Positions 1 to 64,000 of a stretch of 64,000 bases of DNA are shown piece after piece. This DNA is from Steroidobacteraceae bacterium (GTDB lineage Bacteria; Pseudomonadota; Gammaproteobacteria; Steroidobacterales; Steroidobacteraceae). Under the pieces are notes generated by a model. The model searched no databases and was not told the DNA's origin. It worked only from the letters and a program-made list of their open reading frames with translations. Every line of letters starts with the position of its first letter. Within the stretch, counting starts at the first letter, position 1. The stretch is from positions 483 through 64,482 of the forward strand of contig DASZSS010000245.1 in the NCBI GenBank assembly GCA_035548535.1, given 5' to 3'. A program made the translations under genes and the position numbers.

Positions 1-534
1 TCACGCACACGCCGACGTAGCCAGAGGCTTGCGCGAGGATTGCGGGACTTTTCGTCTCGACCGACCTTCTCCGCCGCCGCGATCACGTTGCTCAGCTCGG
101 CTGCGTCCTTCACGCGCGAGCAACGCCAGACCTTCCCTTGTGCTACCGCACCCCACGCAAGGTGAATCTCTTGAGACACTGTTGCGGGCGTGTTGCCGTG
201 GCTAGAGGTGAGTCTCGTGTCTCCGATATCCACGGTCCGCACGCCGGGCAGGGCCACGTCCGCTGGAGGCCGCGCCGCATTCTGATCGTTCAGCACCTTC
301 AGGCAATCGCTCGCGAGCGCGAGTATGCTCACGCAGCGACCTGGCGAGAAGACACGAACGCAGCAACGCAGCGGTCACATTCACCCTTTACTCTCGTGCT
401 CTCCGCGCCGCGCGCAATCCGTCGGTATTCCCCAGATCACTGGTTAAATGTACGTCGGTTCTGGATCGAGAACCTACGTCGATTACGACGCCGCTGCGCG
501 ACTGGTCGGCTAAGGCAGGCGAACAAATCTCACC

Positions 535-1104
535 GTGCTGTATCAGAAGTACAAGGCGACCGCGTTCGCACGCAAGTTCAAGCACCGCCGATATCTCCGG
601 ATGATTCATGCACTCGGCATCTCACCACCGGCGAAGGTGCTCGAGATTGGCTGTGCAAATGGTGCCGACTTCATCCGTTTTGCGTTGGACGACGGCTTCA
701 TATGTCATGGCGTCGACCTCGCGAAGCTCGACCCGCTGTGTGAGTTTCACTTCACCCAGGCGGACGCTCAGGACTTGCCCTTCGACGACAACGCGTTCGA
801 CGCGGTAGTGTCGATCGGGGTTCTGGAGCACATTCCCGTCCAGCAGCTGTGCCGGGTCACCTCTGAAATGGCGCGCGTCAGCAAACGAAGCTGCACAGTG
901 GTTCCAGCAGTGAGCACGCCGATCGAGCCGCACACGCTGTCTCCTTTCTGGAGTGTTCGCAGTAAGAAGAGAGCGTGCCCGTATCCGCTCTTCTTCTATT
1001 CAGACGAGACCTGGAAGACGTTTCCTGGGCTCGCGAACGCGAAGACCGAGCGCTTCTGGTACATGCCGGGATTCCGCAACTTGATGATCACGAATCTGGC
1101 TTAG
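535..1104 (+). CDS. class I SAM-dependent methyltransferase
   Basis: 189-aa ORF. Motif I VLEIGCANGADF, post-I HGVDL, and FDAVVSIGVLEHIP are typical of Methyltransf_11-like enzymes. Confidence 0.7.
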   Translation: MLYQKYKATAFARKFKHRRYLRMIHALGISPPAKVLEIGCANGADFIRFALDDGFICHGVDLAKLDPLCEFHFTQADAQDLPFDDNAFDAVVSIGVLEHIPVQQLCRVTSEMARVSKRSCTVVPAVSTPIEPHTLSPFWSVRSKKRACPYPLFFYSDETWKTFPGLANAKTERFWYMPGFRNLMITNLA

Positions 1105-1131
1105 CCCGCAGCCCGGAACCCATCAGGACCC

Positions 1132-1926
1132 TTACTGCTTCAGGAACTCGAGCACCGTCGCATTGAACGCCTCACGCTGCTCGACATTCGGTACATGCGC
1201 CGAATCCAGGACGGTCAGACGCGAGCCGCGGATCGCGCGCAAAATCAGCTCGGCTTGCGCAGGCGGAATGCCAGCATCCTGGGCACCTGCAATGACGAGT
1301 GTGGGCGCGCTGATCGCACGGATGGTCTCTCGCTGATCCATGTCGCGAATCGCAGCGGCGCTTGCCACGAATCCGGCCGCGCTCGTCTTTAAGAGCATCG
1401 CGCGCACTCGTTCGACTTGCTTCGGCTCCGCCGCGCGGAAGCGCGGCGCGAACCAGCGCTGCAGAATGCCGTCCACGAGCGCGGCAACGCCCTGACTCGA
1501 GGCTATCGCAATGCGCTCTTGCCACGTCTGGACCGTCGGCATGTAGGGGGTCGTGCAGCACAAAATGAGCTTGTTGACGCGCTCTGGCGCGAGCGTCGCA
1601 AGCTTCATCGCCGTCATCCCGCCGATCGAAAGTCCGCACACATGTGCCCGCTCGATGCCAACGGCGTCGAGCACCGCCAGCGCATCCTGCGCCAAGCGCT
1701 CCATCGAAAGCTCGCGCAGCGGTCCGACCTGAGATTCACCGTGACCGCGTGCATCGAAACGCACGAGCGTGAATTCGCGACCCAGCTCGGCGATCTGTCC
1801 GTCCCAAATCTCCAAGCTCGCAGCGAGCGGATTGAGGAAGAGCAACGCGGGTGCGCCGGGCTTCTCGAGAACGTCGCACCGCAAATGGAAGCCGTCGAGC
1901 TGGATGTCCTTGATCATGGCGAGCAA
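1132..1926 (-). CDS. alpha/beta hydrolase, 3-oxoadipate enol-lactonase (PcaD)-like
   Basis: 264-aa ORF. It has the FDARGHGES motif, the nucleophile elbow HVCGLSIGGMTAM (GxSxG) and a C-terminal SAHVPNVEQ His motif. Confidence 0.75.
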   Translation of the reverse strand: MLAMIKDIQLDGFHLRCDVLEKPGAPALLFLNPLAASLEIWDGQIAELGREFTLVRFDARGHGESQVGPLRELSMERLAQDALAVLDAVGIERAHVCGLSIGGMTAMKLATLAPERVNKLILCCTTPYMPTVQTWQERIAIASSQGVAALVDGILQRWFAPRFRAAEPKQVERVRAMLLKTSAAGFVASAAAIRDMDQRETIRAISAPTLVIAGAQDAGIPPAQAELILRAIRGSRLTVLDSAHVPNVEQREAFNATVLEFLKQ

Positions 1927-2249
1927 TCAACCTGAAATCGGATTCGAAACCGGCGAAAAGCGCGGACCGCAAAAAGCATAAACCACGGCAGCTCGACTGC
2001 CGAGCTGGCGGGCTCAGTGCGCCTGATCCGCGAGATTCATGCCGTCCGGGTTCGGCAGAGTGAGCACGGAAACGCCGAGTGCGCGATTTCCTCTGATTGG
2101 ACCCACCCGGTTTCCCGGGCTGAGGACCACCTGATTTCCTGGAATTAGGCCCACCCGATTTCCTCGGATTGGGACCACCTGCGGCAGCCGCCGAACGGGC
2201 GGTTTTTGCCCTGTACGTTCTGTGTCAGTCACGGGGCGGGAGGGGCGCG

Positions 2250-3794
2250 ATGTCGCGGAGGAAATTCACGGTGGAGCGGTACCAGGAAATCGAGCGGCTG
2301 CTGGCGGCGGGCCGCGGTGTGCGGGAAATTGCACGGGCGCTGAAGTGCTCGCGGACGACGGTGCGTGAAATCCGCGATCGGCAACGCGGCTCTCCGAATC
2401 AGCCGAAGCCTGCCATTGATCCGCCGTGGATGACGCAGGTGCAGTGGCCGCAGATCATCCACGACCTCGGCCTCGGACATCCGCTGAAGTTCCTGTGGGA
2501 GGAGAAGGCTCGCGAGCTCACCACGTATTCGAACTTCTGGAAGCAGTTCTACCGCAAGTTCCCGCAGTACCGGCAGGCCGCGGTCACTGCGCGCGAGTTC
2601 GAGCCTGGCGAGCGCGTGGAGGTCGATTACGCCGGCGACACGCTCGAGTGGATCGAGCTGTCCACCGGCGAGATCCACCGGGCATACGTGTTCGTCGCCG
2701 GGCTCGGCTTCAGCCAGCTGCTTTTTGCCTGGGCAGCCGAGGACACGAAGAGCAGCAACTGGCTCACCTGCCATCGACGCATGTTTGCCTTCTACGGCGG
2801 CGTGGCGCATGTGACGGTGCCGGACTGCCTCAGGCAGGGCGTGCTCAAGTGCCACGTGTACGACCCGGATCTCAATCCCGGATACGCGGAGCTCGCCGCG
2901 CACTACGGTACAGCAGTGGTTCCCGCCCGTCCGCGCCATGCTAAAGACAAGGCAATCGTAGAAGGCCTGGTGCGCATCCTGATGCGTTACGTGCGCTTCC
3001 GGCATCGGCGCCAGCGATTTACCTCACTGGGGCAGATCAATCGGGCGCTCAGCGAATGCGTCGAAAAGATCAACGCGCGGCCGCACTCGCGCTTTGGCGT
3101 CTCGCGGCGCGAACGCTTCGAGACGATGGAGAAAACCGCCCTCAAAGCGCTGCCGCCTACTGCCTTTGACGTCGGGGAGTGGAAGCAGGCGAGACTTCAT
3201 CCGGACTGCTACATCCAGCTGGAGAGCGTGTACTACAGTGCTCCGCACATCCACCGAGGCAAGCTGCTGCGGGTCAAGCTGACCGAGCACCACGTCGAGA
3301 TCTTCCTCGAACTCGAGCGCCTCGCCGTTCATCCCCGCTGCCGCCACCGCGATGGCCGGCGGATTAAGCTCGACGCTCACTTTCCGCCGGCCTCCCAGGC
3401 GTACTACGAGGCCACCCCGCAGAAGCTGCTCTCGCAGTCCCGGTTCATCCACACAGAGCTGCACCGGCTGGTGGTGGATCTCTTCAACGCCGATGTGTAC
3501 GGAAACATCCGTCGCGTGCAGGGGCTGGTCCGCTCGGCGTCGAAGGAGCTGCATGCCTGCGGACATGAACGTGGCAGCACTCACATCGAGGCGGCGATCG
3601 CCCACATGCGCCACTTCAACAAAATCCGCGTTCCGTACTTCCAGAGCCTGCTCGCCCAGGCGCGCCATCAGAAGACCGACCTCAATCCACTCGGCCGCGA
3701 CATCGTGCGCATACCGGGTAATCCCATGCTTCGTTACGTCGGCGGCAACACCGCCGACTGTGTCCATCCCAACCAGGAGAAGTTGAAATCATGA
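2250..3794 (+). CDS. istA: IS21-family transposase IstA
   Basis: 514 aa from the ATG at 2250 (the ORF track extends to 2169). It has an N-terminal HTH (GRGVREIARALKCSRTTVREI) and a DDE-type core (VEVDYAGDT ... VPDCLRQGV ... KDKAIVEGLV). Its stop overlaps the istB start. Confidence 0.9.
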   Translation: MSRRKFTVERYQEIERLLAAGRGVREIARALKCSRTTVREIRDRQRGSPNQPKPAIDPPWMTQVQWPQIIHDLGLGHPLKFLWEEKARELTTYSNFWKQFYRKFPQYRQAAVTAREFEPGERVEVDYAGDTLEWIELSTGEIHRAYVFVAGLGFSQLLFAWAAEDTKSSNWLTCHRRMFAFYGGVAHVTVPDCLRQGVLKCHVYDPDLNPGYAELAAHYGTAVVPARPRHAKDKAIVEGLVRILMRYVRFRHRRQRFTSLGQINRALSECVEKINARPHSRFGVSRRERFETMEKTALKALPPTAFDVGEWKQARLHPDCYIQLESVYYSAPHIHRGKLLRVKLTEHHVEIFLELERLAVHPRCRHRDGRRIKLDAHFPPASQAYYEATPQKLLSQSRFIHTELHRLVVDLFNADVYGNIRRVQGLVRSASKELHACGHERGSTHIEAAIAHMRHFNKIRVPYFQSLLAQARHQKTDLNPLGRDIVRIPGNPMLRYVGGNTADCVHPNQEKLKS

Positions 3795-4549
3795 GTACCG
3801 CTGTCGCCCGAAACTTGATGGCCGAGATGAAACTGCTCGGCATGTCCAACGCCTTCGATCGCCTCGTGACCGAGGCCACCCGCGACCAATGGAGCTGCAC
3901 GGATTTCCTCGACGCCATGCTGCAGGCGGAGAACGACTACCGCAGCGACCGCAAGACCACCCGCCGCATCAAGGCCGCGAAGTTCGCCCTGCGTCCGAGC
4001 TTCGAGGACTTCGACTTCACCGCCAACCGCTCGATCACCAAGACGCAGATCAAGGATCTCTACAGCCTGCACTGGCTGAGCGAAGCGCGGCCGGTGCTGC
4101 TCATCGGGCAAACCGGTGTCGGCAAGACCTTCATCGCGCAGGCCATCGGCCTGCACGCCTGCGCCAGCGGCAAATCGGTGCTCTACATGACCTTCACCAC
4201 GTGGCTGGAAAATCTCGCGCTGGCGCGCTCGGCGGGCACGTACCTCAAGTTCCGCGACAAGCTCGCCAAGCCCGACCTCGTCATCCTGGATGATTTTGGA
4301 ATGCGCAAGATGACGGCCACCGAAGCGCAGGACCTGTGCGAGCTGCTCGAAGAGCGCTCAATCGGAAAGTCCATGCTCTTCACCACGCAACTGCCGCTGA
4401 CTCACTGGGTCGAGGTGATCGGCGACCCGGTCATCGCCGACGCTATCCGCGATCGCCTCGAGCACGCTGCCCTCACGCTCAGCATCACTGGTGAGAGCTA
4501 TCGCGGCGTCAAAGCCCGCAAGCTTGCCGCGAAGAGGAAAGACGCGTAA
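3791..4549 (+). CDS. istB: IS21-family helper ATPase IstB
   Basis: 252 aa. Walker A is GQTGVGKTFIA and Walker B is LVILDDFG. It overlaps the istA stop by 4 nt (ATGA). Confidence 0.9.
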   Translation: MSTAVARNLMAEMKLLGMSNAFDRLVTEATRDQWSCTDFLDAMLQAENDYRSDRKTTRRIKAAKFALRPSFEDFDFTANRSITKTQIKDLYSLHWLSEARPVLLIGQTGVGKTFIAQAIGLHACASGKSVLYMTFTTWLENLALARSAGTYLKFRDKLAKPDLVILDDFGMRKMTATEAQDLCELLEERSIGKSMLFTTQLPLTHWVEVIGDPVIADAIRDRLEHAALTLSITGESYRGVKARKLAAKRKDA

Positions 4550-4720
4550 ACATCCGTCCCGACGGCCTCCGCCGGTGACCCATGCAACGTGGGTCCTAAA
4601 ACTGGAAATCGGGTGGGCCTAAAGCAGGAAATCGCGCACGCCGAGCCTAGGCAGCGCCCGATCGGCGGCGGTGAGCAGGCGCTGCAACTCGCCATCCAGT
4701 CCCAGGGGAGGCGGCGCCGG

Positions 4721-4965
4721 TCACCATCTGATACGTGCCTTTAATATGGACCCAAATTTGCGCCATATGATAGGCAGCGTTTAACAAGGCAGTAGCAATC
4801 GAGCTAAACGGCCTGGATGTTGGTTGTAGTGCGCGCCGCTTGAGATCCGCGACCGAGTCGAACGAGCCGCGTCGGATCGCTTGCTGAGTAGCCAATGCGA
4901 ACCAGCGCTCGACCGGGTTAAGCCAGGAACTGCAGGTCGGCGTGAAATGCAGGTGAAAGCGCGGC
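4721..4965 (-). pseudogene. IS630-family transposase C-terminal remnant (frameshifted, N-terminus missing)
   Basis: The translation RFHLHFTPTCSSWLNPVERWFALATQQAIRRGSFDSVADL matches the conserved IS630 DDE C-terminal block. The expected tail (P.IW.K....IL.K..R) is readable only in another frame and carries an internal stop. No N-terminal portion is present, and the local G+C is lower. Confidence 0.6.
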
Positions 4966-4971
4966 CGGCCA

Positions 4972-6204
4972 CTAGCTCCACAACGTCGAAATCGGCGCGG
5001 CGAACAGTCGCTCGCCAAAGGGCACGATCGTATCGTGGTCGTAGAGAACCAGGCCGAGCGTGAACCGCTTGCCGCATGCCTCGGCGAGCTTGCGCAGGCC
5101 CGAGAAATCCTCGCTCGTCACCGTCGCGCGGCTCTTGACTTCGATGCCGACGACGCGCCGGTCCTGGTCTTCGATGACGATGTCGACCTCGTTGTCGTAT
5201 CGGTCCCGGAAGTGGTGGAACTCGCAATGCATGGCGCTCCAGCTCGCAAGCTTGAGCAGCTCGGCGAGCACGAAGGTCTCCAGCAGAGATCCGAAGGCCA
5301 TGCGATCGGTCTGGAGCCGCTCTGGGGACAGATTTCGCAGGGCCGCGAGCAGCCCTGAATCCAAGAAGTGCAGCTTGGGCGCCTTGACGATGCGCTTCAG
5401 CTCATTGTCGTGCCAGGGAGGCAGCGTCCGCAGCAGATACAGCTTCTCGAAAATGCCCACGTACTTTTGCGTCGTCACGTGAGAGATGGCCAGGGGTGCG
5501 CCGAGGCTCGAGTAATTCACGAGCTGCGCCGAATGCTGCGCAAGGATGCGCAGCAGTCGCGGCATCTGCCTCAGGTGATCGACTTTGGCGACGTGATGCA
5601 CGTCGCGCTCGATGATGGCCTTGACGTAGTCCAGAAACCATTTCTGGCGACGCGCCCAGGAGCGACGCTCGAGCACTTCGGGATAACCCCCGGACGCTAC
5701 CGTTTGCACGAGCTCGGCTCCGATGACCGGCTCGCCGACTGCTGGGGCCTTACCTTGAAAAGCGCGCTCGAGAAAGTTGCCGGATTTGCCGCGCAGCTCG
5801 CTCTGTGACAGGGGTAGCAGCTCGGCGACTGCCATGCGACCGGCCAGTGAATCGGCCACTTGCGGCAACGTCATGAGGTTCGCCGAGCCGGTCAACAGAA
5901 AGCGGCCGGGGCGCTTGTCGATATCCACACTGCGCTTGATCGCCAGCAGCAGGCGCGGAGCGCGCTGCACTTCGTCGATAATGGCGCGGTCGAGGCCGCG
6001 GACGAACCCCACTGGATCTCGTTGGGCCGTATTGAGCGTGGTGTCGTCGTCGAGCGTGAGGAAGGGCATGTCATCCCGGGCGAGCTTCGCGGCAAGCGTG
6101 GTTTTGCCCGCCTGGCGAGGCCCGGTAATCAATACCACGCGCGTGTCCGACAGTGCCTGCCGCAACTGGCGCTCAATGAAGCGCGGATACATGAAACAGT
6201 GCAA
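4972..6204 (-). CDS. AAA+ ATPase with C-terminal DUF4143/nuclease-like domain (COG1373-type)
   Basis: 410-aa ORF (an alternative start MYPRF is at 6189). Walker A is VVLITGPRQAGKTTLA, followed by GRFLLTGSANL, and the C-terminal block is NEVDIVIEDQDRRVVGIEVKS. Confidence 0.75.
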   Translation of the reverse strand: MHCFMYPRFIERQLRQALSDTRVVLITGPRQAGKTTLAAKLARDDMPFLTLDDDTTLNTAQRDPVGFVRGLDRAIIDEVQRAPRLLLAIKRSVDIDKRPGRFLLTGSANLMTLPQVADSLAGRMAVAELLPLSQSELRGKSGNFLERAFQGKAPAVGEPVIGAELVQTVASGGYPEVLERRSWARRQKWFLDYVKAIIERDVHHVAKVDHLRQMPRLLRILAQHSAQLVNYSSLGAPLAISHVTTQKYVGIFEKLYLLRTLPPWHDNELKRIVKAPKLHFLDSGLLAALRNLSPERLQTDRMAFGSLLETFVLAELLKLASWSAMHCEFHHFRDRYDNEVDIVIEDQDRRVVGIEVKSRATVTSEDFSGLRKLAEACGKRFTLGLVLYDHDTIVPFGERLFAAPISTLWS

Positions 6205-6246
6205 AACCCGGCCGATCGGTGTGACGGCTGATTGTAAGTCAGGGCG

Positions 6247-6356
6247 CGGCTAATTGAAAGTGAAGGCCCGGCTAATTGAAAGTGTAGAGCCGGCTATTTG
6301 AAAGTGTACGGCCGGCTATTTGAAAGCGTGACGGCGGCTCGTTGAAAGCGGCGTGA
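6247..6356. repeat. five tandem, exactly phased 22-bp direct repeats (core CGGCTNNTTGAAAGYG)
   Basis: The units are 6247-6268, 6269-6290, 6291-6312, 6313-6334 and 6335-6356. They lie in a locally AT-richer intergenic stretch just upstream of the DUF4143 ATPase start. Confidence 0.9.
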
Positions 6357-6625
6357 TGCCTAAGCGCTCTCGATCGGTACTCCCCGACCGGTATTTTCCG
6401 GCGGCCCCTGCTGATGCGGCGATTGTCGTTCTTCTGCGCCGCGCCCTCCCCGCCGCCCCTGCACGGCAGGCCCGGGGTGCCGCCGCCGCTGGCTGCCCGT
6501 CGCAGGAAACGACTCCATCAGGCGAGGTCGAGAAACCTCAATCAGCGCAGCGGCACGCTTGAAGTAGATCTCTGCGAGCACACGCGTGCCGTTGGCGCTG
6601 ATTTGCAGCGGGCCGCCCACTTCCT

Positions 6626-8629
6626 TCAGCGCGCGTCTCCTCGCGCCAATCCGTAGGCCGCCCGTGCCAGCGCCACGATGAGTAACAGCGCGAGCACCAG
6701 CGCATCCAGTGAGCCACCGCCGCCCCCTGTCTTCTGGGCCGCGGTGACATCTACACTGACGCTCGCGTTCGCTTTCACGCCCTCGGCATTGGAGCATTCG
6801 ATCTTGTACGTGGCAGGCGCCTGCAACGACGCAATGGATTCCGATCCGGACAGCGCCCGCGATCCCGCCCAGTCACCCGACGCCACGCACGACGTCGCAT
6901 TCTGCGACGACCACGTGAGCGTGACGCCCTGCCCCTTCACCACGCTCGTCGCGCTCGCGGTCAGCGTGACGGACGGGGCGGGCGGCGGAGTCGCAACGCT
7001 GAGCGCATAGGTGCCGGCGCTCTGTTGCGATCCAGCCTGAATCGGTCCGGGCCCGGCGAGCAGGCTGATGATGTAGTCGCCGGCACTTGCGGCCGTGAAC
7101 GAAAACTGTCCACCGTTGACGATGGATCCGAATCGATCTGCACCGCGTGTGACGACGGCGGCCAAGTCGACGAAGTCGACCGGAAATCCGAGGTCGAGCA
7201 ACGACACGGTGTACGTCCCGGCGGTCGCGATCGAAATCGTTCGCGCGCTGAAGGCGCGTCCCACGCCTTGCGTCGTCTCGAACAGCGGTGCCGCGCCGCC
7301 GCCGCTCGATCCCATGCTGAGACCGAACAACGCAGCGGCACCCGCCTGCGGTTGCGCTACCACGATGACGGACACCTTACCCGCAGCGAGCGTGACGTTC
7401 AGCGTTCCGGCGGAGCTCGCGGCTCCCGCCAGCGCACCATCCTGCACGACCGCGATGCTGAGCCCTTGGAACGCGCTGGGGAACTGAAAGTCCGCGAGCG
7501 CAAGCTGATAGCTACCCGCGGCCGGCACGTCGATCGCAAACGTGTAAGCCGGTGTGGTGCCGGTGGCTGCGCTCACCGTTTGCACGGTCGCAAATTCGGC
7601 TGCGCCGGCCGGCGGACGAACTTCGATTCCATAGCTGCCGACGCCCGGCGGCGACTGCGGAAGCGCGAATGCATACAGCGTGCATGTGCAGCCCGGTGAC
7701 GTGAACGATGTCGAGCCCGGCGACGCGAGGCGCGCGATTGCCTGTCCATCCCGTTCGATGACGACCGCGCTTTGCGTCAATGCGAGCGGGAACGCGAAAT
7801 CGGCGAGTGTCAGCGTGCGCGCACCGGCCCCGAGCGTCGCCTCGCCGATCCTCTGAGCTTTCGCAACCGGCTCCACGGCGCGATACGTCACCGCGCCGGT
7901 CGCAACGGAACGGATCTGCACGCTGAACAGCCCGCCGCCGCCGGCCTCGGCCTCACCGATCGCGACGAGATGATAGGTGCCCGCTTGCGCCGTGAAAGTT
8001 GCCACGCCGGGAGTATCGAGCGTGACAGCGATCGAGCCCCCGACCGGCGTGAGCGCGAGTCGCAACTGCGACAAGGCCGCAGGCAATTGCAGATCCGTCA
8101 GTGTCACCTCGTAGTCGCCCGCCGCCGCAATCGCGATATCCGTCTCCAGAACGTGCAGCTCGGGCGGAATCGCGCCCGCCTGCACCTGCAGCGGCGACAC
8201 GAATTCGAGCGCCACCTGGCCGGTGTCGCTGCTCTTGATCTGCACGCCGACGGTTCCCGACGCTTTCCCCGCATCAAGCGCTCCGACAACGCGCACCGTG
8301 TAAGTACCGGGTGTGGCGTCGAAGTGATACGTGCCGGCTTCGGCCGCAGTCGTCACGATAGTCGAGCCGCTCATGACGGCAAGGCGCACTGCGGCGAGCG
8401 CGGCCGGCTGCTTCAAGTCGGTGAGTATCAGATCGTACTGACCGGCCGTCTGGATCGTCAGCGTCTTCTCGATCGCATCGACCGGCTGCGCGCCGCCGAC
8501 CAGCGTCTTCACTTCCGTGAAGATCGTCGTCTGAGCGAGAGCCGCCCGCGGGTCGAGCGCGCCAACGCACATGATGCACGCGAGCGCACAGATGCGCAGC
8601 CACGCGTAAAGAGGATTTCGGATGATCAT
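6626..8629 (-). CDS. secreted five-repeat protein with Ig-like domain and Gly-run/TM/Arg C-terminal tail
   Basis: 667 aa. It has an N-terminal signal peptide (..CVGALDPRAALAQT) and five tandem ~95-aa modules sharing aGxYxhxLxDhxxPxxh...aGtYxh. An Ig-like module follows (VTLTWSSQNATSCVASGDW...YKIECSN). The C-terminus is KTGGGGGSLDALVLALLLIVALARAAYGLARGDAR. The gene sits 11 nt downstream of prsT on the same strand. Confidence 0.8.
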   Translation of the reverse strand: MIIRNPLYAWLRICALACIMCVGALDPRAALAQTTIFTEVKTLVGGAQPVDAIEKTLTIQTAGQYDLILTDLKQPAALAAVRLAVMSGSTIVTTAAEAGTYHFDATPGTYTVRVVGALDAGKASGTVGVQIKSSDTGQVALEFVSPLQVQAGAIPPELHVLETDIAIAAAGDYEVTLTDLQLPAALSQLRLALTPVGGSIAVTLDTPGVATFTAQAGTYHLVAIGEAEAGGGGLFSVQIRSVATGAVTYRAVEPVAKAQRIGEATLGAGARTLTLADFAFPLALTQSAVVIERDGQAIARLASPGSTSFTSPGCTCTLYAFALPQSPPGVGSYGIEVRPPAGAAEFATVQTVSAATGTTPAYTFAIDVPAAGSYQLALADFQFPSAFQGLSIAVVQDGALAGAASSAGTLNVTLAAGKVSVIVVAQPQAGAAALFGLSMGSSGGGAAPLFETTQGVGRAFSARTISIATAGTYTVSLLDLGFPVDFVDLAAVVTRGADRFGSIVNGGQFSFTAASAGDYIISLLAGPGPIQAGSQQSAGTYALSVATPPPAPSVTLTASATSVVKGQGVTLTWSSQNATSCVASGDWAGSRALSGSESIASLQAPATYKIECSNAEGVKANASVSVDVTAAQKTGGGGGSLDALVLALLLIVALARAAYGLARGDAR

Positions 8630-8640
8630 CGTCCTTGTAC

Positions 8641-11046
8641 TCAGCCCGTGCTGGAGGATTTCAATTGCGCGAGCGTCGCGCGCGCCTCGTCACGGCCTGC
8701 AAAGGAGCCGCCCTGCAGTGCGCTTTCGAGGTTAGTCCGTGCCTTGTCTAGCTGTCCGGCTTTGAACTGCGCCATGCCGAGGTGATAGCGAATGACCGGC
8801 GATTGCGGTGCGCGGTCCGCGGCGCGTTCGAGCACCGGCAGCGCGCCATCGAGATCACCGAGCTGCAACCGCACCCACCCGTGCGTATCGAGCAGAGCCC
8901 CGTTGTCGGAGCGCGCAAACGGCGCGGTCAGCTCGCGAGCGCGCGTAAGACTCGCCGGGTCCTTGCGATAGGTCGCGAGCAGCATGGCCAGATTGTTGGC
9001 CACCATCTCGAGCTTCGGATACTTCTTCCTGAGCGACTCGTAGGTCTGAATCGCCGCGTCGATGCGACCCTGCTGCTCGTAGAGCGCCGCTAGCGCGGTG
9101 GCGAGACGCGGCTCGTCGCGCGTCTCGCGCATGCCCGACTGATACGCCGCGATGGCGCCGTCCACATCCCGCGACGCGAGCCGCGTGAGCGCGAGGTTCT
9201 GATACGGCAGCCACCAGCGCGGCGCGCTCTGCGTTGCACTCGCGAAGTCTCGAGCCGCGGCGGCAAGATCGTGGGTTTGCAGGTGCAACTCACCGAGCAG
9301 ATTCCGAGCGATGGCGTTTTGCGGATCGGCATCAACCAGAGTCTGCACGCGTGCGATGGCTGCGGGCGCGCGGCCGCGTGTCACCTGCAATCGCGACAGC
9401 GCGGCAAGCGCATCGAGCGCGTTCGGTTGCAGTTTGAGCGCCTGCTCGAGATCCTGCTCCGCGTCGTCATAGCGCTTCTGTTCCTGAGCGATCAGACCTG
9501 CCAGGTACGGACCGACCGCGAGCTTCGGCGCTAACGTCCGCAGGTCGTCCGCCGACGTGCGCGCTGCCTCGAGATCCCCCTTCGCGAGATACGCGCGGGT
9601 CAATGCTTCGCGCGCCTGGGTATTCGTCGGAGTCTGCTTCACGGCCTCTTCCAGCAACGCGACCGCCTGCTCGGAGCGATTCGTCTGCATCAGGAGTTGC
9701 GCCAGCTCGACACGCGCCGGCATCTGCGTCGGCGCGGCGTCGATGGCGGCGCGCAGGTTCTCTTCCGCGAGCGCGGGCTCGTTGTTGGCGAGATGCGCGC
9801 GCGCCAGCGTGCGCAGGACCGGCACGGCGTTCGGCTGGTCCCGCAACACGGCGCGCAGGTCGGCAATCGCGGTCGCCGCGTCACCCCTGTCGAGCGCAAG
9901 ATTGCCGCGCAATGTCAGCGCGTCGTTGTCGCGGGGGCTCGCCTTCAACACCTCGGCAATCAGCGCCTCCGCCTCCGCGATGCGTCCTTGCGCCACGTCG
10001 ATCGCGGCGATGCGGTTGCGCGCGATCAGACCCTTCGGTCCGCTTTCCGCGTCCGCAACGATCTTGCGGTAGGTAGCGATCGCATCCTGGGTCGCGCCGG
10101 CGCGCTGCTGAAACGCGCCGAGGCCGAGCTGCAAGTCATAGTCGTGCGGATTCTTCGCGATGAAGTCGCGCAACGCACGCTCAGCTTGCTCGCGCGAGCG
10201 CTGGGAGCTCAAGAACTCCGCGTAGACGAGCTTCGCGTCGTCATCGTCCGGGACGGCCGCCAGCGCCTGCTGCAGCGTCTTCTCGGCGTCGTCGATACGC
10301 TTGTTTCGCACGTAGAACATCGCGAGCCGATAGCGCGCCGGCAGGTGCCGCGGCTGCAGCTCGATGACCTTACGAAGCTGCTCTTCGGCGCGCGCGAAGT
10401 CTCCCGCGTGGATGTACAAGCTGGCGAGAACTTCTCGCAGATCGACCGATGACGGAATCTTCTCCAAGGCGCCCGATACCAGCTCGATGGCGCGCGCCCC
10501 CTCGCCCGTCTGTCGGTACAGCGACGCCAGCAATGCCACGGCGCTCTCGTCGGCCGGCGCCAGTTGGACCGCGCGCTCGGCGTCCGCCAGTGCGCCATCG
10601 CGGTCCTTCGTCTGCAAGCGCGCGGCGCTGCGCACGGTGAGCAGTTGCGCCGAATCCGGATGCTTTTCGAGGCCGGGCTTCACCAGCTCGAGCGCGCGCT
10701 CAGGCGCGCCGCCGAACACGAAGATGCGCCCAAGACTCGCGCGCGCCGCCTCGTGATCCGGATTGCCGTCGATCGCCGCCTGATACATGCCGATCGCTTC
10801 GCGCACGTTGCCCAACTTCTCGGCTACGAGGCCGGCGCGATAACGCGCCTCCGCATCGTTTGGCGTGATCTGCAGCGCGTTCCGGAATTCGACGCGCGCC
10901 TTCTCGTAGTTCCCCTGGTCGAAGTACTCCTGACCGCGCTTCATGTGACTCAGGCGGCGGGCGTCCGCGCCGTCGCACGCGACGAGCGCCGTCGCCGTCA
11001 TGAGGACAACAAGAATTCGCAATGCTGTTAGGCGACGAACGCTCAT
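8641..11046 (-). CDS. prsT: PEP-CTERM system TPR-repeat lipoprotein (PrsT-type)
   Basis: 801 aa. The lipobox is ALVAC|DG, and TPR repeats run along the whole length. The gene lies in an operon with xrtA. Confidence 0.75.
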   Translation of the reverse strand: MSVRRLTALRILVVLMTATALVACDGADARRLSHMKRGQEYFDQGNYEKARVEFRNALQITPNDAEARYRAGLVAEKLGNVREAIGMYQAAIDGNPDHEAARASLGRIFVFGGAPERALELVKPGLEKHPDSAQLLTVRSAARLQTKDRDGALADAERAVQLAPADESAVALLASLYRQTGEGARAIELVSGALEKIPSSVDLREVLASLYIHAGDFARAEEQLRKVIELQPRHLPARYRLAMFYVRNKRIDDAEKTLQQALAAVPDDDDAKLVYAEFLSSQRSREQAERALRDFIAKNPHDYDLQLGLGAFQQRAGATQDAIATYRKIVADAESGPKGLIARNRIAAIDVAQGRIAEAEALIAEVLKASPRDNDALTLRGNLALDRGDAATAIADLRAVLRDQPNAVPVLRTLARAHLANNEPALAEENLRAAIDAAPTQMPARVELAQLLMQTNRSEQAVALLEEAVKQTPTNTQAREALTRAYLAKGDLEAARTSADDLRTLAPKLAVGPYLAGLIAQEQKRYDDAEQDLEQALKLQPNALDALAALSRLQVTRGRAPAAIARVQTLVDADPQNAIARNLLGELHLQTHDLAAAARDFASATQSAPRWWLPYQNLALTRLASRDVDGAIAAYQSGMRETRDEPRLATALAALYEQQGRIDAAIQTYESLRKKYPKLEMVANNLAMLLATYRKDPASLTRARELTAPFARSDNGALLDTHGWVRLQLGDLDGALPVLERAADRAPQSPVIRYHLGMAQFKAGQLDKARTNLESALQGGSFAGRDEARATLAQLKSSSTG

Positions 11047-11123
11047 CGGGTCGCTCGCTCGTTATGGTCTTCGAGGGAGACCCGACTGTAGGTACGCGGC
11101 GTGACGAGCGTATTACATCATCG

Positions 11124-12812
11124 CTACAGGTACGCGCGAGCGGCGATCAGGGCCAGCAGAGCCATCACACATGCGCGGGACACGGGGCGCTTGAAATCCA
11201 AGGTGAACAGAATCTCGGTCACGTACAGCAGCACGAGCGCCTTGCCAATGCCTTCGGAGAGGGCGGCAGGCAGCGCGAGCGAGCCGGGCAGATTCGGCAC
11301 GACGATCGCAATGAACACGATCAGCACGTCGAGCGAAGTCACTTCGAAGCGCTTCGCGGGCAGGAGCGCGAACCGGAGAAGAGCCGCGGCCGCCGCCACT
11401 CCGAGCAGGATCCACGACAAGTCCGACATCAACTGCGGTTTTGCAGGTGTCGTCTGATCGAGATACACAATGAGAACGACCCCGACATAGGCCGCAAGCC
11501 GCTCGAGCCAAGTGCCGGTGCGCGTGCCGCGCAGGCCGCTCGAAAGCGCCAGCAACGCAATCAACGCGAGGCAGAGCGTGCCGAGGTCCGCGCCCACCAC
11601 GCGACTCTGCGCGATGGCGATGGCGGCGTAAGCCAGCACGCCCACACTCATCGACCACACCATTGCCGTCGGAAAGCGCCCGACCAAGTTCTGCAGCGGG
11701 CGCGACCGTTCGGTGCCGCCCTCGCCGGCACTGTGGGCATGCGCACGCCACCCATGGCGGTCCGCGAGATGCAAAATCCCCAGCAACAGCCCCGCAAACG
11801 TGAGGAACACGCCGAGGATCACGGTGTCCTCTTCCAGCCGCAGGAAATAGACGAGCAGGAACAACTCGGCCTGCAAGAGGTACAAGATGGCCACAGCCTC
11901 GCCGTGTGAGAACCCGAGGCTCAACAGGCGGTGATGCAGGTGGTTGCGGTCGCTCGTGAACGGCGAACGACCCTGGCGCATGCGCCACACCATCACGGCC
12001 GCGGTATCGATGATCGGAATGCCGACGAGCAGCAGGGGCAGCGCGGCGCTCGCCGTGGACACCTCGTTTTGCGTGACGAGAATCGCCAGCACGCCGATCG
12101 TGAAGCCGAGCACCTGACTGCCACCGTCGCCCATGAAGACGCGCGCCGGATGCGTGTTGAAACGCAGGAACGCGAGGATGGCGCCGCCCTGTATCGCGGC
12201 CACGGTCATGACCATTACGTTGCCGCCGGCCGCCGCAAGCACTGCGATCCCGCAGAAGCAGAGCAGCGCGAGGCCGCCCGCAAGACCATCCAGGCCATCG
12301 GCGAGATTCACCGCATTCGTCACGCCGAGCAGGAACACGAACGTGAGGCCGGTCGCAAGCGCCGCGGGCAGCTCGATCGGCGCGCCGAGCGCGATGTTCT
12401 CGATCCGCACGTGTCCGACGAAAACGCAGAGACCCACCGCGAGCATCTGACCGGCGAACTTGACGCGGTAGTCGAGATCGACGCGATCGTCCCAAACGCC
12501 GACCGCGAGCAGCACGAGCACGCCGAGCAGCAAGCCGAGCAACTCAGAGGTCGGCTCCAGGACCAAGAGGCCCGGAACCAGAATTCCGCAGGCCATCGCG
12601 ATTCCGCCGATGCGCGGCATCGGCACGGAGTGAACCTTGCGCGGCCCCGGAGCATCGGTGAGCCCCAACGCCGGCGCAACGCGCGCCAGCAACGGAATCA
12701 AGATCGTCGTGATCGCGAGAGCCACGAAGAATCCGACGATGAGCTGAAAGGTGCTACGACCGGCGGTGGCCGCCGTTGCGAGTGTGCTGCTCGCAGGATC
12801 AATCGGGAACAT
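11124..12812 (-). CDS. WecA/MraY-family polyprenyl-phosphate HexNAc-1-phosphate transferase with ~220-aa C-terminal membrane extension
   Basis: 562 aa. Motifs are PRKVHSVPMPRIGGIAM, VWDDRVDL, NAVNLADGLDGLAGG and HLHHRLL. About six extra predicted TM segments follow residue ~340. The start overlaps the xrtA stop by 14 nt. Confidence 0.8.
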   Translation of the reverse strand: MFPIDPASSTLATAATAGRSTFQLIVGFFVALAITTILIPLLARVAPALGLTDAPGPRKVHSVPMPRIGGIAMACGILVPGLLVLEPTSELLGLLLGVLVLLAVGVWDDRVDLDYRVKFAGQMLAVGLCVFVGHVRIENIALGAPIELPAALATGLTFVFLLGVTNAVNLADGLDGLAGGLALLCFCGIAVLAAAGGNVMVMTVAAIQGGAILAFLRFNTHPARVFMGDGGSQVLGFTIGVLAILVTQNEVSTASAALPLLLVGIPIIDTAAVMVWRMRQGRSPFTSDRNHLHHRLLSLGFSHGEAVAILYLLQAELFLLVYFLRLEEDTVILGVFLTFAGLLLGILHLADRHGWRAHAHSAGEGGTERSRPLQNLVGRFPTAMVWSMSVGVLAYAAIAIAQSRVVGADLGTLCLALIALLALSSGLRGTRTGTWLERLAAYVGVVLIVYLDQTTPAKPQLMSDLSWILLGVAAAAALLRFALLPAKRFEVTSLDVLIVFIAIVVPNLPGSLALPAALSEGIGKALVLLYVTEILFTLDFKRPVSRACVMALLALIAARAYL

Positions 12813-14394
12813 AGCGCGTCAGAACCGGGGCCAGCACGCGAGCGAACTCTTGTAGCCGCGCATCCGCTTCGGAGTCGCGATCCATGACGACAGGCGTGGA
12901 CAGCCGCACCAGCGCACCGTCCGTGCGATTTCGCGTGAACGCGTCCACGAGGATGTACCACTTGAGCAGATACTCGTTCGTGATCACGCGGCCACGCTGC
13001 TGGAACCAGTAGTAGACGATCTGTCGCTGCTGACCGAGCTGGATCAGCACGCGATTCACGGTGAGCGCCCGTCCTCCACTGCCGGCTCCGGCGATGCTCA
13101 TCGGCGTGATGCTGACGATGCTCCAGCCGCCGCCCGGAATGCAGGACTTCGGCGAATGCGCCGACTCGCCCTGCCGCTGCGATTTGTACCACGCCGCATA
13201 CAGATTTACGGGCAGCGAGCTCGCAGGGCCGACGAAATCCGACATCAGGTAGTCGTCCAGCTTCAGGGCGTCGAGATACATCTGCTCGAGCGCCGTGCGA
13301 TGGCCCCTCCAGTCGCCGAGACGCGTTGGAAATTCGGCGAACTCGAGCCGCGTGGGATGGGCTTCCACGCGCTGGGGTAACAGCAGGCCGCACGCGAGGA
13401 TCAGGATCAACAGGCCCGCGCCGGCGACGAACGGCGTGCCGACCGAACGGTCGATGGGCGCCGCGCCCGCTGCCGCACGCGGCGGGGCGCTACCGCCGCT
13501 CAGCAAGTCCCGCCAATGAGTGCGGTCGCGCCCCAATCGCGCCAGCAGCGGCAACTCGAGCACCAGAATGGCGGAACAGATCATGAACATGATCCAGCCG
13601 TGGAGCTCGTGCACGAATCCCTCCGCCAGCGCGGGGCCCCAGTGCTCGACGGCAATACCGATGGTGCCGACGCGCAACGCGTTCATCAGGATGGCAAGCG
13701 GCACCGTCGAGGCGAACAGCACGAGGCGCTGCCACATTGCCGCGCGAAACATGCACGCCATGATGAAGCCGAGCGTCATCAGCGGGAACAGATAGCGCAG
13801 CCCGCTGCACGCCTCGGCGACCTGCAGTTGATAGACGCCGAGGTCGATCACGTTGCCTTCGAGGAATACGCTCACGCCGGCCAGCCGCATCAAGGCGACG
13901 CCCGCCTGCGAGGAGAACAACTGCAACTCGCCCGAAAACCGGTTCAGCAGAAAGTCCGGCAGCGGGATCATGAAGATCAGCAAGCCGAGCGGCAGCGCCA
14001 TCTCCCGCACTCCGCGCCACCCGACTGCCGCGAGCAGTAAACCGTAGATCGTCAGCACGAACGCGATCTGGCTCAGCGTGTAGATCGTGGTCAGCTCGCC
14101 GAGCATGTGTAACAGGGCCGCGCAACCGAGCAGCGCCGCGCCCCACCAGGAGCCGCGCCATGATATGGCTGCGAGGCACGCTCGCCGCTGCCACAACAGG
14201 TATCCGGAAATGGCAGGAATCAGCGGGCCGTGGCTGTATTCGTCCTTCGTCGTCCAGATCGTCCACATCCAGCCTAACGCGTCCCAAAACGCCACCGCGA
14301 TGGCGAGCGCGAGTGCGAGCGCGACGAGAATCCACAAGACGTGCCGCGGCCGCCAGGCCGCGAGAGACGGAACAGTGCTAATGATGGAATTCAT
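12799..14394 (-). CDS. xrtA: exosortase A fused to an EpsI-family domain
   Basis: 531 aa. The polytopic N-half carries the exosortase catalytic motifs AEACSGLRYLFPL (Cys), MNALRVGTIG (Arg) and HELHGWIMF (His). The C-half resembles EpsI (LGDWRG ... LYAAWYKSQRQGESAHSPKSCIPGGGW). Confidence 0.85.
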   Translation of the reverse strand: MNSIISTVPSLAAWRPRHVLWILVALALALAIAVAFWDALGWMWTIWTTKDEYSHGPLIPAISGYLLWQRRACLAAISWRGSWWGAALLGCAALLHMLGELTTIYTLSQIAFVLTIYGLLLAAVGWRGVREMALPLGLLIFMIPLPDFLLNRFSGELQLFSSQAGVALMRLAGVSVFLEGNVIDLGVYQLQVAEACSGLRYLFPLMTLGFIMACMFRAAMWQRLVLFASTVPLAILMNALRVGTIGIAVEHWGPALAEGFVHELHGWIMFMICSAILVLELPLLARLGRDRTHWRDLLSGGSAPPRAAAGAAPIDRSVGTPFVAGAGLLILILACGLLLPQRVEAHPTRLEFAEFPTRLGDWRGHRTALEQMYLDALKLDDYLMSDFVGPASSLPVNLYAAWYKSQRQGESAHSPKSCIPGGGWSIVSITPMSIAGAGSGGRALTVNRVLIQLGQQRQIVYYWFQQRGRVITNEYLLKWYILVDAFTRNRTDGALVRLSTPVVMDRDSEADARLQEFARVLAPVLTRYVPD

Positions 14395-14443
14395 AGTGTA
14401 GCGGCCGCCCGGATCGCCAGATTAAGACGAGCCGGTTGCAGAT

Positions 14444-15430
14444 ATGTTGCCGTCGCGTGCAACGAAAGCGTCACGCTCGCCGACTAGCATGCACGACCGC
14501 CTGCACGCTCCGCCCGCCGCGATGATCGACCGGATCTCCATCGTCGTTCCCACCCGCAATCGCGCCTACACGCTGCGGCAGGTCCTCGAGTCGCACTACA
14601 CCCAGGCGGAGGTCGACGAAATCGTCATCGTCGATGACGCGGGAACGGACGATACCGCGGCGCTGGTCGAGACATTCGCGCGGCGCTATCCGCACGTGCG
14701 CACGATCTATCACCGCAACTCGGGGCGCCAAGGTGCGGCGGGCTCGCGCATGACCGGCGTCCAGCGTTGCTCGAACGAGATCGTGCTCTTCTGCGATGAC
14801 GATGACTTCCTCGCGCCGGACTACGCGCGTACGTGCCGGCGCAAGATGGCCGAGACCGGTGCGGCCATCGTGTCGGGCCGCCACTTTTACAGGCTGCCGG
14901 GCGAGGCGTTGGACACAGCGGTGCGACGCTTCGGCAACGGCCTCAAGCAGCAGGCGCCGTTCGACATGCTGCGCTTCCGCCTCAATGGCGACGCGCGCTA
15001 CCCAGGCGATGTGGAATTGCCATTCACGCACGGCATCTTCATGGCGCGGCGCTCGCTGCTCCTGCACTACGGCTTCGACGCGTTTTACTGCAAGGGCAAC
15101 GGCTTTCGCGAAGAGAGCGATCTGCAGATGCGCGCCTTTCTCGACGGTCATCGCATCCTGGCGACGAACGAGACGCACGCGATCCATCTGCATCCATCCG
15201 AGGTTCGCGCCGGCGGCCAGCGCGTGAATCGGCTGCAGCGCTACTTCTGGACCGTCTACTACACGCGCTACTTTTACAGAAAGTACTTCGACCGCGCGCG
15301 CCGGAGGCTGCGCATTCCCTACTCCCGTACGGCTGCGATCGTGCTGTTCGCGCTCATCGAGGGCGCGGTGTTTTTCGTGCGGCCGCTGTTCGTGGCGCCC
15401 GCTCGCATCGCCGCCGGGTTACGGCGTTGA
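14444..15430 (+). CDS. family 2 glycosyltransferase
   Basis: 328-aa ORF. Likelier shorter starts are at 14489 or 14522 (MIDRISIVVP). Motifs are ISIVVPTRNR, IVIVDDAGTDDT and the DxD motif FCDDDDF. Confidence 0.8.
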   Translation: MLPSRATKASRSPTSMHDRLHAPPAAMIDRISIVVPTRNRAYTLRQVLESHYTQAEVDEIVIVDDAGTDDTAALVETFARRYPHVRTIYHRNSGRQGAAGSRMTGVQRCSNEIVLFCDDDDFLAPDYARTCRRKMAETGAAIVSGRHFYRLPGEALDTAVRRFGNGLKQQAPFDMLRFRLNGDARYPGDVELPFTHGIFMARRSLLLHYGFDAFYCKGNGFREESDLQMRAFLDGHRILATNETHAIHLHPSEVRAGGQRVNRLQRYFWTVYYTRYFYRKYFDRARRRLRIPYSRTAAIVLFALIEGAVFFVRPLFVAPARIAAGLRR

Positions 15431-15434
15431 AGCG

Positions 15435-16463
15435 GTGGCGCTCGTGAAGGTGTTGATCGTCACGCCCTATCGGGCTTGCACAGGCGGCGTCGAGTCGGTC
15501 AATCGCATGGTGCAGGCCATCTTCGAGGCCGACGGGCACGAGGTGGACTACCTCACCGCTGAAGACGGTGCCGGACCGGCAGCGAGCGTCGCGACGCGTC
15601 TGGCTCAGCGAGTCGTCGGCTTGCCCGCCGTGACGGCGGCCCGTTATCGGCGCGCGTATCACGCTCGCTACGATCTCGTGCTCGCGAACGGCGAGTTCGG
15701 TTGGGGCATCGATCATCCGAACCTCGTCTGCGTGTTCCATGGCTCTTATCGCGGGCTGCGGGATCATCTGCAGGCGCATCTCACGCCGCGCCAGTACGCG
15801 TCACTGTCCTGGCAGGCGCAAGTTCAGCGGCTCGCAGCGAGCAACAAGCGCGTCGTGGCGGTGTCGCGCTTCATCGCCGAGATTCTCGAGCGGCAAGGCA
15901 TTCGGGTGAGTCGCATCATCGAGAACTGCGTCGACACGGAGACGTTTCGCCCGGCGCTGCGGCGCGCGGACGCGCGGTCCTATCTGTTCGTCGGCAGCTA
16001 TCACCGCTTCGCGAAGGGGTTCGATGTGCTCGAGGAGCTGGCGGCAGCCGGCACGAACATCGATTGCGTGACCGATCGCCCGCCGGGCCGTGGGCTCGGG
16101 TTCCTCGGGCCGGTCCCCCACGCGCAAATGCCGCAGATCTATCGCCGCTACCGCATGCTGCTCTTCCCGAGTCGCTTCGAAGCGTTCGGCCTTGCACCCC
16201 TCGAAGCGTTGAGCTGCGGGTTGCCGGTCATCATGACGCGCGTCGGCATTGGCCGCTCACTCGCCACGGAAGTGCCGGAGTTCGTCGTCGATGCGTCGGG
16301 CACGAGGCATCTGGCGGCTGAATTCGCCGATCGCATCGCCGCCATCGAAGCGCGCTACGCGGAGTTTTCCGCGGCGGCGCGTGACTACGCCGTGCGTGCC
16401 CACTCGTATGCCCGATTTGCGCACGACTGGCGCACGGTTGCGCGCGAGGCGCGTGGATGCTGA
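15435..16463 (+). CDS. family 4 (GT-B) glycosyltransferase
   Basis: 342 aa with a GTG start 4 nt after the preceding stop. The E-x7-E region is LFPSRFEAFGLAPLEALSCGLPVI. Confidence 0.8.
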   Translation: MALVKVLIVTPYRACTGGVESVNRMVQAIFEADGHEVDYLTAEDGAGPAASVATRLAQRVVGLPAVTAARYRRAYHARYDLVLANGEFGWGIDHPNLVCVFHGSYRGLRDHLQAHLTPRQYASLSWQAQVQRLAASNKRVVAVSRFIAEILERQGIRVSRIIENCVDTETFRPALRRADARSYLFVGSYHRFAKGFDVLEELAAAGTNIDCVTDRPPGRGLGFLGPVPHAQMPQIYRRYRMLLFPSRFEAFGLAPLEALSCGLPVIMTRVGIGRSLATEVPEFVVDASGTRHLAAEFADRIAAIEARYAEFSAAARDYAVRAHSYARFAHDWRTVAREARGC

Positions 16464-17251
16464 GTTGGAACGTCGAGCGCGGCGTGATCCGCGAGCTGCG
16501 CAAGGACGGCACGAATCTCATTTTGCCGTGGGGAATCGAGACCGCCGATTCGTCCGGCTTCTTCTCGCTGGAGCCCGGTATCGGCTATCGCCACACCCGT
16601 CTCGCGGAGCACTCCCGCGCCGACGAGCGCAGCTCATCGACGCAAGCCCTGGTGGCGATGCCGGAAGGCTTGTGGAATCTCACGCTCGAAGACCGGATCG
16701 AAGCGAGCGACCTGATCTCGCGCACGGCCGCGCTCACGACCGTCGACGATACGGTGCTGATGGACTTCGTCGTCCGGCTGCGCTTTCGCAAGTCGCTGTT
16801 CCACACGGCGCATATCGCGGACCGGACGCTGGAGCACCGCGCTAGCGACGTCTACAACCAGTATCCGGTGCGCAGCGCCCGCCTGGATGGCCGCGACTTC
16901 TCGGTGCGCATCGATATCGAAGAGTCCCAATGCACGCCGGCGCTGGTGCCGATGCTCTACGTGCGCGACCACGCGGACGAGTGGATCGTGCATGCTCGCA
17001 TGATCCCTTGCCGCTATCACAAGGAAGTGATCAAGATCTGTAACGGCTGGGCTGGGACGCGTTCGCTGCCGCTCTGGCTTTCGCGTGCGCTGCTCGCCGT
17101 GCCGGGCGTACGTTCGCGGCTTTGGTACCGCAACGAGCGCCGGCCGTATCCACGCTTAATGCGCCGCCTGTTCAACCCCAACGCGTTTCCGCTGGCGCTG
17201 TTGCCGAAGGGCGAGTCGTTGCGATGGCGGCTGCGCGTGCAAATCGCATGA
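16457..17251 (+). CDS. hypothetical protein, EPS operon member
   Basis: 264-aa ORF whose start and stop overlap both neighbours (16457/16463 and 17248/17251). Third-position GC is coding-like. I recognise no motif. Confidence 0.55.
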   Translation: MLSWNVERGVIRELRKDGTNLILPWGIETADSSGFFSLEPGIGYRHTRLAEHSRADERSSSTQALVAMPEGLWNLTLEDRIEASDLISRTAALTTVDDTVLMDFVVRLRFRKSLFHTAHIADRTLEHRASDVYNQYPVRSARLDGRDFSVRIDIEESQCTPALVPMLYVRDHADEWIVHARMIPCRYHKEVIKICNGWAGTRSLPLWLSRALLAVPGVRSRLWYRNERRPYPRLMRRLFNPNAFPLALLPKGESLRWRLRVQIA

Positions 17252-18543
17252 GCCGTCCGTTGGTCGCAAACGTGCTGGCGTCGCTCGTCGACAAAGGCTT
17301 CAACATGGCGGCGACATTCGCGGCGACCGCTCTGACGGTGCGCCTGCTGCCGCGCGCGGATTACGGCATCGTCGGCGTCGTCGCCGGCTACGGCGTGCTG
17401 CTTCAGGTGCTCAACGTCGCGCTGGAAAACGCGATTCTGCGCGACCATCGGGACTACGCGGCGCATCCCGAACGGTTCTTGCTCAACTATCTCGTGTTCA
17501 GCGTGACCAAGGCGGCCGCCCTGATCCTCGTCGGCGTCGCGCTGGCGGGCGCGCTCGAAATGATCTATCCGCGCCCCGGGTTTGCATGGGCCGTCGGATC
17601 GCTCGTTGTGGTCACAATCGCGGATGCGCTCGTTGCTCCGCTCGTCATCTACGCCAGCACGCAGTATCGGCAGCAGCTCGTGACGTGGGTGAACATCGTG
17701 CGGTTCTCCTTGAACCTCCTGCTCGTGGCGGGCCTGCTGCTGTGGCCGTCGCTCGCGTACCTGCTCGTGAAGGACGTGGCGATGCTGTTCTTCACGGTCG
17801 CGATATGGGTCTTCGTCGCGCACCGCTCCCTGCGGCTGCGCTTTGCGACCGTCTCGATCCGAAGGCACCTCGATATCGGCTTCATGTATCGGGCGATGGC
17901 GCGCCAATCGATCTGGCTGCATCTGATCGGCATCGCAAACGTCTTCATGTATCGGGCGGACGCGCTGTTCCTGTCCTTCTACGCGCCACTGACGGTAGTC
18001 GGAAACTACAATGTCGCGCTTACGAGCGCCAACGTCGCGAACGTCGTCCCGGGGATTCTGGGCTATCAGAACACGGTGGCGATCTCGCGCATATCGGACG
18101 CGCGCCGCACGTTCGAGCTAACCGGCATGTTCTTACGTGTGTCGCTCTACGTCGGGCTTGCAACGCTGCTGGGCTTCATCGCCTTCGGCAAGCTCTACCT
18201 GCAACTGCTGACTGGCGAGCGAGACGTCGACACGCTGTACGGCTACATGCTCTGCATCGTCACCGGGCTCGTTATCGCGAAGACGCTGGTCTCGCCACTC
18301 ATCTCGTACGTGAACGCAAAGGGTGACGTGTGCGGCATGTTCGTGCGCGTAAACCTCCCGGCGCTACTGGTCAGCGCGTGCACGTACTACCTCGCAGCTC
18401 GCCTCTGGGGCGCACCGGGCGTGGCGGGCGCGAACCTCGTGAACGCACTCGTGTGGGTTGCGCTCATGCTTCTGGAGATGCGGCGCTATGGCTATGGCCT
18501 GCGTGCCTGGGCAGGAAGGGTCACGCATGACGCTCCCGCCTGA
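17248..18543 (+). CDS. Wzx-like polysaccharide flippase (MOP superfamily)
   Basis: 431 aa from the ATG at 17248, which overlaps the upstream stop as ATGA. The protein is polytopic (~12 hydrophobic segments) and starts MSRPLVANVLASLVDKGFNM, typical of polysaccharide biosynthesis protein families. Confidence 0.65.
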   Translation: MSRPLVANVLASLVDKGFNMAATFAATALTVRLLPRADYGIVGVVAGYGVLLQVLNVALENAILRDHRDYAAHPERFLLNYLVFSVTKAAALILVGVALAGALEMIYPRPGFAWAVGSLVVVTIADALVAPLVIYASTQYRQQLVTWVNIVRFSLNLLLVAGLLLWPSLAYLLVKDVAMLFFTVAIWVFVAHRSLRLRFATVSIRRHLDIGFMYRAMARQSIWLHLIGIANVFMYRADALFLSFYAPLTVVGNYNVALTSANVANVVPGILGYQNTVAISRISDARRTFELTGMFLRVSLYVGLATLLGFIAFGKLYLQLLTGERDVDTLYGYMLCIVTGLVIAKTLVSPLISYVNAKGDVCGMFVRVNLPALLVSACTYYLAARLWGAPGVAGANLVNALVWVALMLLEMRRYGYGLRAWAGRVTHDAPA

Positions 18544-19975
18544 CCCCTCCGACAGCGGCGCCATTGCGGACGAGCTGCGCCGGCTCGCAGCCGGAATCGG
18601 CACATCGATCCTTTCGCATCTCGCGTCGCGCGACGATTTCGGCATGCGCACGTTTTACGGCGAGGCCTTCACGCTCGCGCTGCTCACGCGCCTCCGCGCG
18701 CTGGATGCGTGCGTCGAACGCAAGCTCCTGCGGGCATTCGCAGCCAAGGATCGCACCGACTCGCAGTACCACTGGGAGTTCAATCACTACGGCATGCTCG
18801 AAGCGGGCCGTTTGCAAACGCCGCTCGTCTTCAAGCACACGCCCTGCACGAACTGGACGCTGCTGCGCGCGGCCGTTCAAGTGCGCTCGGGCACGGACGC
18901 CGAGCGCGGTCTGCAGGTCGCGCTCGCGAAGCTCGCCCGCATGCAGAACAACGCGGGTCTCATCCTGGACGACCCGGGCGTGCGCTCATTTCAGTACCAC
19001 TGCTTCTCCGCGGCGATGATCTTCGAGACGTATCGCGCCACTCGGGAGGCGCGCCTGCTCCGCGCCTTCCAGCGCGCGGTCGCGTTCATCCGCCATTTCA
19101 TTCTGCCCAACGGCGACACGCTCTACATCGGACGCGGTCAGCAGCAATCGTTCGGCTATGCGTCGCTTGCCTACATCCTGAGCGCGGCATGCACGCTCTT
19201 TGAAGATCCGACGCTGCTCGACGATCTGCTGCGCGTCACGCGTCGCATCCGCGCGCACGTTCGGGCCGACGGATCATTGCCATTGGTAATCGGCGGCGGC
19301 GAGGAACCGCTCCCTCATCCCGATGCGCCCCATCTCGACCCGCGCTATCCCGGCTGGTACGCCTACAACAATCATTTCGACTACCTGCCGTTCAGCGGAT
19401 TGTTCCTGCACAAGGCGGCGGAGCTGTTGTCCGAGGCGCGTGTGACGCGCGCGCGGCCCGTCGTTCAGGAGGACTATCGCGATCGCGACTTCCTGAAGAT
19501 GGTCGCAGGCGGCACCATCGCCATCGTCGCGCGCCCCGGCGGGTATTGGACGAATGATCTCCCGGTGCCGTACGTATACAGCGACGGACGCGCGCGCACC
19601 GGATGTTACGGTGGCGAACAGTTCGGCAGAAGCATCTACTCGGTACGCGGCATTCCGCTGCCCATGCACGGCTCGCGCTCGCTGCGCTGGCGATCGCTGA
19701 GCTTCTTTCTGGGCCGCACGCTCGTCGTGCTGTCGCCGTTGGGTGCGCTGATTCGGCGCTATGAAGTCCGTGAGCGTCGGGTCGACATCCATTCGCGGAT
19801 GCTTTCGCTGCTCGCGTTCCGCGACCGCTACCTGTTCCCTCCCGATGGTCCCGTCGTCCGCTCGCCACGCGACTTGCAACCCGCCGGGGTCGAGTACTCC
19901 GCATCGGGTGCGCTGCTCGCGTTCGAAGCGAACAGCGTTGGCGACGTCTCGCTGGAGTTCCCCGCATGTCAGTGA
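18527..19975 (+). CDS. hypothetical soluble protein, possibly an alpha/alpha-toroid polysaccharide-modifying enzyme
   Basis: 482 aa from the ATG at 18527, which overlaps the flippase 3' end by 17 nt. The N-half is helix-rich (FYGEAFTLALLTRL..., QYHCFSAAMIFETY..., FGYASLAYILSAA) and the C-half looks beta-rich. No motif is firmly recognised. Confidence 0.6.
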   Translation: MTLPPDPSDSGAIADELRRLAAGIGTSILSHLASRDDFGMRTFYGEAFTLALLTRLRALDACVERKLLRAFAAKDRTDSQYHWEFNHYGMLEAGRLQTPLVFKHTPCTNWTLLRAAVQVRSGTDAERGLQVALAKLARMQNNAGLILDDPGVRSFQYHCFSAAMIFETYRATREARLLRAFQRAVAFIRHFILPNGDTLYIGRGQQQSFGYASLAYILSAACTLFEDPTLLDDLLRVTRRIRAHVRADGSLPLVIGGGEEPLPHPDAPHLDPRYPGWYAYNNHFDYLPFSGLFLHKAAELLSEARVTRARPVVQEDYRDRDFLKMVAGGTIAIVARPGGYWTNDLPVPYVYSDGRARTGCYGGEQFGRSIYSVRGIPLPMHGSRSLRWRSLSFFLGRTLVVLSPLGALIRRYEVRERRVDIHSRMLSLLAFRDRYLFPPDGPVVRSPRDLQPAGVEYSASGALLAFEANSVGDVSLEFPACQ

Positions 19976-20718
19976 GTATCGTGATCCCGACGTTCCGGCG
20001 ACCCGAGATGCTGGCACGTCTGCTCGCGAGCATTGCGGCTCAGACCTACCAACGCTACGAAGTCATCGTCGTCGACGACGGCTCGGCACTCAGCGACTAC
20101 GCACCGGTGCTCGCCGCGATGCGGCCGCGACTGCCGCGGCTCACCTTCCTGCGCAACGACTCGAACCGGGGCGCGTGCTATTGCCGGAATCGGGGTATCT
20201 TTCAGGCGCAACACACGCTGATCGCACTGGTCGACGATGACGATGAGTGGCTGCCGCACAAGCTCGAGCGTCAAGTGCAGGCATTCGCCGAGGCCCCCGC
20301 AAGCGTTGGCCTCGTATACACGTGGACGGACGTCGTCGAAAACGGCGTACGCACGCCGCTCTATCGAGCGACGATCGAGGGCCGCAGCCTGCCGCGGCTA
20401 CTCGGCGAGTGCTTCATCCCTTCACCGTCGGTGATGGCTCGACGCGCGGCGTTGTTCGAAGCCGGCCTGTTCGACGAAACCCTGCCGAGCTGCCAGGACT
20501 GGGACATGTGGACGCGCATCCTCGCGTGCGGCTACGAGGCGCGCGTCGTGCCCGAGGTGCTCGCCCTCTATCACAAGCACGGCGCGCCTTCAGTGGGGAC
20601 TTCGCCGCGCGCGCGAGCCGGTTACACCCGCTATTACCGCAAGCATTTCTGGAAGCTCGTGCGCTTCGGCCAATGGCGTCATCTCGCCCGCTACGCACGG
20701 TTGACGGTGGGAGTATGA
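19966..20718 (+). CDS. family 2 glycosyltransferase
   Basis: 250 aa. Motifs are VSIVIPTFRRPEMLARLLASIAAQTY, VIVVDDGS and LVDDDDEW. Confidence 0.85.
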   Translation: MSVSIVIPTFRRPEMLARLLASIAAQTYQRYEVIVVDDGSALSDYAPVLAAMRPRLPRLTFLRNDSNRGACYCRNRGIFQAQHTLIALVDDDDEWLPHKLERQVQAFAEAPASVGLVYTWTDVVENGVRTPLYRATIEGRSLPRLLGECFIPSPSVMARRAALFEAGLFDETLPSCQDWDMWTRILACGYEARVVPEVLALYHKHGAPSVGTSPRARAGYTRYYRKHFWKLVRFGQWRHLARYARLTVGV

Positions 20719-22052
20719 GCGCCGCGTGGATCCTGCTGGGTTGGCTCGGCTTCTTCGTGCTCTGCCCGGTGCTGATGATCGGCGGACACTTCATCTACCC
20801 GCCCGAAATCTTCATTTACGCCGTGTTCGCAATCGGTCTCGTCCTGCCGAGCAAGGGCGCAAAGCGGCGCGCCCAGCAGCAACTGCCGATCGTGCGGCGT
20901 TTCGTGCAGCGGGCGCCCAAAGCGCAGCTCATCTATGCCGCGCTGTTCCTTGCGACCGCGCTGCTCACCGCGCATTTCGCCGGCGAGCGTGTCAACAACT
21001 ACGACGTCTTCATGCTCCGGAACATCCTGCAGGTCGGGTTGTGCCTCAAGCTGTTCGCGGACAAGGTGGTCCGGTTGGAGGCGGCCGACCAGCTCGATCA
21101 CCTCATCTTCAGCGCACTCCTACTGCTCAGCATCCCGGCGGCCATCGTGTTCCTGCAGCGCCTCGATCTATTCGACGTGCGCGCGCTCGTCATCGCGCTC
21201 TACAAGCCGCAATTCTTCTTTCTCAGTGAAGCGACGTTCAGCTCCTATCGGTACACGTCGGTGTTCAAGGACTTCTTCACCTCCGCGGTGTACTTCACGA
21301 TGCTCGGGGCGTTCATCTTCCACTTCAGCCTGCGCACGCGGCTCGGCATGGCGCACCGGCTGGCGCTCGTCGGGCTCCTCGCGTTCGTGTACGCCGCACA
21401 ACTCTTCGTCGCGCGCACGAGCCTGGTGATGATTCCGCTGCTGATCGGTGCGATCGCGCTCTTCGGCGCGCCGCTGCGCTCCGGCGTGCTGGTCAAGCGC
21501 GTGCTGCCGCTCGCCGCGGTCGGCATCATGACCGCCGCCGTCGTCGTGCCGTCGCTCCTGAAAGGCGGGCTCGTCAACTCGCGCTGGGCGATGGAGGGAC
21601 TCACCATCTTCTCGCATGAGGACCGGGCGAAATCGTCATCGTTCGCGGTCATGCAGCGCTGGTACGAGGCCATGGCCTCGGAGGCGTTCGCGGGGCGCTA
21701 CTCGTTGTTTGAGCCGCACCACTCCTACGACCTGACCGAACGCGAAGCGCCCGGCATTTACACCGACAGCTTCTACGGTCAAGAGCTCTATCGTTACGGC
21801 ATCTACGGCGCACTCGCGTATCTCGCCTACCTCGCGCTGATGATTCGGGCGGCGGCCCGCGCGAGTCGCTTCGCGCTGCTGCTCGTCGGTGCGCTCGCGA
21901 TCATGAATTTCAAGGGCGGCGATACGTTCTTCATGGCGAAGGACATCTATCTCTACGCATTCATTCTCGCCGTCGCACCCTATCTCGAGCACCGTCGCAC
22001 GCGCGGCGCGGAGACTGCGGTCGCACCGGCGGCGCTGCCCGCGGCGGCGTGA
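20715..22052 (+). CDS. Wzy/O-antigen-ligase-like polysaccharide polymerase
   Basis: 445 aa from the ATG at 20715 (ATGA overlap). The ORF-track extension to 20247 overlaps the GT2 gene. The protein is polytopic with a large loop, and its position in the operon fits a polymerase. Confidence 0.55.
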   Translation: MSAAWILLGWLGFFVLCPVLMIGGHFIYPPEIFIYAVFAIGLVLPSKGAKRRAQQQLPIVRRFVQRAPKAQLIYAALFLATALLTAHFAGERVNNYDVFMLRNILQVGLCLKLFADKVVRLEAADQLDHLIFSALLLLSIPAAIVFLQRLDLFDVRALVIALYKPQFFFLSEATFSSYRYTSVFKDFFTSAVYFTMLGAFIFHFSLRTRLGMAHRLALVGLLAFVYAAQLFVARTSLVMIPLLIGAIALFGAPLRSGVLVKRVLPLAAVGIMTAAVVVPSLLKGGLVNSRWAMEGLTIFSHEDRAKSSSFAVMQRWYEAMASEAFAGRYSLFEPHHSYDLTEREAPGIYTDSFYGQELYRYGIYGALAYLAYLALMIRAAARASRFALLLVGALAIMNFKGGDTFFMAKDIYLYAFILAVAPYLEHRRTRGAETAVAPAALPAAA

Positions 22053-22146
22053 CTCACACGGCGGGTCGCTGCGCTCGTCTTCATCGCTTCTTCACGTCGA
22101 TGCAACGTCCTCATGAGGAAATGCGGCACGGGAAACGGAGACGTGC

Positions 22147-23331
22147 GTGGCCCGAATCGCTTTCCTCACTCCGCAGCTTCCGCACCCCGCGATCAGCGGC
22201 GGTGTGATCAAGAGCCGTGCGCTGCTCGAGCACCTGAGCGCGCGCCACGAGGTGCGGCTGTTCTGTCTGCTGAAGAACGATGATGCCGAGCGTGTGAGCG
22301 CGTTCCGCGACGCCGTGCCGCTCGCCGATTTCCACGGCGCGCCCGTGGCGGTGCCCCGCTCGGCGGCCACTTTCCTCAAGAGTCTCGCGGCCGGACTGCC
22401 GCTGAGCGTCTATCGCAACCGCTCGGCGCTCATGCACGCGCTGGTCGCATCCGACCTCAGCGATGTCGACGTGCTGTTCGTCGACCACTTTCTGATGTTT
22501 CAGTACGTGCCCGAGCAGTTCGCCGGCCGCGTCGTGCTTCATCAGCACAACGCGGAGCATGTGATGTGGCAGCGCTATGCCAACCTCGCGCCGCTCGGGC
22601 TGCGACGCGCGGCAATCCACGCCGAAGCGGCGCGGATTCGGCGCTACGAGCGCGAGATCTGTCTGCGCTCGGATGCGGTGCTCGCCGCTCCCAACGACAT
22701 CGAGGCCCTCATCGCCGCGGGGGTGCCCGACGATCGCTTCATCGAGACGCTGCATCTCGGGGACGAGGCGCTGCTCGCGCAGCCCGACATCGAATTCGCG
22801 GCCACGGAGCCGCGGCTGCTGTTCGTCGGCTCGCTCGACTGGGAAGCCAACCGCGACGGCCTGCTCTGGTTTCTCGAGCACGTATGGCCGCTGCTCGTGT
22901 CCAGGCATCCGGGCCTGCGCCTCACGATCATCGGACGAAACGCGGACGAACGTCTGACACACGCGGCGCGGTCGCAGCCGGGCGTCGAGCTCGCCGGCTT
23001 CGTGGCCGATCTCGAGCCGTGGTACGCGCGCTCGCGCGTCTTCATCGCGCCGCTGCGCTTCGGCGGCGGCATCAAGGTCAAAGTCGTCAATGCGCTCTAT
23101 CGCGGGCTGCCGGTCGCGACCAGCGCGATCGGCGCCGAAGGCCTTGCCGTCACGAGCGGACGAGAGCTGCTGATCTCCGCGAGCGCCGAGGAAATGGCGC
23201 TCGATGTCGGGCTGTTGCTGACGGACGAGCCGCTCTGGCGCCGGGTGCGCGACGGCGCACGCGGCCTGGCGCGCGAAAAGTACGGGTGGCGCGCGTGTCT
23301 CGAGCGCGTCGAGGACGCTCTGTATGCTTGA
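22147..23331 (+). CDS. family 4 (GT-B) glycosyltransferase, PEP-CTERM/EpsH1-system-associated type
   Basis: 394 aa with a GTG start preceded by GGAG. The N-terminus is IAFLTPQLPHPAISGGVIKSRALLEHLSARHEVRLF. The C-terminal block is PLRFGGGIKVKVVNALYRGLPVATSAIGAEGL. Confidence 0.75.
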   Translation: MARIAFLTPQLPHPAISGGVIKSRALLEHLSARHEVRLFCLLKNDDAERVSAFRDAVPLADFHGAPVAVPRSAATFLKSLAAGLPLSVYRNRSALMHALVASDLSDVDVLFVDHFLMFQYVPEQFAGRVVLHQHNAEHVMWQRYANLAPLGLRRAAIHAEAARIRRYEREICLRSDAVLAAPNDIEALIAAGVPDDRFIETLHLGDEALLAQPDIEFAATEPRLLFVGSLDWEANRDGLLWFLEHVWPLLVSRHPGLRLTIIGRNADERLTHAARSQPGVELAGFVADLEPWYARSRVFIAPLRFGGGIKVKVVNALYRGLPVATSAIGAEGLAVTSGRELLISASAEEMALDVGLLLTDEPLWRRVRDGARGLAREKYGWRACLERVEDALYA

Positions 23332-24034
23332 GTTTGCAGGTCTTCCGTTCCGCGGCCTGACCCTGGACGACGTCTTCCGGCAGGAGCAAGGGCTGGCGCA
23401 GGTGGTGACGGTGAACGCGGAGTACATCGTGCTCGCGCATCGCGACGAGCGCCTCGCGCGCATCCTGTCGCGGGCGATCTCGACCTTCGACGGCCAGGTG
23501 CCCTACGCCCTGGCGCGCTTGCAGAACCCGAACGTGCGGTTCGAAAAGATCCCCGGGTCGGAGCTCGTCTATCACATCTGCGCGCGGGCTCACGCGCGGC
23601 ACGAACGGGTATTCCTGCTCGGCGGCCAGGCCGACTCTAATCGCGAGTCCGTGCGCAAGCTGCAGACGCTGTATCCGGGCCTGCACGTGGCCGGGTACTC
23701 GCCGCCGCACGCGCGTTATCCGTTTCCCGCCGCGAACGAGGCGGCGATTGCGGCCCATCTCGAGGCCTTCGCTCCCGACTATCTGTGCGTCGGCTTCGGC
23801 GCCGGCAAGCAGGACTATTGGATCGACGATCATCGCAAGGAGCTGGACGCCATGGGCGTGAAGCTCGCGGTCGGCGTCGGCGGCAGCTTCGAGATGATCT
23901 CGGGCAAATTGCCGCGCGCCCCGCGCATCGTGCAGCGTATGGGACTCGAAGGCGTCTATCGCCTGCTGCAGGAGCCGCGGGCGTTTCGTGTCCGCAGACT
24001 GCTGACGAGCCTCAAGCTCTTCTATTTCGTGTGA
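23324..24034 (+). CDS. WecG/TagA/CpsF-family glycosyltransferase
   Basis: 236 aa. Family-typical blocks are VVTVNAEYIVLAH, FDGQVPY, VFLLGG, PGLHVAGYSPP and CVGFGAGKQDYWI. Confidence 0.8.
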   Translation: MLEFAGLPFRGLTLDDVFRQEQGLAQVVTVNAEYIVLAHRDERLARILSRAISTFDGQVPYALARLQNPNVRFEKIPGSELVYHICARAHARHERVFLLGGQADSNRESVRKLQTLYPGLHVAGYSPPHARYPFPAANEAAIAAHLEAFAPDYLCVGFGAGKQDYWIDDHRKELDAMGVKLAVGVGGSFEMISGKLPRAPRIVQRMGLEGVYRLLQEPRAFRVRRLLTSLKLFYFV

Positions 24035-24894
24035 TCGCAAGCGCGCTGCTCGCCGCCGTCATCGGCATGCACGACACGCTCGGCGGCGAGCAGGCCGAGG
24101 GCTGGGCGCGCGTCTCGCGTCTCTGCGACACCCAGCCGCAGCTTTGGAGCGGCGACTTCGGCTACTCGCACATTCCCAACGACGACATTCGCCTTCGCGG
24201 ACGGCTCTTCGAGAAGGCTGCGCGGCTCGGCGCGCAAGGCGTGCAAATCACGTTGAGTTGGCATCAGTGCAACCCGACCGTCGATGAGCCCTGCACTTTC
24301 AAGAATGGCGTACAGAAGCCGTTGAGCGACGAGGAGTGGCGCGCGCTGCTCACGGACGGCTCGGCGCTCAATCGGCGCTGGCGCCGGCAAGAAGATCGGC
24401 TGGCGAGCTACCTGGAGAAGCTGCAGAAGCGTGGCGTCACGGTCCTCCTGCGCCCTTATCACGAAGCCAACATCCCGGGCTTTTGGTGGGCGAGCGACGA
24501 TGCCGCCCGCTCGGTCGAGCTGTGGCGCCAACTGCATCGGCACTTCACCGAAAAACGCGGCCTGCACAATCTGCGGTGGGTGTGGTCCGTGAGCTTGCAT
24601 CCGCGCTACTGGGCGCGCGTGGGCGACTACTATCCAGGCGACGCGTGGGTCGATGTCGTGGGGGTCGATGCGTATCCGCCAACGAAGGAAGGTCAGCCGG
24701 ACTACGCGCTCGCGTGGAATACGTTGCGAAGCATCGCGCCCACCAAGCCTTTGGTCCTCTCCGAAGTGAGTCGCCTGCCGACTGCGCAGGAGCTGCGCGC
24801 ACGACCGTGGGGCTACGTCGTTCCGTGGGGAATGAACATGCTGCTGAGGGACAACAGCGTGTCCCATATTTGCCGAGCGTACACGCGGCCGTGA
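24031..24894 (+). CDS. glycoside hydrolase family 26-like
   Basis: 287 aa if it starts at the in-frame GTG at 24031, which overlaps the upstream stop. An alternative ATG is at 24067. Motifs are ITLSWHQCNP, RPYHEANIPGFWWAS (acid/base Glu context), VGVDAYP and LVLSEVS (nucleophile Glu context). Confidence 0.65.
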   Translation: MIASALLAAVIGMHDTLGGEQAEGWARVSRLCDTQPQLWSGDFGYSHIPNDDIRLRGRLFEKAARLGAQGVQITLSWHQCNPTVDEPCTFKNGVQKPLSDEEWRALLTDGSALNRRWRRQEDRLASYLEKLQKRGVTVLLRPYHEANIPGFWWASDDAARSVELWRQLHRHFTEKRGLHNLRWVWSVSLHPRYWARVGDYYPGDAWVDVVGVDAYPPTKEGQPDYALAWNTLRSIAPTKPLVLSEVSRLPTAQELRARPWGYVVPWGMNMLLRDNSVSHICRAYTRP

Positions 24895-24936
24895 TCGTCG
24901 AGCTCTTCGCGCGGCGAGGCGCTCCGCGCGCATGTT

Positions 24937-25683
24937 TCAGTATGCGCGCTTCTCCGACTCGTCGGAGCCGTTCAGCACGGCCCCGAGCACCCGCACGCTG
25001 CTCAGCAATTCACGTACACGCGTGACGTCCTCGCGCTGGGTAACACCCTCGGTCACGACGAGCAGCACGCCATCGAGCAGCGGCGCGATCGTCAGCACGT
25101 CGTCGGTCAGTAGCACCGGCGGCAGGTCGAGAATGACGAGTCGATCGGAGTAGCGATTCTTCAGCTCTTCCAGCAGCTCGCGCGCGCGCGGACCGGCGAG
25201 CGCTTCGGAGCTGCCGGGCACCGGATGCAGCGTCGGCAGGACGCGAAAGCGTTCGATTCCTGCGAGCCGCACGAACAGCTCCGCGACCGGCCTCTCACCG
25301 GCAAACCACGCTTCGAGCCCGGCCCCGTCCGTGATGCCCAGCAGCGGCGCGATACTCGGGCGATGCAAATCCAGATCGACGAGCAACACCGTTTGATTCG
25401 GCTCGGCCGCCAGGCTCAGCGCCAGATTCGTGGCGGTGAGCGTCTTGCCCTCGCCGGCGACGGAGCTCACGACGCCGATCATGCGCAGTTTGTGCTGGCG
25501 CATCTGACGCAGCAGTTGCGTGCGGAGCATTCGATAAGCACCGGCCGGCGCGCCGGTCATGTCCGGAAACACGACGCGACGCTCGCTCGCACCGTGACGG
25601 TCGAGCGCGACTTCCCGCGCGGGAGCGGGGTGATGCGGCTCCGGCATGCGCGGAAGCTCCACGACGCGCTGAGTTCGGTCCAT
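24937..25683 (-). CDS. EpsG-type chain-length-determinant ATPase (BY-kinase-like)
   Basis: 248 aa from the ATG at 25683, preceded by GGGGA (the ORF track extends to 25785). Walker A is SSVAGEGKTLTA, Walker A' is LLVDLDLHRP and Walker B is LVILDLPP. Confidence 0.8.
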   Translation of the reverse strand: MDRTQRVVELPRMPEPHHPAPAREVALDRHGASERRVVFPDMTGAPAGAYRMLRTQLLRQMRQHKLRMIGVVSSVAGEGKTLTATNLALSLAAEPNQTVLLVDLDLHRPSIAPLLGITDGAGLEAWFAGERPVAELFVRLAGIERFRVLPTLHPVPGSSEALAGPRARELLEELKNRYSDRLVILDLPPVLLTDDVLTIAPLLDGVLLVVTEGVTQREDVTRVRELLSSVRVLGAVLNGSDESEKRAY

Positions 25684-25697
25684 GTCCGTTCCCCTGC

Positions 25698-27467
25698 CTA
25701 CGGTCCGAAGCGGCGCAACGCCGCGAACCACAGCACATCGAGTGGTTTGTAGAGAAGATGAATCGTGATCACGCCGGCAATACACGCGACCGCAACCACG
25801 CCCACGGCCAGCCGTGCGCGGCGCTTCGCCAGCAGCACATCGGTCGCCGTCACGATACGCGGCACGATGGCCAGCGGCGCAGCACCGAGCAGCGACAGCA
25901 TGTCGCGCCTGCCACGCACGGTGTTGTCGAGCGCTTCGAGCAGCGCCACCACGCCTCCGGTCAGGCCGATTGTCAGCGCGAACCCCGCGAACAGGATCAG
26001 CGTGCGATTCGGGCTCACCGGCTTCTCGGGCGGCAACGGCGGCTCGATCAGCGTGAACTTCTCGCCCTTGCGGTCCGCTTCGAGATTCTGCGCGAGCTGC
26101 GCTTCCATCTGCTTGTTGCGCACTTCCTGATACTTGAGTTGCGAGCTCTCGTAGTCGCGCATCAACGCACGATACTCGCGCTCGATCTGCGGAGTCGCCG
26201 TGATCTTCTCGCGATACTCGGCGGCCTGCGCGCGCAGCTCCTGGATTTGCGCCTGTAGAGCGGCGATGTCGTTCTTGGTCGCGGAGAGCTGTCCCATCAA
26301 TTGAATGTATGCCGGATTGTCCGGGCTCTCCGTGCTGTCCGAGGGCTGCGCGGCGGCCGCCGGCTGGGTCGCCCGTTCCGCCGCGAGCGCGGCTTCCAGC
26401 GACGCGACCCGCCGTTCGAGCCGCTGCACGTCCGGATGATTCGCCGAGTACTTGTCGCGCACTTGCGCGAGCTGCGCGCGCGCGTCGTCCAGCTCACGCA
26501 ACAGATCGTTGGTGGCAGGCTGCGCGCCGACTTCCGCTTCGAGGCCGGCGATCTCGCGCTTCAAGCGCGCGATGTCGGGATGGATGGCGCCGTAGCGCGC
26601 CTGCGCACTGGCGAGCTGCGTCTTCAGCGCCTTGAGCCGATCGGCGGAGCTCATGACGCGCGTCCCGTCGTCGGTCATCAGCACCGAGTTCGGCTTGACT
26701 TGCGCGAGCTGCGCTTCGAGGAACACGCGCTGCTGATCGAGCGACATGAGCCGCGTCTCGTCATCACGCAACGTCTGCGACGTGCGATCGAGGAGCTGCA
26801 TGTTGAGCTGGGCGAGCTCCGGCAGCTCGTTCAGGTGCTGCGATTTGAACTGCGCGATCTTCGCTTCGAGGTCCGCGATATGCGCGCTGATGCGCGCGCT
26901 CTCGTCCTGCAGAAAGCTCGCCGCATCCTGGGCGAGCCGCGTGCGCTCGGTGAGATTCTCGTTCAAGTAGAGCGTCGTCAGCTCGTTGGCGACCTTGACC
27001 GCCTGCTCCGGAAATGCGCTCGTGTAGCCCACGCTGAACGCGATCGTCGCCTGGCGCGGGATGCCGCTGCGCGGGTCGACGACGTCCGCGCTGATCATTT
27101 TGAAGTCGATGTCGTCGCGCATGCGCTCGATCAGCTCCTCGCGCGACTCGCGCTTGCGCTGCTCCGAGTAGAGATCGAACTTCCGGATGATCTCGAGCAA
27201 GTTCTGCGTCGTCATCACGCGCTGACTGATCGTCTGCACGCGCTGATCGGCGTAGGACGTCACGGTCGAACGGACGAGATCCTGAGGCACCTCCTGCTGC
27301 TCGATCAGAATCGTCCCCGTGGAGCGGAAGCGCGCCGGCAGCAGGAACGCGAGCGCCAGGGTGATCGCGAGGCACACGACCGCGGTAGCGACGATCGTCT
27401 TGCGCCGGCGCTTGATGATGTCCACGTAGTCGCGCAGGCTGCGCTCGTCCTGTTCTTCTGCACTCAT
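25698..27467 (-). CDS. Wzz/GumC-like chain length determinant (EpsF-type polysaccharide co-polymerase)
   Basis: 589 aa from the ATG at 27467, with GGAG 11 nt upstream (the ORF track extends to 27608). It has an N-terminal Wzz block and TM (IIKRRRKTIVATAVVCLAITLALAFLLP), a long coiled-coil periplasmic region and a C-terminal TM. Confidence 0.8.
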   Translation of the reverse strand: MSAEEQDERSLRDYVDIIKRRRKTIVATAVVCLAITLALAFLLPARFRSTGTILIEQQEVPQDLVRSTVTSYADQRVQTISQRVMTTQNLLEIIRKFDLYSEQRKRESREELIERMRDDIDFKMISADVVDPRSGIPRQATIAFSVGYTSAFPEQAVKVANELTTLYLNENLTERTRLAQDAASFLQDESARISAHIADLEAKIAQFKSQHLNELPELAQLNMQLLDRTSQTLRDDETRLMSLDQQRVFLEAQLAQVKPNSVLMTDDGTRVMSSADRLKALKTQLASAQARYGAIHPDIARLKREIAGLEAEVGAQPATNDLLRELDDARAQLAQVRDKYSANHPDVQRLERRVASLEAALAAERATQPAAAAQPSDSTESPDNPAYIQLMGQLSATKNDIAALQAQIQELRAQAAEYREKITATPQIEREYRALMRDYESSQLKYQEVRNKQMEAQLAQNLEADRKGEKFTLIEPPLPPEKPVSPNRTLILFAGFALTIGLTGGVVALLEALDNTVRGRRDMLSLLGAAPLAIVPRIVTATDVLLAKRRARLAVGVVAVACIAGVITIHLLYKPLDVLWFAALRRFGP

Positions 27468-28666
27468 CGCGAGACGCTCCATTGGGTCGGGACCCAGCGA
27501 ATGCCGAGCGCGGAGCGCCAGGCGACTGCGCGTGTATCGAACGATCCGAGCCGCGCCTGGCTGTATCCGAAGGTGAGCGAGAGCGCCGTCCGCTCGGACA
27601 CGTGCCATTCGACGCCGGTGTCGCCCGTCAGGTACTTGCGGTCGTCGGGACGCCGGTCCGCGCCGAAATTGTCGTTGTCGACCCGTTGCAGGACGAGGGT
27701 CGCACTCAGCCGCGGCGACAGATGCCGGGTTGCCGAGACATTCGCGTTGTCACGGCGCACGAGCACGCCCGTGCCGCTCGGCTGCACGCTGCGGTCGTAC
27801 GAGAACGACCACTGCGTCAGATCGCCGAAACGCGTGAGCCGCACCGACCACACCGAGCCGTGGTCCGTGCGCGCGGGACTCGTCACGATGAAGAATCCGA
27901 AGAAGTCGAACCCCTGCTCGTCCGTGTGCGTCCGACTCATTCCCGCCGATGCCGAGAGCCGCAGCCGCTCGGAGAGCGAGCGATCGATGCCGAGGCGCAC
28001 GCCGGTCTCGCGCGCTTTGTAAGCGGACTCCGGCGCGTACAGGATGTCGCCGAATGCCGTGAAACTCAGACTCATCCGCGACGTCGGCGAGTACGTGTAG
28101 GTGCCGCTGACACTCGGATAGCGGTAGCCCACGAGCCCGAAACGCTCTCCGTGCGGATACTCGATGTTCGCGTACGAGGCCTGCACGCTGAGCTGTTGAC
28201 GCTCGGAAAGATTGAACGCGCCGCCGAGGCTGCCGTTCAGGGTCTTGCGATGGGTGCTCGTGTCGACGATTCCCGTTTCCGCGAGCTCGGTCGTCAGTGT
28301 GCTGTCGCGCGCATAGCCCGCCAGCGCGCTGTAGCCGAAGCGTTCGCCCACATGGCTTGCGGTGAGTTGCAGCGACGTGTTCACGGTGTTCAGCGCCGTA
28401 TCTTGGGTATAGCGCTGCATCTCGACGCGCGGGCGGAAGGTGATGTCGTCCGTCTCGGTGGTGCGCGCGAAGGCGGAATCGAGTGTGAGCAGCAGACCAG
28501 CGCTCGAATCGTCGTTGTCCGCTTGCAGACGGCGGTTGCTGTTGAAATCCGTGCGCGCCTGCAATCTGGGTTGCAGGGACCATTGCGCCGCCGATGCCGC
28601 GGAACCCGCCGCGCACACGACGGCCGTGGCCAGCCCCAGGCCGGTATGACGCGCAGCGCGTGACAT
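27464..28666 (-). CDS. PEP-CTERM-locus outer-membrane beta-barrel protein
   Basis: ~400 aa with a signal peptide (..CAAGSAASAAQW). Alternating beta-strand patterns rich in Y/S/T/R run throughout. Its start overlaps the stop of the upstream export gene (TGATG). Confidence 0.55.
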   Translation of the reverse strand: MSRAARHTGLGLATAVVCAAGSAASAAQWSLQPRLQARTDFNSNRRLQADNDDSSAGLLLTLDSAFARTTETDDITFRPRVEMQRYTQDTALNTVNTSLQLTASHVGERFGYSALAGYARDSTLTTELAETGIVDTSTHRKTLNGSLGGAFNLSERQQLSVQASYANIEYPHGERFGLVGYRYPSVSGTYTYSPTSRMSLSFTAFGDILYAPESAYKARETGVRLGIDRSLSERLRLSASAGMSRTHTDEQGFDFFGFFIVTSPARTDHGSVWSVRLTRFGDLTQWSFSYDRSVQPSGTGVLVRRDNANVSATRHLSPRLSATLVLQRVDNDNFGADRRPDDRKYLTGDTGVEWHVSERTALSLTFGYSQARLGSFDTRAVAWRSALGIRWVPTQWSVSR

Positions 28667-29256
28667 CACGGCACGACGACGGTGTCGCCGCTGCGCAGGA
28701 GCACGTTCTGGGCGAGATCCTTGCCGCGAGCGACATCCGCGTAATGAAAGCGCATCGTCTGCTGCACGCCGTTCTCACGCCGGAGAATGACGATGTCGTT
28801 GACGGCTGCATACGCTGTCGTGCCGCCGGCAAGACTCAGCGCCTGCATGACATCGACCGGCTGACTGAGCGGAAACTCTCCCGGCCGATTGACCTTGCCG
28901 AGCACGTAAATGCGATTGCCGCCGATCTGTTTGACCGCGACGGTCACCACCGGATCCGGCACGTAGGGCCGCAGCCGCTCGGTGATCTCGTCGCGGAGCT
29001 GCTGCACGGACTTGCCGCGCGCCACGAAGTCGCCGACGAGCGGAAACGAAAGGCCGCCGTCCGGCAGAACCAACACCTCGGTCTGCAAGTCTTGCTCTTT
29101 CCAGACCGAAACGACGAGCAGATCGCCCGGCTGGATCAAGTAGCGATCAGCAGAAGGAGCACTCGGTGCGGGCGACTCCGCACGATCCGCCCACGCATCC
29201 GAGGCGACGGCAAGCGTCGCGACGAGGAGCAGGCCGACAGCGGCTGGTGTTTTCAT
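28666..29256 (-). CDS. Wza-like polysaccharide export protein (EpsE-type)
   Basis: 196 aa with a signal peptide. The Poly_export motif is YLIQPGDLLVVSVWKEQDL...VLPDGGLSFPLVGDFVARGKSVQQLRDEI, followed by an SLBB-like C-terminus. Confidence 0.8.
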   Translation of the reverse strand: MKTPAAVGLLLVATLAVASDAWADRAESPAPSAPSADRYLIQPGDLLVVSVWKEQDLQTEVLVLPDGGLSFPLVGDFVARGKSVQQLRDEITERLRPYVPDPVVTVAVKQIGGNRIYVLGKVNRPGEFPLSQPVDVMQALSLAGGTTAYAAVNDIVILRRENGVQQTMRFHYADVARGKDLAQNVLLRSGDTVVVP

Positions 29257-29289
29257 CGTGCGATACCGATGACGATGCGACTACGATCG

Positions 29290-29778
29290 TCATGCTAGCG
29301 ACGCTACGTGACGCTTTCTTTGCGTCGCCACGAATCCAACGAAGCCCGAGAGCAGCAGCCATGCGGCCGCAGGCAAGGGCACCGGCGCGAAGTCGACTTT
29401 CAGCGAGTACAGGCCCATGTCGAAGGCACCCTGCGCGGTGCCCGACACGAGCGCATAGTAGCTGCCGCCGTGATTCACCTTGAACGTGCTTTCCGCCACG
29501 AGATCGTTGGCACTGACCGCGAGCCGATCTATGACGGACGTCGCGGTGGTCGCGGCAAAACTCAGGCTCGCCAGCCGATCCGGCCACGCCAGATCCTGTA
29601 GCTGCACGCTGAATGTGCCGGCTGACGGCGCGTTCAGCGAAAACACGAACGACTGCGAGCCGCTGATCAGGCCCGTCTGCGCGAGCACCGTTTCCGCGTG
29701 CGCCGCCTGCATTCCCACGGCGGCCGCTCCGGCGAGCAACAGCGCCATCCCCACTCTCATTCCGCTATTTCGTCGCAT
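29290..29778 (-). CDS. PEP-CTERM sorting-domain protein
   Basis: 162 aa from the ATG at 29778 (alternative start 29760; the ORF-track extension to 30132 overlaps the next gene). It has a signal peptide ..AVGMQAAHA. The C-terminus is FAPVPLPAAAWLLLSGFVGFVATQRKR. Confidence 0.8.
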   Translation of the reverse strand: MRRNSGMRVGMALLLAGAAAVGMQAAHAETVLAQTGLISGSQSFVFSLNAPSAGTFSVQLQDLAWPDRLASLSFAATTATSVIDRLAVSANDLVAESTFKVNHGGSYYALVSGTAQGAFDMGLYSLKVDFAPVPLPAAAWLLLSGFVGFVATQRKRHVASLA

Positions 29779-30289
29779 GTGAGTCACCGTTCCCATTGGT
29801 GTTTGCGCCGTTGGTGGCGCGGTTGTAGACGTATTTGTCGTAGAGGTACTTGCGCAGCGAGCGCGCGAGGTCCGCCGGCGTCTCGGCTGCCGGTCGCTCC
29901 CCGGGATCGAGTTCGGTGAGGCGCAGAGCGGCGTAGGTCTCCTGACCACTCGACAGCGCAAGCAGCGCGACATCGTCGCGATCCACCTGACGTGCCGCCT
30001 CGACGCCGTCGTTGATGATCGCGTGCAGGCGCGGCGCATCCAGATCGAAGAAGCGCAACACCTCGCTGCCCGACTCGACGAACAGCGGCACGAGATTGCG
30101 CCCGCGCATATCCGGATCGTGCAACGGCGCAAGCCGCGCCAGCATGCTCTTCACCGCAAACCGGATGACGTCCGAGTCCCGGACCCCGAGCCGCTGCGCA
30201 AGTCGCTTCACCTTGCGCACATCGGCCACGCTCATACGGATCGACACCGCTTGTTTTCGACTCTCGATCACAGCGCCCCCGCCCTTCAT
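29765..30289 (-). CDS. ribbon-helix-helix (CopG-like) domain protein, putative regulator
   Basis: 174 aa from the ATG at 30289. The N-terminal RHH-like segment is VSIRMSVADVRKVKRLAQRLGVRDSDVIRFAVKSMLARL, and the ~120-aa C-domain is unknown. It is the first gene after the terminator at 30409-30436. Confidence 0.6.
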   Translation of the reverse strand: MKGGGAVIESRKQAVSIRMSVADVRKVKRLAQRLGVRDSDVIRFAVKSMLARLAPLHDPDMRGRNLVPLFVESGSEVLRFFDLDAPRLHAIINDGVEAARQVDRDDVALLALSSGQETYAALRLTELDPGERPAAETPADLARSLRKYLYDKYVYNRATNGANTNGNGDSHATK

Positions 30290-30408
30290 CTCGAGCGCAG
30301 CGCAAGTGTGCGCAGTCAGTATGTCAAAGGCTTTTCCACTATGTGACGTGTGAACCGCGAACGTCGGTGCGGCGAGCGACACCGACCCGGCGCGCGCAAC
30401 CAGCAAGC

Positions 30409-30436
30409 AAAAAAAAGCCCCGCCGAGAGGCGGGGC
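30409..30436 (-). terminator. rho-independent terminator
   Basis: On the minus strand it reads GCCCCGCC-TCTC-GGCGGGGC followed by T8. It begins 30 nt after the stop of the coiled-coil gene. Confidence 0.85.
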
Positions 30437-30466
30437 AGTGTCACCGCGGAAGCAACCTAGACAGGC

Positions 30467-31126
30467 TCAAGGTCCGGATGCGGCGGCGGCGGCCGGTGTG
30501 GCCGCAGGGGGCTGTTGATCCGCGGCGCGCGCGCGATACTCGTCGATCAGATTTTCATTCCGATTGCGCGCGATGCGCGTGAAGGGCTCGGCGCGGCCGA
30601 TGCGCGACCAGGCGCCCTCATGCTCGAAGCGGCTCAGCACTTCGTCGTTCAGCTGGTAGAGCGCCATGTTCCGCGCGACGCACGTCGCCAGCTCGCGCTC
30701 GCGCGTCGCGAGCGTTTGCGTCGCGCTGTCGCGCCCCGCTTCGACCTCTTTCAGGGTCTGCACAGTTTCGCGGAACTTGGCGATCAGCTCCTGCATCCGT
30801 TCTTTCGTCTTCGCGAGCTCCGCGGCCGTGCTCTCGCGTTGCCGGTCGCTCGTCAGGGCGTTGGCTTCCGAGGCCTTGATCCTGCGATCGAGGGCCTCGC
30901 GGCTGGATTGCAAGAGGTCCCGCTGCTTCTGCGCCTCGGCGAGCTCGCGCTTCAAGCGCTCGTTTTCAGCCTGCAGCGCCGTGCGCTCGGCGGCGAGCTG
31001 CTGGAGCTGTTGGACGATTTGCGCGTTGGCGCCGGCGGAGCCGCCGCTGCGGGCGGTTTGCGCCGAGACAGCGTGTGCGGCCAGGCAAAGCGACAGCATT
31101 ACCGCCAGTTGCACGGATCGATTCAT
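30467..31126 (-). CDS. secreted coiled-coil protein
   Basis: 219 aa. A strong SD (GAGGAG) precedes the ATG at 31126. The signal peptide is MNRSVQLAVMLSLCLAAHAVSA, followed by long heptad-like Q/E/L/A/R-rich helices. Confidence 0.7.
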   Translation of the reverse strand: MNRSVQLAVMLSLCLAAHAVSAQTARSGGSAGANAQIVQQLQQLAAERTALQAENERLKRELAEAQKQRDLLQSSREALDRRIKASEANALTSDRQRESTAAELAKTKERMQELIAKFRETVQTLKEVEAGRDSATQTLATRERELATCVARNMALYQLNDEVLSRFEHEGAWSRIGRAEPFTRIARNRNENLIDEYRARAADQQPPAATPAAAAASGP

Positions 31127-31137
31127 GAGCGTGCTCC

Positions 31138-32793
31138 TCAGAACTGCGCCGTCAAATCGAGCTGGAGAACGTCGACGCCGAACGGCAGGCCATCGATCTC
31201 GTTGGCGCTCAGATAGCGCAGACGCGTGATCACCCGCGGCGTGAGCGCGTAATCCGCGCCGATGAAATAGCCCTGCGCGTTGGTGCCGCCGAGATGAAAG
31301 TCGGAGTCCGTGAACGCATCGAGCACCGCGTCGCTCTCGAGGTACTTGTAGCCGAAGAACGCCCGCCACCCGCCGTGCATGCCGAGCGCGCTCGTGCCGA
31401 AGCTGATCTCAGCCTGGTAGCCCGTGTCGCGTTTGGGCACGGGGCCGCCGACGCGCGCGGCAACTTGCGCCTCGTCGAACCCGATGTTGCGGACCGCATC
31501 GCCCGTGATGGACAGGCGGTAGCTCGGCGACAGTTTCCAGTCGTACGCAATCGTGACGTCGGCGAGCCGATAGGCCGCGGCAAGCGCCAGCAAATTGCTG
31601 GTGTTCGGGTCCACGTCGGAGTCGACGCGGATGTCGAACAGCGTATTGCCCTTCTGCACGAACGGCGGCGCCGTGTAGTCCAGCAGATTGCTATCGAGCG
31701 TATTGCGCCGGCCGGTGATGTTTTCGTAGTCGTAGTAGGCAAGCCCGAGGCGCAGACCGCTGCCGCCGGAAAACTTCCAGTGCACGCCGAGCTGCGCCCC
31801 GTACAGCCACTTGTCGTTCTTCGACAGCTCGATTTCCTGCAGCGGAAAGGCCCCCGCGGTGAGGAACACGTAGTGCGAATCGGGATCGTCGCGCGCAAGG
31901 CCGAGCCGATAGCTCGCGGCCACACCGTCGAAAGTCAAATCCGGATCCCACACGAGGTCGGTCGAGAGCCACGGATTCGCAATGCGGCCGGCCGATACAC
32001 TCAGCGCGTGCCGGCCGGTGCTACTCCTCCCCAGCCACCCCAGGTACGCGAGATCGAGTCCGGTCTGATAGCGCGCGCCGTAGGTGCCGAGCGTCTGATT
32101 GGTCGAGACTGGATCCGTGAGATTGCCGGTGGCCAAGCGCCCGCCGAGCGACCAGCCCCAGCCGAGCTCCGCGTTGAACCCGAGCCGCAGGCGCGCGCGC
32201 AGCCGCGCGCGATCCTCGGTCGTATTGAGAAACGCCCCGAGCGCGCCGGCTTTTTGGATCCCGCCTTTGCTGTTGATGGCGTTCACGTCCTGATACGTTT
32301 GTGGCAGGTTGTCCGACGCGAACAGGTCGCCCTGACCGCGGACGCGCACATCACCGCTCCACTTCATGCGCTGAACCCAGTCCGGCATCGCCCCGAGCAC
32401 GCCCAAGCGATCCGCCTTCGCTTCTTCGATCACGCCCTGCGTAATCTGCGGCGTGACTTCCGCCACCACCTGCTTGCGGATTTCCTCTTTGACGATCTCC
32501 GGGACGTACGGCACGCGCACGGCACCGGCGTCGGCCTTCTCTTGCGCCTCCGCCGCCGCGGCTGCGGCCGCAGCCTCGCTCGCCGCCTTGGCTTGCGCGC
32601 TCGCGACCATCGCCTGCGCCTGCTCGCGTGTCACCACGCCTCTCTCAACGAGCGTCTCCAGCAGATTGATCACCGTGTTGCGCAGCTCGCTGAGACTCCG
32701 CTCTTCGGCGGATTGCGCGGCGGAGGCGGCCTGGATCGCGGCCAACGGTGAGAGCACGGCGAGCGCGAGGATTCGTTTCGACTGACGCGGCAT
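31138..32793 (-). CDS. porin-like outer-membrane beta-barrel with N-terminal helical extension
   Basis: 551 aa from the ATG at 32793. The signal peptide is ..AAIQAASA, followed by a ~125-aa Ala/Glu-rich helical segment and then alternating beta-strands. The C-terminus ends LDLTAQF (terminal Phe). Confidence 0.7.
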   Translation of the reverse strand: MPRQSKRILALAVLSPLAAIQAASAAQSAEERSLSELRNTVINLLETLVERGVVTREQAQAMVASAQAKAASEAAAAAAAAEAQEKADAGAVRVPYVPEIVKEEIRKQVVAEVTPQITQGVIEEAKADRLGVLGAMPDWVQRMKWSGDVRVRGQGDLFASDNLPQTYQDVNAINSKGGIQKAGALGAFLNTTEDRARLRARLRLGFNAELGWGWSLGGRLATGNLTDPVSTNQTLGTYGARYQTGLDLAYLGWLGRSSTGRHALSVSAGRIANPWLSTDLVWDPDLTFDGVAASYRLGLARDDPDSHYVFLTAGAFPLQEIELSKNDKWLYGAQLGVHWKFSGGSGLRLGLAYYDYENITGRRNTLDSNLLDYTAPPFVQKGNTLFDIRVDSDVDPNTSNLLALAAAYRLADVTIAYDWKLSPSYRLSITGDAVRNIGFDEAQVAARVGGPVPKRDTGYQAEISFGTSALGMHGGWRAFFGYKYLESDAVLDAFTDSDFHLGGTNAQGYFIGADYALTPRVITRLRYLSANEIDGLPFGVDVLQLDLTAQF

Positions 32794-32837
32794 GACAGAA
32801 GGTCCGATCGATTCTCGTAAGTTGTTGTGCGGGCAAA

Positions 32838-33485
32838 TCAAGTGCGGGATGCGATGCGGACGCTCACCGGCTGAGGCATGTCCGCCGGCGGCGGCTGCGC
32901 GGTCCGGCAGCGGCGTTCGAACGCGGTTTCGAGCGCGCGGTCGCGATCGCGATCGCCCGTGGACTGCGCGAGGTGCGCGCGTTCGATCGATCCGTCCGCG
33001 CGCAGCCAGAGCTGCACGAGCACCGAATAGCTGCCGCCCTTGCGCACGGCTGCGTCGTCGTCGAGACAATCGGCGATCGCGCCCTTGAGCACGCCCGCAT
33101 ACCACGCGTACGCGCTGCCGCCGGAGGCAAGCAGATCACGCCCGCCCTTGCGCCCGACGAGCCCGAAGCCATCGCTGCCCGCGCCGCCTTCGGCATCGAG
33201 GCCGAGTTGCTCGGCCGGCGGCGGCTCGTCAGACGGCGCCGGATCGGGCTGCGGCTCGGGCTCGTGAACGTCTACATGTTCTTCCGGCGGCGGTGGCGGC
33301 GGCGGAGGTGTCTCCGGCGGCGGCGGCGGCCGGATCACGTGTATTTCCTGCACGACCTTCTTCTGCGGCACCGCCGCCGTCAGGATCATGTGGCGAACGA
33401 ACAGTACCGCACCCACGCCGAACAGCACGATGATCAGCGCCGCGCTGAGCGCGAACTTCACGGTCGCCGCGCGTTTCGCATCCAC
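32838..33485 (-). CDS. TonB-family energy transducer-like protein
   Basis: 215 aa with a GTG start. It has an N-terminal TM (FALSAALIIVLFGVGAVLF), a Pro-rich spacer (PPPPPETPPPPPPPPEE...PEPQPDPAP) and a TonB-C-like C-domain. Confidence 0.65.
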   Translation of the reverse strand: MDAKRAATVKFALSAALIIVLFGVGAVLFVRHMILTAAVPQKKVVQEIHVIRPPPPPETPPPPPPPPEEHVDVHEPEPQPDPAPSDEPPPAEQLGLDAEGGAGSDGFGLVGRKGGRDLLASGGSAYAWYAGVLKGAIADCLDDDAAVRKGGSYSVLVQLWLRADGSIERAHLAQSTGDRDRDRALETAFERRCRTAQPPPADMPQPVSVRIASRT

Positions 33486-33496
33486 GACGCCGCGCC

Positions 33497-33907
33497 CTAC
33501 TTGACGAGCTTCTGCGTCACGAGCCCGAGCTGCGTGATCTCGAGCCGGCCGACGAGATCGAGCACGTCCACGACGCGCTGGTACGGAATGGACGCGTCGG
33601 CTTTGATGATGACCGGCAGCTCGGGATTCGCCGCCTTGTACTGCCGCAGCAGGTTCTCCAGCTCCGGCAGGGTGACGGGAAACGTGTCGAGGTAGATCGT
33701 GCCGTCGGCCGTGATCGAGATGGCTTTGGTCTTGTTCTCCGCAAGGCTCGGCTGCGCGCTGGCCTTCGGCAGATTCACCTTGATTCCCTGGACCGTCGCC
33801 GTCGTCATGATGATGAAAATGACGAGCAGCACGTACGCGAGATCGAGCATCGGCGTGATGTTGATCTCGTCGTAGACGTCCTTATCGCCGCTCCCGGCCG
33901 CTGCCAT
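33497..33907 (-). CDS. exbD: ExbD/TolR-family biopolymer transport protein
   Basis: 136 aa with GAGGAG upstream. The family-typical block is INITPMLDLAYVLLVIFIIMT...VNLPKA. Confidence 0.85.
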   Translation of the reverse strand: MAAAGSGDKDVYDEINITPMLDLAYVLLVIFIIMTTATVQGIKVNLPKASAQPSLAENKTKAISITADGTIYLDTFPVTLPELENLLRQYKAANPELPVIIKADASIPYQRVVDVLDLVGRLEITQLGLVTQKLVK

Positions 33908-33917
33908 CGCACTCTCC

Positions 33918-35741
33918 TCAGGAATAGGTTTCGGCGATGCGCGTCACGAATTCGTCGACGAACACGCGCATGTCGGCGGTGATCTCGCGCACCCGCGTGT
34001 TCAGGTAGTTGTAGCCGAACAGGCAGGGAATCGCGACGCCGAGGCCGGCGACGGTCGCCACCAGCGCGGCGGCGGTGCCCGGCGCGATGGCGTTGATGTT
34101 CACTTCGCCCGAGGCCGCGATCGCCGCGAACGTGATCATTACGCCGACCACGGTGCCGAGCAGACCGAGGAACGGCCCGCCGGCGATCGAGATCGTCAGC
34201 CATACCATCCGCGCGCTGAGCTTCTGCGTCATGCGCACGAGCGACGCATCCAGGGTGGCGCGAATCGCTTCGATCGACTGGGCCGAGAGCGATCGCACGC
34301 GATCCGCGCCCGCGGCCTGTCCTTCCAGACGCCGCATGACTTCGAGGATGCCGTGATGATAGAGCGGATAGATCGTCGAGCCGCCGAACTCTTCGGATGC
34401 GCCGTCGCTCTCGAACACCGATCGGTCGGCGGCGGCGCCCGGCTGCTGGCCGAGACGCTTTTCGAGCGCGGCGGGATCTTCTTTCAGCTTGTGAAACTGC
34501 GCGAGAAACAGCGCGTTGCCGCGCGCGACGCGATTCAGGAAGAGCATCTTGGACAGCATGATCAGCAGCGACGCCACGAACATCACCGCGAGAATGCCGA
34601 TCACCACCCAGCCGTCGACCGTGACGTTGCGCAGTGTCGACGAGAAGTAGGACTCGCTCGCGCCGCTGTCCTTCTGCATATCGCCGCCGTACACGACGAG
34701 CGGCGCGACTATCCCTTGGCTGACGGCGGCCGCGCGAAGCCAGTCGGTGCTGCGTCCGACGTTCGACACCTGCAGTTCGTCCAGCTCGCCGCTGAAGTTG
34801 TGGCCGCCCTGCGCAGAGCCGCCGATCGTCAGCGTGCCACCGATCTCGGGCAGCGTCGCTTTCGCGTTGGCCGCCTCGACGCCGTCGATCAGCAGCGTCA
34901 GCGTCCCTGCGGCGGCACGCACGGCGAGGTGATGCCAGTCGCCCGTCGCGAACTCCGCGTCCACCGACACGGGGCCCGTGCCGCCGTCGATCTGCGCGAA
35001 CGCGCGCGTGCCGTCGAGACCGAGGATCAGCGACTTGCCGCCGTCTTCCAGCGCCGCAACGTATGCGCGCTGCTGGGGGCCGGCGGTGCGCACCCACGTG
35101 GAAAGCGTGAACCCGTTCGCCGGCACGAGACGCACGGCGCTCGAGGGCTTCACGGAGATCACTTGCGATCCGGAGAAGCGCACGCCCGCGTTGATCAACG
35201 ATGCGGGCGTCACTTCGGCTGAGAACGCCGCGGGCTCGGTCTTGTAGTCCGTCGCGTCCTGCGGGCTCGTGGCCGGCGGCCCGAAGTGATACACGAGCGC
35301 CATGTGCGTGTCGTAGATGCCGGACGGCGTGCCGGCCTTACCGCTCTTGTTGCCGTAGTAGAGAAAGATCTTGTCGGTGTTCACGCCGCCGGTCAGGCGC
35401 GGCACCTCCACCCAGATGAATGCAAGTTGCGCTTGAGGGTCGTACCGCTCGATCCGGTGCCGGAGAGGCGTCTTGTCATCGCCCGCGACGAAGCGCAGAT
35501 CGCCGCCGTCGGGCGCCGTGTCACCGAAGTAGCCGAAGTTCCCGAGACTCAGCCGGATGAGCACCGGCACATCCGCCGGGCTCCCCGGAATGTCGGCGCC
35601 GCTCTTGGAGAGATCGAGTGTGATGTCCTTGCGGAACGCCCAGTCATCGTTCCACCACGCGCGCGCGCCGGGCGCAGCTCCGAGTCCGACCAATACGAAA
35701 CACAACAGCGCGACGACCGCGCCTGGGCGAATGCACGTCAT
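33918..35741 (-). CDS. DUF2341 + LamG-like lectin domain fused to a MotA/TolQ/ExbB proton-channel domain
   Basis: 607 aa. The N-terminus is WWNDDWAFRKDITLD...GGDLRFV...FIWVEVPRL (DUF2341-like). The central LamG_3-like block is FTLSTWVR...GDWHHLAV...LLIDGV...FSGELDELQVSN. The C-terminal TMs carry the ExbB motif GGPFLGLLGTVVGVMITF. Confidence 0.8.
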   Translation of the reverse strand: MTCIRPGAVVALLCFVLVGLGAAPGARAWWNDDWAFRKDITLDLSKSGADIPGSPADVPVLIRLSLGNFGYFGDTAPDGGDLRFVAGDDKTPLRHRIERYDPQAQLAFIWVEVPRLTGGVNTDKIFLYYGNKSGKAGTPSGIYDTHMALVYHFGPPATSPQDATDYKTEPAAFSAEVTPASLINAGVRFSGSQVISVKPSSAVRLVPANGFTLSTWVRTAGPQQRAYVAALEDGGKSLILGLDGTRAFAQIDGGTGPVSVDAEFATGDWHHLAVRAAAGTLTLLIDGVEAANAKATLPEIGGTLTIGGSAQGGHNFSGELDELQVSNVGRSTDWLRAAAVSQGIVAPLVVYGGDMQKDSGASESYFSSTLRNVTVDGWVVIGILAVMFVASLLIMLSKMLFLNRVARGNALFLAQFHKLKEDPAALEKRLGQQPGAAADRSVFESDGASEEFGGSTIYPLYHHGILEVMRRLEGQAAGADRVRSLSAQSIEAIRATLDASLVRMTQKLSARMVWLTISIAGGPFLGLLGTVVGVMITFAAIAASGEVNINAIAPGTAAALVATVAGLGVAIPCLFGYNYLNTRVREITADMRVFVDEFVTRIAETYS

Positions 35742-35780
35742 GTAGTAGTGAACGACCGCGTCCCCTGTCGAGGGAACGCA

Positions 35781-36428
35781 TTATTGGCTGCGCGTGTGAC
35801 GGTCTCGTTGCGAGCGCCGGATCACACCGAGCACGCCGACACCGGACAGCAGCAACGGGAATGCCGCGGGGAGCGGCACGGGCGCCAGATTCAACACGCC
35901 GGAATAACTGCCACCATTCGTTCCGGTGACGTTACCGCGGATCTCGAGCACGTACGTGCCGGGCTCGAGCGTCGTTTCCGGCAGCACCGCGATCGTCTCC
36001 GTTGCGCCGGGCGAAGCGTTGATGGCCGTGCTCCATGCATCGATAGCGCCGCCCACCGGCGCACCGAACACCGGCAGGTTGGGGTTCAGGCTCGCGCTGT
36101 ACAGACGCACTTGCAGATCGCTGATGCCGATCAGATTGTCGAGGCTGATCGTCGAGGTGAGCGAATTCGCCTCGGCGCCCGTGATGCTGAAGACCAGATC
36201 GTCGTAGAAGCCATATCCCGGCGCCTGCGAGAGTGGCGTTGTCGGCGCGGTGAACTGATTGAAGTAGCCGTACGAACCGGGTACCGCGAGCGCGTTGACG
36301 GTGCCGGGACCCGTCGTACCGTCAGCGGTCGTCGAGTAGCTGATGACGGCGGCTGCCGCCGGTTCCACCCACGCGAACGCGACCCCTGCAACGATCGCCG
36401 CGGCCGCCACACTCATTCTTATAGCCAT
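35781..36428 (-). CDS. PEP-CTERM sorting-domain protein
   Basis: 215 aa from the ATG at 36428, preceded by GGGGA. It has a signal peptide. The C-terminus is LAPVPLPAAFPLLLSGVGVLGVIRR. Confidence 0.8.
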   Translation of the reverse strand: MAIRMSVAAAAIVAGVAFAWVEPAAAAVISYSTTADGTTGPGTVNALAVPGSYGYFNQFTAPTTPLSQAPGYGFYDDLVFSITGAEANSLTSTISLDNLIGISDLQVRLYSASLNPNLPVFGAPVGGAIDAWSTAINASPGATETIAVLPETTLEPGTYVLEIRGNVTGTNGGSYSGVLNLAPVPLPAAFPLLLSGVGVLGVIRRSQRDRHTRSQ

Positions 36429-36533
36429 GAGATTGTCCCCTGCACCGTCCAAGTCTCGAATTCGGTGCAGATTGAACGTAATTCATGACGCTGATGAGAC
36501 AGTCATATGAAAAAGAGCAGGTCGCGATGCCGC

Positions 36534-39500
36534 TCAATGCGCCGTCGTACTGCGCTTCAAGCATTCCGCGTCGCTCGGCTTGCACACTTCGGCACCGAAG
36601 CCTTCGATGAACACGTCGAGCCAACCCAAAGCGGCGTCCGCGAGCGACGGCGGCTGCTGCGTGCTCGCCGTTTCGGTGACTGCGGCGCTCGAAGCAGACG
36701 ACGCGCTGCTCGCGACGGCCGAGACGCTCGACAGCGAGGCGCCGAGATTGCTCACTTCGGCCGGAACGCCCGCGGAACTCCCGCCCACTTGAATGTTGTC
36801 GAGGCCGACGACCTGCTGTGCGGCGACGTTCAGATTGCCCGCCGCACCGATACCGGCGTCACCGGCATTCACGATGCCCTGTGGCGCAATGAGATCGACG
36901 TCGCCCGCCTTGACGGCCGGGTTGGTGACGATCGAACGGATACCACTGCCCGCCACGGCGCCCGCGAAATTCACGGACACGTTGCCCTTGTCGTCGACGG
37001 TGATCGTCGGCGCCGGCGCGGACACGGACGACTTCGAGCCGCGGCCCGCGTCGATGTCGCCGGTCGTCGACCAGATCGCGATATCACCCCCGCCCAAGGT
37101 GAACACGCGTGAGGAATTCACCAGCACGTCACCGTCCGCGAAGATCCGCACGTCGCCCGCGCCCTGCGCGACGATGCCGAGCTCGGAAGGCAGGCGCGTC
37201 GGCGCGCCGGCCGGCGGCACGGCAAGCCCCACGTCGACGTGTCCGCCCGGCGCGAGCAGCGAAATCGTGCCGCCCGCCAGCGTGTAGATGCGGCTGAACG
37301 CAAGCAGCACATCTCCCGAGTATGGAGATTGCTTGTCGTCGCCCGTATCGCGGCTGCCTGGGAAGAGCTTATCGATGGCCGCATAGCCGCGTGCGAAGTT
37401 CGTCGAGGGATCCGTGTTCGCTTCGCGGCCGGCCCGCACCAGCTCGGTGAAGAAGTCGGTGAGGGTTTGCGGCGCCACCTTCGTCTGCGGGTCGTACTCG
37501 GGTAAGACACCAGCGAGCACCGTCACATCGGCGCCCTGCTCGCTCTCGATCGCGGCATTGGCCAGCCGACCGGTCGTGGAGATGCCCTGCGAGAAGCCGA
37601 GATCGACGTTGCGTCCGGCAATGACATCGAGCCGACCCGGTCCGCCCAGTTCGAAACGGCCGTTGTTGTTGGTGGGGAACTCGATGTCGCGCCCCGCAAA
37701 GACCAGCGTCTGCGCGTCCGGCTGGAGATTCTGATTGCGCAGAATCAGGTCGACGACATCGCGATCGGCGGTGACGCGCGCGGCCTTCGGCAAGACGTAC
37801 TGGCCGGCAAGCACATCGCGGCCGGCTGAGATCAGCGCGGGTTGCGCATCGTCGACGTGGCGCGCGCTCGGCGTCTGGCTCAGCAGATCAACGGTGTTCG
37901 GAAGCGCATTCAGCGGTGTCGGCAGCGCGCGGGGTGCGCTGTCCAGCATTTGCAGCAGCGCGTTCGAAGCGACATCGCGCGCGGCGAAGAGATCGAGCTG
38001 ACCGCTGTCCGACGCGTACATGAACGGTGTCCCGCCGAGTTTCACGTCATGCGAGAGCGAGCGCAACGACACGCTAGCGGGCAACATCGTGAGCAAGCCC
38101 GCGCCCGAGCCATCCACGATGCTTTCGCCCAGCAGCGCCTTCAGCCGGTCGCTGTCCGCCGCGAGATTCACATCCCCGCCCATGCTCTGCACGTCGAGCG
38201 CGGATCGTTCGCCGTACGTGAAGAAGTACGACGGAAGGTTCTGCACCTGATTCGTGCCGATCTGCTTCAGCATCGTCGAATTGAACGCGGACTCGAGGAA
38301 CACATCGCCGCGCGCGGTGATATCGACCTGCGCGTCGCCGATCGAAAGCACACTGCCGAGCATGTCGCCGAACTCCGATGCACGCGTGCGCGCCAGCGAT
38401 CCGCCGGCCTGGATGCGATTGACGCCGGCCGTCATGTGCAGCAGCGAGCTGGCAACGTCGTGGCCGGCATCGATCGTCATCACACCGCCTTGGCCGCGAT
38501 TCAGCACCGTCTGCGAGCTCTGGTAACCCGAGTCGGCCGTCGCGGCAGCGATCTCGCGCACGTCGCCGCCTGCACGAATCGTGAGATCGCCCCCGCCGAG
38601 CGTCCCCGCATTCCAATGGAACTGCTGCACCTCGACGCCCCAGCGCACCGGATCCGTGTCGTTGCCGACCCGCCGCTGCCACGCGGTCACGGGTTGCGAC
38701 ACGTCGTTGCCGACGATGTCGCCGCCGGCGTCGAGCGTGAGTGCGCCGCCGCCGGTGGGCATCGCCATGAAGATGCGACTCCGCGTGTCAGCGAAACCGG
38801 GCAGGTTCGCGTCGAGCTGGCCGCCCGTATACACCGTGGCGAACGCTGCGTCGGAAGTCGTCGTGAAGTTGATGTTGCGGGCCGCGCTGAACAGCAGGTC
38901 GCCGGTGCCCGTGCGCACCGTCGCGTCCTGAATCGTGATGTCGCCCGCGAGCGAACGATCGACCGCCAGCGGATTGGCGCTCGCGAGCGAGGCGCCCGCT
39001 GCGAAACGCAGCGTCGTCGAGCGCTCGCTCAGCGGGTCGAGCCGCGTCGCCGCGCCGGTGCCGGTCGCTTTGAAGCCGTCGGAAATCGTGCCGTTCGAGA
39101 GGGTGATCGAGCCGGTGGCGCGCACCGTCAAGGCGCCGGCCTCGCGCTGATCGCCGAAGCGCCAGGTGCTGAAATCAACGCCGCCATCGAGGGTGACGTC
39201 CCCGTTTACCCGCAGCTCGACTCCCGGCTGTATGTGCAAAGGAGTTTCCGCCGGGGCGCCAAGCCGCGCGCGAATGTCCGGAATCGCGGCCGCGAACGTG
39301 TCGAGCCTCTGGCGGTAGACCTCGAGGTCAGCGCTCGTGAGGAACGATGGCGCGTCATCGACGGCGATCACGGGTTCGACGGTGACGCTGCCGACGCCGG
39401 TGAACGTGCCCGCCGCGAGACTGCCAACGGCGACCTCCTCGTTGCCGCCCGGCTCGGTGACGACGTTGGCACGCTGGAGGACATGGCCGTTCTCGTTGGC

Positions 39501-42500
39501 GCCCAGCGTGTCGATCGTCGAGCCACCGAGGAGGCTCACGAAGCCATTCGACGAGCCGAGTGTGATCAAGCCGCCGCGGCCCAGACCAGCGGCGCCTTCG
39601 GATCGCAGCACGCCGCCGTTCTGCAGAGTGATGTTCCCGCCCGCGAACAAGTTGATGACGCCGCGCGCGTTGTCGGAATCCGCATCGATGGTTCCGGCGA
39701 TGCGGATCGAACCTTCATCCGTCGTCAGCTCCACGTCGCGCGCGGTGAGGGTCGCGCCGCGCGCGAGCTCGAGATCGCCGCGCGTCACGTGAATCGCGCG
39801 TCGCTCGGCGAAGCCGCCGGCTTCGAGCAGGCTGTTCAGGCTGGCGAAATCGCGCAGGCTGTCCGCCTCGAGCAGCACGGACGCGCCGCGCGCTGACGCA
39901 CCCGCCGTGCCCCTCAAGGTGGCTTCGATACTGACTTCGCCCTTCGCTTCGAGCGAGAGCGCGCCGCCGTTTTGATCGCCGCCGCCGCTCACATTCAGCA
40001 GCGCACCGCTTGCGGCGGTGAGCGTGCCGCCGGCGATCATGTCGATCAGACCGCCCGAAGAGCTGACCGTACGTCCGCCGGCCGTGACGTCGACGCCGCT
40101 CACATCGAATGTCGCGCCGGTCAGGATGGACAGATCGCCGTCCGACCGCAGCGAAATCTGCCCGGAAGGCAACACGATGTTGCCGCTCACTTCGACTTGC
40201 TTGCCGGAAATCGAGAGCGCGCCGCCCAACTCCATCGCGGCGCTCGCGCCCGGATCGGCGCCGGCGCGCGTGACGCGCACGATGTCGCCGCTTTCGAAGG
40301 ACGCCTCCGCGCCGGTGCCCGTCGTGATGCGGCCCGCGCTCAATTCGAGCGCGCCCGGAGTCCGCAGGGTCGAGTCGCCTTTGGCGATCAGTGCGCCGGT
40401 CGAGCGCAACGTCGTGGCGCCGAAGCCGGCGAGGTTGAGCGCGCCATCCTCAATTTCGACGTCCGCGCCCGTCAGGCGCAGCGTCGCCGCGCCCGTCGCG
40501 AGCGGAGAGTCCGTGTCCGTCGCCTTCCCGGCGAGCACGATGGATTGCGCAGCGAGATCGACGGTGACCGTATCGCTCGCGCCCAGCGTGGCCGCCGACA
40601 ATGTCAGCGATTTCAGCAAGGACGCATTCGGGTCAGCTGCGTTGCCGAGACTCACGGACGTCATGAAGTCGATCGCGCCACGGCTCTGCAGACGCACGGC
40701 CGAACCTTGTTGGAGCGCATCGAGTAGCGAGGAGGTCAACGTGATCCCGCCGTCGACCGTCTCATCGGCCAAGGCAACCCGCCGGCTGGCCAGCGTCCAA
40801 GTGGCGCCGAGGCCGTCAAACGTGCCGTTGAGCTGGGCGCCATCGGGCGCATCGAGAAGCAGCGCGCCGCGCGAAGCCACGCGACCACCCGTGGCCACCT
40901 CGACATGGCCTCCGCCTGTATCCGTGCCATCCGTACGATCGACAGTGAAATCGGACGTATCGGAAAGCGCCAGAACCGCGGCGTCACCCGTGAGTTTCAA
41001 TTGCGATTCGGTGAGCACCGGTGCAGGGTCCGACGTACCCGCAGACTTCGAGCTCACCTGCGCACCGGACGCGACCGTAATCCCGTCGTTGGCGACGGCC
41101 ACGACTTCGTTGAGCGACAGCGCCGAGCCCGAGAGGAACGATATGGTGTCGGCGGTCACAGCGATACTGCCGTCACTCGCGCGCTTGCCCCCGAGCAGCA
41201 GGCTGCCCGGATTCCAGCTTGCGAGCACGGCAGAGTCGATCTGCACGGCATTCTCAGAAGCCGACGATTGCTGCCCGCTCGTCACCTCGAGATGCGACGC
41301 CGAGATGTCGATCGATGCCCCGCGTCCGCCCTCGCCCGCCGACGTGCGCACATTGCCGTTCGCCGCGAGCGAGTGCGTCACGGCGATCGAGAGCGCGCCG
41401 GCATCCGCCGGGAGCGCGGTGCGCGCCTTGGAATCCGACAGCGCCGCCTGCGCCGGGAAGAACTCGGACGCCTTGAAGTCTTCGTACGTCGCCATCTTCC
41501 GGCCGAAGCTGCCGGAGTTGACCGCGAAGCCGGAATAGCGCGTGTCGCCGAGCGCTGTGTTCGCGAATGTGCGATACCCCGCGACGACCGTCGAGCCATC
41601 GGGGAGCGACACGGTCTTGCCGGGCTGCAAATCGTTGAAGCCCGAGACGGCGTGCACCAGATACGCGCCGGGCAGCAACGCATAGCGCGCTGGCAGCAGC
41701 GTGTACACGCCCGCATCGAGCCCACCGCCGCCGCCGAGATAGACGCTGTCGCCGACTTGCAGATCGGAGCTGAGATATTCCTGAGGATCGCCAGTACCGA
41801 GGCCAGCGAATCCGGGGATCACGGCATACAGGCCCGGCGTTTCACTTGCCGCCAACGCATCCTTCGAGCCGCCCGTACCCGGCGTCCAGCTATACGCATA
41901 GAGATCGCCGCCGCCGCTCACATCCACCGTCGAGCCGCTGGCCATGCTCACGTCCGGCGCGGAGATGCTCACGTTGCGCTCGGGAATCGCATCCTGCGCG
42001 ATGACGTTGCCGCCGAGCGTGTAGACCCACTCCGTGCCGGAGCCGACTTGAATGCTGCCGAACGGAATCAGCGCATCTTTTGCCGACACCGACGTGGTAC
42101 TGCCCGCGAGCAGCTCCACCGAGTCGGTGGCATCGAGCGCGATCTTGCCGAACGGCGCGAGCAGCGTGCCGCCCTGAACGATTTCATCAGCCGAGAGATG
42201 CAACGAGCCGGCAGCCGACAGCGGCGCCCCCGGGGAGGTACCGTTCTGGGCGATGCGCAGCGTGTTCTTTTTATCTCCCGCGACATTCACCGTGTAGTCG
42301 GTCAACGTCGTCGGATAGATGCGCGCGGCCGCGAGCGTGAGCTCGCCCGACGCATCGAGGCGCCCCGTGCTTGCAGCGCCATCGATCACGCCGACCAGCC
42401 TGAGATCGCCGCTGCTCGACAGCGTCGCGTGACCTACTCGTTGGAACGCGAGCGTGCCGATCAAATCGAGCTGGCCCGCGCTCACATCGAGTCGGCCGAA

Positions 42501-45500
42501 GCCGGGGGTGGCGGTCGGCAGAACGCTGCCGGGCTCGTGCGAATAGCCGAGCGCGACATACGGTGCGGAGACCTTCACTGCATCGCCCGCCGCGATGTCG
42601 ATGACCGGCGAATCGACGATGAGCTGCCGGCCGAGCGCGAGATTCACGCCCGCATCGAAGCTCACTTGGCCGCCCGAGCCGATCGCGGAGAAATCGCTCG
42701 CCCGCAGCGTCAGCGAATCGATGCCGCTCGCCTCGATGCGATCCATGCTGAGGATCGCCTGGCCGTCGGGCAGACTCGACCCAGTGAATGCGTCCGGCAC
42801 GATGCGAATCGTGCGGGTCGCCGTCGGAAACGTGCCGATGACCGCGGGATCGGGGGCCTGGAATTGTGAATCGCGCGTCAGCTCAACAGTCAGCGATCCG
42901 CCGGCGGCGCGACCGGCGATCGTGTCGCCGGTGCCGACGTGCGCCGCGAGATCGCCCGCGATCAGGATCGACTCGGGCGCGTGCAGCGTAATGTCGCCGG
43001 CGGCGCTCGCGACTGTCTGTCTCGTGTAACCCGTTGCCGAGCGAGCGTCCGCGATGTCGAGCACCCCGGACGTTCCCGAGACATCGAGCTTCGAGCCTCG
43101 TTGCAGATCGACCGAGCCGCGCTGCGCGATCAGATTGATCGCTCCGCCGGCGAGCACGTCGCCGACCTGCAAGCCCGAATCGTTCGGCCGCAGCAGCGTC
43201 GTGCCCGACGCGTCGAGGATCGCGGTCGACGTGACGTTGATGCGCAGATCGGGAATGTAGCCCGGGTCGAGGCTCTCCGTCGGTCCCGGCGTGATGCCGG
43301 CCGTGATCGTGCCGCCCGGCGTGACGATTTGCCCGGCGAGCGTGACGCCCCCCGGGGACTCAAACGTGAACGACGAACGCGCGGGACCGCGAATGACGGC
43401 GTTCGACTCGACCGTGACCTGGCCGAGCTCGGTTTTGGTGGTCACACGCGGCTGCGCGCTGAACGTGACCGACGATGCGGGCCGGTTCCATTCCAGCGGC
43501 GTAGTCAGCGCGCTGAAGCCGTCGATCGTGCCGCCGCTCGCGCGAGTCGTGAGATCCGCAGCGAGCGCGATAACGTTCGTCCGAGTGTCGATGATGCTGC
43601 CCGACTTCACCGTCAGCACGTTCGTCGACGTCTCCAACGGGGGCGAAGTCGCCTCCGGTACGAACGGAGTTCCGTCCGCGATGATGTTGAACGTCGTGAA
43701 TCCGTGTCCCGAGAACAGCTCGTCGCCCAACTGAATCGCGCTCGCGCTGGTCTTCTCGGTCGAGTCGAAACGCTGCGCGGCCGCCCACTCCGAGCCGTGT
43801 GTGATATCGATGCGCGCGCCCGTAAACGTGAGCTTTCCGCCACTCGCGCCCAGCACGCCGAAGCCTTGCAGACCGACGTTCTCGCCGATCTCGACGACGC
43901 CGTCGGTCAGGTTCGCGCGCTGCGCATTCAAGCTGATGCTGCCGCCCTTGCCGGCGGCCAGCGAGCCATTCGACTTGAGCCACGCCCCGCCGTTGGCAAT
44001 CAACTGCGAGTTGTCACCGAGCGAGAGGGTCGCGGCGACGTCGTGGCTCGCCTGATCGTCGAAGAACGTCTTCGCGTTCAGCGCGATGCTGCCGGCATCG
44101 ACGCGAATGGGGTGCGTGTTGTCGATGAGGTCGTTCGTCCAGAGGCCGCTGACGTTGAGCACCGCGTTCGCGCCGAGAAACACGCCGGCATCGGGCAGCT
44201 CGACATCCGCGATGCCGATCGTGCGGTCCGAGGTCAGATCGATCGTGCCGCCGAGCGAGGTGATGTTGCCGTCGACGTTCACGCGGCGCGCCAACACGCT
44301 GAAAGCGCTTCCCGGCGTGAGATCGAGCGGTGTGGACGCCGGCACCGTGACCGTGCCGTTGCTGTAGATCCGCGTCGAGGTGAAGCCGCCGGCCGTCAAA
44401 TAGTCCGTGGACAGCGCGAGCCCTTGCTCGCCGTTGACGATCGGCTCGTCTTCGTCGAGCGGATCGCTCGGCGCCTGATTCACGAACGTGACGGACGGCG
44501 CGCGATAGTCGCCAGGGGTTGAGGTGGGCGGCGTGGGCGTGCCAATGACGAGCGTACCGCCGGCGGCGGCTAGCTTCGCATTCCGCTGCAGCGGACCCTG
44601 ATACACCTCGCCCTTGAAGGTGCCGCTCAACACCATATTCGGCGCGGCGAACTGCAGCATGCCGGCGTCCGCGCCCTGCAAGAAGCTGTCGACGAAGTTG
44701 CCTGTGCCGGGGCCGCGCACGTTCTCCTTCACGCCCCAGCGGTCGTACGTCAATTGAACGGTCGGATTCACCAGCCCGACATACTGCTTGTTCGGATCGG
44801 CGCTGCCGATGTCGACGATCTTGCCGTCGGCGCCGATGAGCTGTGTGGTCTGCACGACGCCGGGCGCGTACGTGACGATGCCGCCCGACACGTCCATCTT
44901 CGCGCCTTGGGCCACACCGACATCGCCCTGCGAATTGATCGAGATGGTGCCGCCTTTGGATGTGCGCTCGGCAATGTTCTTCGGAATCGCCGCGATGGCG
45001 CCGGAGACGTCCGCGAGCGGCGTACCCGTGCGCACGTCGACGTACACCGTCTTGCCGCGCAGAAAGCCGTCGCGCTGTACGGGCGAGTCTTTCAGCTCGT
45101 TCGCCCGCAGCTCCACCGCGACGACGGCGCGGGAGGCGGGCAACGTCACATCGCTTCCCGAAACGTCGATCGTCGTGCCGTCTTCGATGCGCACGCGCGA
45201 GTCCGGATCGTAGCCACCCGCGGGCGCGGAAGGGTTCGACAGTGCGGTGATGTTGACGGCGCCGCCAGGCGCGACGATCTGCGTGCCGCCGCGAAGCGTG
45301 ACGTTGCGGCCCATGATCTCGACGGTCGACGGATTCTGCTTCTGATCGTCGACCGCGGTCGTCGTATCGGCCAACTCGGGCAGGATGCTGATGGAGCTGT
45401 GCGCTCCGAGCTCGACGGTGCCGGTGCGAGCCGTGTCGAGCACGACACCGCTCGAATCGTTGCGGATCGACACGGTGTCGCGCGCGAGTAGACGCACGCT

Positions 45501-46346
45501 GCCGTTGGCCGACACGCTCGTCGTCGCGGTGGCGCGGCCCTCCTGGTTCACCGCGAGACCCACGAGCGACACGTTGCCGCGCGCTGCGCTGATGTTGCCG
45601 CTGAGTCGGTTCGCGGCTTCGCCGCCGCCATCGACTTCCACGAGCAAGCCGCGCAGCGACGCATCCGAGCTCGAGCTCAGATAGATCTTCTCGCCCGCCG
45701 CGAGAATCACCTGCCCATCCGGCGCGGTGAGCGTGCCCTTGTTCTCGACATCCGGGGCCGCGAGCAGAATGCGTCCGCCCGCGCCCGTCGTCGCGATCTG
45801 CGCGCCCTGCTCGACGACGAGATCGCCCGAGAGCACTTTGCCATCGGGTCCGACCGCCGCCTTCAAGGCCGCCTCGTGTTTCTGCACGGCAGACAGAATG
45901 CCGCCGTCGAACACGGAGTCGTCCATGTTCAGCGTCGATGCGAGCAGGCCAGCGGTTTTCACCTGCGCCGTCGCACCGAACAGCATCCCGTTCGGGTTGA
46001 CGAGATAGACCTGACCATTCGCTTCGAGCGCGCCGAAGATCCGGCTCGGTGCGGCGTCGTAGATCTTGTTGAGCGCGACCGACGATGCCCCGGGCTGCTT
46101 GAACGTGACGCGTCCATCGGCGCCGATGTTGAAGCTCTGCCAATTCAGAATGGCTTTGTCGGTGCTCTGAGTCACCGTGAGCGTGTTGCCCGCACTGATG
46201 GCGCTGGCCTGTCCGGACGTGACGAATCCAATGTTCGGTCCGCAAGAGCCGCCGACGCACGCGACGGGCAACTCGGCGGCATGTCCGGCGCCCGCGGCGA
46301 CTTCCAGAGCCGCCGCCGTCAGGACGAGGCTGATCCGTTGATCCAT
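36534..46346 (-). CDS. two-partner-secretion exoprotein (filamentous haemagglutinin-family TpsA)
   Basis: 3270 aa. The N-terminal TPS domain reads LTVTQSTDKAILNWQSFNIGADGRVTFKQP...VYLVNPNGMLFG. The body is a long beta-helical Gly/Ala/Thr/Ser-rich repeat region. The start lies 6 nt after the tpsB stop, with an AAGGA SD. Confidence 0.9.
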   Translation of the reverse strand: MDQRISLVLTAAALEVAAGAGHAAELPVACVGGSCGPNIGFVTSGQASAISAGNTLTVTQSTDKAILNWQSFNIGADGRVTFKQPGASSVALNKIYDAAPSRIFGALEANGQVYLVNPNGMLFGATAQVKTAGLLASTLNMDDSVFDGGILSAVQKHEAALKAAVGPDGKVLSGDLVVEQGAQIATTGAGGRILLAAPDVENKGTLTAPDGQVILAAGEKIYLSSSSDASLRGLLVEVDGGGEAANRLSGNISAARGNVSLVGLAVNQEGRATATTSVSANGSVRLLARDTVSIRNDSSGVVLDTARTGTVELGAHSSISILPELADTTTAVDDQKQNPSTVEIMGRNVTLRGGTQIVAPGGAVNITALSNPSAPAGGYDPDSRVRIEDGTTIDVSGSDVTLPASRAVVAVELRANELKDSPVQRDGFLRGKTVYVDVRTGTPLADVSGAIAAIPKNIAERTSKGGTISINSQGDVGVAQGAKMDVSGGIVTYAPGVVQTTQLIGADGKIVDIGSADPNKQYVGLVNPTVQLTYDRWGVKENVRGPGTGNFVDSFLQGADAGMLQFAAPNMVLSGTFKGEVYQGPLQRNAKLAAAGGTLVIGTPTPPTSTPGDYRAPSVTFVNQAPSDPLDEDEPIVNGEQGLALSTDYLTAGGFTSTRIYSNGTVTVPASTPLDLTPGSAFSVLARRVNVDGNITSLGGTIDLTSDRTIGIADVELPDAGVFLGANAVLNVSGLWTNDLIDNTHPIRVDAGSIALNAKTFFDDQASHDVAATLSLGDNSQLIANGGAWLKSNGSLAAGKGGSISLNAQRANLTDGVVEIGENVGLQGFGVLGASGGKLTFTGARIDITHGSEWAAAQRFDSTEKTSASAIQLGDELFSGHGFTTFNIIADGTPFVPEATSPPLETSTNVLTVKSGSIIDTRTNVIALAADLTTRASGGTIDGFSALTTPLEWNRPASSVTFSAQPRVTTKTELGQVTVESNAVIRGPARSSFTFESPGGVTLAGQIVTPGGTITAGITPGPTESLDPGYIPDLRINVTSTAILDASGTTLLRPNDSGLQVGDVLAGGAINLIAQRGSVDLQRGSKLDVSGTSGVLDIADARSATGYTRQTVASAAGDITLHAPESILIAGDLAAHVGTGDTIAGRAAGGSLTVELTRDSQFQAPDPAVIGTFPTATRTIRIVPDAFTGSSLPDGQAILSMDRIEASGIDSLTLRASDFSAIGSGGQVSFDAGVNLALGRQLIVDSPVIDIAAGDAVKVSAPYVALGYSHEPGSVLPTATPGFGRLDVSAGQLDLIGTLAFQRVGHATLSSSGDLRLVGVIDGAASTGRLDASGELTLAAARIYPTTLTDYTVNVAGDKKNTLRIAQNGTSPGAPLSAAGSLHLSADEIVQGGTLLAPFGKIALDATDSVELLAGSTTSVSAKDALIPFGSIQVGSGTEWVYTLGGNVIAQDAIPERNVSISAPDVSMASGSTVDVSGGGDLYAYSWTPGTGGSKDALAASETPGLYAVIPGFAGLGTGDPQEYLSSDLQVGDSVYLGGGGGLDAGVYTLLPARYALLPGAYLVHAVSGFNDLQPGKTVSLPDGSTVVAGYRTFANTALGDTRYSGFAVNSGSFGRKMATYEDFKASEFFPAQAALSDSKARTALPADAGALSIAVTHSLAANGNVRTSAGEGGRGASIDISASHLEVTSGQQSSASENAVQIDSAVLASWNPGSLLLGGKRASDGSIAVTADTISFLSGSALSLNEVVAVANDGITVASGAQVSSKSAGTSDPAPVLTESQLKLTGDAAVLALSDTSDFTVDRTDGTDTGGGHVEVATGGRVASRGALLLDAPDGAQLNGTFDGLGATWTLASRRVALADETVDGGITLTSSLLDALQQGSAVRLQSRGAIDFMTSVSLGNAADPNASLLKSLTLSAATLGASDTVTVDLAAQSIVLAGKATDTDSPLATGAATLRLTGADVEIEDGALNLAGFGATTLRSTGALIAKGDSTLRTPGALELSAGRITTGTGAEASFESGDIVRVTRAGADPGASAAMELGGALSISGKQVEVSGNIVLPSGQISLRSDGDLSILTGATFDVSGVDVTAGGRTVSSSGGLIDMIAGGTLTAASGALLNVSGGGDQNGGALSLEAKGEVSIEATLRGTAGASARGASVLLEADSLRDFASLNSLLEAGGFAERRAIHVTRGDLELARGATLTARDVELTTDEGSIRIAGTIDADSDNARGVINLFAGGNITLQNGGVLRSEGAAGLGRGGLITLGSSNGFVSLLGGSTIDTLGANENGHVLQRANVVTEPGGNEEVAVGSLAAGTFTGVGSVTVEPVIAVDDAPSFLTSADLEVYRQRLDTFAAAIPDIRARLGAPAETPLHIQPGVELRVNGDVTLDGGVDFSTWRFGDQREAGALTVRATGSITLSNGTISDGFKATGTGAATRLDPLSERSTTLRFAAGASLASANPLAVDRSLAGDITIQDATVRTGTGDLLFSAARNINFTTTSDAAFATVYTGGQLDANLPGFADTRSRIFMAMPTGGGALTLDAGGDIVGNDVSQPVTAWQRRVGNDTDPVRWGVEVQQFHWNAGTLGGGDLTIRAGGDVREIAAATADSGYQSSQTVLNRGQGGVMTIDAGHDVASSLLHMTAGVNRIQAGGSLARTRASEFGDMLGSVLSIGDAQVDITARGDVFLESAFNSTMLKQIGTNQVQNLPSYFFTYGERSALDVQSMGGDVNLAADSDRLKALLGESIVDGSGAGLLTMLPASVSLRSLSHDVKLGGTPFMYASDSGQLDLFAARDVASNALLQMLDSAPRALPTPLNALPNTVDLLSQTPSARHVDDAQPALISAGRDVLAGQYVLPKAARVTADRDVVDLILRNQNLQPDAQTLVFAGRDIEFPTNNNGRFELGGPGRLDVIAGRNVDLGFSQGISTTGRLANAAIESEQGADVTVLAGVLPEYDPQTKVAPQTLTDFFTELVRAGREANTDPSTNFARGYAAIDKLFPGSRDTGDDKQSPYSGDVLLAFSRIYTLAGGTISLLAPGGHVDVGLAVPPAGAPTRLPSELGIVAQGAGDVRIFADGDVLVNSSRVFTLGGGDIAIWSTTGDIDAGRGSKSSVSAPAPTITVDDKGNVSVNFAGAVAGSGIRSIVTNPAVKAGDVDLIAPQGIVNAGDAGIGAAGNLNVAAQQVVGLDNIQVGGSSAGVPAEVSNLGASLSSVSAVASSASSASSAAVTETASTQQPPSLADAALGWLDVFIEGFGAEVCKPSDAECLKRSTTAH

Positions 46347-46352
46347 AGGTCC

Positions 46353-47939
46353 TTACCAGCTCGAGCGAACGACAAAGAGAATGCGGGAGTCCCCCGCCAA
46401 GGTGCGCGAGCCGTCGACGAGCGGATCCGCCCACGCGAGCGAGGCGCTGAAATGGTCGAAGGCGTTGAAGTTGAAGCCCACGCCCCAACTGCGCAGATCC
46501 TCGTTGCGGCCTTCGTCGGGCAGCGGCTCGATGGTCGATACCCGCCCGGCGTCATAGAAGATGAAGCCGGTCGTCTGCGTCTTACCGTCGAACAGCGACC
46601 ACGCGGGCGATTCGAGCTGCAAAGTGGCCTTCGCGCCGATGTCGCCGAGCGCCTCGGCCTCGAGATAGCCGCGCACGCCGTCCGCGCCGCCCATCGCGAA
46701 CTGCTCGTTGCCGATGATCGGCTCGAGAGAATACTGACCCGCGAGGCTCGCGAGCAGCGAGAAGTCCCGGTACAGGAGCTTGCGCACGGCGATGTTGCCG
46801 CGGAAGTAGAAGTAGTTCGGCCGCCCTTTGAAGCGCTTGTCGGCGAACTCCCGCGAGGAGTTGCCGAGGCCGCGCGGGCCGAAGTTGAACGATGAGCTCT
46901 CGGTGAGCTGCAACCGGTCCCAGCGCCACACGCCGGACTCGCCGAGCGACAGATTGACGTAGCCGATGGGCGTGCGGAACGAGGAGTCGTCGTCGAGCGC
47001 GATGCTCTCGAGAAAGTCCTTGTACTCCACCCCGAGCGTCAGCGTGTGCGACGACTCCGCGCTGTTGACGAGCGGCAGGATCAGGCGCGAGCCGTAGACC
47101 TTGCCTTTACCCAACACCGCGAGCGTGCCGAGGGAGGCCACGTCGCTGTCGGAGTCCACGAAGTACAGCGCGAGGCGGCGCCCTTCGCCGAGATAGTGCG
47201 TGTAGCTCGCGACCAGCACGCTCAGCTCGCTCAACTCCTGCGGGCTCGTCTGATACTGCAGCGAAATGCTGTCGAGGCGATTGAAGAGATTGTCGTAGCT
47301 CAGACTGGCGAGCGCGCGGAGCTGCGAGGTATCCGCGGTGTACTGATTGTTGACTTCGAGCGAGCCGTGCAACGGCAAGTGGTCGTTGACTTTGAGCATC
47401 AGGTCCACGGTGCCGGGCACCGGACCTGCCTTGAGCACGGGAACGACGGCGCGATCCGGCGTTTGCGTGTTGAGGATGGAGATCTGGTGCTGCAGGGCCG
47501 GCAAATCCGGCGCGGTGTCCGCTTCGGCGGCCGGCAGGGCCGCGCGAATCTGTCTGCCCGAGAAGTACCGTGCGCCCTGCACGCGCACTTGCCGCAGCCG
47601 ACCTTCAGTCACTTTCAGGCGAACGATGCCGCCCTCGACATTCTGTTCGGGCACGTCGACGTACACCGTGCCGCGACCTGCGGCGTGGTACGCCTGTTCG
47701 AGCGCCGCGCGCGCCGCCTGCACGTCCTCGATCGATTTATCCGGGCCGAGAAACGGATAGACGGCGCGCTCGACGTCGATCTGCGGCAGCAGTGTGTTGC
47801 CGAGCACGCGATATTCGAGCACATCGAAGCGGGCTTCGGCCGGCGCGCCTGAATCCGAGGCGCCGAGCACTGGCAGACAGACGACTGAGCCGAGCAGCGC
47901 GGCAGCGATGCTTCCGCGCCGACGCGCGAGGTACGACAT
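46353..47939 (-). CDS. TpsB (ShlB/FhaC/HecB-family) outer-membrane secretion/activation protein
   Basis: 528 aa with a signal peptide. The POTRA-like N-terminus is FDVLEYRVLGNTLL...IVRLKVTEGRL, followed by a C-terminal beta-barrel ending FVVRSSW. Confidence 0.85.
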   Translation of the reverse strand: MSYLARRRGSIAAALLGSVVCLPVLGASDSGAPAEARFDVLEYRVLGNTLLPQIDVERAVYPFLGPDKSIEDVQAARAALEQAYHAAGRGTVYVDVPEQNVEGGIVRLKVTEGRLRQVRVQGARYFSGRQIRAALPAAEADTAPDLPALQHQISILNTQTPDRAVVPVLKAGPVPGTVDLMLKVNDHLPLHGSLEVNNQYTADTSQLRALASLSYDNLFNRLDSISLQYQTSPQELSELSVLVASYTHYLGEGRRLALYFVDSDSDVASLGTLAVLGKGKVYGSRLILPLVNSAESSHTLTLGVEYKDFLESIALDDDSSFRTPIGYVNLSLGESGVWRWDRLQLTESSSFNFGPRGLGNSSREFADKRFKGRPNYFYFRGNIAVRKLLYRDFSLLASLAGQYSLEPIIGNEQFAMGGADGVRGYLEAEALGDIGAKATLQLESPAWSLFDGKTQTTGFIFYDAGRVSTIEPLPDEGRNEDLRSWGVGFNFNAFDHFSASLAWADPLVDGSRTLAGDSRILFVVRSSW

Positions 47940-48033
47940 GTTCTGGGTCCCGTCTCAACGAGAAAGTGACCGGCCTTCTCGGGGCCGCCCGTCGCGGGAG
48001 TATTGCAACGGTTCTTTTTGTTTTTGTGACGGG

Positions 48034-48062
48034 CCAAAAGGGCCGACCCTCGCGGGCCGGCC
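48034..48062 (-). terminator. probable rho-independent terminator
   Basis: On the minus strand it reads GGCCGGCCC-GCGA-GGGTCGGCC (9-bp stem with one G-U pair, GNRA loop) followed by CTTTTGG. It lies 15 nt after the stop of the PstS-like gene. Confidence 0.55.
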
Positions 48063-48076
48063 CTCCATCGGCAAGT

Positions 48077-49441
48077 TTAGAGACCCTGGAACGGCAGGCA
48101 GCTATTGCCATTGCGCGTGCCGAAGGCCACCGGGCGGCCCGCCTGCGTGCTGCCCGGCACGTTGGTGCTGGCGCTGCTCGGAATCGCGAACACCGACACC
48201 ACGTCCGGAACCAGCGTGCCCTTCTTCGCGATCGCGATCAGCGCGTTGGCGAAGGAGCTCGGGAACACCGGGCTGGCGTCGGCCAGCGTCGTGCGCTTGC
48301 TGAGCGACAGCTCGTACGCAAAGTCGTACGGACGCGCCACGAGCGTGCGGTCGGGCGCCGCGCCGTTGATCTGCACGTACTTCGTGTTCGCCGGAGCGGG
48401 GTTCTTGTACACGTTCAACCCGATCGCGTCCGGAGTCGCGCCGACCGTGCTCTCCATCGACGAGGTCGTGGCGACTTCGATCACACCGTCCGTGTCGGGA
48501 GCGCCGGGCGCATCCGAATCCGTCACGAAGGTGTACGCGCTACCGCAGTTCACGCCGGCGAAATACGCACCGGCGGCGACCTGCGTGCCCGAGCCGGGCT
48601 CGCGGCGGACGACGGTGATCGGGCCGCCCGGCAGCGAGAGCCCGGGGATCTGGCTCCAATCCACGTAGTTGCCCGTGAAGATGGACGCGATGTCCTGCTT
48701 CGTCAGGCTCGAGATCAACGACGTGTTCGGGCCGGTCGTGTTCAGCAGGATGCCGAACACCTGGCCGAATCCGCTCGACTTGTTGAGGCTCCTGATGAGG
48801 TTCTGGCTCGCGGGGGTGTTGACGCCCGCGAAACGGCTGCTCGAGGGGAAGTTCGCGCCGGTGAACATCTTCGGCTCTTCGTCGCCGACCCCGAGATCCA
48901 CGGTCTTCAGCGTGAGCGCGCCCGACGTGCGCGTGTCTGACGCGATGTTGTAGCCGGTGACGCTGCAGTTGTGCGTGGGCGCCGTGATCGTGGTCGAGCC
49001 GACCGTGAACGACGCGCTGGACGAAGCCGCGCAGGTCGCATCCGTCGTATCGAGGGCCATCACCTGCGTGTTGGTCGCGATCGAGACCGCGCCCCACGCC
49101 GAGCCGCCTTCGCTGCGATAGAACAGCGTGACGTTCTTACCGCCGGCATTGCCGAGCTCCGGAACGCCGCCCGCGCCCGAGGAGGGCTTCAACGTGCAGC
49201 TATACGCGCGGAAGTCCTGGTTCGTCGTGGGGTTGGCGCGATAGACATCGAGCGTGTTGGGCACGCAGATCTCGTTCGCCATGATCACGAGGAACGCATC
49301 GCGCGCGGCCGAAGAGCCGGCCGCGACGAGCTTCGTCGTCGTGGACGCGTTGGTGGTCGCTTGATCGAGCGCGAACGCGGAGCTCGCACCGAGGAGCGCC
49401 GCAACGGCGGCGCCGATTTGGGTCATTTTGGAAAGAGTCAT
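48077..49441 (-). CDS. PstS-family (PBP-like) substrate-binding domain protein, oversized
   Basis: 454 aa from the ATG at 49441, with GGAG 7 nt upstream. The signal peptide is ..LLGASSAFA. The VVRREPGSGTQ motif resembles the R..SGT phosphate-binding loop of PstS/DING proteins. Several Cys pairs are present. Confidence 0.6.
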   Translation of the reverse strand: MTLSKMTQIGAAVAALLGASSAFALDQATTNASTTTKLVAAGSSAARDAFLVIMANEICVPNTLDVYRANPTTNQDFRAYSCTLKPSSGAGGVPELGNAGGKNVTLFYRSEGGSAWGAVSIATNTQVMALDTTDATCAASSSASFTVGSTTITAPTHNCSVTGYNIASDTRTSGALTLKTVDLGVGDEEPKMFTGANFPSSSRFAGVNTPASQNLIRSLNKSSGFGQVFGILLNTTGPNTSLISSLTKQDIASIFTGNYVDWSQIPGLSLPGGPITVVRREPGSGTQVAAGAYFAGVNCGSAYTFVTDSDAPGAPDTDGVIEVATTSSMESTVGATPDAIGLNVYKNPAPANTKYVQINGAAPDRTLVARPYDFAYELSLSKRTTLADASPVFPSSFANALIAIAKKGTLVPDVVSVFAIPSSASTNVPGSTQAGRPVAFGTRNGNSCLPFQGL

Positions 49442-49545
49442 GAGTTTCTCCAGGTAAGCCGCTACCGAATCCACGGGCCGTCCGGCATCCCATGCCGGAC
49501 GAGCCCGCAGCAGACAAATCGACTCGAGGAACCGTCGCGCGCGGA

Positions 49546-50394
49546 TCAGGCCGGGACGGCGGCCAGCTCCGTCCCGCTCGCTCCGGCATTGCGGCGGCGG
49601 GCGACGCCCGTCACGCCGACGAGCGCGGAACCCAGCAACCACAGAGCCGGCGGCAGCGGCACCGACGGCACGCCCACGCTCTCGAGCGTTCCCGTCGAGG
49701 TGAGGCGCAGGTTCAGGCCTTCGTACACACGCGCCAGCGAGGCGTTCACGCCGGTGACCGATGAGAACAAGTAGAGATGCGCAGCCGCGCCGAGCGGGTT
49801 CGCGTCCGGGAGACCGGCGCCGAACCAGTCCTGATCCGCGTCATACGGCGTGCCCGGATTGCCCCACAGGCCATCCACCGGGGTGGAGGTACCCGAGCCG
49901 TCCGGCAGGGCCCCGTTGAGGTCAACCAGCATGGTCTGAAGGTTGCCGTACAGGCTGTTCAGATTGCTGTTGTTAGGGATTTGCCCCTGGAACTCCGCGA
50001 GGTCTTGCTGCGTCGTCACGACGTAACGGCGACCGCCCAGCGCGCCGGCCGTGTTGACCGGGGTCGACGTGCTGTCGCCGGCCATCACAGTCCACGAGAA
50101 GTCGTTGCCCGCGGCGAGAAAGCCCGTGAGATTCGCGTCCGGCCCAATCGGCGCCGGCAGCGAGTAGCCCATGCTCTGCACGGGGCCGGTGTACGCACCC
50201 GCTTGAATCTCGGCCTGCGTGAGGATGTCGTCGACCGTGAGCACCAAGCCGCGGGCGTAGACCGCGCCCGTCGTGTTGTTGCGCACGAATAGCGTGAGCT
50301 CGCCATTGCCGGAGTTCGGCAACAGCACGTCGGCGTAAGCGCTCGATGCGACTAGCGCTGCACCGACCATGGCAAGTTTATAAATCGATCGCAT
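49546..50394 (-). CDS. PEP-CTERM sorting-domain protein
   Basis: 282 aa with a GGAG SD and signal peptide ..ASSAYA. The C-terminus is VPSVPLPPALWLLGSALVGVTGVARRR, followed by a 15-aa tail. Confidence 0.8.
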   Translation of the reverse strand: MRSIYKLAMVGAALVASSAYADVLLPNSGNGELTLFVRNNTTGAVYARGLVLTVDDILTQAEIQAGAYTGPVQSMGYSLPAPIGPDANLTGFLAAGNDFSWTVMAGDSTSTPVNTAGALGGRRYVVTTQQDLAEFQGQIPNNSNLNSLYGNLQTMLVDLNGALPDGSGTSTPVDGLWGNPGTPYDADQDWFGAGLPDANPLGAAAHLYLFSSVTGVNASLARVYEGLNLRLTSTGTLESVGVPSVPLPPALWLLGSALVGVTGVARRRNAGASGTELAAVPA

Positions 50395-50973
50395 GAGAGA
50401 CTCTCCTGAATATTTCGCAACCGGGCACGTTCACACATCTACGTATCGAGCCGATGCGGCCTGCCCATACCCATCGCTCTCTTGCTTCCCGGATCCCGCT
50501 TTGTTGTTGGTGTCACTGTCGTCCGTGCCGGACGGCTGGGGTGACAAGCTAGAGACCTGCCGTGACAGTAGCCTTACGAAATGTTTAATCCTGTGCGCTC
50601 GGATGGCGCCGGTGCGTCGATGATTCGATCGTCAGACGAGTGTCGTACGAGATGTCGCCGCGGCATGAGCGTCGCGCGCCTCATCGAAGTGAGGAGAGCT
50701 GCAGTCGGTCAACGGGATGCGCGCGCAATGAGCCCCACCGGGAAATATTCGGGGCAAGCCATCCCGTCCTCACGGAGCCTCGTCGATCCGTGAGGGCGTT
50801 TCGAGCCGTGATTGTGCGCGGTGGGCCGAGCGCCGGAGCGCTACTGTCGCAGGTCGGAGATCAAAGGAGTCTCGCGCGCGAGTGACGCGTCGCGCCCGTT
50901 GATCCGCCCACCGCGCCGTGAGGTTTCTGCGCTGTACGTGAGTTGTCTGCGCTGCAGAAGCGCATTTCGTCCT

Positions 50974-51855
50974 TCAGCCGCTCTTGCCCTGCGCCAACTT
51001 GTCCTGAGTTCGAGTCTCGAAATCGCTCGCGTCGTGGCGCTCGTGAAGCTGGCTCGACGGGTCGCCGGTCGTTCGATTGACCATCCGGCCGCGTTGCACG
51101 GCCGGCCGCGCGCCGATGGCGTCCGCCCAGCGCTGTAGATTCGCGTACTCGTGCACGCTCAAGAATTCGCCGGCCCCATAGACGAGCCCTTTCGCGAGCT
51201 GCCCGTACCAAGGCCAGATGGCGATATCCGCGATCGTGTACTGATCGCCCGCGATGTACTCGACCTCGGCCAAGCGGCGATTGAGCACATCGAGCTGTCG
51301 CTTCACCTCCATCGCGAAGCGGTCGATCGCGTACTCGATCTTGATCGGCGCATACGTGTAGAAATGGCCGAAGCCGCCGCCGAGATACGGCGCGCTGCCC
51401 ACCTGCCAGAAGAGCCACGACAAGCATTCCGCCCGGGCGGCACGGTCCGTTGGCAGCAGCGCCCCGAACTTCTCCGCGAGATAGACCAGGATTGAGCCGG
51501 ATTCGAAGACGCGGATCGGCGTCGGCCCGCTGCGATCGACGAGCGCCGGGATCTTCGAGTTGGGATTCACCCGGACGAACCCGGTGCTGAACTGTTCGCC
51601 GTCGTTGATCCGGATCAGCCACGCATCGTACTCGGCGCCCGCGTGTCCGAGAGCCAGCAGCTCTTCCAGCATCACCGTGACCTTCACGCCGTTCGGTGTT
51701 CCGAGCGAGTAGAGCTGCAACGGATGGCGGCCGACCGGCAGCTCCTTCTCGTGCGTCGGGCCCGCGACCGGGCGATTGATGTTCGCGAACGTGCCGCCGC
51801 TCGGCTTGTTCCAGGTCCACACCTTGGGGGGCTGATACTCGGAAGAATCACTCAT
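50974..51855 (-). CDS. yghU: YghU-type (nu-class) glutathione S-transferase
   Basis: 293 aa. The N-terminus YQPPKVWTWNKPSGGTFANINRPVAGPTHEKELPVGRHPLQLYSLGTPNGVKV is characteristic of YghU/YfcG-like GSTs. Confidence 0.85.
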   Translation of the reverse strand: MSDSSEYQPPKVWTWNKPSGGTFANINRPVAGPTHEKELPVGRHPLQLYSLGTPNGVKVTVMLEELLALGHAGAEYDAWLIRINDGEQFSTGFVRVNPNSKIPALVDRSGPTPIRVFESGSILVYLAEKFGALLPTDRAARAECLSWLFWQVGSAPYLGGGFGHFYTYAPIKIEYAIDRFAMEVKRQLDVLNRRLAEVEYIAGDQYTIADIAIWPWYGQLAKGLVYGAGEFLSVHEYANLQRWADAIGARPAVQRGRMVNRTTGDPSSQLHERHDASDFETRTQDKLAQGKSG

Positions 51856-52078
51856 GTGTCGTGCTCCATTGGAGCGATTAATGGAACTGATCTCCCGAGA
51901 TTCCGCAAGCGCGACTGCGACGGGCTCAGCGCGGACGCGGCAGGCCAGGCCCTCGATCTGCGCGCACCGCCACCTGGCGAACCCTCACTTTCGTCACCCG
52001 TTCGGACTCACGGCAGTCAGCATTGCGCTGAGTCGCGAGCCAGGCGCGCCGCTACGGTCACCCTTCGATACTTGCGCC

Positions 52079-53596
52079 ATGAAGCGACGACATTTTCTCA
52101 AGAGCTCTCTCGGGATCGCGGCGCTCTGGCCCGCGCGTCGACTGCTGGCGGATTCTTCGGCGGCTGCGCTGCCGGAAGTCCCTGCGAAAACGCTCGCGGG
52201 CACGATGACGTCCCTGCGCGGAAGCGATCTTCGCGACCTCGCGGCCCGCTTCCGGGGCCAGGTGCTCCTCCCGGATCAACCCGGCTACGACTCGGCCCGG
52301 CGCGTGTGGAACGCGATGTTCGACAGGCAACCGGCGCTGATCGCGCGCTGCGCCTCGCCGTCCGACGTGATCCTCGCGGTGAATTTCGCTCGCGAGCATC
52401 AACTGCTGACAGCGGTGCGGGCCGGCGGCCACAGCCTCTCCGGCAAGTCGACGTGCGACGGCGGTATCGTCATCGACGTCTCGCCGATGCAAGGCGTGCG
52501 CGTCGATCCCAAGCGCCGCCTGGCGCGCGTCGATGGCGGCGCATTGCTGCAGCATCTGGACCGCGAAACACGCACGTTCGGTCTGGTCACCACCGCGGGG
52601 ACGGTGTCGCACACCGGCGCAGCCGGCCTCACGCTGGGCGGTGGTATGGGCCGCGTCGGACGTCACTTCGGCCTGGCGTGCGACAACCTCAGATCGGTCG
52701 ATGTGGTGACGGCCGATGGCCGCTTGCTCACCGCGAGCGCCGACGAAAATGCGGATCTGTTCTGGGCCCTCCGCGGCGGCGGCGGCAACTTCGGTGTGGC
52801 GACGTCGTTCGAGTACGCCCTGCACGCGATGGACCCGACGATCCTGGGCGGCACCATCGCTTGGCCGTTCGCGCAGGCGCGCGAGGTGCTGCACTTCTAT
52901 GCGGAGTTCATGAAGAGCGCCCCCGACGAGCTCAATCTCGATCCGGCGGTGGTCTCCACTCCGGACGGGCCGCTCATCGCGCTCGAAGCGTGCTGGTCGG
53001 CGGAGCTGGCCCGCGGCGAGCGCGTGCTCGCGCCCGTGCGCGCGTTCGGCAAGCCCGCGTTCGATCACATCGGCGCCATGCTGTATCTCGATCTGCAGTC
53101 GGGCTCCGATCGCCGACTCGCGCACGGGATTCGCTTCTACGGCAAGGCCGGGTTCATTTCCGAGCTCACGCCGCAAGTCATCGAACGCATCCTTGACACG
53201 TTCGCCAGCGCCGCGCCGGGCGGCTTCTCGATCGTGCTCCAGAGCAGTGGCGGCGCAATCGCGCGCACGCCGAGCAGCGCGACCGCGTTCCCGAATCGCG
53301 CGGCGGCTCATTGGCTCATGATCAGCAAGAGCTGGACGGACGCTGCGGAGGATGCCCAGCACGTCGAGACGCTGCGTCACGCGTGGAAGTCGCTGGAACC
53401 GCTGACGAGCGGCTTCTACGTCAATGGCATCACGGACGATGAGCAGGGCCGCGTGGCCGCGAACTACGGCAGCAACTATCCGCGCCTGCAGCAGATCAAG
53501 CGCAAGTACGATCCGCAGAACCAGTTTCGACTGAACGCCAACATCCTGCCGGCGCGATCGCGACAGCCGCGAGCATCACAATGGCGATCTCAATAG
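52079..53596 (+). CDS. Tat-exported FAD-linked oxidase with BBE-like C-terminus
   Basis: 505 aa from the ATG at 52079. The twin-arginine signal is MKRRHFLKSSLGIAAL. The FAD_binding_4 block is AVRAGGHSLSGKS...GGIVIDVS. The BBE-like end is YVNGITDDE...NYPRLQQIKRKYDPQNQFRLNANI. Confidence 0.8.
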   Translation: MKRRHFLKSSLGIAALWPARRLLADSSAAALPEVPAKTLAGTMTSLRGSDLRDLAARFRGQVLLPDQPGYDSARRVWNAMFDRQPALIARCASPSDVILAVNFAREHQLLTAVRAGGHSLSGKSTCDGGIVIDVSPMQGVRVDPKRRLARVDGGALLQHLDRETRTFGLVTTAGTVSHTGAAGLTLGGGMGRVGRHFGLACDNLRSVDVVTADGRLLTASADENADLFWALRGGGGNFGVATSFEYALHAMDPTILGGTIAWPFAQAREVLHFYAEFMKSAPDELNLDPAVVSTPDGPLIALEACWSAELARGERVLAPVRAFGKPAFDHIGAMLYLDLQSGSDRRLAHGIRFYGKAGFISELTPQVIERILDTFASAAPGGFSIVLQSSGGAIARTPSSATAFPNRAAAHWLMISKSWTDAAEDAQHVETLRHAWKSLEPLTSGFYVNGITDDEQGRVAANYGSNYPRLQQIKRKYDPQNQFRLNANILPARSRQPRASQWRSQ

Positions 53597-53905
53597 ATCC
53601 CACGCCGTGTGCGGATGGCGATGGCGCAGGGCGTGCGCGGTGGGACGGGAGCGCTTCAACGCGATGAGCGCGTCCTCGATCCTGATCGCACGCAGCGGTC
53701 CGCATCGTGCGCGCCAGATGAAGGCCGGCCGCGTCAGCTCGATTCGCTGATGGGCGGTGAAGCGCCGTTCGGGTGAGCGGGCATCGTCCCGCATCCAGCC
53801 CCGCTGCTCGAGAGTGACTGCGGCGGCGGTGCCGAGCGCTTCGGCACCGAGCCGCTGCGCAAGTGCGCGCAGCGGCTCGGGAAGACTCGCGGCTGGCGCG
53901 GCCAT
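53576..53905 (-). pseudogene. possible truncated DUF6544-like gene fragment
   Basis: 109-aa ORF. LPEPLRALAQRL...LEQRGWMR...RFTAHQRIELTRPAFIWRA resembles the N-terminal third of DUF6544-type proteins. The reading frame ends inside the 3' end of the convergent oxidase gene. This is a weak call. Confidence 0.25.
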
Positions 53906-53926
53906 CAGCCACTCTTCCAGCTCGCC

Positions 53927-55480
53927 TCAATGGGCCATGTGCTGCGGAACCGTCTGGTCCAGTGCGCCTCCGGACGGCGTCTGTTCCGGATTGCGTGCGG
54001 CCCCGGGCGCGGCGGGCTGCGGCTGGCTCGTGCCGCGAGGCTGCAGATGCTCGTCAGCCCACTTGAAGTACGCGATGTAGCCCTTGATCTCCGCATCCGT
54101 CGCGTTCTGATTGGGCATCGGGATCTTGTACTTCGCGAGCAGCTCTTTCGCCGTCGGGTCGGACGCGAGCATCGCGTCGGGATTGCGGATCCAGCGCTCG
54201 AGCCAGTCCGACTTGCGGCGCACGGTGACCTGATGCAGGTCCGGTCCCACCTTGTCGCCCCCGGCAATCGAGTGGCACGCGATACACTTCAGCTCGAAAT
54301 TGAGCTTGCCCTGCAGAGCGACGGGATCCGTCGGCGCGGCCGTCGCCGGAATGTTGTGATGCTCGATCTGCTCGGGGCGCGAGGTGTCCGACGCGGCGAT
54401 CATTCCCACCGCCCCCTGCGAGGCGTTCGCGAAGTGATGGTCGACCATCACGTACTCGCCGGCTTCGGGCACCATGAACTCGACGATGGCTCCGGAGGAT
54501 GAGCCGAGCAGCACCGTCTGCATGCCGCGGAACTGATTGTCGGGATTCCCCTCGACCCAGACGCGATCGAAGATCGTGCCGACGACGTGAAAGCTCGACG
54601 TATTCGAAGGCCCGACGTTCAGCACGAAGAGCCGCACGCGCTCGCCCGCTTTCGCCGGCAAGGGGTTGTCGACGAAGCGATTGTAGCGGCCGTTAAACAC
54701 CGTGTACGTCGGCGCCTTGGAGCGCACGCGCTCGGTGTCGAGCACGTAGAGCGGCACGCCGTCCGCCATGCGATTTTCGGGATCGCGCTTCGTGTAGAAC
54801 TCGCTCTGGATGATCGCGTACTCGCGGTCCACCTTCGTCGGATAGCCCGCGCGCGGCTCGACGATGAGCATGCCGTACATGCCGGACGCGATGTGCTCGA
54901 GCACCATCGGCGTTCCGCAGTGATACATGAAGACGCCCGGATAGTTCAGCGTGAACTCGAAGCTGATCGTCTGCCCCGGCGGGATCGACCGATACTTGTC
55001 GTTCGGTGCCACCATGGCCGCATGGAAATCCATCGAGTGCATCATCGGCGCGGACGTGAGGCGCACGCCCGGCACGGGCTCGTCGGAGCGGTTCGTCATC
55101 GAGAACTTGATGCGATCGCCGACGCGCGCACGGATCACGGGGCCGGGCACCTGATCGCCGAAGGTCCACGCCGCAAACTTCACGCCCGGAGCGAGCTCAA
55201 TCACCTTGTGAGTCGTATCGAGATGAATCTCTTTCGTCGGGCTCGGATCGAGCGGCCGCACCGCCGCGTCCATGGAAAGCGCAGAGCCGGTCGCGAACGC
55301 GCCGGTGTGGCGTTCGGTGCTGACGACGGCGGGAGGCGCCCCGTACGTCATCTTGCTGGGATCATAAGGATCCTGCGACGTCGCGGTCGGGGGCGCGGCC
55401 TCGCGACTACAGGCCGAAAGAATCAGCAGCGACAGCGGGATCAGGGCGGAGCACCGGGTCCAGAAAGAGGGTCTGTGCAT
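53927..55480 (-). CDS. nirK: copper-containing nitrite reductase (NirK) lipoprotein with C-terminal cytochrome c domain
   Basis: 517 aa. The lipobox is LILSAC|S. The type-2 Cu motif is MHSMDFHAA and the type-1 Cu motif is YHCGTPMVLEHIASGMYGMLIVEP. The C-terminal haem motif is CIACHS, with a downstream Met-containing cytochrome c fold. Confidence 0.85.
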   Translation of the reverse strand: MHRPSFWTRCSALIPLSLLILSACSREAAPPTATSQDPYDPSKMTYGAPPAVVSTERHTGAFATGSALSMDAAVRPLDPSPTKEIHLDTTHKVIELAPGVKFAAWTFGDQVPGPVIRARVGDRIKFSMTNRSDEPVPGVRLTSAPMMHSMDFHAAMVAPNDKYRSIPPGQTISFEFTLNYPGVFMYHCGTPMVLEHIASGMYGMLIVEPRAGYPTKVDREYAIIQSEFYTKRDPENRMADGVPLYVLDTERVRSKAPTYTVFNGRYNRFVDNPLPAKAGERVRLFVLNVGPSNTSSFHVVGTIFDRVWVEGNPDNQFRGMQTVLLGSSSGAIVEFMVPEAGEYVMVDHHFANASQGAVGMIAASDTSRPEQIEHHNIPATAAPTDPVALQGKLNFELKCIACHSIAGGDKVGPDLHQVTVRRKSDWLERWIRNPDAMLASDPTAKELLAKYKIPMPNQNATDAEIKGYIAYFKWADEHLQPRGTSQPQPAAPGAARNPEQTPSGGALDQTVPQHMAH

Positions 55481-55619
55481 GCAATGACCTCGAAACCAGT
55501 ACAGGCGTCCATCCCACCCGGGACGCTAACGGGTTCCCTCGAGGGCGACGGATGCGTGCGCCGGAACGAGGGTTGCTCTCAATACCTGCACAGTATCCCT
55601 TTCGAGAAGCGGCCAGACC

Positions 55620-56918
55620 ATGACCAATAGCTCGTCCGGCAATAGGTCGGCTGTACGCGTGAGCCCGTGGCAGCTCGTTCTCGCGCTCACCGTCGTGACG
55701 TGCGTGCTGGTGCTGGCACAGGTTCCCGTTGCGACCTGGGCAACGACGGCAACCGTGAGTCTGGCGCTCGGAGCATCGGCTCTCGTGCTCATGGGTGCCG
55801 CGGCTCTGCTGGCCGCTCGCTTCCCGGCTGTCGAGTCGCTGCTCGGGGGGCTCGATCGGGTGTACGTCGCGCACAAGTGGCTCGCCGTGTGGGCGCTCGC
55901 CTTCGCGTCGTTTCATCTCATCTTTCAAGCGGAGCTGCGCGAATGGCCGCTCGCATCGATCCTTACCCTGCCGCGACCGGCGACCCGTCTCGTGCGTCAG
56001 GCGAGCTTCGTCGCGCTGATGCTCATCGTCATGCTCGCACTGAACCGAAAGATCCCGTATCACCGCTGGCGACTGTGGCACAAGCTTTCGGGTCCCCTCT
56101 ACCTGATCGTGATCTTGCATGCGTTGAGCGTGCGCAGCCCGATTCCGCTCGCCACGCCAGCCGGCATCTGGCTTGCGCTCGTCGCCGGGCTCGGCGTGAT
56201 CGGTGCGGCGTACAAGCTGCTGCTCTACCGATTCGTCTCACCGCATGCCGAGTACCGCGTAGTCGAAGTGGCTCCGGGACCGGCGGGAATGCACCTGAAG
56301 CTCGAACCCGTGGAACACCCCGTCGCCTTCGCGCCCGGGCAGTTCGGTTTCCTGAGAATGAAATCCGAAGGGCTATGGGAGCCGCACCCGTTCACGATTG
56401 CGGCCGGCGGCAGTCCCGAGCAGCGGGTCGAGTTTCTCATCCGGAATTTGGGCGACTACACGCACAAGCTCGTGCGGGAGACCACGCCCGGGATGTACGC
56501 CGAAATCTACGCGCCGTACGGCCGCTTCACGCGCCTGCCCGCCGCGCAGCGGGAGATCTGGATTGCCGGGGGCGTGGGCGTCTCACCGTTTGTCGCGTGG
56601 CTCAGCGATCCGACTGCCGAGTGCTCCGAACGCATCACATTCTTCTACTTCTTCACACCGGGGCGCGCGCTGCCGAGCCCCGAAGTCCTCGGGCAACTCG
56701 CGCACCAAAGAGGCGTGGAATACGTGCCGGTGGCACGGGGGCCGTCCAGCGAGGAGTTCACCGGGCGCTTCCGAGAGATCGTCGCGCGGCAGGGTGGCGG
56801 TAAGGTGAATATCAGCTTCTGCGGCCCGAAGGGACTGCTCGAGAACGTTCGCAGGCTCATGCGCGAGATGCGGGTGCCGGACTCGCACCTGCGCTACGAA
56901 TACTTCGAATTTCGGTGA
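55620..56918 (+). CDS. ferric-reductase-like transmembrane protein with FAD/NAD(P)-binding domains (NOX/FRE-like)
   Basis: 432 aa. The N-terminus has six TM segments carrying His residues. The HPFTIAAGG motif and the IWIAGGVGVSPFVAW nucleotide-binding motif are present. Confidence 0.8.
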   Translation: MTNSSSGNRSAVRVSPWQLVLALTVVTCVLVLAQVPVATWATTATVSLALGASALVLMGAAALLAARFPAVESLLGGLDRVYVAHKWLAVWALAFASFHLIFQAELREWPLASILTLPRPATRLVRQASFVALMLIVMLALNRKIPYHRWRLWHKLSGPLYLIVILHALSVRSPIPLATPAGIWLALVAGLGVIGAAYKLLLYRFVSPHAEYRVVEVAPGPAGMHLKLEPVEHPVAFAPGQFGFLRMKSEGLWEPHPFTIAAGGSPEQRVEFLIRNLGDYTHKLVRETTPGMYAEIYAPYGRFTRLPAAQREIWIAGGVGVSPFVAWLSDPTAECSERITFFYFFTPGRALPSPEVLGQLAHQRGVEYVPVARGPSSEEFTGRFREIVARQGGGKVNISFCGPKGLLENVRRLMREMRVPDSHLRYEYFEFR

Positions 56919-57024
56919 GAGCGCCGCGCCGCGTTAGCCGACGCCCTCGCAACCCCGTTCACGGCCTACCCACCCAGTCCAAACCCCGCGCATCCGGTCC
57001 GCCGATCGCGTCCCCGCGCCGCCG

Positions 57025-57615
57025 TTGACCACAGGCTGTAAGCTGTGCGCCATGCTTGTTCGCCCAGACCGGGTCATCGCCGCACGGCCGATCGCACCAC
57101 TCCTTGCCGCCGGAGTTGTTGCGCTTGTTCTCGCGGGAACAGCGGCATTCCTGTTTCGCTCGCACGCGGCTCGCGTGCCGCAGGCACTGCACCTTGCCGA
57201 CGGCACTGAGGCCTTCTTTCTCGCAAGCACGCGCGTTGAGCCCGCTGCCACGTACCCGCGCCCGCGGGAGATGCGGATCGACGGGGAGGCGTTCCTGCGA
57301 GTGCCGGCAGGAACCGAGCCGCTGATCGTGCGCACGCGGTTGTTCGTGCTGACCGTGACCGGCGAATCGGCGTTGCGCGTGACAGCGTTCTGGAAGCAGA
57401 CGGGCGAGCAGGTGGAAGTGCTCTCGGGCCACGTCCAAGCCAGGAAGTCGTACCCGTCGCAGTACAGCGAGCCGGACGAGCTGAGCGGCGGCGAGATGTC
57501 GATGGTCAACCAGACCATCGATCTCATGGAAAAGGAGAAATTCGATCCCGCGCCGCTGCGCCGCTGGAGCGAGGAATTGATCGCGTCCGCGCGGGCGGCG
57601 GCGCGCACGCACTAG
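57025..57615 (+). CDS. short FecR-domain protein
   Basis: 196 aa. An N-terminal TM is followed by a FecR-like block LADGTEAFFLASTRVE...MRIDGEAFLRVPAGTEPLIVRTRLFVLTVTGESALRV. Confidence 0.6.
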   Translation: MTTGCKLCAMLVRPDRVIAARPIAPLLAAGVVALVLAGTAAFLFRSHAARVPQALHLADGTEAFFLASTRVEPAATYPRPREMRIDGEAFLRVPAGTEPLIVRTRLFVLTVTGESALRVTAFWKQTGEQVEVLSGHVQARKSYPSQYSEPDELSGGEMSMVNQTIDLMEKEKFDPAPLRRWSEELIASARAAARTH

Positions 57616-57954
57616 CCGGGGCCAGTACATGCACCGGCGCCAGCACATTCGACCGGCGCCAGTACATTCGACCGGCGCCAGCACACTCAACCGGCGCCAG
57701 CGCATTCAACCGGTGCCAGCACATTCAACCGGTGCCAGCACATTCAACCGGTGCGCAACAGTCGTCCCGGCGCCAATGCACTACGACCGGCGCCAGCACA
57801 CTCAACCGGCCAGCACACTCAACCGGCGCCAGCACACTCAACCGGCCAGCACACTCAACCGGCGCCAGCACACTCAACCGGCGCCAGCACATTCAAACGG
57901 TGCGCAACAGTCGTCCCGGCGCCAATGCACTACGACCGGCGTCAGCACGTTCCC
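57616..57954. repeat. 18-unit tandem array of a 19-bp repeat (CCGGCGCCAGCACAYTCRA; variants of 17-20 bp) with higher-order duplication
   Basis: Unit boundaries were read directly (57616, 57634, 57653, 57672 ... 57936). A 43-bp stretch GGTGCGCAACAGTCGTCCCGGCGCCAATGCACTACGACCGGCG occurs twice, at 57750-57792 and 57899-57941. There are no unique spacers. Confidence 0.9.
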
Positions 57955-58021
57955 TGTCAACGGCTCGCGCGACCGTGCGCTCCTCTCCGCCTCTTCCAGT
58001 CCGAGATGGAGCTTCACAACA

Positions 58022-58411
58022 ATGTTGCGTTCACTTCTCTTCGCATTCCTCGCGCTGACGGCCATCGCGGTCACACCTGCCGCCGAGCTCACCCAAGAGC
58101 AACAGCAGGCGCTCGAGACCAAGGTCCAGGAGCTGCGCGAGCGCCTCGCGCTCACACCCGAACAGGAGCAGAAAATCGCGCCGCTCCTCGAAGCGCGTAA
58201 CCAGAAGCTGCGCGAGATGCGGGCAAAATATGGCGACAATCCGTCGCTCCGTGACAAGCGCGCCATGCTGCGCGAGGGCAAGGCGATCCAGGAAAGCTTC
58301 GACGCGCAGCTTCGCCCGATTCTGACGGCCGAGCAGATGAGCGAGTGGCAGAAGGTCCGGGATGAAATGCGGGCGAACGCGCGCGAGCGCTACCGCAATC
58401 GTCGGGGCTGA
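58022..58411 (+). CDS. periplasmic Spy/CpxP-family (LTXXQ-motif) protein
   Basis: 129 aa from the ATG at 58022. The signal peptide is MLRSLLFAFLALTAIAVTPAA. Three LTxxQ motifs are present (LTQEQ, LTPEQ, LTAEQ). Confidence 0.75.
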   Translation: MLRSLLFAFLALTAIAVTPAAELTQEQQQALETKVQELRERLALTPEQEQKIAPLLEARNQKLREMRAKYGDNPSLRDKRAMLREGKAIQESFDAQLRPILTAEQMSEWQKVRDEMRANARERYRNRRG

Positions 58412-58513
58412 CGAGCGCTGAGCGGACGACGGGCCGAATCCCGGTGCGTCGGCCGCTCTCGTCCACGGAGGCCGCGTGGCGCTCATCGGCGAGTGAGATC
58501 GACTTCGGCGCGC

Positions 58514-58627
58514 ATGCAAGACCGTCGCCACCCGGGCCCCGCGGATGCAAGACCGTCGCCACCCCGGCCCGCGGATGCGAGAACTTCGCCACCCGATCCG
58601 CGGCTGCGAAACCGTCGCCAATCGGCC
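58514..58627. repeat. four tandem ~30-bp direct repeats (ATGCAAGACCGTCGCCACCC(G)GGCCCCGCGG and decayed copies)
   Basis: The units are 58514-58544, 58545-58574, 58575-58603 and 58604-58627. The array ends 40 nt upstream of the ATG at 58667. Confidence 0.85.
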
Positions 58628-58666
58628 TCTTTACTTTGCGATGCAGAGTACTCTAGAGTGCCCGGC

Positions 58667-59278
58667 ATGCAGACCAACACTCCCGTGCCGATCGAAAGCC
58701 GCGCGCTGGGAACGCTCAGCTACATCCGCGCATCCATCGACGCAGCGGGGTCGCTGGCGGTGCCCGGTGCGGCTGGCATCGTCATGGGAACGCTCGGCAC
58801 GACGGCCGCCGTCGTCGCGTCACTCCCGGCTTTCCGCAGTCGCTGGATCGAGATCTGGATGATCGCGGCAGTCGCCGCCTTCATCGTCGGCGGCGCGCTC
58901 GTGATGCGGCAGTCCACGCGGCGCCGCGCCGTGCTGTCGAGCCCGATCCGCAAGTTCCTGCTCTGCCTGTGCCCGGCGCTGCTCGCGGGCGCGGTGCTGA
59001 CGTTTACGCTCTGGCGCGCCGGCACCGAACGTCTGATTCCGGGCGTGTGGCTGCTCCTCTATGGCTGCGCGGTGATTTCCGCGAGCACCGTCACGAGCGC
59101 GCCCAACTCGCGCCTGATCGGCTCGATGGGCGGGATTTTCGCCGCGCTCGGCCTCATCGCGCTCGGCGCGCCCGCGGCGAGCCACACCCTGATCCTCGGG
59201 TTCGGGTTCGGCGTGCTGCACCTGATCTTCGGCATTCTGATCGGCCACATGAACCACGGATACCTGGATGAGCAGTAA
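58667..59278 (+). CDS. integral membrane protein (5-6 TM), unknown function
   Basis: 203 aa from the ATG at 58667. Hydrophobic segments run throughout. The 3' end overlaps the next gene by 11 nt. Confidence 0.65.
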   Translation: MQTNTPVPIESRALGTLSYIRASIDAAGSLAVPGAAGIVMGTLGTTAAVVASLPAFRSRWIEIWMIAAVAAFIVGGALVMRQSTRRRAVLSSPIRKFLLCLCPALLAGAVLTFTLWRAGTERLIPGVWLLLYGCAVISASTVTSAPNSRLIGSMGGIFAALGLIALGAPAASHTLILGFGFGVLHLIFGILIGHMNHGYLDEQ

Positions 59279-59672
59279 ATCGAGTACCGCGAAGCGCGGC
59301 GACTCCGCCGGCACGCGCACCGCGGCGCGAGCAGCGCCGAAACCCGTGCCCGTCCCGCGCCCGTCGCAAGCGAGCGAGGACGCGCGCTTCGACCGGCTCG
59401 TCTACGAGCGCGTGCGCCTCGGCATCATGAGCGCGCTCGCGGTGAACGAGCGGCTCACATTCAACGAGCTGAAGTCGCTCTTCGACGTGAGTGACGGCAA
59501 CCTGTCCGCGCATGCGCGCAAGCTGGAAGAAGCCGGCTACATCGAGTGCACGAAATCCTTCGAGGGCCGCCGGCCGAAGTCGGAGTACCGCATCACGGGC
59601 ACTGGACGCAAAGCGCTGCATCGCTACCTCGAGCACATCGAAGCGGTGATCAAGGCGACGCGCCGCGCCTAA
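59268..59672 (+). CDS. winged-helix transcriptional regulator (HTH_34-like)
   Basis: 134 aa. The typical family signature is VYERVRLGIMSALAVNERLTFNELKSLFDVSDGNLSAHARKLEEAGYIECTKSFEGRRPKSEYRITGTGRKAL. Confidence 0.7.
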   Translation: MSSKSSTAKRGDSAGTRTAARAAPKPVPVPRPSQASEDARFDRLVYERVRLGIMSALAVNERLTFNELKSLFDVSDGNLSAHARKLEEAGYIECTKSFEGRRPKSEYRITGTGRKALHRYLEHIEAVIKATRRA

Positions 59673-59720
59673 CCCCGAAATTTTTTTGCGCAGTCACTCT
59701 ACGATACAAAGCTCTCTGCA

Positions 59721-60413
59721 ATGCACGTGGCAATCATCATGGATGGCAATGGTCGATGGGCAACGCGACGCGGCCTGCCGCGAACGGTGGGCCACGTCGA
59801 GGGAGCGAAGGCGGTGCGCGCGACGGTGGAAGCCGCGGCGCGCGCCGGCATCGAAACGCTCACGCTGTACGCGTTCTCCGCCGCGAACTGGCAGCGCCCG
59901 CGCGGCGAGGTCGACGGGCTGATGTTCCTCTTCCGCCGCTATCTCTTCACCGAAACGCGCCGCTGCATCGACGAATCCATCCGGCTCAACGTGATCGGCC
60001 GGCGCGACCGCCTCGATGAGAGCCTGCTGCGCGCGATCCAGCAGAGCGAGCAGCTCACAGCGGGCGGCACCCGCATGCACTTGCGGATCGCCGTCGACTA
60101 CTCCTCTCAGTTCAGCCTGCTTGCCGCCGCGCGCCGTTCGCGACGCATGGCCAACGTCACCGCGCAGGATTTCCGCCGGCTGCTGAACGAAGTCGACCAC
60201 TCCGCTGTCGAGGCGCCGGAGGTCGATCTGCTCATCCGCACCGGCGGCGAGCAGCGCCTCAGCGACTTCCTGCTCTGGGAATGCGCCTACGCGGAGCTGC
60301 ACTTCACCGATTGCCTGTGGCCGGACTTCGACGAAGCGCATTTCCAGCGCGCGCTCGAGGACTACGCCGGTCGTGCACGGCGCTTCGGCCGCGTGAATTC
60401 GGAAGCGCAGTGA
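59721..60413 (+). CDS. uppS: cis-prenyltransferase (undecaprenyl-diphosphate synthase family)
   Basis: 230 aa. Motifs are HVAIIMDGNGRWA, LYAFSAANWQRP and LIRTGGEQRLSDFLLWECAYAELHF. Confidence 0.9.
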   Translation: MHVAIIMDGNGRWATRRGLPRTVGHVEGAKAVRATVEAAARAGIETLTLYAFSAANWQRPRGEVDGLMFLFRRYLFTETRRCIDESIRLNVIGRRDRLDESLLRAIQQSEQLTAGGTRMHLRIAVDYSSQFSLLAAARRSRRMANVTAQDFRRLLNEVDHSAVEAPEVDLLIRTGGEQRLSDFLLWECAYAELHFTDCLWPDFDEAHFQRALEDYAGRARRFGRVNSEAQ

Positions 60414-60444
60414 TCTTTTCACTCACCCGCGAAGGAGTCCTCCC

Positions 60445-60690
60445 ATGAAAGCATTCGCGACGATCGGCCTCGGCTCGCTCGGGACCATCAGCTTCCAGCA
60501 CGCGATCAGCGCGCTGCCCGCCGACCGCCCGCACGGCGTCGCCGCCGACGCATGGATCCGTCTCGATGACAAGCTCGGCGTCGTCATCGCGTCCCGCAAG
60601 CCGAACGGCGGCGTGAGCGGATATTTCGTCGTCAAGGAAGGCGGCTCGTGGCATCGCCTGATCACCGACAGCGGCGCCGAATCGCTATGA
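60445..60690 (+). CDS. small hypothetical protein
   Basis: 81-aa ORF with coding-like codon bias. It fits exactly between uppS and the transporter gene. No motif is recognised. Confidence 0.35.
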   Translation: MKAFATIGLGSLGTISFQHAISALPADRPHGVAADAWIRLDDKLGVVIASRKPNGGVSGYFVVKEGGSWHRLITDSGAESL

Positions 60691-60699
60691 TCGGGGCCA

Positions 60700-61704
60700 G
60701 TGCCGAATCCGCTCCGCTCCCTCTCCGTCGATCCTTTCATCGTCGCCCTGATCGGCGCGGCTGCGCTCGGCTTTCTCGTGCCGGCGACGGGCGCAGTCGC
60801 CCCGATCGTCTCGTATGTGACGAAGGCATCGATCGCGCTGCTGTTCTTCTTGCAAGGCGTGCGGCTGCAGCGCGCTGCGGTGATTGCGGGCCTGACGCAC
60901 TGGCGACTGCAGCTACTGACGCTTGCCTGCACGTTTGCGCTCTTCCCGGTGCTGGGGCTCGCGCTTCGCGCCACCGTGCCCGGGCTGCTCGACCCGTCTC
61001 TGTGGATCGGCGTGCTGTTCCTGTGCGCGTTACCGTCGACGGTTCAGAGCTCCATCGCCTTCACCTCGATCGCGAAGGGCAACGTCGCCGCGGCAATCTG
61101 CGCGGCCACCGCCTCGAACCTCATCGGCATCGTGCTGACGCCGCTCCTCGTCGCGGCACTGCTGAACCTGCATGCGGGCGCCTCGCCGCTGGAACAGATC
61201 GAGAGCATCGTTCTGCAGCTCCTCGTTCCGTTCATCGCGGGCCAGATCGCGAGTCGCTGGTTGCGCCCGTGGGCGATGCGTCACGCGAGGCTGCTCACGA
61301 TCAGCGATCGCGGCTCGATTATCCTCATCGTCTACGCGGCATTCAGCGCCGCCGTGCAGGCCGGCGCATGGGCCAGGCTCTCATGGATGGACATCGTGAA
61401 GGTAATCGCCATCTGCGCCGGGCTGCTCGCGATCGCGCTCGCCGCCACACGCTTCGCGAGCCGCGCCGCGCGCTTCGCCCGTGAAGACGAAATCGCCGTG
61501 GTGTTCTGCGGCTCGAAGAAATCCCTTGCGACGGGCGTGCCGATGGCGAACATCCTGTTCCCGGCCGCGACGGTCGGTCTCGCGATCCTGCCGGTGATGG
61601 TGTTTCACCAGATCCAGTTGATGGTCTGTGCAGGCCTCGCCCGCCGCTGGGCGTCGCGGGCCCTCGCCGCCGAGCGCGCCGAAACTGGACCGCCCGTCAC
61701 GTGA
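60700..61704 (+). CDS. bile acid:sodium symporter (BASS/SBF-like) family transporter
   Basis: 334 aa and polytopic. The N-terminus DPFIVALIGAAALGFLVPATG...LFFLQGVRL and the block CALPSTVQSSIAFTSIAKGN are typical of the family. Confidence 0.7.
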   Translation: MPNPLRSLSVDPFIVALIGAAALGFLVPATGAVAPIVSYVTKASIALLFFLQGVRLQRAAVIAGLTHWRLQLLTLACTFALFPVLGLALRATVPGLLDPSLWIGVLFLCALPSTVQSSIAFTSIAKGNVAAAICAATASNLIGIVLTPLLVAALLNLHAGASPLEQIESIVLQLLVPFIAGQIASRWLRPWAMRHARLLTISDRGSIILIVYAAFSAAVQAGAWARLSWMDIVKVIAICAGLLAIALAATRFASRAARFAREDEIAVVFCGSKKSLATGVPMANILFPAATVGLAILPVMVFHQIQLMVCAGLARRWASRALAAERAETGPPVT

Positions 61705-61764
61705 GCCTTGACCGCTCTCCGGCGGTCCGCAGACTCGAACGCCAGCCGAAAAGGGGCCCGGGCC

Positions 61765-62014
61765 ATGAAGATCGCGGACCTGTTCAAGGTGGAAGGCTAC
61801 GGCGTAGTCGTCACCGGCGGCGCGAGCGGGCTCGGGCCACGCGCACAACCCCGCGACGCAGGAGGCGGTGGCGCGCAGCGTACCGATGCACCGCGTCGGC
61901 TGGCCGAAGGACACCGCCACGCTGGCCCTCTTCCTTGCTTCGCCCGCCTCCGCGTATCTGACGGGCCAGCAGATCGTCATCGACAGCGGCTGGGGCCTCG
62001 GTGAAGTGGACTGA
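61765..62014 (+). pseudogene. short-chain dehydrogenase/reductase remnant with large internal deletion and frameshift
   Basis: The N-terminus MKIADLFKVEGYGVVVTGGASGLG (Rossmann TGxxxGxG) is joined near 61836-61840 to an SDR C-terminus ...VPMHRVGWPKDTATLALFLASPASAYLTGQQIVIDSGW in a different frame. The stop is at 62012-62014, and 62012-61765=247 is not divisible by 3. Confidence 0.75.
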
Positions 62015-62101
62015 CCGCGGCGGTTTTGATTAACGTTCCCGGGCGGGGCGGACGGGCGCCCCCAACCATTCCGACACAATCGACAACGAGGTCTAAAAAC
62101 T

Positions 62102-62485
62102 ATGAAGGCGCTCTACTCCTTGGCGGTGCTCGCCGCACTGGCCGCCGGCTCCGCACACGCGGCCTGCTCGTACCCCAAGGCGCCGGACAACATCCCCGAC
62201 GGCAACACCGCGACGCTGGAGCAGATGATCGCCGCGCAGAAGGCCGTCAAGCAGTTCGATCAGGAGATCAGCGCGTACACCGCGTGCCTGAAGCTCGAGA
62301 ACGACAACGCGCTCGCGCAGGTCGACCAAAGCGAGAACGACCCGAAGAAGAAAGAAGAGCAGAAGAAGGAGCTCGAGCGCGTGCAGATCCAGAAGCACAA
62401 CGCCGCCGTCGAGGAGGACGAGGCGCTGGCCCAGCGTTTCAACGAGCAGCTGAAGGTCTTCAAGGCCAAGGCCGCCAAGAAATAG
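62102..62485 (+). CDS. small secreted, Lys/Glu-rich helical protein
   Basis: 127 aa. The signal peptide is MKALYSLAVLAALAAGSAHA|AC. It has two Cys and a highly charged helical C-half. Confidence 0.55.
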   Translation: MKALYSLAVLAALAAGSAHAACSYPKAPDNIPDGNTATLEQMIAAQKAVKQFDQEISAYTACLKLENDNALAQVDQSENDPKKKEEQKKELERVQIQKHNAAVEEDEALAQRFNEQLKVFKAKAAKK

Positions 62486-62499
62486 CGTCGCGCAGTCCC

Positions 62500-63699
62500 G
62501 TGCTCACACCGGCCGAAGCGGAGAAACTGATCGGGGAGCGCCTCGCGTGCCTGCCGATCGAATCCCTGCCGCTCGCGCAGTGCGCGGGCGCGGTGCTGCG
62601 CGAGAACATCTATGCCGAGCGTGACCAGCCGCCCTTCGACCGCGTGGCCATGGATGGCGTCGCGCTCCAGAGCGAAGCGTTTCGCGCGGGGGAGCGGCGC
62701 TACAAGATCCAGGCCGTGCAGGGTGCCGGCGACCCCGCGCTGACCCTCAGCTCGCCCACGGCCTGTATTGAAGTGATGACCGGCGCGGTGCTGCCGGCGG
62801 AGTGCGACGCCGTCGTTCCCGTCGAGCAGATCTCGAGCCGCAACGGCGAGATCGAAGTCGCGCCGGGCGTCGCGGTCGAGCCGTGGCAGAACGTGCACCG
62901 GCGCGGCAGCGACTCGCGGCAGGGCGCGCTGCTGCTCTCGGCGGGCACGCGCCTCACGGCACCGGAAGTGGCGATCGCGGCCTCGGCCGGGATGGCGCGC
63001 GTGCGCGTCAGCTCGCAGCCGATGGTGATCGTGATCTCGACGGGCAACGAGCTCGTCGAGCCCGGCGAGCCGATCCTGCCGCACCAGATCCGGCGCTCGA
63101 ACGTCTACGCCATCGTGAGCGCGCTGCGCCGGCACGGGTTTCAGCGGGTGGCCGACGATCACCTCCGCGACGACGCCGACCAGCTACGCGAGCGCCTGAA
63201 ATTCCACCTCGACACGCACGACGTGCTGGTCCTGAGCGGCGGCGTGTCGATGGGCCGCTTCGACCTCGTGCCCAAGGTTCTGCAGGAGCTGGGCGTCGAA
63301 ATGGTGTTCCACAAGGTGGCGCAGCGCCCCGGCAAGCCGCTCTGGTTCGGGATGGCTCAGACCGGCGCCGCGGTCTTCGCGCTGCCCGGCAACCCGGTCT
63401 CCACGCTCGTCTGCCTCGCCCGCTACGTGGTGCCGGCGCTATTTGCCTCGATGGGCCAGACGCCCGCGCGACCCGAAAAAATTGCGCTCGGCGCCCCGGT
63501 CACCGTCGGCGCGAACCTCGCCTCGTTCATGCCCGTTCGCGTCGAGATCGACGATTGGGGCCGCGCGTGGGCGTCTCCATCGCCGACGAATGGCTCCGGC
63601 GACTTCGTCGCCCTCGCCGGCACCGACGGCTTCGTCGAGCTGCCGTCCGGGCCGAACACCTATCCAAAGGGGTTTGTCAGCCGGCTCTACCGGTGGTAA
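62500..63699 (+). CDS. moeA: molybdopterin molybdenumtransferase MoeA
   Basis: 399 aa from the GTG at 62500 (the ORF-track extension overlaps the previous gene). Motifs are [28 protein letters not shown] and [13 protein letters not shown]. Confidence 0.85.
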
Positions 63700-63710
63700 C
63701 AACCCCTCCT

Positions 63711-64000
63711 ATGCCCGCACCCGATGTCGTTCTCCCGCTGAGCGCGCTCCGCCCGCCCCGCGATACCCAGCACCGGCCGCTGCGCGATCTGCGCATCTCG
63801 GTGATGGACCGCTGCAACTTCCGCTGCCCGTATTGCATGCCGCGGGAGACGTTTCACGATAAGTACCAGTTCCTGCGCACCGCCGAGCGCCTGTCCTTCG
63901 AGGAGATCGTCCGGCTGGCGCGGCTCTTCGTGCCCCTCGGCGTGCGCAAGCTGCGCCTCACCGGCGGGGAGCCGCTGCTGCGCGCGAACCTCGCGGACCT
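63711..64000 (+). CDS. moaA: GTP 3',8-cyclase MoaA (5' part, runs off the window)
   Basis: The radical-SAM motif is [18 protein letters not shown], followed by [10 protein letters not shown]. The gene lies next to moeA. Confidence 0.85.

Follow-up and report, generated by a model that had tools for sequence, protein, structure and literature searches.

A minus-strand envelope cluster of eight genes

Inspection of ORFs and domains in the window, the whole 64,000-nt stretch of Steroidobacteraceae DNA analysed here, revealed a cluster of eight genes, all on the minus strand (Table 1). Neighbouring genes are separated by 6 nt (tpsB/tpsA), 105 nt (tpsA/PEP-CTERM), 39 nt (PEP-CTERM/exbB fusion), 10 nt (exbB/exbD), 11 nt (exbD/tonB), 44 nt (tonB/porin), and 11 nt (porin/coiled-coil). 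A preliminary description had counted nine genes; the strand, content, and seven gaps it gave are correct, but its list and gaps add up to eight. It had also placed the unit between two terminators, which holds downstream, where the terminator it called textbook has an all-GC stem. On the upstream side, the hairpin is real and stable but was not flagged by the terminator scan because only four U follow the stem, and it could act as no more than a weak terminator or attenuator; since the PstS-like gene beyond it belongs to this neighbourhood both in Pseudomonas and in related loci, the upstream border is not clean. Poly_export, outer-membrane protein, and Wzz genes lie directly downstream of the unit, and XrtA is encoded at 12799-14394.

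Table 1. Features of the cluster and its borders, in window coordinates
Feature	Position	Strand	Basis
Secreted PstS-like protein (PBP_like_2)	48077..49441	-	Pfam PBP_like_2, E 2.9e-8, above gathering cut-off
GC-rich stable hairpin then UUUU, between PstS-like gene and tpsB	48034..48062	-	-30.2 kcal/mol, z -3.9
tpsB, Omp85-type TPS transporter, PdtB-like	46353..47939	-	Pfam ShlB, POTRA_2, Omp85
tpsA, TPS exoprotein of 3270 aa, PdtA/HMW-like	36534..46346	-	Pfam TPS 49-283, DUF3739 3086-3196
TpsA C-terminal Cys3255-x6-Cys3262 loop (GFGAEVCKPSDAECLKR), putative periplasmic disulfide anchor	36561..36584	-	Cys content and conservation
FxDxF-family VPLPA/PEP-CTERM protein	35781..36428	-	NF038126, 64.4 bits (cut-off 50); TIGR03370
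ExbB2-type channel subunit, DUF2341 + Laminin_G_3 + MotA_ExbB fusion	33918..35741	-	Pfam
ExbD/TolR-type subunit, conserved TM aspartate (TPMLDLAYV)	33497..33907	-	Pfam ExbD, E 3e-31
TonB/TolA-like transducer	32838..33485	-	Pfam TonB_2; TIGR01352, 31.2 bits (cut-off 27.1)
Porin_5 (PA0696-type)	31138..32793	-	Pfam, E 2e-165
AVRVPYVPE motif in predicted disordered linker of porin stalk, candidate TonB/TolA-box	32497..32523	-	Alignment and AF2
Secreted coiled-coil protein (PA0697-type)	30467..31126	-	Signal peptide; generic coiled-coil matches only
Intrinsic terminator, end of unit	30409..30436	-	8 GC pairs, 4-nt loop, U8; fold z -3.2

TpsA has four Cys in total, and its C-terminal Cys-x6-Cys motif is conserved across Steroidobacteraceae loci. 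This putative anchor, newly described in this analysis, resembles the C-terminal disulfide anchor of HMW1 and HxuA, the latter of which operates, when anchored, with a TonB-dependent importer (PMC5422565). In the ExbB fusion, Pfam and a TM scan place a signal peptide ahead of periplasmic DUF2341 and LamG domains (about residues 29-375) and a three-TM MotA/TolQ/ExbB domain; its top NCBIfam match is TolQ, below the cut-off of that model, and the ExbD subunit matches TolR and ExbD, both below cut-off. The TonB-like protein consists of an N-terminal TM anchor, a spacer with 41% proline, and a C-terminal TonB_2 domain, which AF2 models as alpha-beta-beta-alpha-beta (pLDDT about 90) in a homologue 57% identical to it; inspection of its sequence found neither the S-x3-H anchor motif nor the YP motif. 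The coiled-coil protein has a conserved C-terminal region, C...Y...E.L..(F/Y)E...EPF. Pfam scans covering some 40 ORFs of the window, among them all those of at least 600 aa, found no Plug or TonB_dep_Rec domain, in agreement with the earlier statement that neither unit nor window encodes a TonB-dependent receptor.

Conservation of the seven-gene core

A gene-neighbourhood search, as the preliminary description had proposed, recovered a seven-gene core (tpsB, tpsA, DUF2341/LamG-ExbB, ExbD, TonB-like, Porin_5, and the secreted coiled-coil protein) in about 160 loci of Gamma-, Beta-, and Alphaproteobacteria, in permuted gene order. Near the ExbB fusion, ExbD is encoded in 74 of 74 loci and Porin_5 in 49 of 49. 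The TPS genes are found in 43 of the 46 loci with at least 9 kb on both sides of the fusion and in 53 of the 58 with at least 6 kb either side of the motor/porin core. The linkage exceeds what chance would give and is strongly conserved in related genomes, and the association of motor, TPS pair, and porin holds across proteobacterial classes despite the permuted order. TpsA, Porin_5, and the coiled-coil protein also stand without a motor within 10 kb (L126, L133, L150), and a PhoD-motor-porin-coiled-coil module without a TPS gene within 7-10 kb (L082, L089, L160). DsbC recurs in the unit in 26 loci and GT41 in 19; the recurrence of DsbC, GT41, PstS-like, and PhoD genes is new in this analysis.

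Many genomes have several Ton systems, and the domains here are Ton-type by Pfam, as would suit an ordinary additional Ton system, serving TonB-dependent receptors whose genes lie elsewhere and placed beside TPS genes incidentally. We regard this explanation as highly improbable, given that the Porin_5 and TPS linkage persists across classes and permutations, that the periplasmic LamG extension is unique to this ExbB, that the TonB anchor lacks S-x3-H, and that ExbB and ExbD score below the NCBIfam equivalog cut-offs.

The preliminary description had further suggested that the motor handles PEP-CTERM cargo or exopolysaccharide from the neighbouring XrtA locus. The PEP-CTERM gene does lie within the unit, and the Poly_export, outer-membrane protein, and Wzz genes are directly downstream both here and in 26 of 59 loci, including distant Gammaproteobacteria (L045, L046, L052, L055). 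However, a PEP-CTERM homologue is inside the unit in 3 of 49 loci, its usual place being elsewhere, and exbB directly follows tpsA in 19 loci; judging by gene order, the PEP-CTERM gene is a lineage-specific insertion between the two. In the locus comparison, the Pseudomonas version and the Beta- and Alphaproteobacterial ones (Pollutimonas, Hydrogenophilaceae, Acetobacteraceae) lack an EPS/XrtA neighbourhood, an adjacency limited to some Gammaproteobacteria, and here the EPS genes lie beyond a strong terminator. Synteny thus largely refutes this suggestion, to which we attach very little probability.

Correspondence to the Pseudomonas aeruginosa pdt/exbB2 cluster

By homology and position, the core matches P. 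aeruginosa pdtA-pdtB-exbB2-exbD2-tonB4-PA0696-PA0697. The ExbB fusion is 38-41% identical to its Pseudomonas homologue over 95-99% of its length, TpsB is 35-38% identical over 92-100% of its length to the product of the gene immediately upstream of that fusion, and the C-terminal 320 aa of TpsA are 39% identical (E 2e-49) to a PdtA-like protein of P. paraeruginosa. The TonB-like and coiled-coil proteins show weak homology to the Pseudomonas genes at the same position and following the porin, respectively. The P. paraeruginosa locus (L075) matches gene for gene, with a DUF772 transposase-like gene at the place of PA0691. On this homology, the core is very probably the Steroidobacteraceae counterpart of the Pdt/ExbB2 cluster, and the arrangement is already known, corresponding to PA0690-PA0697 (PMC7035377). 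Association of TPS genes with exbBD and PA0696 in other genera was reported in 2009 (PMC2729926). The P. aeruginosa operon has been described with its function called unknown (PMC4971064, PMC7035377); it belongs to the PhoB/sigma-VreI regulon, with PhoB control and induction at low phosphate (PMC4971064).

In Pseudomonas the cluster adjoins vreAIR, of which VreA is a receptor-like protein without a barrel. The unit could be the outer-membrane/energy arm of cell-surface signalling, in which TonB4 and PA0696 might supply the energised outer-membrane element missing from VreA, with TpsA as contact sensor. The 2009 report describes a TonB-dependent receptor as usual in cell-surface signalling and, across several genera, an association of PUMA3 (vreAIR) clusters with homologues of tpsA, tpsB, exbBD, and PA0696 (PMC2729926). 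Genes for an ECF sigma factor, an anti-sigma factor, or a VreA-like protein were, however, not found among the scanned window ORFs, and the core, traced by homology searches with the window proteins, appears to be conserved without them, making a signalling role improbable.

Phosphorus-related neighbours

The PstS-like gene probably starts at M68 of its ORF (MTLSKMTQIG...), which would give its product a signal peptide. Its assignment is distant, and the protein has a weak PDB match to a phosphate-binding protein. A related 516-aa family is encoded in or beside the unit in 18 loci, and PhoD lies directly upstream of exbB in five (L006, L080, L082, L089, L160), three of them without TPS genes within reach. 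By position, the PstS-like gene is analogous to psp/lapA upstream of pdtA in Pseudomonas; in P. fluorescens, a DING/PstS-like gene lies upstream of a giant haemagglutinin (PMC2225411). Neither a canonical Pho box nor vreAIR genes were found in the window. Phosphorus scavenging is suggested by the recurring PhoD and PstS-like genes and by the PhoB control seen in Pseudomonas, and the earlier proposal that the motor serves something other than nutrient uptake is not established. A role of the cluster in phosphorus acquisition is possible but doubtful.

A stalked porin as candidate partner of the motor

In the AF2 model (pLDDT 78.8), Porin_5 comprises a signal peptide, a helical periplasmic stalk (residues 29-141), and a plug-less 16-strand beta-barrel; its closest fold is the stalked porin OmpM1, followed by general porins, DcaP, AlgE, and OprO. 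Both of the most conserved peptides of the family lie within the stalk. The AVRVPYVPE motif (residues 90-98, pLDDT below 50) is near-invariant, with A91, R93, V94, and P98 invariant and P95 and Y96 each kept in 90% of rows or more (alignment A1), and VRVPYVP is kept from Steroidobacteraceae to Pseudomonas, Pollutimonas, and Acetobacteraceae. A loose pattern matches 101 of 136 diverse Porin_5 representatives, and the eight misses printed are near-variants. In an AF2 model of a natural TonB-Porin_5 read-through fusion, whose porin part had no alignment, the motif stayed disordered. Porin_5 is modelled as a plug-less barrel on a helical stalk whose disordered linker holds the family-wide VRVPYVP motif, a description new in this analysis.

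In both Tol and Ton systems, partners are contacted by beta-augmentation through short disordered boxes (PMC7066135). Among the roles first suggested for the motor, gating of the unusual porin fits best, because Porin_5 is present wherever the motor is and the family-wide motif lies in the porin's periplasmic N-extension; on balance, Porin_5 is somewhat more likely than not to be the motor's outer-membrane partner. With somewhat less assurance, and largely by inference, we propose that an anchored adhesin is served by a private motor of the Ton/Tol type working on the stalked porin, probably in phosphorus scavenging, a reading to which we give not quite even chances. Proton flow through the ExbB2/ExbD2-like channel would exert force on the proline-rich TonB/TolA-like protein, whose C-terminal domain would bind the VRVPYVP motif in the disordered stalk linker by beta-strand augmentation; the plug-less Porin_5 would stand in for a TonB-dependent receptor and be gated or repositioned by the pull on its stalk. 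TpsB would export the giant TpsA, the C-terminal disulfide knot would hold it at the surface as in HMW1 and HxuA, and TpsA would capture an external ligand, probably a phosphorus source, with the product entering via the energised porin by the logic of HxuABC.

Solute cannot be concentrated by a channel that lacks a binding site or plug, and we know of no plug-less porin that depends on TonB; both points count against this proposal. On the same side are the TonB-like protein without S-x3-H or YP, the window without Pho box or vreAIR, the distant PstS-like assignment, and the loci that are motor-free within 10 kb. P. aeruginosa tpsA, tpsB, PA0695, and PA0696 mutants likewise did not lose VreI-induced zebrafish virulence in the 2009 report (PMC2729926).

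Alternatively, the motor may act on the adhesin and not in import, with force passing through Porin_5, the coiled-coil protein, or the ExbB LamG domain to control TpsA secretion, surface retention, release, or tensioning. The tightest sub-module is TpsA-Porin_5-coiled-coil, the motor not being adjacent in L126, L133, and L150; TpsA combines the periplasmic-type disulfide knot with a conserved DUF3739 C-terminus; the recurrence of DsbC and GT41 suggests maturation of the adhesin; the lectin-type LamG domain is on the periplasmic side; and the motor's top scores are against TolQ/TolR. However, the PhoD-motor-porin-coiled-coil loci have no TPS gene nearby, and we know of no energy requirement for TPS secretion at the outer membrane, which leaves this alternative rather unlikely. 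Its precedents are HMW1, whose release is counteracted by HMW1C glycosylation (PMC5422565), and above all Myxococcus Agl-Glt, a model in which porin-like barrels of the outer membrane and an adhesin at the surface are coupled to a TolQR-like motor and TonB-CTD proteins (PMC11761067). The conserved set places a giant secreted adhesin beside a proton-driven envelope motor of its own and an unusual stalked porin, and is very probably the soil-bacterium counterpart of the P. aeruginosa phosphate-starvation cluster known since 2009.

Gene content and borders of the unit

The preliminary description presented this stretch as a terminator-bracketed run of nine minus-strand genes. The ORF listing bears out the run and every gap within it (6, 105, 39, 10, 11, 44, and 11 nt), but the number of genes is eight, since that description's own list and its seven gaps add up to eight. 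The downstream terminator also holds, with an 8-bp GC stem, a 4-nt loop, and U8, and it is the sole convincing terminator of the region, where our scan returned 13 terminator-like sites versus 11.1 ± 3.1 in shuffled sequence. The hairpin put forward as the upstream border is stable (-30.2 kcal/mol, z -3.9), but it is followed by just four U and was not flagged by the scan. Candidate terminators internal to the unit were rejected, their number not exceeding that in shuffled sequence and none having a proper U-tract. We likewise found no TonB-dependent receptor in the window, as described previously: about 40 ORFs, among them every one of at least 600 aa, gave no Pfam match to Plug or TonB_dep_Rec. 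Directly downstream of the unit lie genes for Poly_export, an outer-membrane protein, and Wzz. Between them and the unit, the product of the 29765-30406 gene has an N terminus that looks ribbon-helix-helix-like by eye, and nearly all related loci with Poly_export, OMP, and Wzz genes carry this gene upstream of them, so that it is a candidate EPS-locus regulator.

Features of the window, with matches of unit proteins to L075, a P. paraeruginosa locus
Feature	Coordinates	Strand	Description	Match in L075
istA	2169-3794	+	IS21-type; integrase core, Mu-transposase C-terminal domain	
istB	3791-4549	+	IS21-type; IstB ATPase	
DUF4143 AAA ATPase gene	4972-6204		adjoins istA/istB pair	
large ORF, XrtA/EPS region	6626-8629	-	coding-type GC3, no Pfam family	
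XrtA	12799-14394		Exosortase_EpsH, DUF3485 (Pfam)	
large ORF, XrtA/EPS region	18458-19975	+	coding-type GC3, no Pfam family	
large ORF, XrtA/EPS region	20247-22052	+	coding-type GC3, no Pfam family	
large ORF, XrtA/EPS region	22111-23463	-	coding-type GC3, no Pfam family	
candidate regulator	29765-30406	-	no Pfam family	
terminator	30409-30436		downstream border of unit	
coiled-coil protein	30467-31126	-	signal peptide (ORF listing, domain scans)	weak homology, E 1e-5
Porin_5	31138-32793	-	Pfam E 2e-165	38%
TonB-like protein	32838-33485	-	TonB_2 (domain scans)	26%, E 2e-5, position identical
ExbD	33497-33907	-	domain scans	56%
ExbB fusion	33918-35741	-	DUF2341, Laminin_G_3, MotA_ExbB (domain scans)	40% over 98% of length
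PEP-CTERM gene	35781-36428	-	FxDxF/VPLPA-CTERM protein (domain scans)	
tpsA	36534-46346	-	3270 aa; TPS domain, C-terminal DUF3739	C terminus, 39% identity over 319 aa, E 2e-49
tpsB	46353-47939	-	ShlB, POTRA_2	36%
hairpin	48034-48062		proposed upstream border	
PstS-like gene	48077-49441		related to a 516-aa PstS-like family	
second secreted protein	49546-50394	-	VPLPA/PEP-CTERM-like tail VPSVPLPPALWLLGSALVG; directly upstream of PstS-like gene	
TGTCAC-like repeats	50537-50567	-	three, 11-bp-phased, CTGTCACggcaGGTCTCTagctTGTCACC; ~150 nt upstream of 49546-50394 gene	

Motor, porin, and two-partner secretion genes are linked across species

We compared the window with 79 loci carrying relatives of the ExbB fusion (one genome per species) and 80 metagenomic loci carrying relatives of Porin_5, combining pre-computed Pfam labels from a further look-up with tblastn of the window proteins against all loci. 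The nearest relatives are from Steroidobacteraceae, and the loci extend to Pseudomonas, Pollutimonas (Betaproteobacteria), one Hydrogenophilaceae genome, one Acetobacteraceae genome (Alphaproteobacteria), Kangiellaceae, and Cellvibrionaceae. In Steroidobacter/Peristeroidobacter, the cluster is present in L033, L037, and L039. ExbD was found near the ExbB fusion in 74/74 loci and Porin_5 in 49/49; two-partner secretion (TPS) genes were near the fusion in 43 of the 46 loci whose sequence reaches 9 kb or more to each side of it, and near the motor/porin core in 53 of the 58 loci reaching 6 kb or more to each side of that core. The gene-neighbourhood check suggested earlier has thus been run, and the linkage of the motor (ExbB fusion, ExbD, and TonB-like protein) to porin and TPS genes is kept in related genomes. 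The order of the genes is permuted (tpsA-exbB-exbD-tonB-porin-CC, tpsA-porin-CC-exbB-exbD-tonB, motor-porin-CC...tpsB-tpsA, where CC is the coiled-coil gene, and, in Pseudomonas, tpsA-x-tpsB-exbB-exbD-tonB-porin-CC) while the neighbourhood persists, which argues for function rather than inheritance alone. Taken together, neighbourhood and homology show that the unit is homologous to the Pdt/ExbB2 cluster of P. aeruginosa and that its motor has a dedicated, conserved association with a TPS pair of the PdtA type, with Porin_5, and with the coiled-coil protein. The module is ancient and widespread and independent of the Pseudomonas regulators; for the porin family by itself, grouping at 50% identity gives 452 clusters (E up to 1e-30).

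The same comparison bears on two readings in which the motor does something else. One, raised in the preliminary description, is that the motor handles PEP-CTERM cargo or EPS. The inserted gene does carry the marks of PEP-CTERM/XrtA sorting (a C-terminal PEP/VPLPA motif, a TM helix, a basic tail, and a genomic exosortase), with NF038126 and TIGR03370 above their cut-offs and XrtA in the window, marks that bear on that gene alone. [quoted passage not shown] Genes for EPS export come after the unit in 26/59 loci, all from Gammaproteobacteria; tblastn did not find them after the unit in the Pseudomonas, Betaproteobacterial, or Alphaproteobacterial versions. Synteny therefore contradicts coupling to PEP-CTERM proteins or EPS, which we consider very improbable. 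The other reading, an incidental spare Ton system, is contradicted by the same synteny and is just as implausible.

Among the loci, L126, L133, and L150 have TpsA, Porin_5, and the coiled-coil protein with no motor within 10 kb, and in L003, L004, L005, L010, and L013 the porin comes after tpsA and ahead of the motor. Several adhesin-porin modules of a genome may share a single motor.

The motor combines Ton and Tol features

In the ExbB fusion, a cleavable signal peptide precedes a periplasmic DUF2341/LamG stretch of ~350 aa and then three TM helices. The MotA/TolQ/ExbB domain of the fusion and the TM aspartate of ExbD (TPMLDLAYV) are those of a canonical Ton channel, but the barrel linked to it is 16-stranded and plug-less, and no plugged 22-strand receptor was found in the scanned window ORFs. 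In NCBIfam, the channel subunits match TolQ and TolR better than ExbB and ExbD, with all scores below equivalog cut-offs: the fusion scores 54.7 bits against exbB (cut-off 206), 56.9 against exbB2 (135), and 102.6 against TolQ (221), and ExbD scores 68-70 bits against the ExbD models (123-216) and 92.7 against TolR (127). In the TonB-like protein, a single TM helix is followed by a spacer with 41% Pro and a C-terminal domain that passes TIGR01352; in a 57%-identical homologue, this domain is modelled as an alpha-beta-beta-alpha-beta fold (pLDDT ~90). The TolA score of the protein is 19 bits (cut-off 59). The conserved Ser/His of the anchor helix (S-x3-H motif) is absent from the window protein and from the consensus of 40 homologues. 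In TonB, this histidine is essential. In TolA it is essential too (PMC7066135). Pfam found neither TolB nor Pal in the unit.

Two assignments were tried and rejected. A PDB sequence search on the LamG/DUF2341 domain returned marginal neurexin LamG matches only, and placing the coiled-coil protein in the DUF3450 (TtpB, Vibrio TonB2) or CpoB TolA-binding family gave sporadic sub-threshold hits amid coiled-coil noise.

A conserved stalk motif in Porin_5 suggests a contact for the motor

In the AF2 model of Porin_5 (pLDDT 78.8), residues 29-141 form long helices ahead of a plug-less barrel of 16 strands; its best fold match is OmpM1 (TM-score 0.71 on target), followed by general porins, DcaP, AlgE, and OprO. 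Conservation within the family is highest in two peptides, ELRNTV[VI]NL and A[VI]RVPY[VI]P[EQ]; both fall in the helical, periplasmic stalk, and the second lies in a predicted disordered linker (pLDDT <50 at residues 90-98). This VRVPYVP motif extends from Steroidobacteraceae as far as Pseudomonas, where it reads GEVRVPYIPQ, and Acetobacteraceae, where it reads GTIHVTYIPQ. A loose pattern matches 101/136 full-length representatives at 50% identity, and eight of the non-matching representatives carry near-variants such as VRVTHVP. A lead for comparison is the E. coli TolB box, EVRIVIDSG. TonB and TolA bind short, disordered, beta-prone, periplasm-facing segments by strand augmentation (PMC7066135), and the near-invariant, disordered, beta-prone VRVPYVP, as modelled here and by analogy, is the kind of element they would bind, a putative box.

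We propose that the C-terminal domain of the TonB/TolA-like protein would engage the VRVPYVP box in the porin stalk, and that proton-driven force would gate or reposition the plug-less barrel. Porin_5 would in turn serve a giant, anchored adhesin whose part would be to capture a ligand outside the cell, following the logic of HxuABC with the receptor's place taken by the porin. Porin_5 proteins could then form a second class of outer-membrane proteins energised by Ton/Tol, their box pulled by a private LamG-bearing motor in the service of a TPS adhesin, for uptake of the captured material or for mechanical control of the adhesin; we hold this reading tentatively, as less likely than not. Counting against the proposal are the absence of a recognisable Pho box in the window and the fact that we know of no plug-less porin that depends on TonB. 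If the motor truly works on a porin and not on a plugged receptor, the known scope of Ton/Tol motors would be widened, and two-partner secretion would gain an energy-coupled accessory.

One JGI metagenome protein, P0115 (757 aa), reads through from the TonB-like protein into Porin_5 via the porin signal peptide. We rejected it as a Rosetta-stone fusion: it comes from a single 3.6-kb contig and its junction runs through that signal peptide, so a lost stop codon is the most likely origin. Run as a docking test, AF2 on P0115 with a TonB-only alignment (A4), the porin being unaligned, folded the TonB C-terminal domain, left the barrel unfolded, and gave a disordered motif; in the joint alignments A2 and A3, MAFFT misplaced the TonB and porin homologues, spreading TonB rows over the barrel.

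A putative anchor at the TpsA C terminus

TpsA has four cysteines in its full length, two of them at the extreme C terminus (C3255-x6-C3262), and relatives keep this motif as C-x6-C-LKR. The position is that of the Cys pair of HMW1 and HxuA, and a disulfide loop is predicted here from sequence. In those proteins the loop locks the protein in TpsB with its tail in the periplasm, and HxuA locking is thought to couple haem release to TonB-dependent import by HxuC (PMC5422565). About 10 residues separate the predicted signal peptide of TpsB from its first POTRA match, seemingly too few to accommodate an N-terminal plug helix and linker of the FhaC type.

A motor that controls the adhesin itself, through retention, release, or tension, is the main rival to a motor acting on the porin. 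It is consistent with the tight TpsA-porin-coiled-coil sub-module, the putative periplasmic Cys knot of TpsA, the recurrence of DsbC and GT41 genes, the lectin domain in the periplasm, and the precedent of Agl-Glt, in which a Tol-like motor is coupled to porin-like barrels and an adhesin (PMC11761067); we regard it as rather unlikely. In or beside the unit, among the 159 loci searched, DsbC occurs in 26, a TPR-GT41 glycosyltransferase (HMW1C family) beside tpsA or the motor in 19, and TPR-GT9 in ~7. TPR-GT41 (HMW1C/OGT) and TPR-GT9 genes lie between tpsA and exbB in L014 (6494-8893), L001 (6427-8976), and L092 (3539-6953), suggesting that the giant adhesins are glycosylated in some lineages. 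No HMW1C-type GT41 gene was found in the window.

The unit corresponds to P. aeruginosa PA0690-PA0697

The Pseudomonas loci in our set share the published layout of P. aeruginosa PA0690-PA0697, namely pdtA, phdA, pdtB, exbB2, exbD2, tonB4, PA0696, and PA0697, in which phdA is annotated as 'similar to transposase', PA0696 as 'putative outer membrane porin', and PA0697 with a signal peptide; the phdA counterpart in L075 carries a DUF772 transposase domain. The window has the same hallmarks: a DUF3739-type giant TpsA, an adjacent TpsB, the ExbB2-ExbD2-TonB4 order, and a PA0696-type porin followed by a PA0697-type protein. Against Pseudomonas, identity is 35-38% for TpsB and the gene upstream of exbB2 (92-100% of length), 38-41% for ExbB (95-99%), 53-60% for ExbD, and 34-38% for Porin_5 (93-99%); matches to the coiled-coil protein come from 6 loci of the Pseudomonas type (5 from Pseudomonas, 1 from Paucimonas). 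The unit is thus confirmed and conserved, yet the cluster itself has been in the literature since 2009, its exbB2-exbD2-tonB4-PA0696-PA0697 genes appearing as members of a phosphate-starvation/virulence regulon and called uncharacterised. A literature search for functional work on DUF2341, Porin_5, and PA0693-PA0697 returned just regulon lists and evolutionary mentions. What our analysis contributes is the stalked-porin model with its family-wide motif, the putative Cys-knot adhesin tail, and a phosphate/maturation accessory gene set.

Low phosphate induces the phdA promoter, which depends on PhoB and sigma-VreI and drives phdA, pdtB, exbB2D2, tonB4, and PA0696-PA0701 (PMC4971064), and PA0696 and PdtA are among the most enriched proteins under phosphate limitation (PMC9769906). 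Llamas et al. (PMC2729926) found VreI-induced zebrafish virulence to be kept in single mutants of tpsA, tpsB, PA0695, and PA0696. A signalling role of the unit would be compatible with Pseudomonas, but vreAIR genes were not found in the scanned window ORFs, which also had no ECF sigma or anti-sigma domains, and we judge this role improbable. In P. fluorescens SBW25, a low-phosphate-induced secreted DING/PstS-like protein is encoded directly upstream of a 4083-aa haemagglutinin, and LapA and LapB of PAO1 are DING-like (PMC2225411). The PstS-like family of the window recurs in 18 further loci, and a PhoD phosphatase gene lies immediately upstream of exbB in 4 loci plus L160; L082, L089, and L160 retain a PhoD-motor-porin-coiled-coil set with no TPS gene within 7-10 kb. 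Given PhoB control in Pseudomonas, the PstS-like and PhoD genes in the unit, and the PhoD-motor-porin sets that survive without TPS, phosphorus scavenging is the most likely theme for the porin-directed motor, a theme we regard as possible but doubtful. A Pho box search with two patterns, mismatches allowed, found none in promoter regions, and total matches were at or below chance. The TGTCAC-like repeats recall a Pho box and are not significant against shuffles.

Comparison with known systems

The closest system is PA0690-PA0697, which has in common with the unit seven protein types of detectable homology, the motor-porin-coiled-coil order, a giant TpsA with a DUF3739 C-terminal region, a PstS-like secreted neighbour, and an operon without a TonB-dependent receptor. 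The order is tpsB-tpsA in the window versus tpsA-phdA-tpsB in P. aeruginosa, and the window lacks phdA, vreAIR, the Hxc secretion system, and a recognisable Pho box, whereas it has the inserted PEP-CTERM gene, the XrtA/EPS neighbour, and the Cys-x6-Cys end absent from Pseudomonas TpsA.

Tol-Pal resembles the unit in the best HMM matches of the channel subunits (TolQ and TolR), in an order of motor, outer-membrane partner, and periplasmic coiled coil that mirrors tolQRA-tolB-pal-cpoB, and in a partner expected to bind via a short disordered box. Unlike Tol-Pal, the unit scores far under the TolQ/TolR cut-offs, has no TolB, Pal, or essential anchor-helix His, carries a LamG extension on ExbB, and is linked to a TPS pair. 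Agl-Glt of Myxococcus, a likeness judged on motor and TonB-CTD folds, also joins a TolQR-like motor, TonB-CTD proteins, porin-like barrels, and a surface adhesin for a non-nutrient use, but it comprises at least 17 proteins and its adhesin is a lipoprotein rather than a TPS exoprotein. For the porin, OmpM1 (Veillonella), a stalked cell-wall-attachment porin, and DcaP (Acinetobacter) similarly have a 16-strand barrel after a periplasmic helical extension, although the OmpM1 stalk ends in a cell-wall-binding SLH domain, whereas Porin_5 has VRVPYVP and no SLH, at ~15% identity.

For the adhesin, HMW1A/B/C of H. influenzae share with the unit a C-terminal disulfide anchor, putative here, and with 19 related loci a GT41 glycosyltransferase gene beside tpsA, but have no motor or porin, and the window has no GT41 gene. 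Concrete, testable contacts come from the VRVPYVP box of the stalked porin and from the putative Cys knot in the adhesin tail. HxuABC of Haemophilus influenzae likewise pairs a disulfide-loop-anchored TpsA (an anchor predicted for TpsA of the window) with an outer-membrane channel under nutrient limitation as inducer, Ton energy acting at HxuC there and, as proposed here, at Porin_5; HxuC is a plugged 22-strand transporter on the general Ton system, whereas Porin_5 as modelled is stalked, has 16 strands and no plug, and would be driven by a motor of its own.
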